Assembly (NCBI GenBank): GCA_963832745.1 | Contig: CAWHVC010000003.1 | Location: 704,001 to 768,000 of the forward strand | DNA length: 64,000 bases | Source of the DNA: Candidatus Bathyarchaeota archaeon | GTDB lineage: Archaea; Thermoproteota; Bathyarchaeia; Bathyarchaeales; Bathycorpusculaceae | Direction: 5' to 3' | Shown here: piece after piece, positions 1-64,000 of the stretch | Position numbering within the stretch: the first letter of the stretch is position 1 | Layout: every line of letters starts with the position of its first letter | Notes under the pieces: generated by a model | Databases searched by the model: none | Seen by the model: only the letters and a program-made list of their open reading frames with translations | What the model was told of the DNA's origin: nothing | Position numbers and translations under genes: made by a program

Positions 1-17
1 GAGATAGGGGAAAAAGT

Positions 18-1403
18 TTGAAGCCTCACGTAACATTTGTTAATCCACCTTATCCACAAGGAGCACACCAGCATCCACCATTCATTCCACTTGGAATCGG
101 CTATTTGGCTGCTGTACTTGAGAAAGCTGGCTATCAAGTTGACGTTATTGATTGCCAAGCAATGAAACTAACTTATGACCAGTTCAGAGAAGAACTAGCC
201 AAACGCAACCCTGACATTGTAGGCATGACCGCAACAACACTAATTTACAAGTCAGGCGCTGAATGTGCAAGAATCGCTAAAGAAGTAAACCCCAAAATCA
301 TAACCATGATTGGCGGTTCACACGTTTCATTCTGGGATGAAAACGCCCTAAAAGAGTATCCACAACTTGACGTTGTTGTACGTAAAGAGGGCGAAGAAAC
401 CCTTCTTGAATTAGTGCAAAGAATAGAGGCAGGAAAACCCTACTATGACGTAATAGGTACCACATGCAGAAACGGTGACCAAATCGTCAAAAACCCCGAC
501 CGCCCCTACATCCAAGACCTCGACTCTCTACCCTTTCCAGCACATCACCTTTTCCCACTTGACTACCTAAACAAGTTCGGCGTAGTCATCTTCCCAGTGT
601 ACACAAGCCGAGGCTGCACTTTCTGGTGCAACTTCTGCTCAGCAGTGCGCATGTTCGGCAGAGGCTACCGCATGAGAAGCCCCAAAAACGTCGTCGACGA
701 ACTAGAACATCTAGTAAAAGACTTCGGCGCTGAACAATTCACTTTCTATGACGACGCGTTCTCAGTTGACCAAAACCGTGTCCGCGAAATTTGCCGCCTC
801 ATCAAAGAAAGAGGCTTAAAGATCAAGTGGGACTGCGAAACCCGTGTTGACATGGTTGACCGTGACTTACTGCAAACCATGAAGGACGCTGGCTGCATTG
901 CAGTCTGGTTTGGCGTTGAGGCTGGTTCACAAATGGTTATTGACGCTATGGGCAAAGGTTACAAGCTTGAAACGATTAAGAAGTCTTTCAAGTTAGCCCA
1001 AGATGTCGGTTTAATGACTGTTGCAAGCGTCGTACTTGGCTTCCCAGAGGAAACACCTGAAACCCTGCGGGAAACAACCAAATTCATCGAAGAACTCAAC
1101 CCCGACGACGTAGGCTACTACATTGCTACCCCGTATCCCGGCACCCCAATGCATGAACTTGTTGTGAAAAAGGGTTGGCTGAAAATCACGGACTTTAACC
1201 ATTACGACACTGCCCAACCAATCTTTGAAACACCCTACATCAGCTCAAAGCAGCTTAAAGAAATGCGTGAAAAAGCCTTCCAAAGCTTCTACATACGTCC
1301 AAGCTACATTTACAAGATGTGGAGAAAAGGCGGCGTTTACGGAAAATCAGCAACGAGAACAGCACTGGCGCACCTGCGAAGAAAAATTAAGCAATCTGTC
1401 TAA
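18..1403 (+). CDS. Cobalamin-binding radical SAM enzyme (class B methylase/BchE-like)
   Basis: N-terminal B12-binding domain (PLGIGYLAAVL, GGSHVS); CxxxCxxC motif SRGCTFWCNFC; TPYPGT motif; TTG start. Confidence 0.9.
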   Translation: MKPHVTFVNPPYPQGAHQHPPFIPLGIGYLAAVLEKAGYQVDVIDCQAMKLTYDQFREELAKRNPDIVGMTATTLIYKSGAECARIAKEVNPKIITMIGGSHVSFWDENALKEYPQLDVVVRKEGEETLLELVQRIEAGKPYYDVIGTTCRNGDQIVKNPDRPYIQDLDSLPFPAHHLFPLDYLNKFGVVIFPVYTSRGCTFWCNFCSAVRMFGRGYRMRSPKNVVDELEHLVKDFGAEQFTFYDDAFSVDQNRVREICRLIKERGLKIKWDCETRVDMVDRDLLQTMKDAGCIAVWFGVEAGSQMVIDAMGKGYKLETIKKSFKLAQDVGLMTVASVVLGFPEETPETLRETTKFIEELNPDDVGYYIATPYPGTPMHELVVKKGWLKITDFNHYDTAQPIFETPYISSKQLKEMREKAFQSFYIRPSYIYKMWRKGGVYGKSATRTALAHLRRKIKQSV

Positions 1404-1440
1404 TTTTTCCTTTTTGCGCACTTGATGGTGTAAAACAATA

Positions 1441-2826
1441 ATGGGCACAACTGCAAAAGTAGCATTGGTTAATCCTCCCGCGTTACAAGGCGTTTTTCAT
1501 CATCATCCCTACCTGCCAATGGGACTAGCCTATTTGGCGGCCGTGCTTGAAGAGAAAGGCAACCACGTAATAGTCTTTGACTGCCTAGCAGAAGGCATAA
1601 ACCAAGACCAACTCAAACAGAAACTTGCCGAGTTTAACCCAGATGTGGTTGGTATAAGTTCTATGACTCCAATGGCGCTTTCAACTATGATGGCTGCAAA
1701 AGGTGCAAAAGAAGCCTGCCCAAACGCCACCGTTGTCCTTGGGGGTCCACATGCCACTTTTATGGACAAAGAAATCCTCGCCACTGAACCATCCGTTGAC
1801 GTGATTGTCCGCGGAGAAGGCGAAGTAACCCTTGCAGAATTAACCCAACGAATCGTAAACGGCGTCGGCTTAAACTCTGCTGACGGCATAACCTACCGCC
1901 ATCAAGGGCAAATCGTGCAAAACCCCGACCGCCCTTTCATTCAGAACCTTGACGAGTTGCCGTTTCCAGCTTACAAGCATTTTCCGCTTGAAAAATATCG
2001 TCTGTTTGGCAAACTCTTTTTCCCAGTTATCACCAGTCGAGGCTGCCCATTCCAATGCAACTTCTGCACTACCAGCCGCATTCTTGGCAAACAGTACCGT
2101 GTACGCAGCCCCCAAAACATCGGTCACGAACTTGAATTGCTTAAACGCGAATACGACGCGGACTCTTTCACCTTCTACGATGACACCTTAACTTTAGACA
2201 AGAAGCGCCTCTATGACATCTGCGACGAAATAAAAAGCCGAAAACTCAACATTCCATGGGACTGCCAAACCCGCGTAGACCAAATCAGCGAAGAAATGTT
2301 CGCAAAAATGAAAGCCACCAACTGTCAACAAGTCTTTTTTGGTGCTGAATCAGGCTGCCAAAGTGTGCTTAAAGCTGTTAACAAACGTACCACTGTGGAG
2401 CAGAATGAAGCTGCGATCAAGATGGCTAAGAAGGCTGGCTTGTTTGTTGCAATATCCATTATTATCGGTTATCCTGGTGAAACGGTAGAGATGCGTAAAG
2501 AAACCTTCGATTTTCTGCGGCGCGCTGAACCCGATGACGTGTACCTTTGCATTGCAACGCCTTATCCTGGCACCGAATTGCGCAGGGAAGTTGAACGGCT
2601 TGGCTACAAGATGTCTTCTGACTGGAGCCGTTATGACACAACAACTCCCGTCTTTGAGAACCCCTTGCTGCCAGACGAAGAAGCCCTGCAGCTACGCAAA
2701 CAATTCTACGACAGTTTCTACTCGCCAAAATACGCATTGCGTCACATGTTTAAACGCAACTTTTATAGTCGCGTTATGTCCCGTGTCGCTGTTAACCATT
2801 TGATTTGGCGTATAAAAGGCCATTAA
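1441..2826 (+). CDS. Cobalamin-binding radical SAM enzyme, paralog 2
   Basis: PMGLAYLAAVL, GGPHAT, SRGCPFQCNFC, TPYPGT; same length and layout as the upstream gene. Confidence 0.9.
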   Translation: MGTTAKVALVNPPALQGVFHHHPYLPMGLAYLAAVLEEKGNHVIVFDCLAEGINQDQLKQKLAEFNPDVVGISSMTPMALSTMMAAKGAKEACPNATVVLGGPHATFMDKEILATEPSVDVIVRGEGEVTLAELTQRIVNGVGLNSADGITYRHQGQIVQNPDRPFIQNLDELPFPAYKHFPLEKYRLFGKLFFPVITSRGCPFQCNFCTTSRILGKQYRVRSPQNIGHELELLKREYDADSFTFYDDTLTLDKKRLYDICDEIKSRKLNIPWDCQTRVDQISEEMFAKMKATNCQQVFFGAESGCQSVLKAVNKRTTVEQNEAAIKMAKKAGLFVAISIIIGYPGETVEMRKETFDFLRRAEPDDVYLCIATPYPGTELRREVERLGYKMSSDWSRYDTTTPVFENPLLPDEEALQLRKQFYDSFYSPKYALRHMFKRNFYSRVMSRVAVNHLIWRIKGH

Positions 2827-2927
2827 TCAAGGTCTGCTCTTTCGTAAAAATCCTTTTCATTTTACAGTTTTGGCAAAAGTTTTTCAGACTCAAATAGCCT
2901 ATCTTCGGCTTAAGAGATGCCAGTTAG

Positions 2928-4394
2928 ATGCGTGTTTGCCTCATTAACCCGCCCCGAATTCAACCTAAAGCTTGGGGAAAACCAAGCGTTTACCAACCAA
3001 TGGACCTTGCCTATATTGCAGCTGTACTTGAACAGAAACACGAAATTCTAGTTATTGATGTTCCGAACGAGGGTTGGGAGATGCTGGAAGAGATTGATGG
3101 AGGAAAATATCGACAGGGTCTGCCAAATTCTGAAATTGCCGCTCGAATCAAACGGTTTGAGCCTAAACTGGTGGTTATGGCGATTCCCTATTCAGGTTGG
3201 GCTAGCTCGGCTTTTACGGTTGCCAAAACCGTCAAGGACGTTGACAGAAACATCAAGATTGCACTTACCGGGCTACATCCGTCCTCACGTCCCAACGAAT
3301 GTCTCAAAGAGCCTAACGTGGATTTTGTAGTGATTGGCGAGCAGGAAATGACCACGCTTGAGCTTGCCGACACTTTAGAGAAGAGCGCAATTGCGGATTT
3401 GAAGAACGTTAAGGGCTTGGGCTTTATTGAAAACGGCAAAGTCATAATCACGCCGCCACGACCCGTAATTGAAGATCTTGACTCGATGCCTTTCCCCGCA
3501 CGGCACCTGTTGCCTATGAAAGAGTTCTTTGAAGCAGCCCGAAAAATTCCCATCAGCGGCAACCTCAAAAAACCTTCAATTCGCATGCTAACCACACGAG
3601 GCTGCCCCTATGGCTGCATATTCTGTTCAAACCACATTGTGATGGGACGAAAATGGCGGGCACGGAGCGCCGAAAACGTTGTCGCCGAAATCGAACAAAT
3701 CGTCAAAACCTACCACGTACACCAAATCGACTTCCTCGACGACAACATCGCCTTCAACCGCGAACGCCTCGTTAAAATCTGCAATATGTTGATTGAAAAG
3801 AAGTTGAATATTGAATGGTGTACCCCTAACGGTGTCCGCGCAGACTCTTTAGACCCAGAACTGTTGGCACTAATGCGCAAATCAGGCTGCCAAAAAATCC
3901 TGATAGCACCTGAATCTGGCGTTCAACGCGTTGTTGATGACGTGATTAAGAAGAAGCAGAGCCTAAAACGTGTTGAAGAAGCCGTTAGCGCCGCTCACAA
4001 AGTAGGCATCAAGGTTGGGTGCTTCTTTATTTTGGGTATGATTGGCGAAACTAAAGAGGACATGAAAGAAACCATAGCCTTTGCCCATAAACTGCGCAGT
4101 TTAGGCGCTGAATACTTCTACTTTAGCTATGCCACACCATTGTACGGGACGGAATTATATCGTCTGGCTAAAGAAGGCAACTACCTAACAAGCGACTTCA
4201 GCGATGACGCACTTTCAGCTGTGCAGCCCCTCATCGAAACTCCAGAATTCACCGCCGATGACTTGCGCTGTTTAGCTATGGAAGCGAACCTTGTTAATCC
4301 AACAGTGACTCGTGACCGTGTATTGCGAGCCATTCGCGACCCTAAGAAGGCAATTGAAATTCTAATATTTAGAAGTAAGGCAAACAAAAAGTAA
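2928..4394 (+). CDS. Cobalamin-binding radical SAM enzyme, paralog 3
   Basis: PMDLAYIAAVL, TRGCPYGCIFC, TPLYGT. Confidence 0.9.
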   Translation: MRVCLINPPRIQPKAWGKPSVYQPMDLAYIAAVLEQKHEILVIDVPNEGWEMLEEIDGGKYRQGLPNSEIAARIKRFEPKLVVMAIPYSGWASSAFTVAKTVKDVDRNIKIALTGLHPSSRPNECLKEPNVDFVVIGEQEMTTLELADTLEKSAIADLKNVKGLGFIENGKVIITPPRPVIEDLDSMPFPARHLLPMKEFFEAARKIPISGNLKKPSIRMLTTRGCPYGCIFCSNHIVMGRKWRARSAENVVAEIEQIVKTYHVHQIDFLDDNIAFNRERLVKICNMLIEKKLNIEWCTPNGVRADSLDPELLALMRKSGCQKILIAPESGVQRVVDDVIKKKQSLKRVEEAVSAAHKVGIKVGCFFILGMIGETKEDMKETIAFAHKLRSLGAEYFYFSYATPLYGTELYRLAKEGNYLTSDFSDDALSAVQPLIETPEFTADDLRCLAMEANLVNPTVTRDRVLRAIRDPKKAIEILIFRSKANKK

Positions 4395-4400
4395 CAATTT

Positions 4401-4763
4401 TTAAGTTGTTACTGTTTCTAAAAGTTCTTCGGGTTCAAATGGTTTGGCAACAAATCCTTTGGCGCCAAGCTTTAAAACCTTGTTAATTAAGGCTTTTTGG
4501 TTTAAGGCGCTGACAATAAAAATTTTGGCTGAAGGGTCAACACTTAAAATTTCTTTTAACGCGTCAACTCCTGTTTGAGCAGTATCTATAGGCTTTAACA
4601 CAACATCCAACAACACAACGTCTGGATGTAACGCTTTGTATTTCTTTACTGCCTCTTCTGCACTTGCCGCTTGGCCAACAACGTTGTGGCCTGCGCTTGT
4701 CAAAACCATTTTTAGCACATCTTTGACGTAATCTGAATCATCTACTAAGAGAATGCTAACCAA
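4401..4763 (-). CDS. Stand-alone CheY-like receiver protein
   Basis: LLVDDS acidic pocket, phospho-acceptor LLD, VSA, AKPF; 120 aa. Confidence 0.9.
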   Translation of the reverse strand: MVSILLVDDSDYVKDVLKMVLTSAGHNVVGQAASAEEAVKKYKALHPDVVLLDVVLKPIDTAQTGVDALKEILSVDPSAKIFIVSALNQKALINKVLKLGAKGFVAKPFEPEELLETVTT

Positions 4764-4897
4764 CTTTTACCACTAAACAAGGTTAACTTGTTTTTATATA
4801 AAATAGTTTATGAATTATCAATATCCATTTTTAGCAAAAAATGTTGCAAACGATTCTGAACAGGCGCATACTTGACGTTTAAACTGTTTTTGGCCGT

Positions 4898-5557
4898 TTA
4901 TAGTTTGTCTTTGGTTTGAAGGCTTGCCTTTTTGATCAGGTAGTAACCTTTGGTGTTTTTCCATTCCGTCTTGGCTTTCTCGACAGCAATTTTTTGTTTG
5001 TAAATTGGGCAATCAACCACGAGCGTATGGTATTCCCCCCATTCGCCGATTGGATTGATTTTTTTCTCGGCAACCCTCTGCTTGATTTCGTCAAGGATAT
5101 CTTTGTCTATTACTTTGCCAAGCCAATCCTTGTTAGCGCCAAGTGCAGTGTCAACTTCAATGACTAAACATTTGAAGCCGAGCTGCTGCATCTCGTCAAG
5201 CCCAACAATTGGGTCTTTACCAAACAGGGGAGCATACTGTTTGACGCCGATTGGATCCAAAATCCCCTTGTAATAGTCTAAGTGTTCGGGTGTGGTGGTT
5301 ACGCCTGAAACCAAAAGGTCTGCGCCAAGCTTTTTCAGCGCCTTTCCGACATCTTGAGGCTTTTTTCCGACAACCACTGCAGGAATGCCGGTCGCTTCAG
5401 AAATCAATTCAATCATTTTCTTGTTTTCAAGGTGAGCTTTGCCGCCTGTCTGAATAAACATTAAGTGTTTAACGTTTAAGCCTTCTTTAAGCGCCGAATA
5501 CAATGCGTATACGGAGTCTTTTCCGCCTGAAAGTGAAACAACCACGTGGTCTGCCAT
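4898..5557 (-). CDS. Diphthine-ammonia ligase family PP-loop ATPase (Dph6-like)
   Basis: SLSGGKDS PP-loop and GEWGEYHTLVVDCP C-terminal motif. Confidence 0.75.
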   Translation of the reverse strand: MADHVVVSLSGGKDSVYALYSALKEGLNVKHLMFIQTGGKAHLENKKMIELISEATGIPAVVVGKKPQDVGKALKKLGADLLVSGVTTTPEHLDYYKGILDPIGVKQYAPLFGKDPIVGLDEMQQLGFKCLVIEVDTALGANKDWLGKVIDKDILDEIKQRVAEKKINPIGEWGEYHTLVVDCPIYKQKIAVEKAKTEWKNTKGYYLIKKASLQTKDKL

Positions 5558-5660
5558 TAAGATGCACCCTAAATTTTGATTGCTGTCTTATTGTTTTTTG
5601 GAAAATAAAAACCTACACCCCACAAGCCTGCTGATAACTGCAGAGCGTGTTTTTGCAGGC

Positions 5661-5715
5661 TTTTTCAACATATTAATGAGCGCTTTTTCAACCAATAGCA
5701 CCTACCCCCCTTAGT
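5661..5715 (+). repeat. Arm A of dispersed non-coding element
   Basis: 47/55 nt ungapped identity (hand alignment) to the reverse complement of 39761-39815; core CCAATAGCACCTACCCCCCTT. Confidence 0.85.
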
Positions 5716-5733
5716 ATTTTTGAAAAAGAGAAG

Positions 5734-5767
5734 TGTTTACTAAATTTAGTAAACAAACCTTTACGAG
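5734..5767. promoter_or_regulatory. Palindromic operator-like site upstream of surface-protein gene
   Basis: Perfect 22-bp palindrome TGTTTACTAAATTTAGTAAACA (5734-5755) overlapping a GTAAA-N6-TTTAC dyad also seen at 61185 and 62901. Confidence 0.6.
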
Positions 5768-5782
5768 TACCCTTTTATCCTA

Positions 5783-6607
5783 ATGATTTCGTTTAAACTA
5801 AGTATGCGCAACACAAGCAAAACACTCGCATTACTACTAACACTAACTATCATATTGTCAGGCTTAACTTTGCTGATGATAAAACCTGCAAACGCTCAAA
5901 CAGTGCCATCTGTGCCTGAATTCACTGCAAAACTTGTTGTCCAATCTTATGACACACCCGCAACAACTCCAACATACACAATAGACCCATATTCAGGCGA
6001 ACAAAAACAAGTTTATCCAGGCTCTCCAAGCTACCATGTTGAAAACAAATGGATAGAACTTACCATTAAAAATCAACCGTTCACCCCATACAATGATTCA
6101 GAAGGCAGACAAGTCAGTTTGTACTATAACATTAGGTACAAGGGATATTTTGGAACTGACTGGTCATACGACCCATTTAACCCCGACGGGGTATCTTCGA
6201 AATCCTACGGCGGAATCGATATGACGTATCTTGTTCCTTATACGCCCTCAAACTCTGAATACACTACAATAACCTACAATTTAGGCACATCAGGTATTCC
6301 AACTTACGGAGAACTAGATTTTCAAGTACAAACACAAATAGGCTACATCCAAACAAGCGAAAACTCCTATATTCAAAGAGTCTTCGGTGCAACCTACCAT
6401 TTCACTGGAGAATCAAGTAGTTGGAGCCCCACACAAACAGTATCAATAACTAAAACATCTGACCCAAGTTCTACCTCAACATTGACACCTGCACCAACCC
6501 CTTCCGTACCAGAATATTCTTGGTTTGCAGTCGTACCCTTGATTCTATCTTTGATACCTGTGGCGTTAATTGTTAGACAACGAAAAACCGTCAACAAAAA
6601 CCCGTAG
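5783..6607 (+). CDS. Secreted/surface protein with PEF-CTERM-like C-terminal anchor
   Basis: Signal peptide, PSVPEFT motif, S/T/P linker, VPEY + TM helix + basic tail; start may be ATG at 5804. Confidence 0.8.
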   Translation: MISFKLSMRNTSKTLALLLTLTIILSGLTLLMIKPANAQTVPSVPEFTAKLVVQSYDTPATTPTYTIDPYSGEQKQVYPGSPSYHVENKWIELTIKNQPFTPYNDSEGRQVSLYYNIRYKGYFGTDWSYDPFNPDGVSSKSYGGIDMTYLVPYTPSNSEYTTITYNLGTSGIPTYGELDFQVQTQIGYIQTSENSYIQRVFGATYHFTGESSSWSPTQTVSITKTSDPSSTSTLTPAPTPSVPEYSWFAVVPLILSLIPVALIVRQRKTVNKNP

Positions 6608-6667
6608 GTTGACTCTGACCTACCCCCTATAGGTTTCTGCATAGAACCTCTAATAGGCGCCTAATAG
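6603..6667 (+). repeat. Arm B of dispersed non-coding element
   Basis: 49/65 nt ungapped identity (hand alignment) to the reverse complement of 39686-39750; contains GTAGGT-N8-ACCTAC dyad and CCTATAGG and TAGGCGCCTA palindromes. Confidence 0.8.
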
Positions 6668-6709
6668 GTTGGTAAAAGATTAAAAAATAAAAATTGGGTT
6701 TAGCTTAAT

Positions 6710-7627
6710 TTAGTACATTGAAACTAAATCGTTTGCGTAAGGCAAGCCTGCCCTTGCGCCCATTGCCGTTACGCTTCTGGCTGCTACAAAATTGCCTATT
6801 CTGCCGCACTCGTAGAGATTTATTTTATTGTCTAAGAGTCCGTAGAGAAAGCCTGCGTTGAAAGCGTCGCCTGCCCCCGTGGTGTCAACTGCTTGAACTG
6901 GAAAAGCATCGACTATGAACTGTTCTTGTCCATCCGTAACATAACAGCCTTTTTCGCCAAGTTTAACAGCTACGATTTTGACGCCCATTTCAAGTATGAA
7001 GTCTGCGCCTTTACGGTAGTCAACCTCGCCTGTTAACTCTTCAAGTTCCAAGGCGTTGGGCATAAACAGGTATGAGCTTCTAATCAGGGGTTCTATTGCA
7101 GTAAGGCCTTTTTGGGCATAGAGGGCGCCGGGGTCGAAGCTGACTTTAATGTTTTTTGGCAACATGCCTGCAAGCTTTTTCTGTGCACGGAACGGTCTAT
7201 CGCCAACAAACGATGAAAGATGCAGAAAACTGGTTTGGGCAATATACTCCAGATTGATTTCTCTTGATTCTAAGGTGTCGTTCACGCCGGGGTTAATGTA
7301 TAAGGCTCTTGCGCCTTTCTTATCGACAAACCCCAGACAGACGCCGCTTTTGCCCTTTTTTGAGTGAATAATGCCGTTAGTATCAACACCTTCACTGCTA
7401 AAACAGTCAATTTGTATTTGCCCTTCATGGTCGTCGGCGATTTTTCCGATAAAACCTGCTTTACATCCAAGCCTAGCTAAACCAACCATGGTGTTTGCTG
7501 CTGAACCACCGCACGCTTCGGTGTAGTTTTCGATGAAACTTTCTTCCTCTGGACCTGCAATGCGTTCAACTTTTAGGAGAGTATCAACGTTTAATGCGCC
7601 AAAACCTATTACGTCAAGTTTATTCAT
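6710..7627 (-). CDS. PfkB/ribokinase-family kinase (EhaT-like)
   Basis: GGSAANT and VDTTGAGDAF signatures; ATG directly abuts the upstream stop (TAAATG). Confidence 0.9.
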   Translation of the reverse strand: MNKLDVIGFGALNVDTLLKVERIAGPEEESFIENYTEACGGSAANTMVGLARLGCKAGFIGKIADDHEGQIQIDCFSSEGVDTNGIIHSKKGKSGVCLGFVDKKGARALYINPGVNDTLESREINLEYIAQTSFLHLSSFVGDRPFRAQKKLAGMLPKNIKVSFDPGALYAQKGLTAIEPLIRSSYLFMPNALELEELTGEVDYRKGADFILEMGVKIVAVKLGEKGCYVTDGQEQFIVDAFPVQAVDTTGAGDAFNAGFLYGLLDNKINLYECGRIGNFVAARSVTAMGARAGLPYANDLVSMY

Positions 7628-8554
7628 TTATAACATCTCACTGAATGGGATTTTGTATTGTCCAAGTTTGCCGCCGTAGTTGCCTGCTGAAATGCGTACG
7701 ACGCCTTCAACATCAAGCACTGCTCGGATTCCGGCTTTAATGGCTTTTTTAACTGCATCCTCGTTTACGCCGTCGATGACTAGTTCCGCTATATAGTTTA
7801 CCCCGTCTGGAACAAGGGATTCCTTACCCAACCTTGCTTTGAGCGATGGGCAGTAGACATGGTTAGTTGTGGGACCAATTTCCGGGAAACGGGTTTCAGG
7901 TTTGGAGCCTGCTGAGCAAACATCAAACGACGTGACTACGCCTGGAACCGTGTGCATTGCTGCAAGAGACTTTTTCCCAGCCTCTTTCAGCGCCTGCTTG
8001 GTTGTGCACATAACCCAAAAGTTGCCGCCCATAATACCACGGGCATAGCCGATGTAGTGTTCAATTATAAAGTCTGGAACCATCAAAGGCACAACGATAA
8101 CTTCTCTGCCATAACGTTGCTCTACCCATTCATAGCCGTCGCCGCAGTGACCGACACGCGGCATCATGTCCATTTTGCCTTCTGCGTTAGGCAGGGCGTC
8201 GAAAACTGCTGTGAATGGTTTAACCAAGATATCTTGACGGATTTTGTAAGAAAGCTCTTTCTCAAACTTTTCAAGACATTTCTCAAAGCCCTTTTTCTCG
8301 TTAAGTTCTCCCCAAAACTGTAAGATTGCGCCTACTCTGCCGTCTGGGGTTTCTTTTTCGGTGAGGTAGCGTTCTACTCCTCCTTCTGTTCTGCCAATAA
8401 CGACTGACGGGGTGGCTGTTGAATCGTTAGCTGCCGCAGTCAGTGTTTCCATGTCGTCCGCGGTTACGATTACGCGGCTAAAAATTCCCTGAAACGCTTC
8501 AACAAAGGTATCATCAATAGTAACTTTCTGATTCAATTTATCCAAGTCTCCCAA
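7628..8554 (-). CDS. Formylmethanofuran:H4MPT formyltransferase paralog (Ftr-II/EhaS-like)
   Basis: [39 protein letters not shown]; divergent QDILVKPFT and GHCGDG segments relative to canonical Ftr. Confidence 0.85.
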
Positions 8555-9617
8555 TAGCTACGCCACGAACCTTCTTTCGAAATTCGCTACTTTCAGTAAC
8601 TATTGAGTTCATATTTTCGCTTGTAACTATTTGAACCTTCGGCAACACATTCGAAGACCCAAATACTTGTTTAACCAACTCTGAACCTACTCTGGCGGAT
8701 TCCAACGCTGCTTGACTCCAAGTTTCCACTGCATTAATTGTCTGGTTCCTGCCTAACCGACAGAACATGTCGGTTATGGCAGCGGTTACAAGGTTGCTCT
8801 CCGATATTACAGCAACATCGGCATTTCTAACAGCATAACTGTTACCATTAAACGAAACCGCCAAACCCCCATTTTCCCGTACCAAACGGAATGCTTCAAC
8901 ATCTGTTATGCTGTCGCCAACATACATCACGTTCTCCAATCGCCCATTAAGACGTTTGACAACGTCGCGGATGGCTTCAGCTTTCTGTTCTCCTCCGACC
9001 GTAATAACGTCGCTGAGGGCTGTTCCGACAGTCATTTTAGGAATTTCAACCCAGAAAATCTCGTCCAGCCGTTTGATAAAGGCTTGGTCTTTTGCTGAAA
9101 AGTTTTTGAGGCTTTTAGCGTTTGCTGGAATCTCAATCAGGGGCATTTGACTGATTTCTTGCGCCATTCCCCTTAGTTGGTCTCTTTCTTGCGCCGTTAT
9201 GGGTGCCTTGTCGAGGCTGACCTTGGTGCAATACGTGTTTTTGTATGGAAAATCTACTGCTTTGCATAGCGCTTTAATGTAATGCTCATAACTGGTGCTA
9301 ACAATGTAGGCGTCAGCGATTGATTGAACATGCTTAAGTGTAGTTTGTGTGCCAGCGATTAGTATGATGTTTTCAGCAGAAAACTTTTCCATCTGCTGGT
9401 CAGTTAAGCCGTAAGCCTTCAAAAAAGGCAAAATCAACCTCAAAGTGCCGCCTGCACAGTAGCCTTTTTTCTTTAAAACATCCGCCAACACGTCATCGTA
9501 CCTGCTGACGTTGCAGAAGAAGGTGTCGCCGTTTGGAATAAAATTGGCAGCTAACTCGTAGGCGTTGTCGTTTTTTGAAATTGGTCCTTCACAGTCGGAA
9601 ACAAAGATGCTCTTCAC
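8538..9617 (-). CDS. HAD-superfamily protein (EhaR-like)
   Basis: Motif [24 protein letters not shown]; GTG start at 9617 overlaps the purD stop (GTGA). Confidence 0.75.
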
Positions 9618-11029
9618 GCTTTGTTCCTCAGCTTGTCCATGTGGCTGATGCTTCTGGCAATGTGCTGCTGAGTTGCGATGTCTGTTCGGTTCCATAATCC
9701 GCCACCGCTGATGGCTCGGGCGCCTTCTTGACTAATTTGGCGTGCCTCTTCAATGCTGTCGCCGATGCCTAAAACGCCGACAGCCCGTGATTTCAAAGCG
9801 TAGTTTTTGCCGCTTCTGATTTCCATCGAACCTGGATAAACTCGTATTTTACTGCCATATTTTTTGGCTAACTCATAAGCTTTGGAAAGGTCAACTGGCG
9901 AATCAATGTCGGATTTAACAACTCTGTCGGGAAAAACGTTCATGAATCCGCCATAATCAGGTGGAACTTTGTAGGTTAAAACCGTGGCTGCTTTCTCTAA
10001 TCCGACACTTCCCAAGTTTCCCTCAATCATTTTATAGCACACATCGACAAAATCGTCCTTGATTATAGGGAAAAGGTTGATGCTTTCAGGGTCACCTGGA
10101 CGACTGTTAATTTCCAAAATTTTTGTGCCATGTCCCGTGTGCATAAACGCCAAGTACAAGGGTACTCCGCGGAGTGCTGTGGAATCGTTAATTTGTTTGC
10201 TCCAGCCATCAAACACTTTGTTTGCTAACGTAATCTCGTTTTGGTGTTCGGCCGCGGTTAAGAAGGGTAGTTTGTCGCCGACGTCTTTGTAGGAGCCCAT
10301 TCCGCCAGTGTTTGGTCCACGGTCATCGTCAAAAGCTCGTTTGTAATCGCGAGTTTCAGGGAGCGGTATAAAGTGTTTTCCGTCACAGAATGCCATGCAA
10401 CTGGATTCTTCGCCGTCAACTTTCTCTTCGATAATAACGGCGCTGTACTGGAAGTTAGACATAAAATGTTCAAACAGCTCTTCACGGTTGGCAAAATGGT
10501 CACCCCAGACGCCAACACCTTTGCCTGCTGCAGGTTTGTCGGGTTTAACTACGGCTTGATTGTCAAGTTCATCCAGCCATTTGTAAACATCCACTTTAAC
10601 CGCTGCTATGTCTTGGTAGTCTTTAGGGTCAAAAATTTTGAACCGCGGATTAGCTTCAGGAGCTATTTCTTCAAAAAGCAAGCGCTGTTTAACCTTGCTT
10701 TCTTCGATAGCGTAATCTTTTTTGGGGCAAACAACCGGAATGCCTGTTTCGGCTTCGATGAGGTCACGTAAGCCGTCAATAATTGGTTTTTCGGAGCCTA
10801 CAATTGCAAAGTCAAGTTTGTCTTTGTAGGTTTGTGCAAACCTGCATATGTCTTGGATGTTTAGATTGGGGATTACAACATGTTTCGTGGCTCTTTCAGC
10901 ATTGAAAGGGTTAAGCTGCTTGTCTGCAATGTAAAATTGCACTTTGTAGTTTTGGCTTCTCGCAAGCGCGTCAACCATGGCGGCTTCTCGTGCACCGTAC
11001 GAAACGACTAATACACCTATTGTTTCCAT
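9614..11029 (-). CDS. purD: Phosphoribosylamine-glycine ligase (GAR synthetase)
   Basis: GAREAA, AAGKGV, DYKRAFDDDRGPNTGGMGSY, EINSRPGDPE. Confidence 0.95.
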   Translation of the reverse strand: METIGVLVVSYGAREAAMVDALARSQNYKVQFYIADKQLNPFNAERATKHVVIPNLNIQDICRFAQTYKDKLDFAIVGSEKPIIDGLRDLIEAETGIPVVCPKKDYAIEESKVKQRLLFEEIAPEANPRFKIFDPKDYQDIAAVKVDVYKWLDELDNQAVVKPDKPAAGKGVGVWGDHFANREELFEHFMSNFQYSAVIIEEKVDGEESSCMAFCDGKHFIPLPETRDYKRAFDDDRGPNTGGMGSYKDVGDKLPFLTAAEHQNEITLANKVFDGWSKQINDSTALRGVPLYLAFMHTGHGTKILEINSRPGDPESINLFPIIKDDFVDVCYKMIEGNLGSVGLEKAATVLTYKVPPDYGGFMNVFPDRVVKSDIDSPVDLSKAYELAKKYGSKIRVYPGSMEIRSGKNYALKSRAVGVLGIGDSIEEARQISQEGARAISGGGLWNRTDIATQQHIARSISHMDKLRNKA

Positions 11030-11067
11030 CCAATGACACCGTTTGATTGATAGGAAAGATTGGGGGC

Positions 11068-12567
11068 TTAATTTGCTTTTTTGCCGTCGGTATGTGTTTC
11101 TTCGACTTCGTAGATACGGTTTTTCTCCTCGTACCCTTTGAGGAACTTCTGTTTCATCTCGTCAGCCATTTTTTGAGCTAAAGGCGTTGGGTACTTGCCG
11201 GTAACACATGCCATGCAAAGCTGGTCTTGGTTTTGTCCGGTGGCTTCAATGAGTTTCTCGTGGGATTGGTAACATACGCCGTCTGCGCCTATGATTTTTG
11301 CGATTTCTTCTGGACTGTTTCTTGAGCCGATAAGTTGACCGTAAGTGGACATGTCAATGCCGTAGAAGCATGGTCCAATGATTCTTGGGAAAGTCACGAA
11401 AACGTAAACTTTTTTGGCGCCTGACTTGCGTAGTTTATCAATGATGACTTTGGTTGTATCTCCACGTACGATGCTGTCTTCACAGATTATAACATTTTTT
11501 CCAGCTACTTTGGAGCCTAAAATGTTAATTTTCTTGTCAATAGTTGAGAAACGTTCATTGTTAAGCAGGATGAAAGCTCGTTCGGTAACGTAACGGTGTC
11601 TCCTTGACGCTCGTTCCCACCGTAGCCCTGAAGCTTCATGAACACCCATGGCTGGGTCATCACCAGTTTCAGGTACGGAAAGAATGATATCGCATTCTTT
11701 TACAATATCGGGGTTTTCATAAACGATGTTTCTTCCAAAAGCTTCACGGATTTCGTAAACGTATTTACCGTTAAACCTTGAGTCTGGCCTTGCAAAGTAA
11801 GCGTATTCGAAAGCGCAAAAGGCATGCTTTGACTTTTCGATGATTTGTTGGCGGACAAAGCCGTCTTTTGTAGCGATTACTAGTTCGCCTGGAAGTAATT
11901 CAAAGTCGCGTTCAAGACTGTTCATGTCTAAACTGACTGTTTCAGACGAAAAAGCCACTGTCTGATGATCTTGGCTGTGTCCAGCGCATAAGGGTTTAAT
12001 GCCGTTGGGGTCTTTAAAAGCGAAAAAGGTTCCGTCATCTAAAATGCCTGTTACCGAAAACGCGCCGTCTAAACTTTCCATGACTCCACGTACGGCTCCG
12101 GCTAGGTCTTTTCCTTCTTTAAATCCAAGTAGGAGTTTGTGGCAGACAATGTCGGAGTCACAGGTGTAGTTGAAGTTTGAAAAGTTCTTGTACATTTCTT
12201 CTTTTAACTGTGAAGTGCTCACGATGTTGCCGTTGAATGATAATGCAAGTTTTATTTTGTCTGTTGAGCCGGTGACGGGTTGTGTTCCTTGAATTATTGA
12301 TGATTCGTCACATTTTCCTGAGGTTGTATACCTAACGTTTCCGATTCCGATTGAACCGGGGAGTCTTCCAAACCATTCGTTTATTGCTTTTGTTTTAATT
12401 TTTGGAACAAGGTCTAAGTTCTTGTAGCTGAAGAACTGGCCGTTGTTGTAGGTTAAAAAGCCGTGTGATTGGTGGCCTCGATGGTTTTGTGCTCGAAGTC
12501 CCCAGTAAACGAATGGGAAAACTGGTTGATTATTATAGTTTTTTACACCAAATATGCCGCAGCCTAT
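11068..12567 (-). CDS. purF: Amidophosphoribosyltransferase
   Basis: Frame extends upstream of the ORF call to (M)GCGIFG...LRAQNHRGHQSHG; CAFEYAYFARPDS, EDSIVRGDT, CFYGID, CMAC; apparent ATA start. Confidence 0.93.
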   Translation of the reverse strand: MGCGIFGVKNYNNQPVFPFVYWGLRAQNHRGHQSHGFLTYNNGQFFSYKNLDLVPKIKTKAINEWFGRLPGSIGIGNVRYTTSGKCDESSIIQGTQPVTGSTDKIKLALSFNGNIVSTSQLKEEMYKNFSNFNYTCDSDIVCHKLLLGFKEGKDLAGAVRGVMESLDGAFSVTGILDDGTFFAFKDPNGIKPLCAGHSQDHQTVAFSSETVSLDMNSLERDFELLPGELVIATKDGFVRQQIIEKSKHAFCAFEYAYFARPDSRFNGKYVYEIREAFGRNIVYENPDIVKECDIILSVPETGDDPAMGVHEASGLRWERASRRHRYVTERAFILLNNERFSTIDKKINILGSKVAGKNVIICEDSIVRGDTTKVIIDKLRKSGAKKVYVFVTFPRIIGPCFYGIDMSTYGQLIGSRNSPEEIAKIIGADGVCYQSHEKLIEATGQNQDQLCMACVTGKYPTPLAQKMADEMKQKFLKGYEEKNRIYEVEETHTDGKKAN

Positions 12568-13024
12568 GTTTGGTCCCTCTAAAGCAGTGTAAACGAAATG
12601 TAGTTGAAAAGGGGTTTATCAGCTTTTAGTACAAATTTGGCTAAAACTCATGGGGTTTTTTACATATCCTGCTGGATACTTGTTGGTGTTTGGCGTCGGC
12701 TTGTTTTGTTGTGTGTAAACTGTTGTACGGACAAAGGTTAAAAACGATTTTTCGAAGTATTATGGGTGGTTCGAAGAGTTTCGATTTTTTGCTTCGATAG
12801 TCAGTATATTGATTCGTAAGATATATTTTAAACACTAGAAAGTGAATATTGAATCTTACGACAGAAGGCATTTATAAGAAAAACGTCAAGTTGATTCCAA
12901 AGATGAGTCGGCGATGAACAAGAATATGAAAATAATCAAAATTAAAAATCAAAAACCGAAAAGACTCAAATTTGCGATTACAAACCCAACGGGCTCATCA
13001 CCCAACAATAAACCTAGGAGGTGA

Positions 13025-13693
13025 ATGAAGACAATGAACTACAACGTATTCCACAGATTAATGAAAAACCGCTATGCACTAAGCACAGTCGTCACCACCC
13101 TGATTATCCTCGTCATTTCAGTGCTACTCGCCAGCGTCGTAACTTACTTCGCCATCAACGTCGTAAGCACTCGTGTTCAGGAAGAAAGCTTAGCACTTAA
13201 CAAACAGCACATATGGCTACAACCCCGCAGCAGCACCAGGGACCCAGATTATTCATTAAGCATCACTAATGGTCGTTAACACTGGTGGCAGAGACATCGT
13301 AATTGACAAATTAGCAGTTAGAGGACAGGAAAGCCCCTGGAACGATGTCTGACGAAGATGGAAACGGTAAATTCGTAGTCTACTCGATCACAACAAACCC
13401 AATCTCTGAAGATATGGGATTCGTTGGAACATTCACCACCACTCCAGTAGCCCCTGAAGGTGAGCCAGCAGCTGATGACGACAACGTAGTCGTGTTCGGT
13501 GCATCAAACTATCTAATGCGTGTAACAGATAACGACTTGTCCTTCCATCAGGAACACAATGATCCTCTACATAATCAACCCAGACTCAATCACAATCAAC
13601 GACATTGGCCTAACAGTCAGCATCACACTATACACAGCACAAGCAATGTACTACCGAGAAGCAAACGTCCAAGCATACACAGCATTAGCATAA
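13025..13693 (+). pseudogene. Type IV pilin 1 (frameshifted as assembled)
   Basis: Class III signal KNRYA|LSTVVTTLIILV, NTGGRDIVIDK and AMYYREANVQAY lie in different frames; AGGAGGTGA RBS; breaks near 13265 and 13545. Confidence 0.8.
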
Positions 13694-13808
13694 ACATAAA
13701 ATCCCCTCTTCTTTCGTTTTATTTTTTCTTTTAAGTGTCATAGATTTTTCTTACACACAAGTTTACTTATTCCAAATTAACGTTAAGTGCTTTTTAAAGT
13801 GAAAATCT

Positions 13809-14401
13809 ATGAGAAAGTCTACTTAGAAATCGTTTGGCTTTAAGTACAGTTGTTACAACTCTAATTATACTCGTTGTTTCAGTGTTGCTCGCTGGTGTCG
13901 TAACCTACTTTGCTATCAATGTTACTAGTACTCGTGTTCAGGAAGAAAGCTTGCATCTTACCAAGCAACATGTTTGGTACGATGAGAGCCCACAGTGAAT
14001 CTGTTGCAGCTATTATGATCATTAATACTGGTGGTCGTGATGTTGTCATTGATAAATTAACAGTCAGAGGCCAAGAAGTGGCATGGGCAGGAAATCCACA
14101 AAAAGTCTACTACGCAATCACTACTGAATCAATATCAAGCGACCTTATATTCCACACATCAGCTCAACTTGCAGTCGAGGGTGGAATAGATCTAAAGGTT
14201 GACTTAACAGAACTCCAAGCAGTAACAAAACTCGGTGCAGCAGCAAGTGACTTAACTTTGCCATCAGGTCAAACAATGATCATCTACATTACAAGTCCTG
14301 ACAGCATCACAATCAACGACATTGGTCTAACAGTTGCAGTCACAGTTTTCACAAGCCAGGCTATGTACTATAAAGAAACTAACGTTCAAGCATACGTCTA
14401 A
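13809..14401 (+). pseudogene. Type IV pilin 2 (two +1 frameshifts as assembled)
   Basis: 5' ~170 nt nearly identical to pilin 3; extra A after ATGAGA and a shift near 13985. Confidence 0.8.
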
Positions 14402-14592
14402 TCCATTTAAGTTATCCTTCCCCCCCACACTTTCTTTTCTTTGCACTAAAATTTTTTTGTTTATTTAATTCAAACTAGTTTATTCTTTGATTCTAAAGCT
14501 ACTCTAAAACTTCTGTGCTGCTTGTTGTAAATTATTTTACGCACAAATTATCATATCCAAAACTATCGTACTTGTTTTTAAAGTGAAAATCT

Positions 14593-15186
14593 ATGAGAAG
14601 TCTACTTAGAAATCGTTTGGCTTTAAGTACAGTTGTTACAACTCTAATTATACTCGTTGTTTCAGTGTTGCTCGCTGGTGTCGTAACCTACTTTGCTATC
14701 AATGTTACTAGTACTCGTGTTCAGGAAGAAAGCTTACACCTTACCAAGCAACATGTTTGGTATGATGCGGATGGCGAAATGTCTCAAGCAGCTATTATGA
14801 TCATTAATACTGGCGGTAGAGACGTAGTCATTGACAAGCTTACAGTTCGAGGCCAAGAAATTACTTGGGCAGGTGCCAACCAAAAAGTTTTCTATGCAAT
14901 CACAACTCAATCAATCTCTGAAGATTTACCATTCCTAGTCTACGACCCAACAGCAGACCCAGTAGAAGACATGGCTGACGGTGACCTTACAGGCGTAGGC
15001 GACGGAAACATTGTTATTGCAGCGGCAACAAGCGACATAACTTTACCCTCAGGACAAACATTGATAGCTTATATTCAAAGCCCTGACAGCATTACCATTA
15101 ACGACATTGGCTTAACAGTTGCTATTACAGTGTTTACTAGCCAAGCGATGTACTATAAAGAAACTAACGTACAAGCATACGTCTAA
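14593..15186 (+). CDS. Type IV pilin 3 (intact, probable major pilin)
   Basis: RNRLA|LSTVVTTLIILVVSVLLAGVV class III signal peptide; INTGGRDVVIDKL; lacks the archaellin GxGTLIVFIA signature. Confidence 0.85.
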   Translation: MRSLLRNRLALSTVVTTLIILVVSVLLAGVVTYFAINVTSTRVQEESLHLTKQHVWYDADGEMSQAAIMIINTGGRDVVIDKLTVRGQEITWAGANQKVFYAITTQSISEDLPFLVYDPTADPVEDMADGDLTGVGDGNIVIAAATSDITLPSGQTLIAYIQSPDSITINDIGLTVAITVFTSQAMYYKETNVQAYV

Positions 15187-15353
15187 GTCAAATAAACTAA
15201 AATCCCCCCCACACTTTCTTTTTTACATAATTTTAAGTTTGATTATCTTAGTTTGGTTTGATTTTTAATTCAAATCTGTTTTTGTTGTAGAATTTTTTAC
15301 GCACAAATCATCTTATTTCAAATTATCCTACATTGTTTTCAAGTGAAATTAAA

Positions 15354-15925
15354 ATGAGAAAGTCTACTTAAAAATCGTTTGGCTTTAAGTACAGTTGTAA
15401 CAACTCTAATTATCCTCGTTGTTTCAGTGTTGCTCGCTGGTGTCGTCACCTACTTTGCAATCAACGTCACTAGTACACGTGTCCAGGAAGAAAGCTTGAC
15501 ACCTAACCAAACAACATGTCTGGTATGATGAAAATACCGACACGATGCAGCAATTATGATCATTAATACTGGCGGTAGAGACGTAGTCATTGATAAAGTA
15601 TCAGTCGAGGCCAAGAAGTGGTATGGGCAATGTAACACAAAAGTTTACTATGAAAGCACTTCAGCATCAATCTCCGCAGATCTTGACATGTAGCCAAAGC
15701 AACTTAACGCAAAGGTACCTAAACGCACAATCGGTTAGGTCGCGATACATTGGTGACTAAGTCCTGCAGCAGATGACTTAACACTCCATCAGGCAAACAA
15801 TGATACATCTACATCCAAAGCCCAGACAGCATCACAATCAACGACATCGGCTTAACAGTTGCAATCACAGTCTTCACAGCCAAGCAATGTACTACAAAGA
15901 AACCAACGTTCAAGCAGCTAAATAA
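15354..15925 (+). pseudogene. Type IV pilin 4 (multiple frameshifts as assembled)
   Basis: Nucleotide homology to pilins 2 and 3 at both ends; ends ETNVQAAK-stop. Confidence 0.75.
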
Positions 15926-16147
15926 GGTAATCATAAAAAGAACCCCCCCACACTTTCTTTTTTACTCTAAAAATAATTTATTGCTCGAGCGTTTTTTATC
16001 ATGTTTTTAAATCAAATTGCATTTTTCCGGCTTTTTTGGCATACAGATTCACTACTTGTACAATACTTCTGTTACACACAAACAATCATAATCCAAAATC
16101 CAGACCTAAAGAATCAATCAAACAATGGAAAAGGGATTTGGATAGAA

Positions 16148-16993
16148 ATGAAGCTAAACACGTCATTAAGGAAGTTTTGGCGCTCAACAAAAGCGTTGGC
16201 GATTCCAATGACGTTTCTGATTCTTGCTTGTTTCCATGTTATGCATGATCTCAGTAACTTACTATTTTGCGGTAGAAAAAGTAAACAGCCGTGCTTCAAT
16301 ACTAAAAGTTTCCATAGCCAAAGAAGAAATGCTAACGTTTAGCCAGGACACTGTTCCGATTCTTTGGCAGCCTGGCTCAGCATGCACTTTTGAATTCAGC
16401 GATTCAGGCGGAAAACTCAACGTTCAACCCAACAATAACACCTTGACAGTAAACGTTTCAGGCCAAAGCATTTCCAGTGTCCTTTTTAACGAAACAGTGG
16501 GGCAAGTAACTTACGAGTTGCCTTATTCTGGATCAGCGGAAACAGATGTTTACCTTAAAGGCGACAGCCGATCAATTACTAATCAAAGCGGTTCAGTCTT
16601 AACACAATTGAGCATTGCAAACGGTGAAGACCATCCCGAAATTCAGTTACGGTACCGACCAACCGTATTCATACGTGACTGCTAGGTTTAGAGGACGGTA
16701 AAACAGTCAACAATATCCGAGTCTATATAGTTAACTTGAATGCTTCACAAGAATTTGGTTTGTATGGTAAACTACCCATAAAAGCCTCCTGCCTTAACAC
16801 CCAAATATCCACAACCACATACACCGTCACTTCCGCAGTTCAAGCCCTAACTTTTAGTGCAACATTAAACGGAATTACTGGCCAAGTCAACATCCCCATA
16901 GAAACACACCGCCTCAGGCGCTGTCATCAACATACAACTGGTGCAGTCAAGCATTCAAATCGCGAGGTGCCTACTTTAAAGTGCCCTCTATAG
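16148..16993 (+). CDS. Minor pilin-like protein (frameshifted as assembled)
   Basis: STKA|LAIPMTFLIL class III-like N-terminus; beta-rich body split over three ORFs; end approximate. Confidence 0.6.
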
Positions 16994-17427
16994 TGCCATC
17001 CTACATTTACGTACTTTTTGCTTCAATCATCGTGGGAACCATAATAATCGGTGTATGCGGCGTTTCAACATTGGAAATAAAAAACAACGCTGACAAACAG
17101 CAATTATCAAACTTAGCCGATTATGTAACAGCACAAAGCAACATGCTTATTCTGCAAGCAACCAGAGACACAGCAAACTCTACAGTTTATCTTAACTTGC
17201 CCTCAACAATTGGAAACCAAAAATATTGGATCCAAATAGAAAACGACACCTCAAAAGCTTGGGTAACCGCAGGTTTTGGTTCAATTCAAACTAGCAGTCA
17301 ACAGCGAACTTACCTTCCTGTAGATGTTTCTGGTTCAGGCGTTTACACGAGTTATTCAGGAATTGCAGTTTTGAAATGTGAAACTGACGGTTCAAAAGTG
17401 ACTTTATCGATTAATGGAGAAAACTAG
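16981..17427 (+). CDS. Pilus-associated membrane-anchored protein
   Basis: N-terminal TM helix, LNLPSTIGNQKYWI segment, position in the operon. Confidence 0.6.
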   Translation: MPSIVPSYIYVLFASIIVGTIIIGVCGVSTLEIKNNADKQQLSNLADYVTAQSNMLILQATRDTANSTVYLNLPSTIGNQKYWIQIENDTSKAWVTAGFGSIQTSSQQRTYLPVDVSGSGVYTSYSGIAVLKCETDGSKVTLSINGEN

Positions 17428-17428
17428 A

Positions 17429-19009
17429 ATGCCGTTTGGAAAAAAGAAGAATGAAATAGAGGAAGTAAAAGAGAAAATTTCAAGCGAAGACTTAATCGGC
17501 TATTTAGGCATCCAAGGCTGCCGTGTACCTGAAGGGTACGTTCAAATAGAAAGTTACCCCCTTAAACCGCCTTTTTCGTACGCTTGGATTTTCCAGGATG
17601 AATCTGAAGGCAGCTACTTCTACGTTGTTGACGAGTTATCCTTGTCAAAAACTGAACGTGAATGCTACAAACGGTTAAAGAACATTTTAGAATACGAACT
17701 CAAGGCTCCACGGATTGATGAAACGCTTGAAGCATCTTTCCGCAGACAACTTCCCAGTATAATAGAAGACCACAGTACCGTGCTCGCTGACACTGACAGT
17801 GTAGGCATAAAAAAAATCAACTATTTTCTTGAACGTGACCTGATTGGTTACGGCAAAATTGACGGTTTAATCAACGACCCCTTCATTGAAGATATCAGCT
17901 GTTTAGGTGTAAACAAGCCCGTCTACTTGTGGCACCGCAAATACGAAAGCGCCAAAACCAACGTAATGTACACTGACGAAGAAGAACTCGACGATTTCAT
18001 AACAAGAATAGTGCACCGCCAAGGAAAACACGTCAGCATCGCAAGACCAATCGTAGACATTACATTGCCCGGTAAACACCGTCTTGCAGTAGCGTTTGGA
18101 AAAGAAACTACTCCCGCAGGAACAAGCTTTACCATCAGAAAATTCCGAGACGACCCAATCACAATCGTTGACCTAATCATGAATGAAACAATCGACGAAA
18201 ACATAGGCGCATACCTTTGGCTGCTTATGGAAAACAAAATGTCCATGATGATTGTGGGTCCCACGGGCGCTGGAAAAACAACTGCATTAAACGCGATTGC
18301 CTGCCTGGTTAAACCGGACTTCAAAATCATCTCGGTTGAAGAGGTTTCAGAAATTAATTTGCCTCAAGAAAACTGGGTTTCCACAATTGCCCGTCCCGGT
18401 TTTGGAGGCGACAGCGAAGGCGAAGTAACCCTTTATGACCTTATCAAGTCGGCTGTGCGGCATCGTCCATCACTTATTGTTGTAGGCGAAATTAGAGGTG
18501 AAGAAGCATACGTGCTTTTCCAGGCCTTAGCAACGGGTCACGGTGGTTTATGTACCACTCACGCTGAGGATGTTGAAACTGTCGTTCAGCGTCTTACCCA
18601 GCCTCCGATGAACATTCCTCAAGGTATCTTGCCGTTAATGAACTGCGTCATCGTCGTTAAACAGGTGAAAACGCCAAACTACATTGCTCTTGACCGAAAA
18701 ATCACTGCAAGAAAATTTGTCCGCATTTCAGAAATCAATCAAAGTGGTGGTATCGTTGACTCCTTCAATTGGAACGCTAACACTGACACTTTCCAACAAA
18801 ATATTGACGAAAGCTATCTGCTAAATAAAATCGCAAAACACCTTGATGTACCATTTAGCGTAGTCCTTCAAGAGCTGGAACGAAGAAAACAGATACTTCT
18901 GAAAATGGTTGAAAAGAACCTTCGAGACTTCAAGAGTGTTCACCGGGCATTAAGCAGCGAAATTAACCTTCCAGATACTGAAGTTGCAGAAAAAGCTAGG
19001 GAGCATTAA
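17429..19009 (+). CDS. Type IV pilus assembly ATPase (VirB11/ArlI/AapE family)
   Basis: Walker A GPTGAGKT, Walker B IVVGEIRG, TGHGGLCTTHA His box, FTIRKF. Confidence 0.92.
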   Translation: MPFGKKKNEIEEVKEKISSEDLIGYLGIQGCRVPEGYVQIESYPLKPPFSYAWIFQDESEGSYFYVVDELSLSKTERECYKRLKNILEYELKAPRIDETLEASFRRQLPSIIEDHSTVLADTDSVGIKKINYFLERDLIGYGKIDGLINDPFIEDISCLGVNKPVYLWHRKYESAKTNVMYTDEEELDDFITRIVHRQGKHVSIARPIVDITLPGKHRLAVAFGKETTPAGTSFTIRKFRDDPITIVDLIMNETIDENIGAYLWLLMENKMSMMIVGPTGAGKTTALNAIACLVKPDFKIISVEEVSEINLPQENWVSTIARPGFGGDSEGEVTLYDLIKSAVRHRPSLIVVGEIRGEEAYVLFQALATGHGGLCTTHAEDVETVVQRLTQPPMNIPQGILPLMNCVIVVKQVKTPNYIALDRKITARKFVRISEINQSGGIVDSFNWNANTDTFQQNIDESYLLNKIAKHLDVPFSVVLQELERRKQILLKMVEKNLRDFKSVHRALSSEINLPDTEVAEKAREH

Positions 19010-19014
19010 ACTGC

Positions 19015-20557
19015 ATGACCAAAGCTCCCCCAACCGGCGCATTCGGCAAATTAATTGCAAAACTAAGTAAAGCAACAAGTGAAGAGAAAGAAAACATTGA
19101 ACACGAACTACCCTTCGTGGTAATGATTTTCACTTTGTTAGCTGCCAGCGGAGTATCACCTTACGACAGCTGGAAAAAACTGCGCAAACTATCCTTTTTG
19201 CCTACTTTTAAAAAGGAAGCAGATGAGATAGTTCGGCAGGTTGAGGTTTTAGGGAAAGACCCCCTGACCGTTATGCGTTTGCGTGGGGAATATACAGAAT
19301 CGAAGCTTTATCGCAACTTTTTGGGCGGTTTTGTTTCTTCAGTGCGTAGCGGCGGCAGAATGGTTGATTACTTAAAAAGCGAGTTAAAAACAATTTTTGA
19401 GCTTCGCCATGGAGAAATTACTCGTTCGGTTGAAAAGATAGCTACGCTTGTTGAGGCTTACACTGTCATGTTGATTGTGGTGCTTTGCGTTTACATCCTC
19501 TTTGTGGTGTTTCTCTTCAACAAACACTTTAGACTTGATGGGAGGTATGGCACTTCCCAAATCAGACATCATGACGTATCTTATTGCATTCGTGTTCATG
19601 CCAGTACTTTCAGGCATATTCATCCTCATAGCACATAACATGCAGAAAAGCGCTTTCAGCGACTTAAAAGACCTCTACAAGAAAGCAGTAATCATCCTAG
19701 CCGCTGCTTCAGCTGCACTGCTGGTTTTCGCCTTTATTCCCAACTTAACTGACGCAATCAAGCCAGCTGGTTTGCCTGAAGTAGTCACGATTGGCTTAGT
19801 TGTTGCCTCCGCTATACCTGCAATTCAATACCGAAGAATCGCCACCGTCAACTATAACGCTGAAGACGCCATTCCCTACTTCATACGCGACATCACTGAA
19901 TCGCACAAAATCGGGCTTTCACCAGAAAAAAGCATTATCCAAGCAACCAAACGCAAAAGCTACGGGCACTTCTCTAAGTATCTTGAACTTATGCGTAGCC
20001 AAATCGAATGGGGAGTACCCATCCGCAAAACCTTTGCTAACATTCGCAAAGAAATCCGAAGCTGGTTTGTAACTGTAAACTTTGCAATGATGATTGAAAC
20101 AATCGAAATCGGTGGTAACTCAACCGAATCCTTGGAGATTCTTGCTGAGTATAGCGAAAAAGAACGTGAACAACAAATTAACAAACGTGGCCTGTTAAAG
20201 CCATACATTTTCTTAGCTTTAATCTGGAGTGTACTTATCGCTGTCACTACAGTCATTGTTTCTTTAACTACCACAATGATGACTGGTGTAGTCAGCGATA
20301 GCCTCTCAAGTGTAGCAACATATGCAATGCAAGAAAACCTACGCATCTTCTCTGTTGGCATCATACTGCAATGCTGGATTTCTGGCTTTTTCATTGGAAA
20401 AATCAGTGAAGGAAACTTCGGCGCTGGCTTCCAATACTCTGCAATACTTGCCCTAACCGCTTATGTGTCACTAGTGCTGTCTCAAATGCTGCTCGGTGGA
20501 ATGTTCGGTTTCGTTCCCTCAGGCGCCCTTAACCCTTCTGGAGGAGGCATAACATAA
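19015..20557 (+). CDS. TadC/ArlJ-type membrane platform protein, two T2SSF-like halves (frameshift near 19510)
   Basis: IEHELP..LAASGVS and EDAIPYFIRDI..IGLSPEKSI repeats, multiple TM helices; one extra base joins the two ORFs. Confidence 0.85.
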
Positions 20558-20560
20558 AAA

Positions 20561-21595
20561 GTGCCTACAACCGCAATTGATGGCTTCTTTGCCTGTACCC
20601 TCCTTGTCACGGTAACTCTCATAGTGATTGCTTCATTTGCAGGGGTAATGCAGACAAACCTTGAAGTCCTACAAGGAGTAAACGACCAGAATTACCTCAA
20701 AACAACCGCTGAACGTTTGGTTTGTAGTGTAGGTTCTCCTGTGAATTGGGGCTCAACTAGTGTGGTACCTGATAGTTTTGGTTTAGCCAAACAAGGTGGA
20801 ATCGCTTACGAGTTAGATATCGACAAAGTTTGCAGGTTAAACAGTCAATGCAGCAGTACATTGTTGTTAGACGATGCTTCAAAAGCCGCAAGGCTCTACG
20901 ATTTAGCCTTTGGAATAACCATCACTCAGATGCTTACAATAAATATTAAGCCAATAGGCAACACAACAACTGAAAACGTAACAACCTATAACTTCCAAGT
21001 TTTCACAGCAGCAAACCTTGAACCCACACCCGCAAACCTGCAATGCTACATTATTCAAACAAACCAGGTGAGTAGCGTTTCAACCTCAACTTCAAGCAGT
21101 GGCATAGGCGCCTTTAGTTTTGAGTTGCCCGACTCAGAATCGGGACCAGTTCTACTTGCAGTATTTGCCAAAGCAAACATTGACGAACGTTTAACCGCTT
21201 ATCAAACCTACAGTTTTTCCCACATTTCAGGTGAAGAGGCAAACCAGCAGGTTCTATCTCTAAGTCCTCTAAATAACCAATTAACCATTAACATAAACCA
21301 GCCAGAAACAACCATAAACAAAGTCTACGCCTTCTCCTTTAGTTATCAATCACAACTTACCCAAAACTCTAACGGCACTTACATAATACCAAAATACCTA
21401 GACAAAAGTCCAATAATGCTTGTTGCAGCAGGCCAAAGTCAAAGCGTTGGCTTCCTGGAATTTACTAGTTATCCAACTGTGCCTTTGACTTTCGGTTCAA
21501 ACTTTGCCAATACGGATCAGAACGCATTCATTTACACTGTAACAATTAATGATGTTCTTTACAAGTTAACCATAACTCTTGGAGGTATCACATGA
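20561..21595 (+). CDS. Pilus accessory/minor pilin-like protein
   Basis: N-terminal hydrophobic helix, GSPVNWG motif, beta-rich body; operon position. Confidence 0.6.
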   Translation: MPTTAIDGFFACTLLVTVTLIVIASFAGVMQTNLEVLQGVNDQNYLKTTAERLVCSVGSPVNWGSTSVVPDSFGLAKQGGIAYELDIDKVCRLNSQCSSTLLLDDASKAARLYDLAFGITITQMLTINIKPIGNTTTENVTTYNFQVFTAANLEPTPANLQCYIIQTNQVSSVSTSTSSSGIGAFSFELPDSESGPVLLAVFAKANIDERLTAYQTYSFSHISGEEANQQVLSLSPLNNQLTININQPETTINKVYAFSFSYQSQLTQNSNGTYIIPKYLDKSPIMLVAAGQSQSVGFLEFTSYPTVPLTFGSNFANTDQNAFIYTVTINDVLYKLTITLGGIT

Positions 21596-22020
21596 TTAGG
21601 CTGCTTAAAGATAAACGTGGGCAAGTTCGAATAATTGAAGCTTTTTTTGCCGCGATATTGCTGCTTTCCATTTTTGCGATGATTCCTAAACCGCAAAGCA
21701 GTCAAAACGACATAGCTCCCTCCTTAACATCGATAACTCAAAATGCCCTGCTAAGCTTAGACCAAGATGGGCAAATAGGTAACTTAATTAAAAATCAAAA
21801 CTGGAATGAACTAAAAATGCTTATCCAGACAAGCTTGCCTGCTGGTGCATGGTTTAACCTGACTGTTTACGACAAAAACATGAAGGTTCTTAATGATGTG
21901 CCGATCTGTAATGGCAGCCCCGTAAGTGACAGCATAGTTGCCGCAGACTACCCTTGTGCATGTGTCAGTGGAGATTTTTCAGTTTATCTTGTTAGACTTC
22001 AAGTGGCGGTGGCAGATTAA
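21592..22020 (+). CDS. Minor pilin
   Basis: KRG|QVRIIEAFFA class III signal peptide; ATGA overlap with the upstream gene. Confidence 0.75.
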   Translation: MIRLLKDKRGQVRIIEAFFAAILLLSIFAMIPKPQSSQNDIAPSLTSITQNALLSLDQDGQIGNLIKNQNWNELKMLIQTSLPAGAWFNLTVYDKNMKVLNDVPICNGSPVSDSIVAADYPCACVSGDFSVYLVRLQVAVAD

Positions 22021-22022
22021 AT

Positions 22023-22790
22023 ATGACAAAAAGAAGCCGGGCCAATCAGGGGCAAGTGCTTATTGTCGCCGCCTTAGTAATCGCTATTATGCTGTTATCC
22101 ACAGCGCTTTACATTGCAGACACCCAGAAAACACAGTTGAAAGCTCAAACAGAAACAGGCTTAAGTCTGCCTTTTTACAAGCAGGGTATACAGCACACAA
22201 TGATCAGTGCGCTTGCAAACATTTCAAACGGTGGGAACATTGAAATTCTGCAAAGCGACATAAACAGTTTCAACACTTTTGTTAGCGAGCAATCATTTGG
22301 GGCATTCTTCACTTCTACAGTAACATTGCAGGATTCCGGGGCTTACAATAATGGTGTCTGGTTATCTCAAAACTCAAGTGGCACCTCAATCGTAAGCGCA
22401 TATGCAGACTTAACCGTGGATTCTTCGGGAACTAAAGAGAAAATCCAATCAGCCTTCACGGTAAATGTAACTTCAATGATTCAAACCCAAGGCGTCTACA
22501 GCCAAGGTAACAGTTCAAAACAGGTACAGTTAACCTGCAAAGTCTTCAATGAGGGGCAACCTGCGTTGGCAAGAAACTTTAGCGTCAGAATCGAAAACGA
22601 CGGTTCTCTTGAGTCAGAAAACTGGACAACTATTGAAACACCATTCATCACTGATTATGGAGATGGAACATACGCAATCGCCTTTAACGCCATAACCGAT
22701 CAACCTGAAAATCCATTGTTGATATGGTTAAGTTGTCAGGACCAACGAGAGATAACACTGCAAACCATAGTCGAACCAGTGATGCAATAG
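22023..22790 (+). CDS. Minor pilin
   Basis: NQG|QVLIVAALVIA class III-like signal after a basic N-terminus. Confidence 0.7.
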   Translation: MTKRSRANQGQVLIVAALVIAIMLLSTALYIADTQKTQLKAQTETGLSLPFYKQGIQHTMISALANISNGGNIEILQSDINSFNTFVSEQSFGAFFTSTVTLQDSGAYNNGVWLSQNSSGTSIVSAYADLTVDSSGTKEKIQSAFTVNVTSMIQTQGVYSQGNSSKQVQLTCKVFNEGQPALARNFSVRIENDGSLESENWTTIETPFITDYGDGTYAIAFNAITDQPENPLLIWLSCQDQREITLQTIVEPVMQ

Positions 22791-23163
22791 TTTTTCTTGA
22801 AAAGTGCATTGAAAGGTAATTTCAAATCACTATTTTCAGCCTTAATTGTCATTTCATAAGTGCTAAATTAAATGTCAACCAAAAAATAATGTGGGATGAG
22901 TAATGGAGAACAAACCAAACATTCCATGTGCATTATGTAACCTTTGGGATTCAAACAAAAAATCCTTCTCATGCAACCCAAACAAGTGCCTACGGCTATC
23001 AGGCTGGCTGGAAAAACACGCTTCCCTAAAAAGTAACGAGCAAAGCCTACAATACATCGTATAAAGCAGTGTTGTCTCTCCAGTTTTTTACACAACGATA
23101 AATATCCAACCAACCAACTGATTAGTAATCTAAAGCCAACCAAAACTGCAGAAGAGACCAAAA

Positions 23164-24489
23164 ATGAAGTACCAAGCCCTAACAACCGCGTTAATCCTTG
23201 TCATACTTTTCTCCTTATGTTCCCTGCAAAACCCTGCAGGGGCAGCAGACGACAACGTTGCAATAGGCGGCAGTTTGGTTTGGGAGAAAACCTTCGGCGG
23301 CACCTCAGATGACCGAGCCTTTTACGCTTCGGCAACCGACGGCGGCGTGTTGGTTGTTGGCTCAACCCGTTCAATAATTGTAGACCAGACTGTAGCTTGG
23401 GTCTTAAAACTTGATGATGAAGGTAACCTGTTATGGAACAAAACTTACCCAGCAGGCAAAGGCAGCGAATTCCGTTACATCATTAATTTGCAAGATGGCT
23501 TCTTACTGGTTGGCAACATGTTTCCTGTAGCAGCTGACCCTAACGGTTTCGTAGTAAAAATCGATAGCCAGGGAAACACCCAATGGAACATCACATTAAG
23601 TTCAGAAAAGATTAGCCGAATATTTGGGGCAGCCAAAGCCGCGGACGGTTTTGTGTTTGCAGGTTTAACTCAAACTTCAGACAATGCCCTCACAAACGTT
23701 TGGCTCATAAAAATCAACGAAAACGGTAACATAATTTGGAATAAAACCTTCAACACCTCTAATGATGACGCTGCGCGTTCAATAGCTACACAAGACGGAT
23801 ACACTTTTTTCGTAGCAGGCTACACTGACGCTTTGGGAGATGGAAACTTTGACTTTCTCCTCCTTAAAGTAGACAGCAACGGCAATTTACTGGGAAACCA
23901 AACTTACGGCGGCGCTGAAAGCGACAAAGCATACGCCATAACTCCTGCCGTTGATGGATTCGTGGTTGCAGGTGATACCCGCTCGGAAGGAGCAGGCGAT
24001 AGTGACGCATTACTAATTAAAATTAACCAAGACCTTCAACAACAATGGAGCCGAACCTTTGGCGGCAGCGGTTTTGACAGCCCCACATACATCAAAGCCT
24101 TAACCGACGGCTCTGGGTTTGTAGTCTGCGGTGTAACCTTTTCTTTCGGTAATGGTCTACGCGATTTCTGGCTGTTTACCGTTGATAACTCAGGTAATCA
24201 ACTGGCAAGTTGTACGGTAGGCAGAAGCGGCTATGAGGAATCTTACGCTGCAGTTGAAGTTTCTTATGACAACTTTGTGGTTGCAGGCTGGGTAAGCCAA
24301 ACTGGTCAAGGCTTGCCTTACGATTTTTACGTTGTAAACGTTGAAGTAATAAATAGCGTTCAATGGTGGCAAACCAGCATCGGAGTTGCAGCGATCTTAA
24401 GCGTTTTAGCTGTTTTGGCGGCGGGTTTGCTATTGTTGAATTGGCGCTTTAGTCAAAAAAGGAAAGAGACAAAGATAAGTGGATGTTAG
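23164..24489 (+). CDS. Secreted repeat (beta-propeller-like) protein with C-terminal TM anchor
   Basis: Signal peptide; recurring W(N/E)KT(F/Y)GG..D.A and LLK(V/I)D..GN repeats. Confidence 0.75.
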   Translation: MKYQALTTALILVILFSLCSLQNPAGAADDNVAIGGSLVWEKTFGGTSDDRAFYASATDGGVLVVGSTRSIIVDQTVAWVLKLDDEGNLLWNKTYPAGKGSEFRYIINLQDGFLLVGNMFPVAADPNGFVVKIDSQGNTQWNITLSSEKISRIFGAAKAADGFVFAGLTQTSDNALTNVWLIKINENGNIIWNKTFNTSNDDAARSIATQDGYTFFVAGYTDALGDGNFDFLLLKVDSNGNLLGNQTYGGAESDKAYAITPAVDGFVVAGDTRSEGAGDSDALLIKINQDLQQQWSRTFGGSGFDSPTYIKALTDGSGFVVCGVTFSFGNGLRDFWLFTVDNSGNQLASCTVGRSGYEESYAAVEVSYDNFVVAGWVSQTGQGLPYDFYVVNVEVINSVQWWQTSIGVAAILSVLAVLAAGLLLLNWRFSQKRKETKISGC

Positions 24490-24535
24490 ACAGGTAGTGT
24501 TTGCTTGGTTTTACTTTAACCTGTGTCTTCATTGC

Positions 24536-25436
24536 TTATTGGCTTCCTGTTTCTTGCAGTTTTGAAAACAGCATCTGCAGTGTCCAAACGAAAGCGTTGT
24601 AGTTGGTCCAAATCGCGCTGGTTTTGTCTTTCTTTTTGTCGCCTGTCTCCGTTGACGTGTCGCTTTCGTGGAAGGCAATAAGTAGTTCGCGTCTGTCTGA
24701 AATCATGAAGCATGGCAAGTTTTCGGTGTGTACTGTTTGACATTTTTGTGCTGGCCACTCCATTTGTTCGATGAAGAAGGCTGCTTTTGCTGAATCCTCA
24801 GTTAGTAGGTTAATGTTTATGGTGCCAAGTTTTTCTCGCAGTGCCTCGGTGAAGTCACTGTAGTAGAGTTGTGACAGATAATCGTCGGGTACGAAGATTT
24901 GGAATTCACTGTTTGTTTTTTCAAGTAATTCTTCGGCTTTGAGTATTACTTGTTGTTCGCCTTGGAGCATTTGGAAGAGTTCTTTTTTGATGGCTTCTGC
25001 CTTGTGTTGGGGTAGTGACATCCACATTTCGACTAGGCTTTCTTTTTCTTTTTCAAGTTGGCGTATCTTCATTTTTTGTGCGTCAACTAGAGAGGTCGAT
25101 TGCTTTGTCTAATGGTACAGCGGTGAATTTGAGTGGCTTCTCGAAAACGGAGAAGAGTATACCTTTCTTTTCTAGGTCGCGTAGGATGCGGTATGTTTCT
25201 GTGCGGTGTAGCGCGATTGCTTCAGCTATTTCGCCGGCTTTCTTTTCGCCTGCTCTTGCTAGGTAGAGGTAAACTTTGATTTCGTTTTTTAGCAGTCCGA
25301 ACCTTGCGAGTGTTTCCTCGATGGTTGAAATCTGCTTTGTGAAGCCTTTGTCTCGTTTGACGAGTTTTAACGTATCATCTTCGTTGTGGATTTTTACTAT
25401 TGTTGGTGTTTTTTCGAATGCTAATTCCATGTTCAT
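24536..25436 (-). CDS. TrmB-family transcriptional regulator (frameshift near 25090)
   Basis: FGLLKNEIKVYLYL...HRTETYRILRDLEKKG wHTH; C-terminal FMISDRRELL and SAIWTN effector-like domain. Confidence 0.85.
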
Positions 25437-25591
25437 CTTCCACTTCTAAATCCGAATATGCTACTGATGTTGATTCTTTATATATAATATAATTACGACC
25501 TAACAATCTGAATCCAGAATTCATATTGACAAAACAAGCTTCCAAACAACCCAAAAACAGAACAAAAACTCGAAAAACCTAAAAAAGAGAG

Positions 25592-27304
25592 TTAGGTTTC
25601 AATGGCCTTCTCAGAAGCTGCAATGTAAACGTTAGCAAACCGGCTAACCAAATCCTTCTGAGTATAAACCGAAGTGTTAAGCCGGAAAAAGTTACCCATA
25701 CGGTCAGTCTGAACGCCAATCCCGATCACGATAACGTTTTTTCTTAGCAAATCATCCACGCCTTCCTTGAGTGCAATGGGCATGTTTGCGTAACCGTAAG
25801 GCCAACCGTCCGAAATAACAATTAACACCCGCTGCTCCTCGAAGCGTTTGGCGAGCATTTTGCCTGCCATAAGTACGGCGTCAGGCATGTAGGTTAAGCC
25901 TTCAAACTTTAAGCCCCCAATTCGGGAACGAATCGTTTTAGAGTAAGATTCGTTGCTGTCTTTTAAGACATGTAGGCGATCATTGAAACCAAAAAAGCTC
26001 CAGGATGTCGGGTCGGTCATTAACTCTTTAGCTACTTCACCAACACTAATGGCCAACGCGCGTCCATATTCCCCTCTTACTTTCATGCTGGCGCTCGCAT
26101 CAAAAACAATCGACCAAGCGAAACTTTGCTTTAAATATTCATCTAGATTGAAAACGTCTGTTGCAGGTTTGCCGCAGGCCATAGCCTGTATAACTGCGCT
26201 CAAGTCCAGTTGTCCCATTTCTTGTCTTGGGTCCTCGTCCAAAAGGTCCAAGGCGCTTCGTAAAGCATCCATTAAGCGGCGGCTTGTTCCCTGCATTAAG
26301 TTTCTTGCCCTAAGATACTGAGTATAGTCCTCATCTGGAAAAGAAATTCCCTTAAAACGTGTCCAACCCAAATATGGCGAGAGTCTTTGAAGTATTTTTT
26401 GCTGGCGTTCTTTTCCGTATCTATCTGCGTCGAAAGCTTGTAATGCTTCATTTTCTTGTTCAGGACGCCACAACTGTTCCATGTTGTCGATGGCTGGGAC
26501 TGTTCCACCTAAGGCTTCAAGTGCAAAAATGAATGTACTTTCAAAATCAAAGTTTTCTTCAGGCACACTATAGATGCTGCAGTTGCCTGTGCTTTCGGTG
26601 TTTGGAAGTGATGGCGCCTCCAAGAAGGGCCCATAAGGTTCAAGAACGCTGCTCATAATCTTGATTTTTTCGTTAACAATCTTTCCCAAGTCAAGCTGGT
26701 CGCCCATAAATGTGGATAAGAAAGTCTCTTTAAGAGTTGAAAGTTCCCCCAATATGGTGTTTACTGTTTGGTCGTCTTCTGGGCTCAAGTTTCCTTTGAT
26801 TGCGCCGAGGTTAATTTTTGTCAAAAGTGCAGTCATGACTCTTGTCGAAGGTGAAAAAATGTGGTTGACTGGTTTAATTCTTTGATAGAAACATGTGTTG
26901 GCAAATGCAATGTCAACAAAACGGTCTGGATACCATGCTTGCAGGTAAGCGTTTGTGTAAGTGTCACGTGCAAGAGCTTTACAGTAAGCCTGAAGTGGCG
27001 TGTCTGAATTGTTGTGGTACATTATCTCGTTAGGCAGCATTGTTAGGGTGTGAGTGGTTAAATGCAGAACTGAAGCGCGGAATAATCGTCCAACTCGGAT
27101 TTTGCCCTGGTGGTCAAAGGGAAAAACTTGGCCTAAGTAAGAAATTTGTTTGTTTGGAAGAAACTTAACTGAGGGAAGTTTAATGGTTATTCCGAATTCG
27201 TCGGGCTGAAAGGTTGGTTGCTCAATGTTTGGGTCTTGCAGCATTTTCACTTTGGTGTTATCTTTCTGAAATGAGATTGACCAAGCGTAATCAATAAAAC
27301 CCAT
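25592..27304 (-). CDS. vWA-domain protein (NorD/CbbO-like MoxR partner)
   Basis: MIDAS DASASM, LTYMPDA, VISDGWP, VIGIG; GQLDLSAVI pre-vWA motif. Confidence 0.85.
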   Translation of the reverse strand: MGFIDYAWSISFQKDNTKVKMLQDPNIEQPTFQPDEFGITIKLPSVKFLPNKQISYLGQVFPFDHQGKIRVGRLFRASVLHLTTHTLTMLPNEIMYHNNSDTPLQAYCKALARDTYTNAYLQAWYPDRFVDIAFANTCFYQRIKPVNHIFSPSTRVMTALLTKINLGAIKGNLSPEDDQTVNTILGELSTLKETFLSTFMGDQLDLGKIVNEKIKIMSSVLEPYGPFLEAPSLPNTESTGNCSIYSVPEENFDFESTFIFALEALGGTVPAIDNMEQLWRPEQENEALQAFDADRYGKERQQKILQRLSPYLGWTRFKGISFPDEDYTQYLRARNLMQGTSRRLMDALRSALDLLDEDPRQEMGQLDLSAVIQAMACGKPATDVFNLDEYLKQSFAWSIVFDASASMKVRGEYGRALAISVGEVAKELMTDPTSWSFFGFNDRLHVLKDSNESYSKTIRSRIGGLKFEGLTYMPDAVLMAGKMLAKRFEEQRVLIVISDGWPYGYANMPIALKEGVDDLLRKNVIVIGIGVQTDRMGNFFRLNTSVYTQKDLVSRFANVYIAASEKAIET

Positions 27305-27319
27305 ACTCGCCCACCGAGT

Positions 27320-28348
27320 TTATTGTTGCTCTGTGCCAAATACTCCTTCTAGGATTCTGCGCACATCTGCTTGAACTTCAGGGTTGTCGCTTGTTAAGCC
27401 AATAATGCTTTCTTCTGCAGCACTCATCGGGGTCATGCCGTCAAAACATAAAGTTCCCCAGTTAATCAAGTCACCAAGCGATGGACCATATGGTAGGTCG
27501 CCTGCTTTGTATTGGCGTCTAAGTTCGGCGCCGGCTTGAATAATTTTGTAGGCTGTATCTTTGCTTATTTTGGTTCTTTTCTGTAGCATGTCGACTTCGT
27601 GTGGCGAGATTTTTTCACCTACGCTGAGAAAGTCAAAGTTGATCCACACTGCCATACGTCGACGCATGGCTGCGTTAAGTGGTTTGGTGCCGCTGAATTC
27701 GGCGGTTGCAGGGTTCATGCTAATAATCATGTAACCGTACTTGTGACGTTCGATTACTTCGCTGTCTTTTTCGTTAAGGACAAGGTGTCCTCTGGTGTCT
27801 AGCACAGGGTTGAGTCTTGTGGCAACGTCCTGTTTCATCATGTTTGCTTCGTCGAGATACATGATGCCGCCTTTCCGGAGCCACTGTGTTAAAAGGCCGT
27901 CGACCCAGTTTTCTTTGCCTAAACCGATGAATCTGCCAATCAAGTCGAAGCTGCTGGTGCTTAAACCGCAGTTGACTTCCCAAATGGGTAAGCCTGTTAG
28001 TTCGGCTACTAGGTAGACTATGTGGGTTTTTCCTGTTCCTGATGGACCGATTAAGCTGCATTGTTTGAAATAGTATAGTGCCCTGACGATGCGTTCTACA
28101 TAGTTTAAGCCGTGGTCTAGGTATTCGGGTGTGCCTTTGGGTATCATGCTGTCAAGGTGTTGGAAGCTGTAGTTTGGGTGTAAGTCAAACCTTTGAATGT
28201 TATACTTGTAGTACAATGGTGACGTTGACATTGGACGCTCTTTTTCAAAATTGACCATTACTTTGGCTCTGTCGGCCCGTAATGAGGATACTTCTGTGAT
28301 TCTGCTCGGGTCTGCTTTTTCTCTTAACCCCTGATGTCCATAAACCAT
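27320..28348 (-). CDS. MoxR-type AAA+ ATPase (CbbQ/NirQ/NorQ/GvpN-like)
   Basis: GPSGTGKT, WVDGLL, YLDEAN, SMNP, LNAAMRRR; probable ATG start at 28348 with GGTGA RBS. Confidence 0.88.
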   Translation of the reverse strand: MVYGHQGLREKADPSRITEVSSLRADRAKVMVNFEKERPMSTSPLYYKYNIQRFDLHPNYSFQHLDSMIPKGTPEYLDHGLNYVERIVRALYYFKQCSLIGPSGTGKTHIVYLVAELTGLPIWEVNCGLSTSSFDLIGRFIGLGKENWVDGLLTQWLRKGGIMYLDEANMMKQDVATRLNPVLDTRGHLVLNEKDSEVIERHKYGYMIISMNPATAEFSGTKPLNAAMRRRMAVWINFDFLSVGEKISPHEVDMLQKRTKISKDTAYKIIQAGAELRRQYKAGDLPYGPSLGDLINWGTLCFDGMTPMSAAEESIIGLTSDNPEVQADVRRILEGVFGTEQQ

Positions 28349-28513
28349 TCTGGCGTCACCTCTATGTGTTAAGTGAGAGGCTTCAGCACAACTTATAAGT
28401 ATTATGTAGTATGACTGCAGATACTGGATAACCGTCGAAAATGCGTCTGTAACAAGTGAAACATACAAGCATTTTTCCCCAAACAAACCCATTTAAAAGC
28501 TGCTGAATCCGAA

Positions 28514-28975
28514 TTGACACAAAAAACTCCAGAACAAGAACTTGCCGATTCATTACGAGCCGTGGCAGATGACGTAGGTCAAATAAGCGAGCTTACTTCA
28601 GAAGAAAAAATGCTCGTATCCGAATTCTTTAAAGCCTTTCTGAAATTCATGACTCCACTCTCTCCAGGAATCAGCATATCCAAAACAGCCCTTCCACCTG
28701 AATTCGGCAACGTTGTTAGCGCACACATAGATCCTACAGGTCATTTGGCGTTGGCCTATGAGGATGGTCATTTGGAGTTGAAGGATTTGAGTGATGAGCG
28801 GCACCGTGACCTTCTTGTTGCAGTTGTTCGGGATGCGATTCCAAAATTTAAGCAGTTGACTAACACGCAGAAACGCAAGGTGGAGAACCGGATTAAGTTT
28901 CTTTCTGCTATTACTAAGGATATGCAGAAGATTTCTGGTGCGATTTCGTCAGCTAATTTGTCTGGTCAGCAGTGA
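28514..28975 (+). CDS. Hypothetical coiled-coil protein preceding the che cluster
   Basis: 153-aa ORF, divergent from the MoxR gene. Confidence 0.7.
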   Translation: MTQKTPEQELADSLRAVADDVGQISELTSEEKMLVSEFFKAFLKFMTPLSPGISISKTALPPEFGNVVSAHIDPTGHLALAYEDGHLELKDLSDERHRDLLVAVVRDAIPKFKQLTNTQKRKVENRIKFLSAITKDMQKISGAISSANLSGQQ

Positions 28976-29110
28976 TTTTTGGGTTTATTTTTTGGATTCT
29001 TAGTTTGGTTAGGGTTTTTAACTGCATTACTTATATCTTAAGTATTGCTACACAATACTTTTATATTCTGAAACCAAACTAAAAGAACAATCAAAAGTGA
29101 GGCAAAAAAC

Positions 29111-29479
29111 ATGGGAACAGTAATGGTAGTAGACGACGCATCATTCATGCGAGCCGTACTCAAAAAAATCATTCTGCAATCAGGACACGAAGTAATTGCA
29201 GAAGCAGCCAACGGCGACGATGCAATCACACAATTTCAAAACTCAAAACCAGACTTAGTGCTAATGGACATTGTAATGCCTCCGGGAACAAAAGCCAAAG
29301 ATGGCATAGAAGCACTGAAACAAATAGTAACAACAGACCCGGCAGCAAAAATAGTCATGTGTAGTTCAATGGGTCAACAAGCATTAATAGCTGAAGCTCT
29401 CAAAGCAGGCGCAAAAGACTTCGTTGTTAAACCATTCCAACCTCAGAAAGTAATGGAAGTATTATCCAAATACTGCTGA
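29111..29479 (+). CDS. cheY: Chemotaxis response regulator CheY
   Basis: VDDASFMR, MDIVMP, CSSMGQQ, VKPF. Confidence 0.95.
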   Translation: MGTVMVVDDASFMRAVLKKIILQSGHEVIAEAANGDDAITQFQNSKPDLVLMDIVMPPGTKAKDGIEALKQIVTTDPAAKIVMCSSMGQQALIAEALKAGAKDFVVKPFQPQKVMEVLSKYC

Positions 29480-29645
29480 GGCAAAGCCTTTGCAAACCAG
29501 CGCCTTTGGTCCCAATACATGCTCGATAACGGCTGGTCCTTGGGACACAATAACGATTGATGGTCATCGAAGTAAAATCAACGCTTGCACGCAAATCAAA
29601 CCTGTAGCTTACACAACATACAAAACAACCGATGAGTCGTCGCAA

Positions 29646-30134
29646 ATGAGCCAAACGGTGGAAGAAGTTCGCGTGGACATGGCGGATATGAAAGCAGAAA
29701 ATAAGCCAGTTGAATTAGTCACGAGTGTTGGATCATGCATAGCAATATGCTTGTATGACTCCAAAAGCAAGTGTGGGGGGTTGGCTCATATTATGCTTCC
29801 AAACTCTGCTATCGCTCCACATGAGCTTCTTCCATCAAAATTTGCAGACACAGCGGTTCCAGCCTTAGCTAAACTGATCCATAAAATTGGTGGATCTCAA
29901 ATGACGCTTTCAGCAAAAATTGCTGGAGGCGCAAACATGTTCCCAACTTTGAAGAATAATGCGTTAAACATTGGGGCAAAAAACATTGACGCTGTTAAAG
30001 CAGCGTTAAGCCAGCATCATATACGATTAATCAGTGAGGATGTTGGCGGTCAGCATGGCCGCAGAATAACCTTCAATCTGGTAACAGGAATTGCAAAAGT
30101 TAGAAGATTCAACGGGGAGACAAGAGAAATATGA
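29646..30134 (+). CDS. cheD: Chemoreceptor glutamine deamidase CheD
   Basis: VGSCIAI, GLAHIMLP, KFADTA, KIAGGANMF, EDVGG; probable ATG start at 29646. Confidence 0.93.
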   Translation: MSQTVEEVRVDMADMKAENKPVELVTSVGSCIAICLYDSKSKCGGLAHIMLPNSAIAPHELLPSKFADTAVPALAKLIHKIGGSQMTLSAKIAGGANMFPTLKNNALNIGAKNIDAVKAALSQHHIRLISEDVGGQHGRRITFNLVTGIAKVRRFNGETREI

Positions 30135-30868
30135 GTGAAAAAATTGATAACTTAAAAATTGCGGATGATAACAAAGGCGTAATATCCTGTCAGGATGACG
30201 ATCCCGCTGATTTAGGAATCCTTCAAGAGGTCGGAAACATTGGAGCTGGGCACGCTGCCACCTCTCTATCCACGGTTCTCCAGCAGGATGTCTCTATAGA
30301 TTTACCAAGAATATGCAGCGTTCCAACACATTTGGTATCAAAATATTATAACATTGGAGATGCTCCAACAACAGCAGTTTTAATGCAGTTACAAAGAGAA
30401 TTCGAATGTGACATCCTCTTGATGTTCGATCTTGCTGAAGCTAAAAAGATTGCTGCATTGATGACTATGGCGCCGTCTGTTGAAGAGCTTGAAGAGTCAA
30501 TGGAGGAATCAGCAATTCAAGAGTTGGCAAACATTGTAATTGGGTCATTTTTGACTGCAATTTCAGACTTTACTGGCGTTCAACTTATACCGACACCGCC
30601 GTTAAGAGTTGTTGACTCGTTTAATTCGATACTTGATAACGTGATTGTGAAGCAGTCGCTTCTTTCCGAGAAAGCGCTGGTTTTCGATGCATGCTTCAAA
30701 CGTCAAGGAACAGACGCAAAATCAATCCTCATTATCTTCCCAAGTGCAGGACTAAAAGCGATACTCATAGAGAAATCCAAAGAAATGATGGGCATTGAAA
30801 TTACTCCTAACGTGGAAATCCAGCCTGCAAATCTGACCCTGCAGGAGCTTCAACAAAACACTCACTGA
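30131..30868 (+). CDS. cheC: CheY-P phosphatase CheC
   Basis: EVGNIGAG and SAIQELANI ExxN sites. Confidence 0.9.
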   Translation: MSEKIDNLKIADDNKGVISCQDDDPADLGILQEVGNIGAGHAATSLSTVLQQDVSIDLPRICSVPTHLVSKYYNIGDAPTTAVLMQLQREFECDILLMFDLAEAKKIAALMTMAPSVEELEESMEESAIQELANIVIGSFLTAISDFTGVQLIPTPPLRVVDSFNSILDNVIVKQSLLSEKALVFDACFKRQGTDAKSILIIFPSAGLKAILIEKSKEMMGIEITPNVEIQPANLTLQELQQNTH

Positions 30869-30877
30869 GGCAATAAC

Positions 30878-31543
30878 ATGAATAAAAAAAATGTTCAAAA
30901 CTTGTGCTCTGTTTCCGATATCGACATTTTAACTGAACTTGGCAGCATCGGCGCAGGCAACGCAACGGTGGCGCTTTCAAAAATAATTCAGGAATCAATA
31001 AAGATTGAAGTGCCCACAATACATTTGTTACCTCCTCATTTGGTTCCAGGAATCTATGACAAGCATGATACGGTTGTCACTGCAATTTTTATGCAGTTAC
31101 GAGGCGATGCAGACTGTGATATTATGCTAATTTTTGAAGCTCAAGAAGCAACAAAAATTGCTGATTTAATGGCCCATTCTGCTGACTGTGAAAAGCCAGA
31201 GATGGAACAGTCTGCCATTGAAGAGTTGGGTTCTATAATGATTTGTTCATTCCTTAGTGCAATGGGCGACTTTACAGGTACGGAGCTTATACCGAGTCCG
31301 CCCGTGGTTTTGTGTGACTGTTTCGACGCAGTCATTGATAGTTTGCTGCTAAAACAGGCGCTCTGTTCAGATTTAGCAGTTATCTTTGATGCACGTTTCA
31401 AACGAAGCAACAGTTCAGCCGAGGGTTTCCTGATTACTTTCCCAAGTGCAAAGTTACGACAAATGCTTGCAGATAAAGGAAAGAAGTGGCTAGTAGATTG
31501 CACTGAACCTGAAAAAGCCGCAGCGGTAAAACAGACTTCTTAA
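30878..31543 (+). CDS. cheC: CheC paralog with ExxS at both sites
   Basis: DILTELGSIGAG and SAIEELGSIM. Confidence 0.85.
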   Translation: MNKKNVQNLCSVSDIDILTELGSIGAGNATVALSKIIQESIKIEVPTIHLLPPHLVPGIYDKHDTVVTAIFMQLRGDADCDIMLIFEAQEATKIADLMAHSADCEKPEMEQSAIEELGSIMICSFLSAMGDFTGTELIPSPPVVLCDCFDAVIDSLLLKQALCSDLAVIFDARFKRSNSSAEGFLITFPSAKLRQMLADKGKKWLVDCTEPEKAAAVKQTS

Positions 31544-31567
31544 ACTTACAAAAGGAGGCTTGTTGTT

Positions 31568-32428
31568 TTGGTTGAAACCGTAAAAACTCAAACGCAACCG
31601 GTTGGAGACTTTTTAGAAAACATGTCTTTTCAACGGTTAAAAAAGAACTTGCAGGAAAAAGTGGGTGTTAACTTTAGCGGTTACCGTGACGAGTACCTGA
31701 AACGGCGCATAAATATTCGTTTACGAGCGACTAACAATGAAACTTTGGGTCGTTACCTTCAGTATCTAGCAAAAAACCCTGATGAATATCAAGTATTGCT
31801 TAACGAAATCACTGTAAACTACACTACATTCATGCGTGACAACGACGTTTACCATTACCTTGAATATCAAGTGTTGCCCAAGATTTTCCAGAAGACGCCC
31901 GTACGCATTTGGAGTGCTGGCTGTGCTTCCGGAGAGGAGCCTTACTCACTTGCAATTTTAACGCATAAAATTTTAGGCGATAAACTTGCAAACCACAATG
32001 TCACAATTTACGCTTCAGACATTGACAAAGATGCCTTATCAAAAGCTGCCAAAGGTGAATATCAAGAAAAACAGGTTCAAAGTCTAAACGGGTTAATTGT
32101 AGATAATTACTTCACAAAAGAAAATGGTATCTACAAAATAAAAAATCATGTTAAGCAACTGGTTCGTTTTGAAGAATTCGATTTGATGAAGTCAGCAGCT
32201 CACACTAACCTTGACTTAATTTTGTGCCGTAACGTTATGATTTACTTTTCACGTGAAGGACAACAGAGAGTTCACATGAACTTTTACAATGCATTAAGAG
32301 ACGGCGGCTACTTTGTCAGCGGTAAAGCAGAAATTCTAAGTGGGGAACCAGCCGCAAAATTTGTGCCCATTGATATTAGAGCAAGGGTTTACCAAAGACA
32401 AAACGTTGCTTTTCAAATCAACGCTTAA
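31568..32428 (+). CDS. cheR: Chemoreceptor methyltransferase CheR
   Basis: RIWSAGCASGEEPYSLA, ASDID, LILCRNVMIYF. Confidence 0.96.
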   Translation: MVETVKTQTQPVGDFLENMSFQRLKKNLQEKVGVNFSGYRDEYLKRRINIRLRATNNETLGRYLQYLAKNPDEYQVLLNEITVNYTTFMRDNDVYHYLEYQVLPKIFQKTPVRIWSAGCASGEEPYSLAILTHKILGDKLANHNVTIYASDIDKDALSKAAKGEYQEKQVQSLNGLIVDNYFTKENGIYKIKNHVKQLVRFEEFDLMKSAAHTNLDLILCRNVMIYFSREGQQRVHMNFYNALRDGGYFVSGKAEILSGEPAAKFVPIDIRARVYQRQNVAFQINA

Positions 32429-32548
32429 CCTTTTTTTGTGTTAGTGTGTGTAACAGGAAAAGACACACGCAATCAAATAATCCTTTTTTCCCATTTAGAG
32501 TTCCGTGCCAATAAAGAGATGGTTACGACTGGAAAGCAGGTGGGTTAA

Positions 32549-34648
32549 TTGTCTTTAGATGATAATGACCAGTATATGCAATTATTCGTTGAAGAAGCTA
32601 AGGAACATATTGAAACATTAACAAAGTCACTATTAATTCTGGAAAAAGATCCTAAGAACCAAGAAATAGTTAACATGCTTTTCCGTTCAGCTCACACCCT
32701 TAAAGGTAGTTCAGGAATGATGGGTTTTAAGGACTTTCAAGAATTAACCCACGCGATGGAAGACATTTTTGACGGTATGCGTAAAGGCGAAAAACCAAAC
32801 AGCATCCTTGTTAGCACACTGCTTGAATGTGTTGACTCCCTGTCTACAAGGCTTGAACAGATACAAAACAAAATTGAAGAAGAAATCAACGTTGCAACTC
32901 TCAAACAAAAACTGCACAGCGTTTCAGAGTCCAACATGCCCCCTCAAGTAGAAAAACCTGCTGAAACAAAAACCCTCAATCCCCCCGCAGAAAAGCCGGT
33001 TGTTCCAGAAGTCAAGTTCGAGTTTGATGATAACCAAAAAGAAACAATAAAAAACGCTCAAGACATAGGTGAAAGCTGCTTTGTTGTTGACTTGAAATTC
33101 AGCGGTGATTGCAACTTTAGAAACCTGCGAGCTAGTATGCTTCTGAGTAAGATGGGCGAAATTGCTGACATTATTAAAACGTTGCCGGACCAAAAAGATC
33201 TTGATGAGCAAAAGCTCGGTTCAGGTTTCAAACTGGTAGTAACAACCAAGCAGAGCGATGCTGACATTGCTAAATGTGCCCAGCAAGTCTGTGAAGTTGA
33301 GCAGGTAAACGTTTTCCCCTTAGACTTAAACACTCCAGCAACTCCAGTAGCCCCTGCAACCATAACAGAAGCACCCGTTACTTCTCAGGCTTCGGTAGCC
33401 CCTGTTGAACCTAAAAATGAAACCCAAATTCACGCTGGCAGCCAAAACTCTGAAGAAGCCAAGGTTCTCTCAGAAGTACGTAGCGCCCAAACCGTTAGGG
33501 TAAAATTTGAACAACTTGACAAACTTATGAATTGGGTCGGCGAGCTTGTAATTAACAAAATTGCGTTGCTACAAGTAACTGCTGATAATCGTAATGAGAG
33601 CTTAAAACGTATCACGGAAAACATTGACCGTTTAACCGCCGATTTGCAAGACCTTGTTATGCAGGTACGAATGGTGCCTGTTAGCCAAATTTTTGACAGA
33701 TTCCCCCGTTTAGTACGGGACCTTTCAATGAAGAAGGGCAAACAAATCGATATAGTTATGGAAGGCAAAGAAATTGAAGTTGACAGAACAGTTCTTGACG
33801 AAATCGGAGAACCCCTAATTCACTTACTAAGAAACAGCATTGACCATGGCATCGAACAACCCACAGAAAGGCAAAAGAAAGGCAAAAAACCAGGCGGTAT
33901 AATCAAGCTGTCCGCGTTAAGAAACGGCGACCACGTAATCATTGAAATCGATGACGACGGAGCAGGCATTGACCCAGAAAAAATCAAAGAAAGCGCCATT
34001 CGCAAAGGCTTTATGAAAAAAGAAGAACTCGACAAAATGACTGACGATCAACTCATAAACCTAATATTTATGCCGGGATTCTCAACCGCTAAAGAAATCA
34101 CAGACACCAGTGGACGCGGCGTAGGTATGGATGTTGTAAAAACAAAAATTGCTGCTCTTGGCGGAACCGTTCATTTAGATACTGAAATCGGTAAAGGCAC
34201 AAAGACAAGTATCAAGTTGCCATTAACGTTAGCGATTATTCAGGCGATTCTGGTGAAAGATGCTGGACAAACGTTTGCGATACCTACAAGCCAAGTGTCT
34301 GAGATTGTGAAGTCAAGAAAAAACCAGGTGCAGTCCTTAGGAAAAACAGACGCTATCGTTGTTAGAAACCATGTTATCCCTGTTGTGCATCTTCACAAAA
34401 TGTTGGGGTTGGATGGCCCTGACGAGGAAGACCTTGAGTTGCTCATAACTTATTTGGGTGATGAGGATTCCAAGCTTGGTGTCGTAGTGGATTCAGTGCT
34501 AAGACAGCAGGACATACTTGTTAAGTCTATGAGTGAAACGCTTTCAGGAATCAAAGGAATCAGCGGCGCCACCATTTTGGGTGACGGCCAAGTAGTTTTA
34601 GTTCTTGATGTAAGACAGTTTACTCACAAGGTTCAAAACAAAGCCTAA
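32549..34648 (+). CDS. cheA: Chemotaxis histidine kinase CheA
   Basis: FRSAHTLKG Hpt, HLLRNSIDHG, DDGAG, GFSTA, GRGVGMDVV, C-terminal CheW-like domain. Confidence 0.97.
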   Translation: MSLDDNDQYMQLFVEEAKEHIETLTKSLLILEKDPKNQEIVNMLFRSAHTLKGSSGMMGFKDFQELTHAMEDIFDGMRKGEKPNSILVSTLLECVDSLSTRLEQIQNKIEEEINVATLKQKLHSVSESNMPPQVEKPAETKTLNPPAEKPVVPEVKFEFDDNQKETIKNAQDIGESCFVVDLKFSGDCNFRNLRASMLLSKMGEIADIIKTLPDQKDLDEQKLGSGFKLVVTTKQSDADIAKCAQQVCEVEQVNVFPLDLNTPATPVAPATITEAPVTSQASVAPVEPKNETQIHAGSQNSEEAKVLSEVRSAQTVRVKFEQLDKLMNWVGELVINKIALLQVTADNRNESLKRITENIDRLTADLQDLVMQVRMVPVSQIFDRFPRLVRDLSMKKGKQIDIVMEGKEIEVDRTVLDEIGEPLIHLLRNSIDHGIEQPTERQKKGKKPGGIIKLSALRNGDHVIIEIDDDGAGIDPEKIKESAIRKGFMKKEELDKMTDDQLINLIFMPGFSTAKEITDTSGRGVGMDVVKTKIAALGGTVHLDTEIGKGTKTSIKLPLTLAIIQAILVKDAGQTFAIPTSQVSEIVKSRKNQVQSLGKTDAIVVRNHVIPVVHLHKMLGLDGPDEEDLELLITYLGDEDSKLGVVVDSVLRQQDILVKSMSETLSGIKGISGATILGDGQVVLVLDVRQFTHKVQNKA

Positions 34649-34675
34649 CCACCTTTTTTGTGGTTACTTTTTTTT
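34646..34675 (+). terminator. Hairpin plus T-run after cheA
   Basis: TAACCAC/GTGGTTA 7-bp stem followed by T8. Confidence 0.5.
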
Positions 34676-34749
34676 GGGAATATTATAATTAATGGAAGTT
34701 CCCTTTTTAATTATTAACCGTTTTTATTTAATTATTGAAGGGAGCATTC

Positions 34750-35097
34750 ATGGTTGACCATACTGAGGTTAGATCAGAAAACGCGCGAAACGTCATTTTG
34801 AGTTATCAAGACGTAGTTTACTACATTAACCAAGTAAACGTGCAACTTCAAGAAGGCACCGAAAAAGTTAAAGCAACATTTCACGGCAAAAAAATAGGTG
34901 ACAACAAGCCTCGTAATCTTGAAATGGAAATCAGCCAAGCAGCCTACAACGTATTGCTAGATTACGCCAAACTCGACAAGCGTGATATGATGCTTGTTTT
35001 AGAAATCGAGGCAGGCGAAGCTAAATGGTGCTTGATGGATGAGAATTGGTTGAAGAACCAGATAGGTCTAGGTCCAAAACTCAGTTACATAATCTAA
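34750..35097 (+). CDS. Hypothetical protein between cheA and cheW
   Basis: ORF with GGAG RBS; no motif recognised. Confidence 0.7.
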   Translation: MVDHTEVRSENARNVILSYQDVVYYINQVNVQLQEGTEKVKATFHGKKIGDNKPRNLEMEISQAAYNVLLDYAKLDKRDMMLVLEIEAGEAKWCLMDENWLKNQIGLGPKLSYII

Positions 35098-35206
35098 CTT
35101 TTCTTTTTACGGTTCTGAACTGGTAATCAGTAGCTTGTTTTCATAAGCGTCAAATAAGGGATTTCCTCAACTATCTCTTAAGTAGTCCATAATAGGTGTA
35201 ACAGTA

Positions 35207-35716
35207 ATGGTAGATATCGACAGGAAATCCTCAAGAGAAGAAATGCAGATGCTCACGTTCTCGCTTGACAATGTCTATTACGGCGTTAACGTTCATCAAG
35301 TTAGAGAAGTAAAAAATTTTGAAGGCGTCACACCTGTCCCGTACGCTCCAGCATACGTTAAAGGTGTAACAAACCTCCGTGGCGAGGTTCTTCCAGTTAT
35401 TGACTTGCGTAGACGCTTCGGCATCACAGAACAAAAAGAGAATGAAAGCACTGGCATAATGATTATCGTTCAAGACAAACATCCAATCGGTGTTATGGTT
35501 GACAGCGTCATGGAAGTTTTAACCCTGCCAAAAGACGACATTGAAACAAACCCTGACAGCCTAATTGTTGACAAAAACGAGTCAGTGCTCGGCGTAGCAA
35601 AACATGACAAAGACTTAATCATACTGTTGGATCTCATGAAAGTCGTTTCAAAAGACGCTATCAACCGTATTGAAAACACCAAAGGATTTGAAGTAAAAAC
35701 AGAAAAACAGGCTTAG
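35207..35716 (+). CDS. cheW: CheW
   Basis: TPVPYAPAYVKGVTNLRGEVLPVIDL, GVMVDSV. Confidence 0.96.
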   Translation: MVDIDRKSSREEMQMLTFSLDNVYYGVNVHQVREVKNFEGVTPVPYAPAYVKGVTNLRGEVLPVIDLRRRFGITEQKENESTGIMIIVQDKHPIGVMVDSVMEVLTLPKDDIETNPDSLIVDKNESVLGVAKHDKDLIILLDLMKVVSKDAINRIENTKGFEVKTEKQA

Positions 35717-35754
35717 ATAGCCATTTCAGCACCACCACCTTTTGTTGATGTCTA

Positions 35755-36777
35755 ATGGCGCAAATAAGAGTTTTAGTCGTTGACGATTCTCTGCTTATGC
35801 AAAGGGTACTTTCTGACATTTTAAAACTGGACCCTAGAATATCAGTGATTGACACTGCACGTGACGGTGAAGAAGCAATCGCTAAAATCGCGGCGTTGCA
35901 TCCAGACGTTGTAACAATGGATGTTGAAATGCCTAAAATGAACGGTTTAACAGCCGTACGCAGAATCATGGAAACCAACCCTGTGCCTGTGGTGATGATT
36001 AGCGCTTTAACGCAGCACGAAGCTCAACTAACCTTGAAGGCGTTGGAGTATGGCGCTGTGGATTATGTTCCTAAACCTTCAGGCCAAATCTCACTAAACA
36101 TGGACAGCGTCAAAGACGAACTTATTTCTAAAATTAAAACCGCCGCTTCAGCAAACGTAAGACCCATCAAACTAGTCACTGAGGAAACATTGCCGTCTAC
36201 GATGGTAACTGGAAGTGCCAGCGACAAAATAATTTTTATCGCAGCCTCAACAGGTGGACCACCCGCCATCACAAGTGTTCTGCGAAACTTGCCCAGCGAC
36301 ATACCACCAATCCTAATAGTTCAACATATGCCAAAAGGCGTAACCAAACTATTTGCTGACGGGTTAAACCAAGAATGCAAATTCAAAGTGAAAGAAGCCG
36401 AAGAAGGTGACATGATCCAAGAAGGGCTTGCCCTAATTGCCCCCGGGGGTTTACATATGGTTGTAACAAAAGACGACAAAATCGCTCTGTCTAAGGAACC
36501 CCCAGTTAATTATGTGCGCCCCGCCGCGGATGTTACAATGTTCTCTCTTGCAGACGTTTATGGCTCTAAAAACGTAAGTGTAGTCCTTACGGGCATGGGT
36601 TCTGACGGCGCAAAAGGAGTGGTTGCCATCAAAGGGAAAGGTGGATACACTATTGCTCAGGATGAAAAAACCAGCATTGTTTACGGGATGCCAAAAATGG
36701 CTTTTGAAACTGGATGCGTTGACGTTGTTGTTCCTTTGGAAAGAATTCCAAGGGAAATCATTAAGGCTTTAAAATAA
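35755..36777 (+). CDS. cheB: CheB (receiver + methylesterase)
   Basis: VVDDS, MDVEMP, ASTGG, QHMP, LTGMGSDG. Confidence 0.97.
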   Translation: MAQIRVLVVDDSLLMQRVLSDILKLDPRISVIDTARDGEEAIAKIAALHPDVVTMDVEMPKMNGLTAVRRIMETNPVPVVMISALTQHEAQLTLKALEYGAVDYVPKPSGQISLNMDSVKDELISKIKTAASANVRPIKLVTEETLPSTMVTGSASDKIIFIAASTGGPPAITSVLRNLPSDIPPILIVQHMPKGVTKLFADGLNQECKFKVKEAEEGDMIQEGLALIAPGGLHMVVTKDDKIALSKEPPVNYVRPAADVTMFSLADVYGSKNVSVVLTGMGSDGAKGVVAIKGKGGYTIAQDEKTSIVYGMPKMAFETGCVDVVVPLERIPREIIKALK

Positions 36778-36882
36778 TAAACAATTTTTTAATTAATTAT
36801 TTTTGTTATGAATATCAAATTCATAATTTACTTATAAGCAAATGTCCAAAATGAATGGAGACACGCAGGAGCATTAATCAAA

Positions 36883-38382
36883 ATGGCAGTTGAAATCAAG
36901 GATAAATCGGACAAACGAAACCTGGACCTTGAAAAACAGGTTGAAAGATTAAATAATGAAAATAAACGATTACAAGAAGAAAATAAGCAGTTAGAACAAA
37001 AAATTATTGAGGTTTTAAACGACGCGATACAAGGTGCAGAAGGGACCTCAGCCTTGGCAGATCAAACAATTCAAAACGCTGCTAAAGCCGCGGAATTAGC
37101 CTACAACGCAGAACAATCTGCAGTCAAAGTGGCAGAGTTGGCTTCAAACGCGACTGAAGTAGTAAACAAAGTCATTTTTACAATAAAAAACGTGGAAGAG
37201 GCAGCAAACAAAGTAGCCTTAAGTGCAGACGGGGCAACCAAGTCAACAACTAAAGTAGTGGAAATGGGTAAACAAGCTGCTAACGTTTCTAACCAAATGG
37301 CTATCGGTATGCAGCAAGTCAGCACGGCATCTCAGCAGGTATCAACCGGTGCTCAAAAACTTGCAGACCTCTCACAAGATGCAGCTAGAAGTACTGAATC
37401 ACTAAAAAAAGTCATGGATGATGCAGGCTTAATCGCCAGAGAAGCTTCCGTTGTAACTGAAGAAGCTTTAAAGAAGTCAAAGGAAGCTAACGAGAAAGGC
37501 CAAAAAGGTTTAGTGGCAATCGAAAACATCAAAACAAACATTACACGCGTCTCCGAAGCAGTAACTTCAATGGTTAACTCAGTTGAGCAAGTTGGGGAAA
37601 TGGCTAACTCGGTTTCAGACATTGCGGGTCAAACTAACATGCTTGCACTTAATGCTGCTATTGAAGCTGCAAGAGCAGGCGAGGCAGGCAGAGGCTTTGC
37701 AGTTGTCGCTGACGCAGTAAAAGGTTTAGCAGGTCAATCTAAAATTGCTGCGCAATCATCAATTGACCTAGTTAAAGGTATTAAAGACGCGGGTTCCCAA
37801 ACAAGCAACATTTCCACTCAGTCACAGGCCGGAGCAGCTGAAGGCGCCACAGTGGTTTTAGGTGCAATCAAAGAATCTGAAGGTATAGCCATAATCATGG
37901 GTGAAATGACCGGTAAAGTCAACAACTTGACAAACGGTGTGGAACGTGGACTTGACGCGTTAAGTTCAGTAGTTAAAACTATTGAAGAAGTAGCTAGCAT
38001 AGCTGAAGAAAGCTCCTCAGCATCTGAAGAAGCATCCTCAGCTGTTGAAGAACAAACTGCTTCAGCACAAGAAATGGCTGCAATCGCTAAAGATGTTCAA
38101 GGAACCGCCGAGCAGGTTGAACAAATAACCAAAACCGTTGTTGCGGATGCCCAGGAAATGTCAAAGTTGGCTTTAGGCGTTGTTGGTGACTCTCAACAGA
38201 TCGAAGCGGCCACACAAGAGATTCTGTCTCAAGCAAACGCTGTAGGAAGCAACAATAATTTAGCAGTCAGTGAAATCACCGCTATGGCGGAAGCAACAGA
38301 AAAAATGAAAGCTGAAGTTGAGCAAGCCATTGAGCATCGAAAACAGTTGCTTCAAGAGTTTCTTAACAGGAAAAGCAGCTAA
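36883..38382 (+). CDS. Soluble methyl-accepting chemotaxis protein
   Basis: [27 protein letters not shown] hairpin tip; no TM segment. Confidence 0.93.
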
Positions 38383-38504
38383 ATCTAACTTTTTTCTTTT
38401 TGATTTTTCTTTTAACTCGGTTTAGTGTGTCGTTTTTGTGATAGACAAACGCTATTATGGCAAACTTGCCCTCTTACTGAATTAATAAGCAAAGGTGCCA
38501 GTTT

Positions 38505-39068
38505 ATGGGAACAGAAATTAGAACTTTCGCCACACTTAAAGACATAACCGAATACGTTGTTGACCAAACAGAACAACACCGGGCACTTCATGAAGACTAC
38601 AGCCAATGGCTAGGCACGTTACTTCGGGATTCTGAAATCAGTCACAAAAACGATGAATGGTACCAAAAATCTGTTGCCATGCAAAAAACAACTAAATCGC
38701 CTCCGAAGAAGGCTCCAGAAAAAAAGCCTGCTGGCAAAGGTAAAAAAGGCGAAGAAAACTCAATTTGGGTTCCCTCTGGCAGCATAATGCTTTCATCCAC
38801 CGATCAAGGTCAAGCTGAAATCCTATTTGAAGCAATAGAAAAGATTGGCACAAAAATTCAGGACCTTGAAAAACTTAAGGGTTCAATTCAGCAGCTTGAA
38901 CGGATTGGTTTAGGAAAAAACGTTAGTTATATCCTTTACATTGAAGATGATGTGCCAAAAAAGATTGTGGTTCAACCGAAAAATAACAACAGTGATGGCT
39001 CGTTTAAGTATGCTACAGAAATGTCCATTCAAGCGTACGTTAGCGAACCAATCGCAAGCACAGGTTAG
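38505..39068 (+). CDS. Hypothetical protein with Lys/Pro-rich linker
   Basis: 187-aa ORF, helical segments flanking KSPPKKAPEKKPAGKGKK. Confidence 0.7.
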   Translation: MGTEIRTFATLKDITEYVVDQTEQHRALHEDYSQWLGTLLRDSEISHKNDEWYQKSVAMQKTTKSPPKKAPEKKPAGKGKKGEENSIWVPSGSIMLSSTDQGQAEILFEAIEKIGTKIQDLEKLKGSIQQLERIGLGKNVSYILYIEDDVPKKIVVQPKNNNSDGSFKYATEMSIQAYVSEPIASTG

Positions 39069-39216
39069 CCACGAGATGTTCTCAATGCTTCCACTTTTTT
39101 GTGGAGCAGGAATCTACAAAGATTAAATATGAATTAACCAAAAAAATAGTGGGGAATAAAAAATCTGCCCAAAATACGCTGTCTCGGGCGTCACGGTTAC
39201 CGTTCGAATTGATAGC

Positions 39217-39675
39217 GTGCAGGCTGAAAGAACCAGTCAACTGTTCCCCAGTGCAGACATGTTTTTTGATATAAACGCTAAATTGGATGAGCAAAAGAAA
39301 GGCGCAAGCGACACAATTTTAGGCTTCAACCTTGTCATTTCAACTAAACCCAGTATCGTCAAATACTTGGTGGCCGGCACAGTAACTCTTGAAGGGCCAA
39401 CGGCAGACATCAAAAAGAAGCTTGAACCAAACCCTAAAACCAAAATTCCCCAAATACTCTTCGCCATTTATCAAGATGTGTTCAACTCCATCTACATCTT
39501 AGCCTCCATACTAAACGCGCCTTACCCGCCCCCTGACCTACTGCATCCAATGGCAGAAAAAATCCAAATACTTCCTTACACGCCGCCACAGCCGGAAACC
39601 CCGCAGTCAGCTGCAGCAGATGCGACAGAAGTTACTGCCGCTCCTGCAGGGGAAGCGCCAAAAGCAACCGCATAA
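39217..39675 (+). CDS. Hypothetical protein, possibly SecB-like fold
   Basis: Beta-strand pattern followed by a helix and LNAPYPPP; frame is open upstream to ~39160 so the start is uncertain. Confidence 0.6.
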   Translation: MQAERTSQLFPSADMFFDINAKLDEQKKGASDTILGFNLVISTKPSIVKYLVAGTVTLEGPTADIKKKLEPNPKTKIPQILFAIYQDVFNSIYILASILNAPYPPPDLLHPMAEKIQILPYTPPQPETPQSAAADATEVTAAPAGEAPKATA

Positions 39676-39685
39676 AACAGTCAGT

Positions 39686-39815
39686 CTATTTGGATCCTAT
39701 TAGAAACTCGTTGCAGAAACCTATAGGGTGTAGGTAGAAACCAGCCTAAGACTGCAAATCATTAAGGGGGGTAGGTGCTATTGGCTGAAAAACACGCCAT
39801 TAATATGTTAAAAAA
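39686..39815 (-). repeat. Intact copy of the dispersed element (arm A + 10 nt + arm B)
   Basis: Matches 5661-5715 and 6603-6667 in reverse orientation, in the same arm order. Confidence 0.85.
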
Positions 39816-39836
39816 TAGTAGAAAAAGGGTTTTGAG

Positions 39837-40331
39837 TTAAGCTGTAGTTGAGGGCTTGTCTTCCGAAAGACTATCTCTTACTGGGTTGACACGCTTGTTT
39901 TTCCGATACAAAATCAATCCTTCAGCCAAAAACAGTCCCGCAGAAATGCCAGTTATCGGCAACAGGTACATTACCGCCAAGCTTGGAGTCACATTTTGCC
40001 AAAAGAACTGAACCGTCAAGATTGCTGCTTCAACGCTAAGTATGCCAAAGAAAAAGAGGGAATAACAAAGCAGTCGCGGGACAAGGTTTCTGCCTATCCA
40101 CAGGTGACCGCTTATGCTTGTCTTCTCTTTTACTACATATGAGCCGTACACGTTTTTTTCCAGTAAGCCAAGGGACTCAAGTTTCTGCAGTTGTCGATAG
40201 GCGGTGCTTGGACTGCTAAGGTTTGCGCCACGCATAACTTCTCTTGGACCTACAGGTTTGCCTTCCTTAACCACGAAAGCGTACACGTTAAGTGTGTTGC
40301 CTTCAAGTTCTCCACAGTCCAAGTTAGCCAT
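39837..40331 (-). CDS. Winged-HTH protein with two C-terminal TM helices
   Basis: VGPREVMRGANLSSPSTAYRQLQKLESLGLLEK; probable ATG start at 40331. Confidence 0.8.
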   Translation of the reverse strand: MANLDCGELEGNTLNVYAFVVKEGKPVGPREVMRGANLSSPSTAYRQLQKLESLGLLEKNVYGSYVVKEKTSISGHLWIGRNLVPRLLCYSLFFFGILSVEAAILTVQFFWQNVTPSLAVMYLLPITGISAGLFLAEGLILYRKNKRVNPVRDSLSEDKPSTTA

Positions 40332-40338
40332 TGCCTTT

Positions 40339-41505
40339 TTAGCTCCTAGGTGCAATGAATGCTTCTACGCCATATTGGTCAAGCGTGAAAATTTGTTGGT
40401 CACTCAATATTGAGTTATATAGATACCCATCTGTAGTCTTGGTTACTTCTACGTGCTTTAGGTCTGTCACTGTTGAATACGTGTAGGCATAGTTGGTTGT
40501 TCTAGTTTCATATTCTTCAATGTGGCTCGATACTGAAGTATACAAAGTGATTTTTCCTTCTGCCATAGATTCGAGACCTGCATTTGCTCCGACATGCCAC
40601 GTACCTTTTAGATGTATCAGTCTTGATTCATTAGGTTGCCAAACATTGTTAAAGCCGCCTTCGCCTGCCCATATATATTTAAGTGGAACCATAACTGTGT
40701 CGTCTACAGGGGGATGTTCATTGTTGAATTCTGTCTGGTTGGCATAGTGACCCCACATTTCTTTTTCAAAGATGACCTTTTGCATTAGCATAATGTCAGT
40801 TGCCACTGTGTATGGTTGAGTACTATCTACTCGAACTCTTCCTGTGACATCAACCCAAGTCCCGTTGACACAGATGTACTGTGTTGAAGTAATGTTCAGT
40901 CCTGAATCAGTTGGGTAGACATCATGTTTTTCATAAACATGTACTCCTTCAATCCATGTACCGTTTGTCTGCGCTTCTTCTGGCAAAGATGGAACTGTCT
41001 TTGTTATGTTGTTATACGAGTAGGGAAACATTGGCCATTGACCGTCTGGAAGCCATGTTACGTTTAACCATTCATTATCAAGCCATACACCTTCGACAAA
41101 ACCGCTTCCCCCTCCGCTTGTATGTCCTCCACCAGAGGAACCAGACATTCCACCGGCTAAAGAGGGCACAACAGAGACATTAGTGGATGTCACAAAGTCG
41201 ATTAGGCCTATCGCTGCTGGATACTCAGAGTGGTTGGTTACGTTTAAGACGATGTCGTAGTTGACTATTGATAGTGGTATCCCTCCTGAAGAAAAGTTAC
41301 TTGCGTGTTCCTGCACCGTATATTTTGCGTAAGCTGTGTCGACGGTAAAGTCTGCTTTAGGTCCCTGTAGCATTCTTGGGAAGGGCACTATATTTAGTTC
41401 TGCTACAAGTAGGGGTGATGCTGCTGCGATTCCGATTGAAAGCGAAAGAATTGCGCATATGATTATTGTTGGTGTTGTTTTCATGTTTTTCACTGCTGTT
41501 TTCAT
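40339..41505 (-). CDS. Secreted hypothetical protein
   Basis: Signal/anchor helix, Gly-Ser linker, many N-x-S/T sequons. Confidence 0.75.
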   Translation of the reverse strand: MKTAVKNMKTTPTIIICAILSLSIGIAAASPLLVAELNIVPFPRMLQGPKADFTVDTAYAKYTVQEHASNFSSGGIPLSIVNYDIVLNVTNHSEYPAAIGLIDFVTSTNVSVVPSLAGGMSGSSGGGHTSGGGSGFVEGVWLDNEWLNVTWLPDGQWPMFPYSYNNITKTVPSLPEEAQTNGTWIEGVHVYEKHDVYPTDSGLNITSTQYICVNGTWVDVTGRVRVDSTQPYTVATDIMLMQKVIFEKEMWGHYANQTEFNNEHPPVDDTVMVPLKYIWAGEGGFNNVWQPNESRLIHLKGTWHVGANAGLESMAEGKITLYTSVSSHIEEYETRTTNYAYTYSTVTDLKHVEVTKTTDGYLYNSILSDQQIFTLDQYGVEAFIAPRS

Positions 41506-41587
41506 GGTTGTAAGCGTGATTTAGCTCTGCTTACGGAACAAGCCCGTTCCAAACTGGAACACACGCTCTTCTCTTATCAAACTTATT

Positions 41588-42220
41588 TTATTCTCTGGTT
41601 AGTATTGGCTTGATAAGTGCATCCGCATTTACTGCTAAATCAACAGCTTCCTGGAGTGTTGCTTCGTCAGGCGGTGAAGGCCCAAAATACCAAAATGGTG
41701 CTCCATCATTGGTAACCGATGTGTAATTTGTTATTTTGCAATAGGCTTCGTAAATTTTTGGTCCAATTTGTCTAATATTGAACTCTACGGTGTAACTGGC
41801 TTGTCTATCTAACTCTAAAGCTTGTGTAGAGTTAAGAACCCTTCATCCATCAAGAAGTTTTCAATTTTGCTTAATTTAACCCAATTAGTTTTGTCTAAAT
41901 TTTCCAATTCTTCTAAAGACCTTAACGCATATTCAATTTCTCTGTCTCCAGAATGGTCATTTTCTAAAGTGGTTACATATGCTGCTCCATGTGGTTCCTA
42001 AAATCTTAGATTTATCAATCATTGCAACCCAACTCTTACGTGTATTAACCCTATCAACTGCCCAAACAAACGATGAAACAGCTACAACCGCTATAAGTAG
42101 GATGGCAACGATTTTTTTGCGGCTTACTTGATAATTTTTGTTAAACCAGGATGGTTTTGCTTGTTTAATGTTGCCTGTTGCTCTTGCAAGGTGGTTAAAC
42201 ATTTTAGTTCTGTTTCTCAT
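41588..42220 (-). pseudogene. Membrane-anchored hypothetical protein, frameshifted as assembled
   Basis: N-terminal TM ORF 41957-42220 appears to continue in other frames to PFWYFGPSPPDEATLQEA...RE-stop at 41588. Confidence 0.5.
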
Positions 42221-42342
42221 TAGGTTGGGGCTTGCTTAAAAATTGTTGTTTTATCCTTAGGTTTTGTCTTTTACGTGTTACAATCCTATTTATAGTCTGA
42301 CAAATCATTACTTGTGCGTTTTCAAACAGGGGGAACCATGGC

Positions 42343-43006
42343 ATGTTGGTTACAGTTCAAGCAGAAGAAATGCTCAATATTCTTAGGCAAAAAGTAGCTG
42401 TGCCCAGCCTCGTTAAAGCCAAAAGCGACCCCTTTGAAACCTTAATCGTTACAATAATTTCGCAGAATACTGCCGACAAAAACACTGACCTCGCTTTTAC
42501 ACGGTTGAAACAGCGTTTCCAAATCACGCCTAAAACCCTCGCAGAAGCGCACAACCACGCAGATTGAGGAATGCATAAAACCGGCAGGACTCTACAAGGG
42601 CAAAACATGCGCAATCCAAACAGCTTCAAAGATAATCCAAGAAAAATATGGCGGTTCCCTGAGCCCCGTTTTGGTGTTGCCGCTTGAAGAAGCAAGAAAA
42701 ACTCTCATCGCGATGCCGGGTGTTGGACCTAAAACCGCGGATGTTGTGCTGCTTTTCAGTGCCCAGAAACCCACAATACCCGTGGATACGCATGTTAATC
42801 GTGTGTCTAAACGTTTAGGCATCGCGCTTAAAAACGGTGATTACGAAGCAGTTCGCTTGAACTTGCAAAAACTGTTTTCAGAACAGGACTACTTGGCGGT
42901 TCATCAACTTTTTATTGGGCTTGGACGCCAATTTTGTAAAGCTTCAAAACCTCTTTGCAATGATTGCCCAATAAGCAGTTACTGTGAAACAAAGGGGGCG
43001 CTTTAA
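42343..43006 (+). CDS. nth: Endonuclease III (frameshift near 42550)
   Basis: IISQNTAD, HhH MPGVGPKTAD, VDTHV, CxxxxxxCxxCxxxxxC FeS motif. Confidence 0.9.
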
Positions 43007-43032
43007 GCATAGTTACGCTTCCGCCTGAAGTA

Positions 43033-44949
43033 ATGGAGTACTTCCCTTACCCGGAAGTGCGTATTCATCAAGACCAATTCATAAGCACCATCCACACTGC
43101 TGTTAAAAACCGGCAATCCGTGCTTATCGAAGGCAGCAACGGCTTAGGAAAAACGATTTCTTCACTTGCAGCTTGTTTACCTATTGCAGTTGAGAAGAAC
43201 CTAAAAATCCTCTACGTCGCCAGAACACACAGGCAGCATGAACGCGTAATTGACGAGTTGCGCATGATTTACAAAAAGCACCCCATCAGCGGCATATCCA
43301 TCAAGGGGCGAAACGAAATGTGCCTAAACGCGTTTGCAGCCAACGGCGCTTTCGACTCCAAATCATTAATGGAAATGTGTGACCTGCTCAAAGCCAAAGG
43401 ACGCTGCCCCTTCTACAAGAATGTGGACATGCAAACTTACGATTACCTTCAACTCATCAAGCAGCTGGCGGTGAAACCGTATACGGCAACGGAGATTCAG
43501 CAAGTCTGTAAAAAGAAGGAACTCTGCCCCTACGAACTCGTTAAAGCTGCGCTTACGGACATCAAAGTTATTGCGTTAAGTTACCTTTATGCTTTTGACC
43601 CCTCTATCCGCAACGCCTTTCTAAAACACATTAACACTGACCTTTCAAAATGCATCCTCGTAGTGGATGAAGCCCATAACCTGCCAGAAACGGCGATCGA
43701 TATTTCCAGCAGCAACTTGTCGCTTTTCGTGCTTAGGCAGGCTGAATTGGAAGCTAACCATTACGGCAACAAAGACATCGAACAGTTCGCTCATTTCTTC
43801 CGAGACGAACTCGAGCAACTCACCGATAAAATCAATCGCGAAGAAATAATCAGTCCAGACAAAATTATTGACATAATCCAAAAACAAGGCGTCACTAACC
43901 CACGCAACTTTTTCGAACACATGCACGAAGTCGGCGCTGGAATAAGACGCAACCTGCTTGCAGAAGGCAAAAACCCTCGAAGCTACGTAAATTCTATGTC
44001 TGATTTCCTGCTTCATTGGCTTGAAACCTGTGACGACAGCTCATACATTAACGTGGCAAGTCGTTACTACACGGAGAAAAGTCAGAAAACCGCTAAACTC
44101 GAAATCGTAGCACTTGACCCCTCCAAAATCACCGAACCTGTCTTCTCCGCAACATACGCCAACGTAATCATGTCTGGTACACTGCAGCCCCTTGACGCGT
44201 ACCTGAAAATTACAAAGCTACCAAAAAACGCTGCACAATTCATCGCCCCTTCACCATTCCCCAAAGAACACATTTTCTCAGCCGTCTGCTACGGAGTTAC
44301 GACAGCGATGGAAAAAAGAACTCCCAGCATGTACAAAACCATCATTAAACGCATAGCTGAAGTAGTGGAAAACACGCCCAAAAACGCGGGCGTTTTTGTA
44401 GCTTCTTTTGATGTTATGAAATCGCTACTCAACGAGGGTTTGGCTTTAGTCTTAGATAGGCCACTTTATCATGAAGAAAGAGGCATGAGTTCTAAACAAA
44501 ATGAGAAACTTGTTTCTGACTTTAAAGCGTGCGGAAGCAAGATGGGCGCGGTTTTCTTAGGTGTGCTGGGTGGCAGAACCTCGGAAGGTGTAGATTTTCC
44601 AGGAGACCAAATGAACTCTGTTATAGTTGTTGGTGTGCCGTATGCTGAACCAACGCCCCGTGTCAAAGCGCAGATTGATTATTACGAAAAATGCTTTCCC
44701 AGATACGGACGTGAATACGGTTACGTGCTGCCCGCAATGAAGAAGGCTTCTCAAGCTGCGGGTAGACCAGTCCGCACTCTTGATGACAAGGGTGCAATCG
44801 TCTTTTTGGATTCACGTTACTCAACAGGTTACTGCAGAAATTTCTTGCCGTATTGGGTAAACAATGGCATGAAAATGTTGCCTGACCAAGATGGGGTCTT
44901 AGCAAAAGAAGTAAAGACTTTTTTTAGCCTTACAAAGGCTCCTCTTTAA
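43033..44949 (+). CDS. xpd: XPD/Rad3 FeS DNA helicase
   Basis: GSNGLGKT, FeS cysteines, DEAH, SGTL, SEGVDF, QAAGRPVR. Confidence 0.92.
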   Translation: MEYFPYPEVRIHQDQFISTIHTAVKNRQSVLIEGSNGLGKTISSLAACLPIAVEKNLKILYVARTHRQHERVIDELRMIYKKHPISGISIKGRNEMCLNAFAANGAFDSKSLMEMCDLLKAKGRCPFYKNVDMQTYDYLQLIKQLAVKPYTATEIQQVCKKKELCPYELVKAALTDIKVIALSYLYAFDPSIRNAFLKHINTDLSKCILVVDEAHNLPETAIDISSSNLSLFVLRQAELEANHYGNKDIEQFAHFFRDELEQLTDKINREEIISPDKIIDIIQKQGVTNPRNFFEHMHEVGAGIRRNLLAEGKNPRSYVNSMSDFLLHWLETCDDSSYINVASRYYTEKSQKTAKLEIVALDPSKITEPVFSATYANVIMSGTLQPLDAYLKITKLPKNAAQFIAPSPFPKEHIFSAVCYGVTTAMEKRTPSMYKTIIKRIAEVVENTPKNAGVFVASFDVMKSLLNEGLALVLDRPLYHEERGMSSKQNEKLVSDFKACGSKMGAVFLGVLGGRTSEGVDFPGDQMNSVIVVGVPYAEPTPRVKAQIDYYEKCFPRYGREYGYVLPAMKKASQAAGRPVRTLDDKGAIVFLDSRYSTGYCRNFLPYWVNNGMKMLPDQDGVLAKEVKTFFSLTKAPL

Positions 44950-46021
44950 GTTCAGGATCCAACTTGATTTTGCCTATTGCAATACTTGCTGGTTTACTTC
45001 GTACTGGAGTAAGCACCTTCATGATTCGTCGGGCACGGTTAAACTCAAGCAGGATACCGATTCCAAGAAAACGTTTTCTTGAATTACGCAAACCAACAAG
45101 GATTCCTTTTTCTTTGCCTTGCTCTTTTGGAATAACCTGTTTCTCTTGGATTTCCATGTAACTAGCGAATAGTGAACGTACTTTAGCGTCTTTGAGGTAT
45201 TTTGCGTAGTTTAGTTCCCGTAGTTTTGTTCGTTTTTCTGGGGTGCGTTCGTTAACGGCTACTGATGATTCTACGGAACGTGTTGGAACCGTGATTATGC
45301 TGGAAAGCAACGGTTTCAGTTCTTCTTGGATTTGAATGCCAATAACTATGTCAGGTTTTAGTTGATTAATCAGCTGTAATTTGTAGCCAACCGCGGTTTC
45401 GCCTTCTACCCATCCGTCAGTGTTAATAATGAGGTATTCGGCTTCTGTTTTCTGCATGATTTCCCTGTACATTGTGACTAAGCCTTCGACTGTTCTGGCT
45501 ACTGCTTGAACCGGTGAGGTAACTCCGACAAAGAACGCGTTAGAAACCTTTAACTCAGAAAGTTCAGTGACTCGTTTAGCAGTGTACCCGTAAGCAACCG
45601 TACATGGTGGACCAATATCTGCCTGACCTAAGTCTCCGTCCAGAACCGCCACTCTAACTTTTCCATCAATAAGCCTGTTAACTAGGTAGGTGCTAAAACT
45701 GCTTTTTCCCGAGTCAGCTTTGCCTACAATCATAATGACTGCCGGCTTGTTTTGTATGGTAGTGACTGCTTGAAGCGGTTCACTCCATGACGTCGGAATT
45801 GTGGATGTTTCAGTTTCCTGTACTGCCGCATTTGCTCCCAGCGAAATATGAAACTCAGTGTTTTCCAAGACGTGGAATGGTTGCCTTTTTCCTTCACGTA
45901 CGATGGCTTGCTGGGTTTCTTTTATCATGTAGCCGAAGACTTCCGCTTTGCCCGAAAGGACTTTCACAGATGCCGGACCATTTACTAGTAAGGTTTTGCC
46001 TGCTTCAACTGTTTGCTTCAT
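44930..46021 (-). CDS. Clp1/Nol9-family polynucleotide 5'-kinase
   Basis: GKADSGKS, DGDLGQADIGPP, INTDGW. Confidence 0.88.
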   Translation of the reverse strand: MKQTVEAGKTLLVNGPASVKVLSGKAEVFGYMIKETQQAIVREGKRQPFHVLENTEFHISLGANAAVQETETSTIPTSWSEPLQAVTTIQNKPAVIMIVGKADSGKSSFSTYLVNRLIDGKVRVAVLDGDLGQADIGPPCTVAYGYTAKRVTELSELKVSNAFFVGVTSPVQAVARTVEGLVTMYREIMQKTEAEYLIINTDGWVEGETAVGYKLQLINQLKPDIVIGIQIQEELKPLLSSIITVPTRSVESSVAVNERTPEKRTKLRELNYAKYLKDAKVRSLFASYMEIQEKQVIPKEQGKEKGILVGLRNSRKRFLGIGILLEFNRARRIMKVLTPVRSKPASIAIGKIKLDPELKEEPL

Positions 46022-46655
46022 TTTTTTCTTTCCTCTTTCTTCTTTGGTAAATGTAGCCTACTCTTGCTGCTATTCTCGTGGCTGAAGTTATATGTCTTAA
46101 GCCTCGGCTGCGTTTGCTTAACGGCAAATTTGTTCCCGCTTCGCTGACCACTTCTAAGACAACCTTTGGCGGCAGTGTGTTATCCAACGCTTCACTTAAC
46201 TCCTTGTAAGCTGGCACTCCATTTCCAATTTTGATTTTAACGTTTGTAGCTGATAAGTTAACGTTTTTTAATATACTTTTTATTTTATTATTTATTTCTC
46301 GTATGCTTAAACAGTTTGCCTTGTCAACTACTTTTCCGTCGGCAATTACTGCTAACCCGGTTACTTCGCCGGGGTCAATACCGATAACTATTTTCTCGTA
46401 GCGTTCTTTTCCCTGTAGATTAATTGTTACTGTGTTCCTTAAACTATCTAGTTCATCCTCTGACGTGAACGTTAGAATTTTGCTGCACCTTATTTTGGGT
46501 TTCTCTTCCGTTGTTGTTATTACTATTTTCACTTCTACAGGAATAGGGTCACCGGGCTTTAGGCTGAAAAACGGTATATTGTTATCCTTGAGTAAATTTA
46601 CGATGTGAAAGTACGCTTTTCCTTGTACTGTAGCAACTGCAACTTTTGCTCTCAT
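46005..46655 (-). CDS. RNase H-fold (YqgF/RuvC-like) protein
   Basis: IVIGIDPGEVTGLA, KIGNG, VSEAGT. Confidence 0.65.
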   Translation of the reverse strand: MRAKVAVATVQGKAYFHIVNLLKDNNIPFFSLKPGDPIPVEVKIVITTTEEKPKIRCSKILTFTSEDELDSLRNTVTINLQGKERYEKIVIGIDPGEVTGLAVIADGKVVDKANCLSIREINNKIKSILKNVNLSATNVKIKIGNGVPAYKELSEALDNTLPPKVVLEVVSEAGTNLPLSKRSRGLRHITSATRIAARVGYIYQRRKRKEKNEANS

Positions 46656-46733
46656 CCAGCCTACCTAATAGTAATTTTTAAGCGTAAAACACATTATTAA
46701 ATCGGCAGTTAATAATCTTGATGTGCATTCCCA

Positions 46734-47444
46734 GTGACTGGCATAAAAAAAATCTTAACAGGCATAGGCTGCATAGACAATAGCTTAGACGGGGGCATCA
46801 GCCCTGAAACAATCACGTTAATCTATGGTGAACCTGAAACCGGAAAAAGCACGCTTTCAGTGCAGTGCGCTTTTAACTGTGCAATGCAAGAACTAAAAAC
46901 GCTTTATGTTGATTGCGATAACACTTTTTCTTCAAAAAGACTTTCACAGATTGCAGCGGGTAAATTTGATGAAATAGCTGATAGAATAATTCTTGTTAAA
47001 CCCTTAGACTTCAAAGAACAAACCGCTGTAATAGACCGTATAGGCGATTATGTAACTAAAAATTTTGGGTTAATTGTTGTTGATACTATAAATTCGCTCT
47101 ACGGCGCCAAAATTGCTGAATCTTCAAGTAAAGCCAAAGCTTTTAGTGTAAATCGGGAGTTAAACAGGCAAATGGCTATTTTAGCCCAAACAGCAAAAAT
47201 CCAGAAAATCCCAATCATAATAACCAGTCAAGTAAGAAGCATGTTCAGCGATCCATCAGGCAGCGTTAAACCAGCCGCTAATCGTGTACTAACTTTTTGG
47301 GCTGACAACATTATATCTCTTAAACCGACCGAAACAAAAACAATCAAAGTCATAATAGAGAAAAATCAAGCAAAAATGGTACATGTTAACTGTTATGTAC
47401 AAATAGGTGAAAGAGGCATATCTGAAGCTGAATTCCGTGAATAA
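46734..47444 (+). CDS. radB: RadB-like RecA-family ATPase
   Basis: GEPETGKS, LIVVDT, ITSQVR; no RadA N-terminal domain; KHR motif not conserved. Confidence 0.75.
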   Translation: MTGIKKILTGIGCIDNSLDGGISPETITLIYGEPETGKSTLSVQCAFNCAMQELKTLYVDCDNTFSSKRLSQIAAGKFDEIADRIILVKPLDFKEQTAVIDRIGDYVTKNFGLIVVDTINSLYGAKIAESSSKAKAFSVNRELNRQMAILAQTAKIQKIPIIITSQVRSMFSDPSGSVKPAANRVLTFWADNIISLKPTETKTIKVIIEKNQAKMVHVNCYVQIGERGISEAEFRE

Positions 47445-47450
47445 AATAGT

Positions 47451-47957
47451 TTGGTCGAAGCCATGGATATAGCTCAACTAATCGTTCAAGCTCTCATATT
47501 CATTTTTCCCGCCTACTGCGCAAACGGTACCCCCGTTCTTGCCGGTGGAGGCACCAAAATTGATTTCGGCAAAAACTTTATCGACGGCAAAAGATTATTT
47601 GGCAACAATAAAACCTTCCGGGGCTTCTTCTTTGGTTGGGCAGTAGGTTTAAGCGTTGGACTTGTCGAATGCTACTTTTTTGGTTTTCCAATTTTGTTTG
47701 CGGTGCTTACACCTTTTGGAGCACTTTTAGGTGATTTAACAGCTGCTTTTCTTAAAAGAAGATTAAACATTGCTCCAGGTGGTATGCTTCCTGTTGTTGA
47801 CCAGATTGATTTTGTTGTTGGCGCAATCTTGTTTTCGCTCCCGCTTTCTTTGATAAACTGGGAAATTGCGCTTACCGCGTTGCTGATTACCCCGCCGATT
47901 CATTTGTTCACTAACTTTTGTGCTTACAAACTGAAACTTAAGAAGCATCCATGGTAA
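47451..47957 (+). CDS. carS: CDP-archaeol synthase
   Basis: PAYCANG, DGKRLFGNNKTFRG, GDLTAAFLKRRL, DQIDF. Confidence 0.92.
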   Translation: MVEAMDIAQLIVQALIFIFPAYCANGTPVLAGGGTKIDFGKNFIDGKRLFGNNKTFRGFFFGWAVGLSVGLVECYFFGFPILFAVLTPFGALLGDLTAAFLKRRLNIAPGGMLPVVDQIDFVVGAILFSLPLSLINWEIALTALLITPPIHLFTNFCAYKLKLKKHPW

Positions 47958-48047
47958 CATGGTTGCATTCAAGCAAGAAATAACTTTATATTATTTTTTA
48001 AAAACTGATTTGATTTAAAAGTAAAAGATAACAAAAAGTGGGGATTT

Positions 48048-48509
48048 TTATTGAATCCCGTTCACCTTGAAGCTAATTGCGCCCTCAAGGAATATGTATG
48101 ATAACAGTACAAGGCTAACGCCGATAATCATCAGCATATATGCTTGTCTTGGTTTATTGGCGTTCTTAGTGCTTTTGTAAACTGATAGTAAGCCAATAAA
48201 TCCCATGAGGTATAGCATCATGGACACGACTGTATCCGAGATAAACTGATTGCTAATATCTGGATACAAGAAGTAAAATTTGTTATTGTAATATAACGAG
48301 GGTAAAATGCCTTCACTTGTAATAGAGAATAAACCACCTGCAAACATGAATAACGCGTAACCAATGAAAACAACTGTTATGATAAAGGTGGATGGGTGGG
48401 TTGATAAGGCTTTTTTGAACCATTTGCTAAGTGAAAATGACAGCGACGACTGAGTGGAGGTGGGTGCTGGTTTCTGTTTTATTTGCGGTTTCTTATTTTT
48501 CTTTGACAT
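48048..48509 (-). CDS. OSTC/DC2-like (OST3/OST6 family) three-TM membrane protein
   Basis: FMFAGGLF...FLY...NQFISD...LYLMGFIGL...IGVSLVLLSY parallels the recalled eukaryotic OSTC pattern; aglB is 3 kb away. Confidence 0.6.
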   Translation of the reverse strand: MSKKNKKPQIKQKPAPTSTQSSLSFSLSKWFKKALSTHPSTFIITVVFIGYALFMFAGGLFSITSEGILPSLYYNNKFYFLYPDISNQFISDTVVSMMLYLMGFIGLLSVYKSTKNANKPRQAYMLMIIGVSLVLLSYIFLEGAISFKVNGIQ

Positions 48510-48723
48510 TTCTACTCTCGTCCTCAATTAGATGCTTTGCTACTTCTTTAGCCCATACTCCAGTTAATGAATTTTTCGAAATCTCAACCAAATAATCATC
48601 CCAAGAAACCTCAGACGCTTTCTTCCACACCTCAAATTTATCCAAAATATTCTGGTAAGCCTTAAAATGCAGGCTACAGTAACCGTTTTCTTTGACGGGT
48701 CGGCTACAGATTTTGCAACTCAT
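48493..48723 (-). CDS. Small Zn-binding protein
   Basis: CKIC...CSLH; ATGA overlap with the topA stop. Confidence 0.7.
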   Translation of the reverse strand: MSCKICSRPVKENGYCSLHFKAYQNILDKFEVWKKASEVSWDDYLVEISKNSLTGVWAKEVAKHLIEDESRNVKEK

Positions 48724-50801
48724 TGTTTTTTCTGCTCCTTAGACGGACAATTAGGATTAAGACACAAAACCCAAGGCTGCTTTGGGTTAATTAACACTTT
48801 AATCACGGGGTAACCGCAAGCTTTACAGGGCGTCGCTAAAGGTTTGATTGAGCCTTTTTGAGGCAACGGAAAAGACGTGCTGCATTTACCCTCAAAAAAG
48901 TTAGTGCAGCCGACAAAGCGTTTGCCAGTTTTTTTAGAGCGAATAATCATTAGTTTTCCTGTTTTGCATTTGGGGCATTTGCCTATGGTTCGTTCATCAA
49001 GGCGGGTTTGCTTAATTTTTTGCCCAAGTTGCGCTCCGATTTCTTTCTGGTTTTGTTTAAGTGCCAAAGTGACCGGTTTTAGGATTTCAATGGTGTCTTG
49101 AAGCACGTTCTGTTTGGTTTCCTGTTTTAGCTGGATTTGCTCCATTTTTTCTTCAAGATTTTTAGTCATTTCAGAAGAAACAACACTTGGGCAATAATTC
49201 CTAAGAACTTCTGTTACTTCAAAACCAAGGTCAGTGACACTCATGCTTTGTCCTCCTTCCAAATATTTGCGGTCGTAAAGCGTCTGAATTGTCGCTGCTC
49301 GGGTTGCTTTGGTGCCTATTTCTTCTTTTTCCATTTTCTTTAGCAGGCTTCGTGGATTATACCTTGAAGGTGGTTTGGTAAAATTGTTTTTTAGGGTAAC
49401 CTTTTTCACGACAACTTTTTGCCCTTCAAAAAGTAGCGGTAACGAAATGTCTTTAGAATGGACATAAGGCTTGTAATATTCCATCCAGCCTTCTTTTAAT
49501 GTGCGGTAACCGGTCATAGAAAATAGGTATCGGTTAATGTCTACTGAAATGTTGATGCTTTGTTTAAGGGCTGGTTCACCGAAAACAGCCAAAAACCGTT
49601 TAACAATCAGGTCGTAAATGTTCTTTTCAGCCGCATCCAATGCTTTTTCGGGCAGATTGCCTGTGGGGTAAATGGCTGGGTGGGCTGGGTCAAACTTGGC
49701 TCCTTCATTGGGTTTTAGTGTAGGTTGCGCTAAAAGTTTCTGTGCTAATCTTTGGTACAGCGGTGATTTGCCAAGTTTTCCAAGAATTGCCCTGTAACCG
49801 ATGGCTGCCGGCAGTTTTTGGCTGCTTGTTCTAGGATAAGAAATCAGGGCGCTAACGTAAAGATGCTGGGCAATGGTAGATGTGCGCATAGGTGTGTACT
49901 TAAAGAGACTGTAAGCTTCACTTTGAAGCGCACCCAAATCAAACGGCACCGGAGGATTCTGCTGAAACTCCTTTACATCGATTTTAGCAATTTGCCCTTC
50001 CTTGACTTTGCAGCCAGCGGCGACTGCATTTGCTTCAGCTTTAGTCTCAATAACTTTCTTTTCGTATTCTAAATCAAACGTGCGGTCTTCTATGCTTATT
50101 TTAGCTGTTAAGCTCCAAAACGGGGTTGGAACAAAAGACCGAATGTTTTTTTCCCGTATCTCTAAATACTTCAAAGTTGGACCCTGCACGCGACCCGTAC
50201 TCAAAGTAGCATACATGCCGCTGCTGTTTTTAGCCGCTAAAGTCAGGGCACGAGACAGATTTATCCCGTATAGCCAATCTACTTCATGTCTTGCCAGCCC
50301 CGCTTCGACAAGTGCAAAATCAATATGTGGCAACAAATTTGAATAGGATTCTCTAAGCTCTTCTCGGGTAAGTGTAGAGTATTTCATGCGTTTAGCCGTT
50401 TTTTCTTTGCCGCCGCAGGCATACCTGAGTATTGAGTAGCCTATTATGCTGCCTTCAATATCGTAGTCGCAGGCGTCAACGAATTCTTCAGCGTTTTCTG
50501 CCAGTTTAGAGAGCACTTTTAGCCATGTTCGAATTTTTGAGGCTCCTTTTTCAGCCATCCAACGTGGTACCCATTGATACTCAAAAACAGGATAGTCCCA
50601 TTCTCCTTTCTTGGTTCCAGCAACGGTGTACAAATGGCCAAGGGCTGATGCTACAATTATTTCTTTATCGCCATTTTTTGCTGCAAAAAAGGGTACGCCA
50701 TTATCGGTTTCCCGAGCAGTTTTGCCGTTTGTGTCTAACGCCGCTGCTATGCGGTTTGCTGCATCGGGTTTTTCTGATATGATTAACGTGTATTTTTTCA
50801 A
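48720..50801 (-). CDS. topA: Type IA DNA topoisomerase with C-terminal Zn ribbons
   Basis: SEKP, GHL, DYDIEG TOPRIM, GRVQGP, ISYPRT catalytic Tyr, AHPAI, GTKATR. Confidence 0.96.
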   Translation of the reverse strand: MKKYTLIISEKPDAANRIAAALDTNGKTARETDNGVPFFAAKNGDKEIIVASALGHLYTVAGTKKGEWDYPVFEYQWVPRWMAEKGASKIRTWLKVLSKLAENAEEFVDACDYDIEGSIIGYSILRYACGGKEKTAKRMKYSTLTREELRESYSNLLPHIDFALVEAGLARHEVDWLYGINLSRALTLAAKNSSGMYATLSTGRVQGPTLKYLEIREKNIRSFVPTPFWSLTAKISIEDRTFDLEYEKKVIETKAEANAVAAGCKVKEGQIAKIDVKEFQQNPPVPFDLGALQSEAYSLFKYTPMRTSTIAQHLYVSALISYPRTSSQKLPAAIGYRAILGKLGKSPLYQRLAQKLLAQPTLKPNEGAKFDPAHPAIYPTGNLPEKALDAAEKNIYDLIVKRFLAVFGEPALKQSINISVDINRYLFSMTGYRTLKEGWMEYYKPYVHSKDISLPLLFEGQKVVVKKVTLKNNFTKPPSRYNPRSLLKKMEKEEIGTKATRAATIQTLYDRKYLEGGQSMSVTDLGFEVTEVLRNYCPSVVSSEMTKNLEEKMEQIQLKQETKQNVLQDTIEILKPVTLALKQNQKEIGAQLGQKIKQTRLDERTIGKCPKCKTGKLMIIRSKKTGKRFVGCTNFFEGKCSTSFPLPQKGSIKPLATPCKACGYPVIKVLINPKQPWVLCLNPNCPSKEQKKQ

Positions 50802-50946
50802 AGGCGCCTAAACCCTGTTAATGATACCTTTCAATTTGAATCAGGAATTTAAACGAGTGGATGCTTTTTGTAAGTTGGCTGCTTAAAGTTTGCATATTTA
50901 GCAACCAATAAATAGCCCATGTCATGATATCTACAGGGGATTTGGG

Positions 50947-51114
50947 ATGCCACAACGTGTAATCTGCCATGGTTGCGGTCATATTTTGTATGAAGGGGTT
51001 GAACTTAAACCTCCAGATGAGGTTATTCAGCAATATAGCGGTAATTGTCCAAAATGCGGTAGAAAACTGTCACTTTTGCCTATGGAAGTCGAAGTTAAGC
51101 CCGTAAGCAAATAA
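50947..51114 (+). CDS. 55-aa zinc-ribbon protein (not in the ORF track)
   Basis: MPQRVICHGCGHILYEG...NCPKCGRKL; two CxxC motifs. Confidence 0.8.
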   Translation: MPQRVICHGCGHILYEGVELKPPDEVIQQYSGNCPKCGRKLSLLPMEVEVKPVSK

Positions 51115-51552
51115 TTGTTTGCCTAAGTATACGCTATAAATTGTCCCTAAGTGTGCAACAGCATTGAGCCTTTTTTGGGCTGCATTTATCTTTTTAGTAA
51201 TAAGCCTTGGTTAAAGCCTGAAAGTTTAAGTGAAACGAGTTCTATCCGCACAAAAATGTTGTGCAGAGTATGCTCAAAACTAGGTTCACTTGTAAAAGCC
51301 TATTTGAGACTCAACTGTTGACTTTTAATTTAATCTCAGAAATTTTGGTGCCTGTTTTGGTGAGATGCATTGTTTTTTGGTTTAAGAACCCCTGATTATG
51401 TAGTCTGTGGGTTTATGGTGTGTGTGATTAAACAGTTGAAGCGATAGTGGTTGCGGTGTAGTGTTTTTGGAAAGCCATAAATAAATCACCATTGTGATAT
51501 ACACAAAATAAACTTAAGATTAGAGAGATGGCTATAAGTGAGGGGAAACTAA

Positions 51553-53808
51553 TTGTCGAAAGAGCAAGTTGCTAGCGGTTTAAAATCTTTTGGAAAACTA
51601 CGTTTCAAGGTTAATCATTCCTCTATCATTGTAATTTCAGCATTGATTCTGATACTCTTTGTTGCATTTACCATACGTATTTTACCTTTGCGTTGGGAAA
51701 TTCCATCAGGTCAAATTCACTTAAACGAGTTCGACCCATACTATCAATACAGTATTACTAATTACATGGTGCATAATGGATTATTCTCGCCGTACACTAA
51801 TCACTGGGTTAATTATCAACAATGGTATCCTGCTGGTCTTGACATGTATAATGCTCTACCATCATTGCCTATGACAGCAGCCGCATTATATCAAGTGGTT
51901 AGCTTTTTTGGCGTAAATGTCGATTTAATGGCGTTTTGTTCAGTATTAACCGTGGTTTTAGGAACCCTGTCAGTCTTACTACTTTACTTCATCGGAAAAG
52001 ACATGGGTGGGCGAGCACTCGGATTATTTGCTGCATTGATCTTCGCATTAGCTCCTTCATTCCTGCAGAGAAGCTCTCTTGGATTCTTCGACACTGAAAT
52101 CCCCGGTGTCCTCGGATTACTCTTATTCATACTGTTGTTTATGAGGTCTATGGATTCGAAACGTTCAATCCGCGGAAGCCTGATTTATTCAGTAGGAGCA
52201 GCTTTAGCGTTAGCCTACTTCATTTCAGGTTGGGGTGCAGCATATTACATCTTAGACTTAACAGCGCTCTTTGCGTTCGTACTGGTGATACTAAAACGGT
52301 ACGATCAACGTTTGCTCATCAATTACAGTGTGACTATGGGGCTTGGTTTGCTTATTGCAACACAAGTTCCATACGTTGGACTTGCCTACTTGACGTCAGC
52401 TCCAATGATTCCAGTTGCAGCAGTATTCATTGTGTTACTTGTCGCTGAATTGTTACGTCACAACGTGTCAGCAAAGACCAAAATGATTGTAGCAGCAGCG
52501 TCAGTTGCCGCAATAGTTGTCAGCTTTATTCCCCTATGGTACTTAGGTTATCTCGGAAGTATTGCAAACAAGTTCGCTTCAGTCATCGACCCATTTACAC
52601 GTGCAGCAGCACCATTAATTGCGTCAGTAGCTGAACACAGAATCTCTGCATGGGGCAATCTTTACTATGAACTGGGTATAGGCATATTATTCTTCCTCAT
52701 AGGTCTATACTTCGTATTGAAAAACCCTACAAACCGCAACGTGTTCATACTCATCTTCGGCGCAACAGGACTATACTTTGGCGCTTCAATGGTACGTTTA
52801 CTGGTAATCTTTGCACCAGCATTCGCATTACTCATGGGCATAGGCATAATTGGAACGTTAAAACCATTCATGACATTGCTTAAAGAAACACCAAATGCAG
52901 CCGGAAAAGCAAAACGCAAACTAGTCCGTGTCAGCAAAGAGTTCAGCGGTCTTGGTGTTCTGTTGATCTTCATTATCCTCATGACACAGTTTGCTTTCAC
53001 CCCACAAACAGGCGGAATGCCACGAGTCTATGACAGCGCTTACGTGCCAACGTCAATCAGTTCCTCAAGCCTTCCAATAATTCCAAACGAGCAAGTGCCT
53101 CAATGGTTAAACATGCTAAGCTACACCAAGGATAATCTGAAATCAACAGATGTAGTGGTTGCATGGTGGGATTACGGTTACTGGCTAAGCATTATGGGTA
53201 ACGTGACTACGCTTGCTGATAACGCTACAGTTAACAGTACGCAAATACAAAACTTGGGCTTTGTGTACATGGGTACCGAAGATCAAGCGTTGCAGATGCT
53301 TTCCACCTATGGTCAAGAAAACGTCAAATACATACTAGTCTTCGAAGTTTTAGCTGTTCGGTCAGCTCAAACCTCTGATGGACAATCAGTATACGTTTCC
53401 TACCCCTACGGTTTAGGTGATGAAGGTAAATGGATGTGGATGGCCAGAATCTCTGGAGAAGCCAAAGACCGACTAATAAGCGAAGGCTTTATGAATCCAA
53501 ATCAGGCATGGACAGACGAATATGCATTCGGAAACACCAGTAGCACAACCAATCAATGGGTATGGAATACACAAGGGCAGAACACTACAATCTACAAATT
53601 GCTGAGCAACACAGAACACGTGTTCACTAACAGCACTAATGGTTACGTTCAACCATCAAGCAGTGCAGTGACACTGAATTACTTTGAACCAGTATACGTT
53701 TCAGGCGCAGAAATCACAAGCCTAAATCAATACGGCGGTCTAATTCCACTGGTTGCCCTCTACAAGATTGACTGGGACGCTTACAATGCAGCCCACCCAA
53801 CCTCCTAA
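51553..53808 (+). CDS. aglB: Oligosaccharyltransferase AglB/STT3
   Basis: EFDPY, GFFDTE, SVAEH, WWDYG, DNAT; multiple TM helices. Confidence 0.96.
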   Translation: MSKEQVASGLKSFGKLRFKVNHSSIIVISALILILFVAFTIRILPLRWEIPSGQIHLNEFDPYYQYSITNYMVHNGLFSPYTNHWVNYQQWYPAGLDMYNALPSLPMTAAALYQVVSFFGVNVDLMAFCSVLTVVLGTLSVLLLYFIGKDMGGRALGLFAALIFALAPSFLQRSSLGFFDTEIPGVLGLLLFILLFMRSMDSKRSIRGSLIYSVGAALALAYFISGWGAAYYILDLTALFAFVLVILKRYDQRLLINYSVTMGLGLLIATQVPYVGLAYLTSAPMIPVAAVFIVLLVAELLRHNVSAKTKMIVAAASVAAIVVSFIPLWYLGYLGSIANKFASVIDPFTRAAAPLIASVAEHRISAWGNLYYELGIGILFFLIGLYFVLKNPTNRNVFILIFGATGLYFGASMVRLLVIFAPAFALLMGIGIIGTLKPFMTLLKETPNAAGKAKRKLVRVSKEFSGLGVLLIFIILMTQFAFTPQTGGMPRVYDSAYVPTSISSSSLPIIPNEQVPQWLNMLSYTKDNLKSTDVVVAWWDYGYWLSIMGNVTTLADNATVNSTQIQNLGFVYMGTEDQALQMLSTYGQENVKYILVFEVLAVRSAQTSDGQSVYVSYPYGLGDEGKWMWMARISGEAKDRLISEGFMNPNQAWTDEYAFGNTSSTTNQWVWNTQGQNTTIYKLLSNTEHVFTNSTNGYVQPSSSAVTLNYFEPVYVSGAEITSLNQYGGLIPLVALYKIDWDAYNAAHPTS

Positions 53809-53835
53809 TTTAGTCCAATAGGAAGCGGCTAAAGC

Positions 53836-54749
53836 GTGTTTCCGAAAGTCCCAGACCAACACAAAACCGGAAAACCTTTAGTCCCCAACGGTTTAGGCGT
53901 AATATACGTCCTATTCACAACCGTATACCTCTTTTTACTCTACTTTCTCGGAGAAGGTCACTCCATCACTGCTGACATTTCTGCACCCCTAACACTTGCA
54001 GTCTGCATCCTCTTCGGCGGCTTCATGGGCTTGCTCGATGACTGGATGGATCTAAAATGGCGATACAAAGCTTTCATGCCGCTAATCGCAGCGTTGCCGC
54101 TGATTTACTTTGCAATGGGAATGGGCGCCAGAACATCAATTACTTTGCCTTTCATCGGTTTTATTGACTTTGGAGTCTGGTACTTTTATCTTATAATTCC
54201 TTTAATCGTAATGATAGTCACTAACACGGTGAACATGCTTGGCGGCTTTAACGGACTTGAATCTCTTTGCCCAGCAATCGTGCTCATAGGCTTAATGGGA
54301 ATTTCACTTGAAAATTCCCCAACCTTATACTTACTTATGCTTGGCCCCATTATTTTCTGGCTTATACTTACAGGCTTAAACCTACAAGGAAAAATTTTCG
54401 TAGGAAACTCTGGAAGCTTCGCAATTGGCATGACCATTGCAGCCTTTCCCAATTATCGCTGACTTAAAAGCTCAGCCTGCTAATATCCATAATTCCATAC
54501 ATTTTCAACTCTTCGCTCATTCTGTTAACGGTATTCTTTACTCATAAAAAAGCCCTAATAACATTCAAAGACGGCAAACTTGAATCAAGACCACAGACGC
54601 AGCTTAGTTACAGCAATAACTTATCATCGCCCCTTAACTGAACGCCAAATAGTTGCTAATAGTTTCCGCTGATAGTTGCAGCATTCACGTTACTTGCGGT
54701 TCTATTATACCTTGTTAACTTAAGCCAAAAACTGCGCAAGTTTAGTTAA
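53836..54749 (+). CDS. MraY/GPT-family polyprenyl-phosphate GlcNAc-1-P transferase (AglH-like); 3' part frameshifted
   Basis: GLLDD, NTVNMLGGFNGLE, KIFVGNSGS; end approximate. Confidence 0.75.
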
Positions 54750-57467
54750 ACCGATGATTTCCTCAAAATTCAAACCCAACGCGTCAAGCACTTGGTCAAA
54801 AGTTGCTTGTAGATATGCTATGTACTTGTCTGTGTCGATTTCGTTCTTGTATGTTAGCTCTACCGGTTTTACGCGTTCCTTGTTGCTGTTGACTTTTACG
54901 AAGCTGATAAGGTCGCCTGCTTTTTGTTCTTTGCCGCTTTTCTGCAAAATCAACGCGGCCTTTACATGCTGTGGCGTTGTTTTCGTGTAGCGGCTTAAGT
55001 CGTCCCCTAAAACCATGTGGAAAGCCAGTTCCGTGTTGTCGGTCCACTCTCTGCGTTTGAGCCGCATGTAGCGGTCTTTAACTATGCTTGCAATGTCTTT
55101 CTTTGCAACCTCGAATTCCGCTGGGCTTTTTACTTTTGCAAGCCGATCTTTCATTTGGTTAAAAGCGTCTTTGATGAAAATTGGAATGTGCTTCTTTTTA
55201 CCTGTTAAGCCTTTTACGTCAACTGTGCCGTCTTCCAAGACGCCAAGGTAATTCTTTTTGCGTGAACTAAATACTGCATATCGGTAGGTTTTGTCTACGT
55301 CTATGCCCATGTTCAATTCGTGCTCAGTGTAGCGTACTACTTCTTCAATTTGCTCTTTTGTTGGATTCTTAAGGAATAAACTGTCAGTGTCGCCGTAAAG
55401 AACTTTGATGCCTTGGGTTTCAGCATGTTTAAGGATTTGAGTGATGCTGTAGCGGCCGATTGCGGCGGTTGCTTCCGCGACTGGTGGACAGTAAAGGTCA
55501 AAACTGTCAGCTCCAAAAACGCCGTAGCTAGCGTTCAAAATGACTTTAAGTGCGCCTTGAGCGGTGTTGTACCAGCTTCTAAGTTCCGGCGGCAGTGACT
55601 TGTCTTTGGCGCGGCTTTTGTACCAGCGGACACGCAAATCTCTAAGCGAGCCAATTAGCAAGCTTTCCAACGCCCGTTTCTGGGTGCAAACCCAATGCTG
55701 TGTATCTGGTATCATTTGGCTTCTGCATTCAGGATGTTCGCAATCAATTGATTGGTAGCCAAGGTTCCAAACTTTAATGATTGACGGGTACAGGCTTGGA
55801 AAGTCCATAACTGCAACGTTAAAGTGAACTCCTGGCGTGGGTTCAACAACTATGGCGCCCTTGTATTTTTTGCCTTTAATTACTGCCGTCGTGCTGGTTT
55901 TGCCTTTCTTGGTTAGGATGTCTTCAGCGTTTGGAATTAAGTATCCTCGTTTGCGGTGTTCTCGATGCATGAAGTTACGTATCCAGCGGCTGACTCCCTG
56001 GCGGCTGACGTCCTCCATTGGCATGCTGCTGATTCTGGTTAAAACAAGCAACAGTTTCATGGCTGAGTCGTCTTCGAAGCTTGTTAGCTTGTAGGTGATT
56101 TCTGAGTCGCGTAGACAGTACTGAGCAAGTTCACTGTATGAGAGGTCACCAAACGCTTTGTCTAAATGGATTTTTTCCATGCCAAGCAGTGCTGCGCCTA
56201 CGTCGCCGAGGCTTACGTCTTTATAGCGGTTACTATAAGCGTAAATTTGAATAGAACGGTTAAAGAAAAACTTGTAAAGGTCAATGTGGATCCCATATTT
56301 TAATAGGCAGACACGTTTTCCCACTTCAATTGGGATTTCGTTTCTGGAAAAACCAAGGTTCAATGCCCGGTGCACAAGGAAGCGAAGATCAAAGTCGTCA
56401 CCGTTAAAAGTTAAAATGAATGGAAAATCATTTAAAACCTTGAAAACCTTCCGTAGCAGGTCTTCTTCAGTTTCACAGTATTCTACCGTTATGTCATTTG
56501 TAACTTGGAGTTTTTCGTTCTCTCTGTCTCTCCGTTTAAGAACAAGAACTTTTTTGTCTCCCTCGGAACTATAAATCGAACAAGCAATTACTGGACAGAA
56601 ACCTTCCCGAGCATCAGGAACACGGTTAGACAAGGGCGAGTAAACCTCAATGTCAATGGCTGCTCGTCGAAACTTTGGCGCAGGATACTCTAGCAGTTTA
56701 GCCCACATCTCCGCAAACTCCCGCTCCTCTGGCGTGGCGTCATTGAAGATTTCACGGATTTTCGCAAGAGTCTGTTCAGCCTGGTGAACGGTGGCTTCTT
56801 CTAGGTTGCCGTCTTTTACTTGATACATCATTCCCGGCAAAAGCTGGCGATCATAAATGTATGATTGGTAATATTTGATTTTGGATTCCCAGACTTTAGT
56901 GTCGCTGTCTTGGATTTGGCAGCCGCACACTTGAATGTGGTCTTCTGGGATAATGTCTCTTATTGTACCGTTTGGCCTGCCACCGATGGCAAGAGGGTCT
57001 TTGGCAACTATTTTAGTAACTTGGATTGTTTGGTTAGATAGTGGATCAAACCGTTGCTCAGTTATGCAACTGTCGTAACCTTGATGGTTAACTATTCGGT
57101 CAAACTGTAACACTTTCTCTTTAGACAGGCTGGTTAAACAGTAAGGTTTGTGGCCTGTGTTGTCATACCAGAAATACAGTTCACCCGATTCCGGTTCATA
57201 CAGTTTAACAATAGCTTTCTGTTGGCGGCCATCATAGGCTGCGGAGACAAAGTATGAAGGTGAAAGGTTAACTGGAGCAATTGGAGGCAACACGCGGGGT
57301 TTTCTTTCTTTTTTTACTGGTGCAGAAACAACTTTTTCTTCCATTTGCTCAGTTAATGGTGCTGTTTGGGGGTCTGGTTTAATTTCAGCTTGCGCTGGTT
57401 TAAGCTGAGGCGTTACTGGCTTGCTTTCTTGCTGCCAGAATGAGTCTAAGGTTCTGTTTTGCACCAT
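54720..57467 (-). CDS. polB1: Family B DNA polymerase, PolB1 type
   Basis: DIEV, FNGDDFD, DFPSLYPSII, KVILNASYG, YGDTDS, KKNY; YDNTGHKPY N-terminal motif. Confidence 0.93.
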   Translation of the reverse strand: MVQNRTLDSFWQQESKPVTPQLKPAQAEIKPDPQTAPLTEQMEEKVVSAPVKKERKPRVLPPIAPVNLSPSYFVSAAYDGRQQKAIVKLYEPESGELYFWYDNTGHKPYCLTSLSKEKVLQFDRIVNHQGYDSCITEQRFDPLSNQTIQVTKIVAKDPLAIGGRPNGTIRDIIPEDHIQVCGCQIQDSDTKVWESKIKYYQSYIYDRQLLPGMMYQVKDGNLEEATVHQAEQTLAKIREIFNDATPEEREFAEMWAKLLEYPAPKFRRAAIDIEVYSPLSNRVPDAREGFCPVIACSIYSSEGDKKVLVLKRRDRENEKLQVTNDITVEYCETEEDLLRKVFKVLNDFPFILTFNGDDFDLRFLVHRALNLGFSRNEIPIEVGKRVCLLKYGIHIDLYKFFFNRSIQIYAYSNRYKDVSLGDVGAALLGMEKIHLDKAFGDLSYSELAQYCLRDSEITYKLTSFEDDSAMKLLLVLTRISSMPMEDVSRQGVSRWIRNFMHREHRKRGYLIPNAEDILTKKGKTSTTAVIKGKKYKGAIVVEPTPGVHFNVAVMDFPSLYPSIIKVWNLGYQSIDCEHPECRSQMIPDTQHWVCTQKRALESLLIGSLRDLRVRWYKSRAKDKSLPPELRSWYNTAQGALKVILNASYGVFGADSFDLYCPPVAEATAAIGRYSITQILKHAETQGIKVLYGDTDSLFLKNPTKEQIEEVVRYTEHELNMGIDVDKTYRYAVFSSRKKNYLGVLEDGTVDVKGLTGKKKHIPIFIKDAFNQMKDRLAKVKSPAEFEVAKKDIASIVKDRYMRLKRREWTDNTELAFHMVLGDDLSRYTKTTPQHVKAALILQKSGKEQKAGDLISFVKVNSNKERVKPVELTYKNEIDTDKYIAYLQATFDQVLDALGLNFEEIIGLTKLAQFLA

Positions 57468-57612
57468 TCCCTCTCTTTTCCTTAGCTCTCACTATGGTAT
57501 TGACCGACTAAAATCTTTACCTTACCTAAAAACGTAAAGTTACCTTGTAACAAGTTAAATGTAGATTTAAAAAATGTTTAAAAAAAGGGCTGATTTTTCT
57601 TTTTAGGGTTGT

Positions 57613-57762
57613 TTATTCCCATTCTTCTTCGTATTCCTTTCCTTCACGGATAAGTTCTCTTACACGTGGGCCACCTTTAGCTCCACCTTTCCGTCCGGCT
57701 TCCGAAACAGACATTTTGCCTTTCTCAATATCAATATCTTCATCCCTATGCTTTCTTGACAT
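57613..57762 (-). CDS. 49-aa KGG-motif hydrophilic stress protein (not in the ORF track)
   Basis: MSVSEAGRKGGAKGG; GGAGGTGA RBS. Confidence 0.75.
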   Translation of the reverse strand: MSRKHRDEDIDIEKGKMSVSEAGRKGGAKGGPRVRELIREGKEYEEEWE

Positions 57763-57984
57763 ACTTGTTCACCTCCATTCTGGTGAGCCTTGGGGTTTAG
57801 AAACACATGCTTCTACACGAATGAAAACTTCATAAACATATGTGACTGTGACAAAGTCATTACACAAGTTTTCTGTATATAGATAATTTATCTCTGTATA
57901 TTTTACGTCGAGAAGTAATAATTTGTATTTTCACCAGTTTGACCCTGACCAGGTTACGACAAACTTTGGTCATACGGGTAAACG

Positions 57985-59733
57985 GTGAAAAAATTGAAAA
58001 AAACCACAAAAATGCTTCTTTTAAGTTTAGTTCTAGTTTGCATCACAACTTCCATATTTGCAGTTCCAGCACTCTCAACAAATTTCGGCAATAACGGCAG
58101 AAACGGTATAAAAAACGTCATCGTCCTAGTTCCGGACGGTTGCTCCCAAAGCATAGAAACTTTAGCCCGATGGTACAAAGGTGAACAATTAAACGTTGAC
58201 GGCATAATTACCGGCACAGTTGAAACCTATATGGCTAACTCAGTAATTACTGATTCCGCACCCGCCTCAACAGCGTTTGCTACTGGGCACAAATCAAGCA
58301 ACGGTTTCATAAGCGTTGGACCAAAAACAAGCGACCTATTAACCGGTTACACACCTGACTCAGAGCCATACGTGCCATTAGCCACAGTTCTTGAAGCTTC
58401 CAAACTTCAAGGTAAAGCAACCGGTCTTGTCGCTACAAGCACAGTAAGTCATGCTACACCAGCAGGATACGCAGCCCACAACTACAACAGAAATGACGAA
58501 TTAGATATTATTGAACAAATGGTCTATAACGATGTTGATGTCGTCTTTGGTGGTGGTGCAGCTGAGCTTTTCCCTAAAAACCAGAATTACACAACCACCT
58601 TTGGTGCTAACTGGACAGGTACAAGAACTGACGGCGAAAACCTTATTGATGCACTAACAAGCAAAGGCTACAAGTTTGTTGACAGCCAAAGCAGCATGAA
58701 CTCTCTGTATTCAGGAAAAGCTTGGGGCCTTTTTGCGCCAAGCAGCATGCAACCTGACATGGATCGTGCAATGTTTGCTCCAACTGAGCCTTCACTTGCA
58801 GAAATGACAAAGAAAGCTATACAACTACTTTCAAAAGACCGCGACGGATTCTTTTTAATGGTTGAAGGCAGCCAAGTGGACTGGGCAGACCACGCAAACG
58901 ACCCAATTTACGACGTAACAGACTTTTTAGCTTTTGATGACGCAGTCGGAGTAGCCCTTGACTTTGCCAAGAAAGACGGACAAACCTTAGTTATGGCGTT
59001 TCCTGACCACAATTGCGGCGGCTTGACCATTGGCAGCTATTACCAAGATAAAAATGCGGTTGGGCACTCATACACTGCAACAACAGTTGAAGATGTAATT
59101 GACCCCTTAAAAGGAATGCAAATAACCTCCACTGGCCTTGCAAACCTTGTCGCAGGAAAAACTGATGAGCAAACAAGAGACATAATCAACCAGTACTGGA
59201 GCTTAAGCTTGACAGTAGAGGATGTGCAAGCAATTAAAGCTTTAACTGTGGCTTCACCTACACGAGCCGCAGTAAGCATGGATTACGCAATTTCAGAGTA
59301 TGTTTGCCAGAAATACACTGTTTTCGGCTGGACAACCCATGGTCACACGGGTGAGGATGTTCCATTGTGGGCTTGGGGACCAAAAGATTCTGCTCCAGTT
59401 GGTCACTATGACAACACGGATATGGCAAAAATTGTTGCAAAAACCTTAGGGTTCAGCCTCAATCAAGTACAAAGCAGACTCTACGTTAATGTCACATCGG
59501 CTTTCAAATCAAACCAGTGGACACTAAACACGACTGATCCTGCAAACCCAGTTCTTCAAATCAGTTTGAAAGGAAAAATAGCATATCTGCCAATAAGCAA
59601 AGACGTTATGACAATAAAGTATAGCAACGGCTACACGAGAACCTATAATCTCGAAGGATTAGTTGTGCGTTCACCAATGATTAACGCAAACCAAGTCTTC
59701 GTGCCACAACAAGCAATCGCAATACTAAAATAA
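57985..59733 (+). CDS. Secreted alkaline phosphatase (PhoA family)
   Basis: Signal peptide, VPDG, TDSA catalytic Ser, HATPA, EGSQVDWADH, DH, GHTGED. Confidence 0.92.
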   Translation: MKKLKKTTKMLLLSLVLVCITTSIFAVPALSTNFGNNGRNGIKNVIVLVPDGCSQSIETLARWYKGEQLNVDGIITGTVETYMANSVITDSAPASTAFATGHKSSNGFISVGPKTSDLLTGYTPDSEPYVPLATVLEASKLQGKATGLVATSTVSHATPAGYAAHNYNRNDELDIIEQMVYNDVDVVFGGGAAELFPKNQNYTTTFGANWTGTRTDGENLIDALTSKGYKFVDSQSSMNSLYSGKAWGLFAPSSMQPDMDRAMFAPTEPSLAEMTKKAIQLLSKDRDGFFLMVEGSQVDWADHANDPIYDVTDFLAFDDAVGVALDFAKKDGQTLVMAFPDHNCGGLTIGSYYQDKNAVGHSYTATTVEDVIDPLKGMQITSTGLANLVAGKTDEQTRDIINQYWSLSLTVEDVQAIKALTVASPTRAAVSMDYAISEYVCQKYTVFGWTTHGHTGEDVPLWAWGPKDSAPVGHYDNTDMAKIVAKTLGFSLNQVQSRLYVNVTSAFKSNQWTLNTTDPANPVLQISLKGKIAYLPISKDVMTIKYSNGYTRTYNLEGLVVRSPMINANQVFVPQQAIAILK

Positions 59734-59828
59734 ACAACCAACATCAACCATTTTTTCTTCTTTAACCCTGTTTTAATTTGAATCACTTATTTAGAAGCAT
59801 AACATTCACTGTAAGCTGTGAATTTGCA

Positions 59829-61175
59829 GTGTTGAAGAATGCTTGGACAATCGCTATTGAAACTTTAAGCTGGATTGAAATGCATCGGCTAAGTGAACAC
59901 ATAGCTTTAGCAAAAACAATCAAACAACTTGAAGAAACCAACCCAAACGCTATCCGTTACGCTTACGGTTTAGTCATTGAAACCACACGACGAAAAAACT
60001 TAATTGACAAATTCATAAACTATACCATTGAGCCTAAGAACATTGGCGAGTTTAATCTTGGTGTTCAATCATTTTTGCGTCTTTACGTTTACCAAACTCG
60101 CGTCACAAAAAACTGGGGGAAGTTTAACCTGCAAGATGCGCAAAGCATCGCCAGTATGGGTCGCTCAATCTTGGGGTGGCAAACTCTTCGGGAAGTTGAA
60201 CCCTACTTGGGTTTTCTGCTTACTCGTCAACTAAAACCTGTTTTGGAAGCAGCCGACGATGAGGAACGTTTAAGCCTTGAAACTTATCAGCCACTCTGGT
60301 TTGTTAAATACTGCGTAAACTTGCTTGGCAGCGAGGAAGCAGTGCCGTTTTTACATGCAAGCAACATTCCACCGCCCACTTACATCCGCCTCAACACCTT
60401 AAAGGGCAATCAAGAAGAAATAATCCAAAAACTCTCAGCTGAAGGCGTAAAACTAGAAAAAGCCGAGCCTCTGCAAGACACTTACAAGGTTCTAGAGCTT
60501 AAACAACCCCTAAACACACTCGACAGTTCAAAACTGGGCCTGTTTTACATTCAAGACAAAGCCAGCTGTTTCGCCGCGCAAGCCGCCGCTCCTAAAGTTG
60601 GCAGTAAAGTTTTCGATGTCTGCGCTGCACCCGGAGCCAAAACCACGTATCTTGCTCAACTAATGAAGAATCAAGGAAGCATTGTTTCTGTAGATTTCTC
60701 AAGGCGCCGCATGAAAACTTGGCGACAAGAAATCAATTACATGGGCGTAACAATTGCTGACGCAGTAACCGCAGACGCACGCCTATCACTGCCATTGATG
60801 GGTGAAGCGGATCTTGTCATTTTAGACCCTCCCTGCACCAGCACTGGCGTCTTTGCCAAGCAACCCTCAGCCAAATGGCGACTAAGCCAAAAATCAATAG
60901 AAAACATGGCAGAAGTGCAGCAGCAAATGATAAATAACTGCGCCCCAAAAGTCGGCCAAGGCGGATTCTTAACCTACTCGACCTGCAGTATAACTGTTGA
61001 AGAAAACGAGATGGTTATCGAACGTTTCCTAAAAGAGCATCCAGATTTCCATCTGGTAGAAATTGCACCCGAACTTGGTTTGCCTGGGTTGCGTGGGTTG
61101 ACACAGTGTCGACGGTTGTATCCACATTTGCATAAGTGCAACGGATTCTTCATAGCTAAACTCCAAAAAGCATAA
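59829..61175 (+). CDS. RsmB/NOL1/NOP2-family RNA m5C methyltransferase
   Basis: IQDKAS, DVCAAPGAKT, LDPPCTS, YSTCS; start uncertain (59778-59832). Confidence 0.92.
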   Translation: MLKNAWTIAIETLSWIEMHRLSEHIALAKTIKQLEETNPNAIRYAYGLVIETTRRKNLIDKFINYTIEPKNIGEFNLGVQSFLRLYVYQTRVTKNWGKFNLQDAQSIASMGRSILGWQTLREVEPYLGFLLTRQLKPVLEAADDEERLSLETYQPLWFVKYCVNLLGSEEAVPFLHASNIPPPTYIRLNTLKGNQEEIIQKLSAEGVKLEKAEPLQDTYKVLELKQPLNTLDSSKLGLFYIQDKASCFAAQAAAPKVGSKVFDVCAAPGAKTTYLAQLMKNQGSIVSVDFSRRRMKTWRQEINYMGVTIADAVTADARLSLPLMGEADLVILDPPCTSTGVFAKQPSAKWRLSQKSIENMAEVQQQMINNCAPKVGQGGFLTYSTCSITVEENEMVIERFLKEHPDFHLVEIAPELGLPGLRGLTQCRRLYPHLHKCNGFFIAKLQKA

Positions 61176-61184
61176 CAAAAATGC

Positions 61185-61206
61185 TTAGTAAAGAAATCTT
61201 TACTAA
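61185..61206. promoter_or_regulatory. Perfect inverted repeat, operator-like
   Basis: TTAGTAAAGA-AA-TCTTTACTAA about 75 nt upstream of the ATG. Confidence 0.65.
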
Positions 61207-61280
61207 CTTTGGTAATGGTTTCTTTACGAAAATCCTTTTTACGCTTAATAAAACTATCAGATTTTGGTGACTAATGAAGC

Positions 61281-62754
61281 ATGTATAAGGCAAAAGCTTG
61301 TATCTTGATAGTCAGTTTTCTTGTCTTATCTATTGTTTTTCTGAACCCCGAAAATGTGCAAGCTACAGGTACAACTTTGCCTAGTATAATCAGTTCTGAC
61401 ACAACACTGACCAAAGAAGGTAGTCCATACAGTATCCTTGGGTCAACACGAGTTAATGCTGGAGTTACTTTAACTATTCAAGCAGGTTCAACGATAAATC
61501 TTGGATCAAATTATATCCAAGTTGATGGAACTCTAAACGCACGAGGAACAAACTCAGATCCAATCTATATTTTTGGCGCAGCAGTCAATGCCGCACAAAT
61601 TAAATTCACAAATTCCAGCAATAGTTGGAATGAACAATCAGGCACTGGGTGCATAATTGAAAACGCAATAATTAACCAGACAGTAATTTCTATTACAAAT
61701 TGCTCTGTAAAGATAAACAGAGACGCCTTCAACGATAGCGCTGATATGCAGCATAATAACGTTGCAATTTTAACAAACGGTGGCTCATCAATCATTTCGA
61801 ACAACATTTTCAATCAATGTGGATTAGACATAAGCGATAGTTCAACAATTTCTAACAATGTCATCGGTGGCGGCATTGGACTTTGGGGTGGCTCTCCGGT
61901 AGTTACTAACAATCAAATTTCAGGCAGAAGCAGCTATTTCTGGATTGGAAGAAGCTTTGACCGAGATTATGAAACACTTGCAATTATGCAATTGTTCGCC
62001 AACGGTTTCAAATAATACAATTAACGGCGTCGTTGGCTTTAACGCGTTTGAGCACGAAGACAACGGATACAACTTTTACAATCATGCACTTATCACTGGC
62101 AACAGAATTAGTATAGGCTATGTTTATAATGTTGGAATTGACATTGGCGCTGGCACAGGATCAATCGATATTATTAACAACGTAATCTCTGACGTGCCTA
62201 CAGGCATAAAAATTAGTAACATGACAGAAATTGGAGTTAAAATTCAAGGTAACTTGATAATTAGCAGTAACGTCACCGCAATTTATGCAGCAGGAAACAC
62301 AATTATCCAAAATAACACGCTTTATAATACCGGAATCGGCATAACCCTAAGCAACGCCGCTTCTCCTATAATAAGCGGTAACAATATTGATAACAGCAGT
62401 CAGTACAGCCTCAAATTAATCGGTACATCCAGCAACATTGAAGCTTCTAACAACTGGTGGGGAACTACTGACACACAGAAAATAACCCAAAGCATCTACG
62501 ACCAGAAATATGACTTCAACCTTGGGGAAGTAAACATCACACCAATCCTAACTGCTCCAAACCCACAAGCACCATTACCTCAGCTAGATGCTTCATTGAC
62601 CCCAACTGCAACAGTTACAGATGCTTCGCCGACGCCTACAACTCCCGAATACTCAATAATGGCAGTTCTTGTCCTGCTGACTGCAGCAACACTTGCGTTA
62701 CTATTGGGTATAAGAAAAATGCCGACAAAAAATTCAGCAGTAAAAAAATCGTAG
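61281..62754 (+). CDS. Secreted right-handed beta-helix protein with PEF-CTERM-like anchor (frameshift near 61990)
   Basis: Signal peptide, ISNN/ITGN repeats, NNWWGT, TPEY + TM + basic tail. Confidence 0.8.
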
Positions 62755-62900
62755 GTCCGGCTTGCGTTTCGTTGACATTTTTTTGCTCTTTTAACTGCTT
62801 TCAAACGTCATATTTGGCGCCATAGACTATTAGAGCCTAAAAGCAGCGGGAGCTAAACAGTTTATTTATAATTAGACATCGAAAAGTATAGCAAAAATGC

Positions 62901-62922
62901 TTAGTAAAGAAATCCTTACTAA
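62901..62922. promoter_or_regulatory. Second copy of the operator-like dyad
   Basis: TTAGTAAAGA-AA-TCCTTACTAA within a ~70-nt block duplicated from 61176-61243. Confidence 0.6.
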
Positions 62923-62994
62923 CTTTAGTCATGGTTTGTTTACGAAAACTCTTTTTACATTTCAAGCAGCTTCCATTTTTGGTGTCACTGAAGT

Positions 62995-64000
62995 ATGCAG
63001 AAGGCAAAAACCTGTAGCTTGCTATTTAGTTTTTTTCTTCTCTCCATTATCACCCTAAACACCAACCCCGTGCAAGCTACAGGCACAAATTTGCCAAGCA
63101 TAATCAGTTCTGACACAACCCTAACCAAAGACGGCAGCCCCTACAGCTTGATTGGTCCAACGCTCATAAACGCTGGAGTAACTCTCAAGCTTGAAGCAGG
63201 CGCTACATTAATCATGAGTAACTATTATTTGCGTGTAGATGGAGTTTTTCGGTCAATAGGAACCAAGGATAATTCTGCCCAAATTCTAAGCTCACCCGCC
63301 GTGTACCTGAGTGATTCGGTTGGGTTCATAAATTTCACTGATTCTTCCACAAGCTGGAATGAACAAACAGACACTGGTTGTGTAATAGAAAACACCATAA
63401 TCAACCAAACAAGATTGTACATTGATAATTCAATTGTGAAAGTTAACTCTGATACAGTCAACTTTCAAGGTAGCCCAATGGTCGATAACGTGGCAATTTT
63501 CATAAATGGTGGAGCAACTCCTGTGTCTAACTGTATCATTAATGCAGCCCTCATGATTCAAGGTGGCACTTCAACTATTACAGAAAATACAATCACTGGC
63601 GGCATGGGCTTATACGGTGGCAGCCCAACGGTAACAAACAATCATGTTTCTGGCGCTAGTACTTACATTTACTTTGCAAAGGATGAAAACAGGGTTTATA
63701 ACACGATAGCTGTGAGTTCTGATTGTTCACCAATTATATCAAATAATGAAGTCGTTGGGTCAATACATTCTGGTGACTATAGACAATATCAGGGTCAAGC
63801 AACAATAACCAACAACACCATCAACGGCGGAATATATGGTCAAGCAAACCTTGTAATCACAAACAATAAAATATTCGGTGGAATCTCAACAGCAGGAACC
63901 AACATCAATATTCAAGGCAACCAAATAACTGGCACAGGTCTGGTTGGCGTCAGCATAAGCGATGATGCAGTTGTAAAATACAACTCAATATCCGGTTTTA
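62995..64000 (+). CDS. Beta-helix surface protein paralog, runs off the window end
   Basis: MQKAKTC...VQATGTNLPSIISSDTTLTKDGSPY matches the N-terminus of the 61281 gene; no stop codon noticed. Confidence 0.8.
   Translation, partial: MQKAKTCSLLFSFFLLSIITLNTNPVQATGTNLPSIISSDTTLTKDGSPYSLIGPTLINAGVTLKLEAGATLIMSNYYLRVDGVFRSIGTKDNSAQILSSPAVYLSDSVGFINFTDSSTSWNEQTDTGCVIENTIINQTRLYIDNSIVKVNSDTVNFQGSPMVDNVAIFINGGATPVSNCIINAALMIQGGTSTITENTITGGMGLYGGSPTVTNNHVSGASTYIYFAKDENRVYNTIAVSSDCSPIISNNEVVGSIHSGDYRQYQGQATITNNTINGGIYGQANLVITNNKIFGGISTAGTNINIQGNQITGTGLVGVSISDDAVVKYNSISGF

Follow-up and report, generated by a model that had tools for sequence, protein, structure and literature searches.

A surface-protein gene between two conserved modules

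In the 64,000-nt window analysed here (CAWHVC010000003.1, positions 704,001-768,000, forward strand), a gene for a surface protein is located between two short conserved modules, A and B, which are spaced 908 nt apart and hold this one ORF (Table 1). The same modules also form an unsplit copy on the opposite strand, near a pair of genes for a membrane-anchored protein and a secreted protein. The window belongs to a 3.02-Mb genome (G000) that is 99% complete, and its coordinates are used throughout. The relatives compared locus by locus were the congeners G008, G063 and G068, together with G017, G005, G042 and G074.

Table 1. Features of the split and unsplit copies and their surroundings in the window.
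Feature	Position	Strand	Basis or remark
Core-like decamer ACCTACACCC	5611-5620	+	Upstream of dph6-like gene (4898-5557, minus strand)
Module A, split copy	5662-5709	+	nhmmer E=2.6e-11; ends in core 5700-5709
Insert start ('x'), CTTAGTxxTTT...	5710-5733	+	By eye; as after core 1 in 30 'close' copies
Perfect 20-bp palindrome GTTTACTAAATTTAGTAAAC	5735-5754	+	Self-match; operator-like, part of cargo gene
TATA-like box CTTTTATCC	5772-5780	+	~25 nt before ATG 5804
Cargo surface-protein ORF, 274 aa	5783-6607	+	Likely start ATG 5804
5' extension of B with stop codon and GTAGGT of the earlier note	6598-6617	+	By eye
Module B, split copy	6618-6668	+	nhmmer E=6e-16; core 6618-6627, dyad ACCTA-N7-TAGGT
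~33-kb segment between two oppositely oriented copies	6669-39685		Inverted, partly missing in G068
Module B, unsplit copy	39686-39735	-	nhmmer E=7.8e-14
Insert between two cores, 31 nt	39736-39766	-	Unsplit copy
Module A, unsplit copy	39767-39814	-	nhmmer E=3.4e-14
Gene pair on A side of unsplit copy	39837-41505	-	Membrane-anchored HTH protein at 39837-40355, 172 aa; secreted protein, 388 aa

An earlier note on this DNA had described a single element found once intact and once split by a gene cassette. Its two arms are real and beyond chance, as BLASTN aligns the split and unsplit copies over 54 nt of A (90.7% identity) and 50 nt of B (82%). The identities given in that note (47/55 for A and 49/65 for B) were counted over arms longer than these matches. 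The unsplit copy is 84% identical over 144 nt to its orthologue in G008. The HTH and secreted-protein genes beside it lie between dph6 and pfkB in G017, and adjoin pfkB across an A-B copy in G068.

Strict cores of the form ACCTAC[AC]CCC begin at 5611, 5700 and 6618, and occur on the minus strand at 39726-39735 and 39767-39776. Both arms therefore carry the core, as had been proposed, and a further one is indeed present at 5611, but this last core is not a member of the repeat family described below. The decamer is retained upstream of the diphthamide-synthase-like gene in G008, G068 and G017, and modules A and B were not detected in the two stretches of G017 that were scanned. The stop codon of the cargo gene (6605-6607) lies 11 nt before module B, and thus is located within the longer arm drawn previously and not within the module as defined by the family. 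By eye, the 5' extension of B resembles the 3' part of A; partial A matches are found directly before a gene-side B at three other loci, and there is none at 6598-6617. The GTAGGT-N8-ACCTAC dyad with which arm B had been said to start is confined to the split copy, being present in 1 of the 97 B copies that have a complete 5' end.

The start of the insert at 5710-5733 is invariant between G000 and G008, and the cargo begins 3' of these nucleotides. The TATA-like box is predicted to serve as the promoter of a leaderless or short-leader mRNA; a search for RNA data sets covering window positions 5000-7300 listed none. We consider ATG 5804 the likely start because the G008 orthologue begins there. 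The encoded protein has a signal-peptide-like N-terminus, and its C-terminus is composed of PSVPEY, a hydrophobic segment and a basic tail, an arrangement that may resemble archaeal PEF-CTERM sorting signals. It matches no family in Pfam or NCBIfam. There are 132 homologues, and the named ones are all from Bathyarchaeota/Bathyarchaeia. The absence of a recombinase or transposase from the window was confirmed for the two families searched, with no match to PF00589 or PF01797.

A genome-wide family of modular intergenic repeats

When family profiles (nhmmer) were used to call modules across the 3.02 Mb of G000, 88 copies of A and 123 copies of B were identified in a dispersed intergenic family, distributed as A-B units and solo modules over 150 loci. 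The observation of one intact and one split element is thus real but far too narrow, in that its arms are two modules of a genome-wide family. Sixty-one A-B pairs lie within 150 nt of each other, and in all 61 the order is A then B on a single strand, which upholds the view that the arms are halves of one kind of element. The arms also stand alone (27 solo A and 62 solo B copies in G000, and 27 of 27 matches in G005 are B only). Both modules use one ACCTACCCCC core in 31 of the pairs (the shared-core form), and 16-137 nt separate the modules in the other 30 (the with-insert form).

Three tandem B-B pairs are present, and a third module, D, has 24 copies, 15 of them directly 3' of a co-oriented B. 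A locus consists of A (~48 nt), one to three B units (~51 nt each) and, at some loci, D (~170 nt); the order is invariably A, B, D, and all modules share a strand. Each B unit begins with ACCTACCCCC, which together with the bases that follow forms the dyad ACCTA-N7-TAGGT. This dyad is evident in 49 of 97 B copies, and the looser form CCTA-N6-8-TAGG in 68 of 97. Strict cores number 61 genome-wide, of which five are outside the modules (6.2 expected from composition). With its fixed module order and variable unit number, the family can be placed with the NIME/BOX-like modular mosaic intergenic repeats, by architecture and not by homology.

Almost all copies are intergenic, and their orientation relative to the flanking genes is unbiased; the 61 A-B units have convergent flanks in 15 cases, divergent flanks in 15 and tandem flanks in 31. 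Neighbouring family loci are co-oriented in 13 of 14 pairs. Copy orientation has no link to GC skew (P=0.43) or to local gene strand (P=0.79); the corresponding values are P=0.049 for AT skew and P=0.08 for a runs test of strand clustering.

Bathyarchaeia are abundant in sediments and mostly uncultured, and little is known of the variation among their genomes. Candidate counts across 81 genomes of the genus are patchy and range from 0 to more than 100, with matches in 26 genomes, 12 of which have at least 29 candidates. Module B is also very abundant in metagenome contigs from marsh and sediment, where its summed depth is very high. Among the papers listed by literature searches, none concerned such repeats in Bathyarchaeia, and none concerned MITEs in this group.

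Conservation and turnover of orthologous copies

Of 15 copies in G008, 13 could be matched to a copy beside the corresponding flank in G000, and the other two gave no clear placement. Syntenic copies were met in G008, G063 and G068 (a B module is located directly 3' of pfkB in all three, as it is in G000), and one G005 locus spans a solo B of G000. Identity between orthologues ranges from 0.67 to 0.98 for A, with 7 of 13 ranked 6th or better among the 88 copies, and from 0.66 to 0.94 for B, with ranks of 5 to 121 among 123. The baseline given by 4-fold sites of neighbouring genes is 0.60-0.68. The extreme case is module A of the split copy, which is 98% identical to its G008 orthologue (rank 1 of 88) at a place where 4-fold sites are 60-62% identical. 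By these comparisons, the copies evolve more slowly than the 4-fold sites of the genes beside them.

The two sides of a unit evolve separately, with A retaining orthology and B often being swapped. Moreover, 5 of 10 orthologous pairs from G000 and G008 differ in having the shared-core or the with-insert form, and module B is missing from G000 in two further pairs. Units are therefore gained or lost between cores among sister species.

Rearrangement endpoints at repeat copies

In G068, the ~33-kb segment between the split and unsplit copies is inverted, and the inversion is bounded by these two copies. One G068 locus (L065) corresponds in succession to window positions 4910-5622, 25523 down to 24531, 12702 down to 6686, and 39763-40351, and further pieces of the window (34943 down to 34786, among others) were also matched. 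In G063, the pfkB/B flank has been joined to the flank on the A side of copy C3:299047-299189, and two A-side flanks that have copies 24 and 43 nt away in G000 are joined to each other. In G008, the two flanks of the copy at C3:323.5k are apart, one of them joined to a flank of the copy at C3:667k. Rearrangement endpoints thus coincide with copies in three congeners. The crossover switch in the hybrid copies could not be placed by eye, as the modules are too alike and too short.

Several apparent excisions were rejected. The unsplit copies beside pfkB in G063 and G068 are better explained by inversion, given that the segment is inverted in G068, and so is a G063 'empty site' matching C2:387819, where the paralogue is kept beside the left flank. 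An excision check was also made over window positions 4700-7700 with metagenome contigs (a low share) of four DNA runs. Joints linking 5714, 5716 or 5721 to 6618, 6619 or 6622 came from short contigs in which the smaller side spans 22-36 nt, and two of the four such contigs have 18 or 39 other letters in between. These short contigs are therefore regarded as other insert-bearing copies of the family and not as empty junctions of the split locus.

Genes at module edges

Fourteen loci in G000 carry paralogues of the cargo gene, and a family copy adjoins six of these 14, as compared with 263 among all 3168 genes, an enrichment of the cargo family. No such enrichment beside copies is seen for surface-like genes as a whole (20/263 versus 170/3168, P=0.11). 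A palindrome similar to that at 5735-5754, together with CCTTTAC and CTTT(T/A)ATC, is present upstream of six paralogues. Neighbouring loci in which an A-containing unit is followed on the same strand by a solo B occur eight times (2.5 expected, P=0.0035); three of these hold cargo paralogues and one holds a gene for a Kelch-like surface protein. At three or four loci, an A-side and a B-side module enclose a cargo-family gene that has an operator-like palindrome and a predicted promoter of its own. The family is present in 66 of 81 genomes, including some that lack the repeats, and its best homologues in the element-rich genomes G074 and G042 have no flanking module. The paralogues are 30-53% identical to one another and their flanking modules are 75-90% identical, and therefore gene and arms have not been copied as a unit.

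At the split locus, the cargo is only 44-50% identical to the gene in the same place in G008, whereas the neighbouring genes are 95% and 87% identical. The ends of the cargo are better preserved (81% over the first ~220 nt and 90% over the last ~115 nt). G008 has a second gene between the arms, and the junction between its two genes has no core. Beside the dph6 promoter of G068 lies a decayed unsplit A-B copy with no gene.

Three gene-sized differences were found at module edges, namely a NosD-like gene in G008, a gene for a 418-aa surface protein adjoining copy C3:226733, and a 1.4-kb gene in place of B at C3:844047. These three clean cases come from ~13 loci and may not exceed the genome-wide rate, because the G008 loci were picked for holding copies and so give no unbiased estimate of the background of breakpoints and gene differences. 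C5:299895 was set aside as a gene difference; its flanks are separated by 38 kb in both G063 and G068, and in G008 they fall on separate contigs, and thus it is not a clean case.

Possible explanations for the repeats

On balance, we judge it probable, if only by a little, that the family is made up of mosaic repeats of the NIME/BOX kind, scattered through the genome and serving as substrates for recombination. Copies in opposite orientation would recombine and thereby invert the DNA between them, repeated cores would recombine or slip so that units are added or removed, and genes at module edges, chiefly those of one surface-protein family, would be gained, lost or replaced. The inversions, unit turnover and gene differences may be caused by the repeats, presumably with general homologous recombination, rather than a dedicated recombinase, as the agent; a selected benefit such as surface-protein variation is conceivable. 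General homologous recombination works poorly on modules of 50-90 nt that are 75-90% identical, and this counts against the reading.

We think it unlikely that a recombinase, of the tyrosine or another class and with its gene elsewhere, crosses over at the dyad of the A/B junction, with direct cores filling and emptying sites via circles and inverted cores flipping segments. Integron attC sites, phage att sites and the core sites of tyrosine recombinases have a dyad around a 7-nt spacer, and genes are carried between directly repeated sites. The frequency of ACCTA-N7-TAGGT among B copies is consistent with this idea, as are the placement of its arms and spacer among the most conserved columns, the exact presence or absence of the between-core stretch in five orthologous pairs, the separate evolution of the A and B sides with frequent swapping of B, and inversion endpoints inside copies that are short for homologous recombination. 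G000 also encodes five to seven tyrosine recombinases (PF00589). However, the dyad arms are only 5 bp, and there is no fixed cargo boundary such as att and attC sites would have. Edges differ among loci, and their distance to the cores is 10-25 nt or more; some are 12-23 nt past core 1 or 10-20 nt short of core 2, and others fall at the end of D, inside A or past the end of B. The cargo also has its own predicted promoter, and the coreless G008 junction is again difficult to accommodate. The nearest intact PF00589 gene is at least 4.6 kb from any copy (one broken remnant is closer), and none of three recombinase families surveyed in 81 genomes tracks the 12 element-rich genomes. Replication slippage is another way to lose the stretch between 10-nt direct repeats that are spaced 30-70 nt from each other. 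The att-like cassette site suggested in the earlier note therefore survives in part, in that a gene between the halves recurs and relatives differ, but the boundaries vary and no recombinase of the families tested co-occurs; the integrase or HUH transposase expected alongside it was likewise not evident among those three families or as a PF01797 match. A chromosome-wide version, in which ~150 dispersed sites with the core ACCTA-N7-TAGGT and a recombinase flip multi-kb segments and shuttle surface-protein gene units, seems to us distinctly unlikely. If true, it would be an archaeal, chromosome-wide counterpart of the unproven dRS3/NIME proposal and would amount to programmed surface variation.

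Very doubtful, in our estimation, is a non-autonomous transposon (MITE/REP-like) mobilized by an enzyme in trans, with the split copy either loaded with cargo or the parent of the short forms. The copy number, the intergenic placement in either orientation and the patchiness within the genus would suit a past burst, and the graded inserts of 16-137 nt between cores resemble a deletion series. REP/BIME elements and REPINs are abundant, short, extragenic mosaic repeats that are often found at gene 3' ends, and each REP is a palindromic hairpin associated with a gene for a Y1 (IS200-like) RAYT transposase. In contrast, a pairing-excess scan of all column pairs revealed no hairpin covariation in 88 A or 123 B copies of the bathyarchaeal family, and PF01797 (Y1) has no match in G000 (6 of 14 control genomes were positive). 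No terminal inverted repeats are common to the five copies tested, and the loci examined gave no pair of orthologous sites that differ by a whole unit while keeping both flanks. The co-location of 13 of 15 G008 copies in G000 gives no sign of movement since the species split, the modules are separable (as in the B-only matches of G005), and the cargo family extends to genomes that have no repeats. The suggestion of a cargo-carrying MITE/REP-like element is accordingly not borne out in the copies tested.

The modules might instead be cis-acting and under selection, as protein-binding arrays, boundary or terminator elements, or small RNAs, with recombination as a side effect, a possibility that we hold to be distinctly improbable. 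Above-neutral conservation, as exemplified by module A of the split copy, fits such a function equally well. An ATAGG motif recurs at steps of ~11-12 nt, and conserved blocks are parted by variable spacers. Where the gene before A is on the same strand, its stop codon lies at most 60 nt away (range -14 to 60) in 37 of 45 cases and 67-673 nt away in the remaining eight. Two T5 runs are present in module A, D has a TATA-like end and a hairpin in which GGGC/GCCC is changed to GGGT/ACCC, and the abundance of B in marsh and sediment metagenomes points the same way. However, the unbiased flank orientations of the A-B units argue against a promoter or terminator role, orthologous B copies are often no nearer than a random copy, and the G068 copy beside dph6 is decayed. 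An RNA gene was rejected, as RNAalifold gave no consensus fold for 29 shared-core copies on either strand, Rfam had no match in the window at gathering score or at E up to 1 for 10 copies, and the pairing-excess scan was without result; an 8-bp stem (TTAATGGC/GCCATTAA) is present only in some A copies.

Relationship to known mosaic repeats

In the parts of the published accounts drawn on here, the closest parallels to this repeat family are the NIME arrays of Neisseria, in which dRS3 dyads (ATTCCC-N8-GGGAAT) part RS modules, and which in 2007 were stated not to have been seen outside that genus (PMC1797815). In both systems, longer variable modules are interspersed with a short conserved dyad, and arrays occupy syntenic intergenic sites in relatives but differ in unit number. 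Surface-protein genes beside the Neisseria arrays are far more diverged than their neighbours, and the split locus offers one such case in the present family. However, there is no sequence similarity, the host is an archaeon whereas Neisseria are bacteria, the dyad of the present family has the form 5-N7-5 and its spacer is C-rich, and the fixed A, B, D order in one orientation differs from the many RS families. The NIME model as set out there also needs natural transformation, and none is known for this archaeon. Two mechanisms are offered in the same source, in which the arrays are either substrates for homologous recombination or targets of a specific recombinase (PMC1797815).

Pneumococcal BOX elements consist of boxA, a variable number of boxB and boxC (PMC3049150). 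As far as that account is drawn on, they share with the present family a composite structure of fixed order with a variable count of the middle module, a hundred or more intergenic copies that are mostly stable between strains ('currently dormant'; PMC3049150), and the lack of a clear mobilizing enzyme. Unlike BOX, with its terminal inverted repeats, target-site duplications and stem-loops, the copies described here yielded none of these, and the bracketing of genes or bounding of inversions is not reported for BOX in the relevant parts of PMC3049150.

Some species within a single genus carry the family at ~150 intergenic loci, and the inversion ends it marks are separated by 33 kb to several hundred kb. 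Given that copies mark the ends of inversions and bracket rapidly diverging surface genes, they offer a handle on genome plasticity and surface variation in these archaea. We also recommend caution in assembling and binning these genomes because of the very high summed depth of module B in metagenomes. An archaeal counterpart of NIME arrays would mean that this architecture has arisen more than once, and it would provide another system for finding out whether recombination simply befalls arrays of this kind or is what they are used for.

A family of modular intergenic repeats

The earlier note described one element with two arms, A and B, found once intact and once split by a surface-protein gene (the cargo). 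Both arms are real at the two loci (BLASTN between split and unsplit copies: A, 90.7% over 54 nt; B, 82% over 50 nt), but they belong to a large family, with 88 A and 123 B modules found in the source genome, G000 (3.02 Mb, five contigs, C1-C5; the window is C3:704001-768000), by iterated nhmmer profiles (E <=1e-3). When every A is matched to the next B on the same strand, 31 pairs overlap by 6-10 nt and have one common ACCTACCCCC core, 30 lie 16-137 nt apart and hence have two cores, five lie 267-1118 nt apart, and 22 A and 58 B modules are solo. One of the five distant pairs is a pairing artefact, and the total is 150 loci once all five are split up. The sorted hit table for G000 holds no A and B in reversed order or on opposite strands within 150 nt. 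Only two other close pairs occur (convergent A-A, C1:548103/548195; divergent B-B, C5:122146/122181), and three B-B pairs are in tandem with a period of 62-75 nt. A further module, D (~170 nt, 24 copies), lies directly 3' of a same-strand B in 15 cases. Judged by crude longest-ORF gene calls, copies are nearly all intergenic, and the genes around the 61 A-B units are convergent (15), divergent (15) or tandem (31).

Sequence features of the modules

Conserved blocks (TTTTCAACAT, TAATG, CCAATAG and ACCTACCCC in A; ACCTACCCCCTATAGGTTTCTGCA, TCTAATAGG and AAATAGG in B) are separated by variable stretches. No column pair of the modules exhibits a pairing excess with covariation, RNAalifold finds no consensus fold on either strand of 29 shared-core copies, and no Rfam family matches the modules. 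The strict core, ACCTAC(A/C)CCC, occurs 61 times in G000, of which 56 are in or beside modules and five are outside, compared with 6.2 expected from composition. The core at 5611, previously noted as a third, is among these five, and is part of dph6-upstream sequence conserved in the related genomes G008, G068 and G017; neither A nor B was found in the two stretches of G017 scanned. The dyad GTAGGT-N8-ACCTAC that had been proposed for B is present at only one of 97 complete B 5' ends, and an alternative formed by the core plus the next bases, ACCTA-N7-TAGGT, is present at 49. We infer that the short inserts between two cores are B-like units with an internal deletion; read by eye, they start with B-like CTTAGTG.TTT and end like the stretch preceding the B core (GGCTGGTTTCT).

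The centre of A has two forms genome-wide, T-rich (GGCTTGTTTTTCAGCC) and A-rich (GGCTTGAAAAAGCGTC), which are approximately mutual reverse complements, as would result from flipping a small hairpin loop, and the form can differ between orthologous copies (for example at fetched locus L025). Module D carries a hairpin, GGGC-ACTAGCATG-GCCC, whose stem is changed on both sides in some copies (GGGT...ACCC), and its end has a TATA-like stretch and then GGCGTTAAAAAAGCC. An example is at C3:667329-667569 (L068:2129-2369), and the 23 other places also lie outside the window. Module D, which has no Rfam match, may encode a small RNA or serve as a promoter. In G068, a 5S rRNA gene lies between B and D modules (L070:1333-1452). 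Of the 5S genes of G000, that at C1:95268-95387 is ~1 kb from a solo B plus D (C1:94166), and that at C3:54541-54660 is ~600 nt from C3:55262, a point of broken synteny at which G008 carries a copy.

Coordinates of the split and unsplit copies, other gene-bearing arrangements in G000 and neighbouring features (unprefixed, window positions; C, contigs of G000; L, fetched locus stretches)
Feature	Position	Strand	Remark
dph6-like (diphthamide-synthase-like) gene	4898-5557	minus	one flank of split locus
PfkB-family kinase gene	6710-7627	minus	other flank of split locus
Module A, split copy	5662-5709	plus	split locus order: A, gene, B
Perfect 20-bp palindrome	5735-5754		between A and cargo ORF
TATA-like box	5772-5780		between palindrome and likely cargo start
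Cargo ORF	5783-6607		likely start ATG 5804, matching start of G008 orthologue
Module B, split copy	6618-6668	plus	
Module B, unsplit copy	39686-39735	minus	
Insert, unsplit copy	between B and A	minus	31 nt
Module A, unsplit copy	39767-39814	minus	
Gene-bearing arrangement	C5:299895-300916		A, frameshifted gene, partial A + B
Gene-bearing arrangement	C3:285242-286463		A, insert, B, D, gene, B
Gene-bearing arrangement	C2:387819-389037		A, cut B, D, inverted gene, partial A + B
Gene-bearing arrangement	C3:667123-669203		A, insert, B, D, Kelch-like surface protein, partial A + B
HTH/388-aa pair	39837-41505; L014:1255-2824; L065:8976-10790		G000; G017; G068
Putative chemoreceptor-like gene	36883-38382		from translation
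Small ORFs	38505-39068; 39217-39675		no Pfam match

Genes located between modules

An A-containing unit is followed by a solo B on the same strand, 150-3000 nt away, in eight instances, compared with 2.5 expected (the mean of 2000 random placements; P=0.0035). Neighbour pairs of copies as such are not in excess (14 observed, 20 expected from random placement), and 13 of the 14 are co-oriented. Between the A and B modules on C5, a cargo paralogue (C5:299962-300779; L066) is split into two ORFs by a frameshift, and therefore is probably a pseudogene.

The cargo protein has a signal-peptide-like N-terminus and a C-terminus that runs from PSVPEY through a hydrophobic segment to a basic tail, with no Pfam or NCBIfam family match. 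Its 132 homologues (E <=0.001), where named, are 'Candidatus Bathyarchaeota' or 'Bathyarchaeia archaeon', and 66 of the 81 genomes of the genus, repeat-free ones among them, have a member of the family. Six of the 14 paralogous loci in G000 (29-53% identity to the cargo) adjoin a copy, versus 263 of 3168 genes overall. Surface-like genes overall are not enriched beside copies (20/263 versus 170/3168, P=0.11), and across 29 other genomes the best cargo homologue is module-flanked in only two cases (the G008 orthologue and one G063 locus). Given that six paralogues have in common an upstream palindrome, CCTTTAC and CTTT(T/A)ATC, in this order between repeat and start codon, the cargo gene is predicted to carry its own promoter, and A is not expected to serve as one. 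The palindrome is of the TGACT..TTAGTAAAC type, both at window 5735-5780 and upstream of the paralogues; together with the motifs it suggests a shared operator and promoter, and hence a regulon is possible. A similar palindrome (GTCAAGAAAGTTTGAC) precedes a NosD-like gene in G008.

The split locus in related genomes

In G008, the closest relative (protein identity 95% for the dph6-like gene and 87% for PfkB), the order is A, the orthologous cargo gene, a second, NosD-like secreted gene and B. The extra gene sits exactly between the cargo stop codon and the stretch preceding the B core, and no core is found at the junction of the two genes. The cargo proteins (window 5804-6607 and L013:2068-2829) are 44-50% identical; at the DNA level, identity is 81% over the first ~220 nt and 90% over the last ~115 nt, with no alignment between the middle parts. 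The conserved ends encode the signal peptide and the membrane anchor, such that the gene is a mosaic relative to its orthologue, a pattern that fits allele replacement or strong diversifying selection. The NosD-like gene has a TGA just 5' of a would-be hydrophobic anchor and basic tail (LTVAIAVIVTVTLAAVFIKRKQQ; L013:3886-3960), which could be a premature stop, a read-through site or a recent break.

Directly after pfkB lies an unsplit copy in G063 (A, 15-nt insert, B) and a shared-core A-B in G068. A gene pair encoding a membrane-anchored HTH protein and a 388-aa secreted protein, located beside the unsplit copy in G000, is found on the A side of this G068 copy and, in G017, between dph6 and pfkB; the pair moves as a unit, with three different contexts in three genomes. 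Window ~34950-39680, absent from the matching place examined in G068, appears to be an accessory region beside the unsplit copy.

The G068 copy at the dph6 promoter is the counterpart of the split A side, unsplit and lacking a gene: by eye, the gap after this promoter holds a decayed shared-core A-B and no gene, followed by reversed pieces of window 34943 down to 29035. The 11.9-kb G068 locus maps onto G000 in the order 4910-5622, 25523 down to 24531, 12702 down to 6686, A-B and 39763-40351, continuing to 43238. On the basis of the order and direction of these pieces, the DNA between the split-copy B (plus) and the unsplit-copy B (minus) is inverted in G068 relative to G000. G008 is arranged like G000, in that a single contig carries both copies in the same orientation, ~31.6 kb apart. 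At the G063 copy, the pfkB/B-side flank is joined to the flank on the A side of C3:299047-299189, a copy in G000. Another G063 junction links C3:307182 with window 5619; in G000, these points are 24 nt and 43 nt away from copies. In G008, both flanks of the copy located at C3:323.5k in G000 are apart, each adjoining a copy, and one is joined to the flank of the C3:667k copy.

Candidate excision products were considered and set aside. Seemingly 'empty' unsplit copies on the pfkB side in G063 and G068, and the G063 match to the C2 locus, reflect rearrangements between copies instead. Short A-to-B joints in metagenome contigs are other family copies; no run contains over 0.18 of the words sampled, and the records list no RNA run.

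Distribution and turnover

Matches to the family (E <=1e-4) occur in 26 of 81 drawn genomes of the genus, with at least 29 first-look candidates in each of 12 genomes (G000, G005, G008, G042, G052, G063, G065, G068, G071, G072, G074 and G082). All 27 matches in G005 are B, without A. For 13 of 15 flank-fetched G008 copies, G000 has a copy at the matching flank, and the other two could not be placed either way. Orthologous A modules have identities of 0.67-0.98, with seven of 13 ranking sixth or better of 88. Orthologous B modules have identities of 0.66-0.94 and rank 5-121 of 123, and thus are often no closer than a random copy. Identity at 4-fold degenerate sites of three neighbouring genes is 0.60-0.68, and the entire dph6-to-cargo intergenic region is 87% identical between G000 and G008. 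The inter-core stretch is exactly present versus absent in five of 10 orthologous pairs, and two further pairs are without B in G000. Collectively, the G008 positions, identities, ranks and 4-fold sites indicate that copies are old residents, kept or homogenised above the neutral level, with a B side that turns over.

Interpretation

On architecture, the family is best filed with bacterial mosaic intergenic repeats. In PMC1797815, the NIME arrays of Neisseria are described as longer modules separated by short dyads, which occur at syntenic positions with varying unit number and adjoin diverging surface-protein genes; in PMC3049150, BOX elements are described as mostly dormant and built of boxA, then boxB in varying number, then boxC. 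The family seen here fits this kind, in an archaeal host and with unrelated sequence.

We lean towards the view that copies act as dispersed recombination substrates. Dedicated site-specific recombination at the core is an unlikely alternative. The att-like cassette site suggested earlier is partly supported: it matches the phenomenology, in that a gene lies between halves, relatives differ and two copies are linked, but falls short on the proposed anatomy (dyad, fixed boundary and recombinase). No recombinase had been noted in the window, and none of the nine PF00589 matches in G000 lies there; apart from a broken remnant, 387 nt away from a solo B, none is within 4.6 kb of any copy. A co-occurring integrase had been suggested as a check, and none of three recombinase families tracks the repeats across 81 genomes: a Zn-ribbon integrase family occurs in 64 of them; close relatives of a 323-aa recombinase are confined to G063, G041, G015, G067 and G035; and a 294-aa recombinase is in G008, G063 and G068 and also several repeat-free genomes, and is not in G071, G082, G074, G005, G065 or G072.

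Slightly less probable still is that the family consists of selected cis-acting modules, a reading to be set beside both the above-neutral conservation and the missing consensus fold. We give the least weight to a relic of a transposon burst; the high copy number would fit it, but PF01797 (Y1 transposase) has no match in G000 (99% complete), and five copies tested have no inverted repeat common to their ends. These four readings overlap, since the spread of the family, its conservation and its effect on the genome are separate questions.

The HTH protein encoded beside the unsplit copy is a candidate repeat binder. Summed contig depth over B (6619-6719) is 60-340 in metagenome runs X1-X4 (marsh/marine sediment) versus <36 in all other bins, and thus B is widespread in those data sets, where it may break assemblies.

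Follow-up and report, generated by a model that had tools for sequence, protein, structure and literature searches.

A 64-kb window of a Bathyarchaeia genome (the whole stretch of DNA analysed) contains three linked modules: a type IV pilus (T4P) operon (13025-24489, + strand), a vWA-MoxR AAA+ gene pair, and a che operon in which cheY-D-C-C-R-A-x-W-B-MCP span 29111-38382 (Table 1). Taken together, these are perhaps best explained by CheY-P modulating the pilus by a lineage-specific route, an explanation that we advance tentatively; that Che governs the pilus is plausible but unproven. All the genes listed in an earlier note on this DNA were found where it had placed them. Its interpretation stood as regards a non-archaellum T4P, a complete che set, the lack of a recognisable CheF in the window and the reality of the gene 'x', but the adjacency of pilus and che genes proved to be only partly conserved.

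Table 1. Features of the pilus, vWA-MoxR and che modules
Feature	Position	Strand	Evidence or remarks
Pilin paralog 1, broken (at least three frame changes, one in-frame stop)	13025..13734	+	Three-frame reading; Pilin_N 22.5 bits on N-terminal ORF
Pilin paralog 2, one frameshift between N-terminal helix and globular part	13834..14401	+	Pilin_N 23 bits
Pilin paralog 3, intact, 197 aa; candidate major pilin	14593..15186	+	Pilin_N 24.3 bits, UpsA 19.1 bits, both sub-threshold
Pilin paralog 4, broken (several frame changes, stops)	about 15330..15930	+	Three-frame reading
Pilin-like, class III-type N-terminus (STKA-LAIPMTFLIL), two frame breaks read through	16148..16993	+	No family
Membrane-anchored pilin-like, 148 aa	16981..17427	+	DUF7266 20.8 bits, sub-threshold; ortholog adjoins ATPase in L013
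T4P assembly ATPase, not ArlI	17414..19009	+	T2SSE 114.5 bits; FlaI model 352.5 bits
Platform protein (TadC/PilC type), frame change near 19510	19015..20557	+	Two T2SSF domains
Membrane-anchored pilus accessory protein, 344 aa	20561..21595	+	No family; orthologs in L001, L003, L004, L009, L013
Minor pilin-like, 142 aa (KRGQ-VRIIEAFF)	21592..22020	+	Orthologs in 5 loci
Minor pilin-like, 255 aa (NQGQ-VLIVAAL)	22023..22790	+	Orthologs in 5 loci
Beta-propeller surface protein, signal peptide and C-terminal anchor; possible adhesin	23164..24489	+	SBBP-repeat lipoprotein model 31.5 bits, sub-threshold; orthologs in L001-L004 and L013
TrmB-type regulator, effector-domain protein	24536..25072	-	Regulator_TrmB 17.5 bits, sub-threshold
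TrmB-family winged-helix regulator	25083..25436	-	TrmB 54.2 bits
vWA-domain protein, 570 aa	25592..27304	-	VWA_2 24.7 bits, CobT_C 17.6 bits, both sub-threshold
MoxR/CbbQ-type AAA+ ATPase, partner of vWA protein	27320..28492	-	AAA_5 73.4 bits, CbbQ_C 46.9 bits
u153, conserved orphan heading che transcription unit, divergent from MoxR	28514..28975	+	No family
cheY	29111..29479	+	Response_reg 97.7 bits; CheY_Halo 126.6 bits
cheD	29490..30134	+	CheD 102.8 bits; homologs' alignments begin at residue 53, nt 29646
cheC copy 1	30131..30868	+	CheC 79.4 bits
cheC copy 2	30878..31543	+	CheC 41.5 bits
cheR	31568..32428	+	CheR 175.9 bits
cheA (Hpt, P2, dimerisation, HATPase, CheW-like)	32549..34648	+	Five Pfam domains; CheA_Halo 537.9 bits
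x120, orphan; conserved 115-aa core from nt 34750	34735..35097	+	Directly 3' of cheA
cheW	35207..35716	+	CheW 116.7 bits
cheB	35755..36777	+	CheB_methylest 210.2 bits; Response_reg 87.4 bits
Methyl-accepting chemotaxis protein (MCP)	36883..38382	+	MCPsignal 88.8 bits
u187, orphan after MCP	38505..39068	+	No family
u152, orphan	39217..39675	+	No family

The assignment of the filament system to the non-archaellum T4P is supported by the agreement of the ATPase, the platform protein, the pilin fold and the missing ArlH/F/G/C/D/E/X; the pilus failed every archaellum test that was run (ATPase models and PDB, platform, pilin model), which bears out the earlier description. The operon has, as described there, one ATPase and one platform gene. 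Identity of the ATPase with ArlI/FlaI was rejected because its score against the NCBI FlaI model lies well below the cut-off of 550 bits, and since all of its 58 nearest 50%-cluster representatives likewise fall short of it (292-456 bits), FlaI as top match is generic. In PDB the protein aligns over its full length with A. fulgidus GspE-type ATPase 2OAP (residues 13-521, 334.8 bits) and over residues 130-508 only with S. acidocaldarius FlaI (226 bits). JGI names this ATPase 'FlaI', a generic label. The platform gene is interrupted by a single-base frame change at a junction that is in frame in the orthologs of three related loci, L004, L009 and L013. The intact L013 ortholog (one 526-aa ORF) scores 106.5 bits with UpsF, 96.4 with BasF and 58.1 with ArlJ; judged by these scores, the platform is closer to UpsF/BasF than to ArlJ.

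The four tandem pilin paralogs share the N-terminus NR(L/Y)ALSTVVTTLIILV and combine an invariant core with a hypervariable surface stretch. Their sole family matches are sub-threshold (Pfam Pilin_N 22.5-24.3 bits, cut-off 25.2; NCBIfam UpsA about 19 bits), and no archaellin family in Pfam or NCBIfam matches them, so that the claim that they lack the archaellin signature stands. The GQ-type minor pilins noted previously are likewise present, two of the three pilin-like genes at 20561-22790 having the N-termini KRGQ-V and NQGQ-V. Pilin paralog 3 has 3761 homologs at E<=0.001, and its predicted model (N-terminal helix plus beta-sandwich, pLDDT 77) matches the filaments of the Aap pilus (8Q30), Pyrobaculum pili (6W8U and 8FK7), Iho670 (5KYH) and the S. 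solfataricus pilus (6W8X). The matches listed include no archaellin, and on this model the filament would resemble adhesive archaeal pili such as Aap, not the archaellum.

The che set is complete and in the order previously given, all of its matches lying far above the Pfam cut-offs. No CheF, archaellin or Fla/Arl family was matched in Pfam by any of the 139 ORFs of the window (36 plus 28, and 75 further stop-to-stop ORFs of at least 60 aa), in keeping with the earlier finding that no arlC/D/E, arlF/G, arlH or cheF is recognisable there; nor was any Arl or CheF family matched by 188 flanking ORFs from 18 related loci. The window's sole RecA/KaiC-type protein (46734-47444) was considered as ArlH and rejected: it scores 142 bits as RadB versus 32.8 bits with the ArlH model, whose cut-off is 215 bits.

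Does this Che system act on the pilus? Because neither CheF nor an archaellum switch is present in the window and the pilus is the sole filament machine nearby, CheY-P would most likely modulate pilus assembly or dynamics, and through these surface motility or attachment. The route would be lineage-specific, with x120, u153, u187/u152 and the vWA-MoxR pair as candidate output parts. This proposal draws on gene neighbourhood, since the pilus and che genes, 4.6 kb apart as measured to cheY, belong to separate transcription units between which lies a block of four opposite-strand genes, an arrangement that itself argues against coupling. Two further observations count against it: Pfam and NCBIfam searches of the window found one ATPase and no retraction-type paralog, and it is x120 and vWA-MoxR, rather than the pilus, that accompany che most consistently.

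The earlier note had staked its interpretation on pilus-che adjacency being kept in relatives. It is kept in six of 25 Bathyarchaeia che loci and missing from 16, which have 6-10 kb of upstream flank; the other three are too short to decide. The six represent two architectures, L001-L004 and L009 having the window's order and L013 a rearranged, inverted one with intact pilus genes, and the TrmB-type regulator pair travels with the pilus genes in all six. In a CheR tree the window groups with five of the adjacent loci in a clade (85/86) that includes the undecidable L005 as well, and L013 stands apart. The adjacency label changes three times on this tree versus an average of 6.2 for shuffled labels (3 of 500 shuffles gave as few). 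The orphans u187 and u152, with which the che operon of the window's clade ends, have orthologs that were found only in the pilus-adjacent L001-L003 and L009 (4/4), which likewise favours a link between pilus and che; the Atlas look-alikes of u152 are unnamed clusters from Bathyarchaeota and Nitrososphaerota. On the other side, some non-adjacent loci are no more distant from the window, by CheD identity (70-73%), than the adjacent L009 and L013 (68-69%).

It is possible, though we think it rather unlikely, that the che system steers an archaellum encoded elsewhere, via CheF or another adaptor also encoded elsewhere, and that the pilus neighbourhood is neutral and inherited in one clade. This would fit the lack of adjacency in 16 of the 22 informative loci, whose flanks hold housekeeping genes (a point against coupling in any case), and the situation in Candidatus Bathyarchaeota archaeon A05DMB-2, where an ATPase homolog bearing that organism's name (P0017, identical at 81%; longest contig of 26,237 bp) and che (L017, on a 68,562-bp contig) are on different contigs. 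cheF and arl genes may lie elsewhere in the present genome. Passages of three reviews tie archaeal che to the archaellum and CheF to ArlCDE (PMC7289035, PMC10117864, PMC13705601), and 'flagella' genes are recorded in Bathyarchaeota MAGs (PMC7110647). However, the window and the flanking ORFs scanned from 18 related loci had no Arl or CheF family match in Pfam, proximity is kept in two different architectures, and the 'FlaI' labels on Bathyarchaeia ATPases fall on this non-ArlI clade. The cultured Bathyarchaeum tardum, albeit of another lineage, is described in PMC10477458 as having neither appendages nor motility.

A che output unrelated to any filament, for example protein remodelling or gene expression, acting via x120 and a vWA-MoxR-u153 module with the pilus as a bystander, seems unlikely to us, although the linkage of these genes speaks for it. 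x120 follows cheA in 17 of the 18 Bathyarchaeia loci with a complete cheA and has 318 homologs, all the named ones from Bathyarchaeia; it matches nothing in Pfam, NCBIfam or PDB. That it is a real, conserved member of the che operon, as the earlier 'x' implied, is thus supported. The vWA-MoxR pair is the immediate upstream neighbour of che in 14 of 25 loci, with or without the pilus (MoxR identity 80-99% in the 14), 13 loci have a u153 ortholog (column identity 65% on average), and MoxR and u153 diverge around a short shared intergenic region. Inspection of the operon's MCP, too, revealed no evident membrane segment. That said, the other che clade (nine loci: L014, L015, L017-L023) has neither vWA-MoxR nor u153, so the module cannot be a universal output. 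The operon also has the full complement of adaptation proteins (CheB, CheR, two CheC and CheD) that typifies taxis systems. A vWA and GvpN-like ATPase pair is tied to thaumarchaeal T4P loci in passages of Makarova et al. 2016 (PMC4858521), which would reconnect the module to pili.

Least probable, and compatible with the other readings, is decay of the pilus locus into pseudogenes, which would preclude coupling here whatever the ancestral state. Breaks (at least 10 disruptions at 13025-19550) affect three pilin copies out of four, a minor pilin and the platform gene and, if real, make the pilus defective in this organism. The ATPase, the accessory genes downstream and every che gene are intact, as are the L013 orthologs and those visible in L001 and L003. 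Frame breaks also occur, however, elsewhere in the window, in a beta-helix surface protein and in the housekeeping gene for endonuclease III, and the intact pilin copy is identical to database protein P0271. Moreover, similar pilus-gene breaks in the complete-chromosome relative L009 point to indel errors in the consensus, to which tandem, strain-variable pilin genes would be prone. The strong conservation of the pilin and ATPase families (67-100% and 74-92% identity, respectively, among the 120 clusters listed for each) is an argument that the machinery works in this lineage.

We found no description in print of Che control of this pilus. If CheY-P does modulate it, chemotaxis may steer a pilus without CheF, the usual archaeal adaptor; the non-filament reading would instead recall the bacterial 'alternative cellular function' class. 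Also in favour of Che control of the pilus is a four-residue insertion that all 21 aligned CheY sequences have beside the phospho-Asp loop and that the CheY proteins of T. maritima and P. horikoshii lack.

The window is archaeal in content, encoding a formylmethanofuran-H4MPT formyltransferase, CDP-archaeol synthase, AglB/STT3 and a family B DNA polymerase, and its closest relatives are all Bathyarchaeia. An earlier note had described a complete che set without CheF beside a non-archaellum pilus, and had proposed an undescribed output module. Its pilus-che observation is real, and its gene calls and che gene order are right: the che core (MCP, CheW, CheA and CheY, plus the adaptation enzymes CheB, CheR, CheC and CheD) is complete, all Pfam matches being far above cut-offs. 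The pilus operon and che are 4.6 kb apart.

Features of the window (coordinates in nt; T4P, type IV pilus)
Feature	Coordinates	Strand	Remarks
B12-binding radical-SAM genes	3-4394		three in tandem
Stand-alone receiver protein	4401-4763
Block 1	13025-24489	+	T4P operon
Pilin, third copy	14593-15186		197 aa, intact
Pilin-like gene	16148-16993	+	two frame breaks
Pilin-like gene	between the 16148-16993 gene and the ATPase gene	+	148 aa
Assembly ATPase	17414-19009	+	T2SSE domain
Platform gene	19015-20557	+	T2SSF domains; two reading frames in window
Three accessory/minor pilin genes	after the platform gene	+	membrane-anchored; GQ-type N-termini in two of three
Beta-propeller surface protein	last gene of the pilus operon	+
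Block 2	24536-28492	-	two TrmB-type regulators, 570-aa vWA protein, MoxR/CbbQ-type AAA+ ATPase
Block 3	28514-39675	+	u153, cheY, cheD, cheC, cheC, cheR, cheA, x120, cheW, cheB, MCP, u187, u152
Endonuclease III	42301-43006	+	split across two frames
RadB	46734-47444
OST3/OST6-like membrane protein, AglB/STT3, GT4-family transferase	48048-54462		less than 30 kb from pilin genes
Beta-helix surface protein	61281-62754	+	C-terminal membrane anchor; two overlapping frames

Block 1 has the generic parts of an archaeal T4P, namely a secretion ATPase, a polytopic platform protein and pilins with class III signal peptides; a Pfam scan of the window ORFs found no prepilin peptidase. Four pilin paralogs with the N-terminus NR(L/Y)ALSTVVTTLIILV stand in tandem. 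Their family numbers 3761 proteins at E<=0.001, several contigs having more than one paralog; some homologs are named 'type IV pilin' by NCBI, and identity with the window's copy is 67-100% across the 120 homologs listed. When 34 sequences are aligned, the ~90 N-terminal and ~50 C-terminal residues hardly vary and the ~50 between them are hypervariable, which is how a filament subunit should look if its core is buried and its exposed surface diversifies. The model built from 34 homologs (pLDDT 77.4, pTM 0.67) is a helix plus a beta-sandwich. Its filament matches are Aap (8Q30, E 3.8e-4), two Pyrobaculum pili, Iho670 and the S. solfataricus pilus (E 4e-4 to 1.4e-3), all with low TM-scores (<=0.47) and ranked below generic beta-sandwiches; no archaellin is among the matches listed in this fold search. 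The OST3/OST6-like protein, AglB/STT3 and the GT4 transferase could be glycosylators of the pilins.

The filament system of the window is a non-archaellum T4P by every test available, as the earlier note had it. The best NCBIfam model for the ATPase is the FlaI equivalog, at 352.5 bits against a cut-off of 550, which places it outside ArlI. None of its 58 neighbours (representatives of 440-720 aa among the 150 nearest 50%-cluster representatives) reaches that cut-off either, their scores being 292-456 bits, so FlaI comes out on top for any archaeal secretion ATPase. The best PDB match is the GspE-type ATPase of Archaeoglobus fulgidus (2OAP, 334.8 bits), which covers residues 13-521 with the N-terminal domain included; S. 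acidocaldarius FlaI ranks below it with 226 bits over the C-terminal part only (residues 130-508). The sub-threshold score, the similar neighbours and the N-terminal match together led us to reject a divergent ArlI, a candidate raised by the top NCBIfam model and by the JGI name FlaI. For the platform protein, its intact ortholog in a related locus (L013:11477-13057; L numbers denote che loci of relatives) scores 58.1 and 53.3 bits with the ArlJ models (cut-offs 400 and 550) and is thus not an ArlJ; UpsF (106.5 bits) and BasF (96.4 bits) score above ArlJ, all models being below cut-off. As to archaellin, the pilin has no Pfam or NCBIfam family match and no PDB sequence match. The statement that neither CheF nor arl parts are recognisable also stands, Pfam finding no ArlH, ArlF/G, ArlC/D/E, ArlX or CheF among the 139 ORFs of the 64-kb window. 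The lone KaiC/RecA-like ORF, considered as ArlH, is RadB (32.8 bits with the ArlH model, cut-off 215) and was discarded.

Is there an archaellum, with cheF, elsewhere in the genome? Pfam detected no CheF in 188 flanking ORFs from 18 related loci, and none was found in the short che loci of Baldrarchaeota (L025) and Hadarchaeota (L047). Flagella genes are stated to be widespread in Bathyarchaeota MAGs in a passage of PMC7110647. Relatives of the window's ATPase are named 'FlaI' by JGI and generic secretion ATPases by NCBI, and the statement may rest on such labels of non-ArlI ATPases. We consider it less likely than not that an archaellum and cheF are encoded elsewhere. The same labels call for a warning: motility of Bathyarchaeia has been inferred from 'FlaI/flagella' annotations, and these may denote this pilus ATPase.

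Among the NCBIfam models, haloarchaeal ones fit CheA and CheY best. CheA has one Hpt domain in the standard five-domain layout, and the MCP of the operon is without an evident membrane segment. CheY keeps all the phospho-acceptor residues (D8, D9, D53, S85/S86 and K107) and has four extra residues right after the MP that follows the phospho-Asp, in 21 of 21 aligned sequences (alignment A4, with T. maritima and P. horikoshii CheY as references). The insertion region, MPPGxKAKDG, is shared by the Baldrarchaeota CheY of L025, and the altered loop would be consistent with a different partner. A predicted complex of CheY (alignment A4) with x120, the orphan encoded after cheA (alignment A1), was run without controls and scored 0.00, which speaks neither for nor against binding. 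Elsewhere in the window, ~25 kb from the che operon, the radical-SAM genes are followed by a receiver protein 38-46% identical to CheY orthologs of Bathyarchaeia loci.

Conservation of the pilus-che adjacency, one of the checks that the earlier note had proposed, was examined by a CheD-core scan of genomes, one for each GTDB species. This returned 80 loci: 25 from Bathyarchaeia (L001-L024 and L036), one from Baldrarchaeota, one from Hadarchaeota and the rest from bacteria at <=49% identity. The nearest CheD relatives returned beyond Bathyarchaeia are Baldrarchaeota, Hadarchaeota and many bacteria (Riflebacteria/Ozemobacteraceae, Bacillota, Synergistota), Nitrososphaeria and haloarchaea being absent from a list that depends on exact peptide patterns and is not a phylogeny. 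Flanks were read by tblastn with the window's proteins and by Pfam (149 ORFs in 11 loci and 39 ORFs in 7 loci). Adjacency was borne out in six of the 25 Bathyarchaeia loci, in two arrangements, but is absent from 16 others, in which 6-10 kb of upstream flank is without pilus homologs and holds housekeeping neighbours; L005, L011 and L036 have <3 kb of upstream flank and are uninformative. The window's gene order recurs in L001, L003, L004 and L009, and in L002 the contig stops at the beta-propeller gene. L013 has the pilus genes and their TrmB pair in inverted orientation after cheR. In a CheR tree of 24 rows the window falls in one clade (support 85/86) with five of the six adjacent loci (L001-L004 and L009) and the uninformative L005, and L013 groups elsewhere, with L016 and L006. 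The adjacency label needs 3 changes on this tree; when labels are shuffled the mean is 6.2, and 3 of 500 shuffles gave so low a number. Because related rows share labels, this statistic measures clustering, not selection. No other observation argues as strongly for a functional link as the proximity that has survived rearrangement in L013.

Of the 18 loci with a complete cheA, 17 have the orphan x120 after it, the exception being L007, and x120 is present in L036 too. Its core is 115 aa with 29 invariant positions, and the family has 318 members at E<=0.001; among the 120 homologs listed, every name given is a hypothetical protein of Bathyarchaeota/Bathyarchaeia. It has no Pfam family (best single-member E 0.0025) and no NCBIfam match, and its profile has no sequence match in PDB. 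Its structural model matches no PDB fold at E<=0.001 (best E 0.045, TM 0.33) and nothing in the Atlas. CheF structures are reported as deposited in PDB (7OD9 and 7OVP, in a passage of PMC9126983) and, given the missing fold match, the x120 model does not appear to resemble CheF. It is of note that in L023 (16260-20118) a D5-type primase and a tyrosine integrase lie between cheA and the x120 homolog and resemble an integrated mobile element. Homologs of x120 and of the ATPase each occur on contigs of 84,674 bp, and those of x120 and the pilin on contigs of 355,429 bp. This hints that x120 shares a contig with each of them in other assemblies, but equal size is not proof of identity, and we do not count the coincidence as evidence.

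The vWA protein and the MoxR/CbbQ-type ATPase (vWA-MoxR) lie upstream of che in 14 of the 25 loci, pilus present or not, and u153, the orphan heading the che unit, in 13. Both x120 and vWA-MoxR thus appear tied to che more tightly than the pilus is. The orphans after the MCP gene, u187 and u152, are found solely in pilus-adjacent loci (L001-L003 and L009). The u153 profile gave chance-level matches only in PDB (E >1), the vWA protein just a weak match to another vWA chain (E 0.22), and u152 only unnamed clusters in the Atlas. The nine loci of the other che clade (L014, L015 and L017-L023) are without vWA-MoxR and u153 and instead encode, on the opposite strand just upstream of cheY, a conserved coiled-coil protein of 122-161 aa with an acidic tail and no family. 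Seven of these nine have no cheW, cheB or MCP gene in the locus at all; all three are retained in L014, and L021 is truncated inside cheC. In L006 (4873-9133) two glycosyltransferase and two radical-SAM genes lie between u153 and cheY. A che output unrelated to filaments and running through vWA-MoxR/u153, a reading that the occurrence of the pair in loci with and without a pilus would favour, seems to us improbable. A similar pair, of vWA and a GvpN-like ATPase, is reported in a passage of Makarova et al. (2016, PMC4858521) to be strongly linked to thaumarchaeal T4P loci of subclade 4A, and vWA-MoxR is for this reason a candidate che-pilus bridge.

Are the pilus genes of the window intact? Only the third tandem pilin copy is: copy 2 has a single frameshift, copies 1 and 4 have several frame changes each, and copy 1 has an in-frame stop in addition. 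The platform gene has a one-base frame change near 19510, since its ortholog in L013 is one 526-aa ORF and the junction is in frame in L009 and L004 too. For the same reason its two T2SSF ORFs were rejected as the "two platform proteins" of subsystem 4A. The endonuclease III gene is also split (one ORF covers positions 2-37 of the Pfam HhH-GPD profile, and the next covers positions 66-107 and has the Fe-S motif) and, this being a housekeeping gene, assembly indel errors are suggested; the beta-helix protein has another likely indel. The pilus ORFs are likewise broken in L009, a complete-chromosome relative. The excess of breaks in the tandem pilin genes would be compatible with either consensus indel errors or pseudogenes. 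Decay of the pilus locus in this genome, a reading compatible with any other, we rate as unlikely.

Our preferred reading, offered tentatively and at somewhat less than even chance, is that CheY-P modulates pilus assembly or dynamics, acting through x120, u153, u187/u152 or vWA-MoxR or, by an alternative route, directly at the ATPase or platform. A fuller version is more doubtful. It supposes that a single lineage of Bathyarchaeia has switched its entire Che pathway from the archaellum to a non-archaellum T4P, and that CheY, with its lineage-specific insertion next to the phosphorylation site, acts through orphans that belong to no known family, namely x120, u153 (together with vWA-MoxR) and u187/u152. 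If true, the locus would be the first case of an archaeal pilus under chemosensory control, and its output module would not depend on CheF. The interpretation of the earlier note is a reasonable hypothesis with moderate comparative support; the locus combines known kinds (Che pathways and archaeal T4P), and its output module is possibly new.

To our knowledge, the sole established target of archaeal chemotaxis is the archaellum, reached via CheF. Reviews, in the passages concerned, have archaeal che act on the archaellum by way of CheF and ArlCDE, and they record che systems for Euryarchaeota and Thaumarchaeota (PMC7289035, PMC10117864, PMC9126983). Makarova et al. (2016, PMC4858521) state, where they treat the matter, that nothing shows other archaeal T4P to be under Che control, and in a passage of PMC9680633 che regulation of archaeal pili is mere speculation. 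Nitrososphaerota archaella are described as without ArlX and ArlCDE in passages of PMC13705601 and PMC10117864, and the output problem would therefore extend to the sister lineage. The sections of PMC13705601 that place subsystem 4A and Aap-like systems in Bathyarchaeota do not mention che alongside, and in the paper on a complete Bathy-6 MAG (PMC11697101) the words motility, pili, archaellum and chemotaxis are all absent. Full-text searching found no published description of this che-pilus linkage; the genome-by-genome supplementary tables of PMC13705601 and PMC4858521 may list such loci. A CheF-less che operon beside a non-archaellum pilus gives archaeal pilus-based taxis a specific candidate that can be tested, and it points to a few orphan proteins as possible parts of a new CheY output. 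Bathyarchaeia are stated to be among the most abundant sediment archaea (in the abstract of PMC10477458), so the way they locate substrates and surfaces is of ecological consequence.

How does the locus compare with known systems? With the Che-CheF-ArlCDE-archaellum system of Halobacterium, Haloferax and Methanococcus it shares a full Che core and a filament machine of the same T4P superfamily. The CheF adaptor consists of two PH-like domains and a CheY-binding tail. The window, in contrast, is without CheF, ArlC/D/E, ArlF/G, ArlH and archaellin, and its ATPase and platform protein fall outside the ArlI and ArlJ models; it has instead a CheY with a 4-residue insertion by the phospho-Asp loop, and the orphans x120 and u153 within the operon.

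Subsystem (or subclade) 4A is reported in Bathyarchaeota in passages of Makarova et al. (2016, PMC4858521) and Sivabalasarma and Albers (2026, PMC13705601), with accessory genes downstream of the platform gene, a remotely PilY-like adhesin and two platform proteins; neither source draws a che link to 4A loci in these passages. It is defined by arCOGs (pilins arCOG11238/arCOG08836, adhesin arCOG03511; layout described in PMC13705601). The likeness here is by gene layout, not arCOG assignment, and includes a beta-propeller protein in the window as a parallel to the PilY-like adhesin; the difference is that the window has a single platform gene where 4A has two. The Aap pilus of Sulfolobus acidocaldarius and related adhesive pili are akin through the low-scoring filament matches of the pilin model, but there is no sequence-level match, and AapX-type or Fe-S accessory genes were not seen in the window (Pfam); Crenarchaeota are stated to be without che systems in a passage of PMC7289035. 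The best solved relative of the ATPase, 2OAP, would indicate only that it is a non-ArlI archaeal secretion ATPase.

The Pil-Chp system of Pseudomonas aeruginosa is built on a different plan. It has a multi-Hpt CheA (ChpA) with a receiver domain, the receiver pair PilG/PilH, the membrane receptor PilJ and the retraction ATPase PilT. Here CheA is single-Hpt, the operon has one CheY, the MCP is soluble and there is one ATPase, which sets the locus outside Pil-Chp, and the machine is archaeal and only distantly related. In both, however, the genes of a Che-type pathway lie next to those of a T4P machine, and Pil-Chp serves as the working analogy for the function proposed here.
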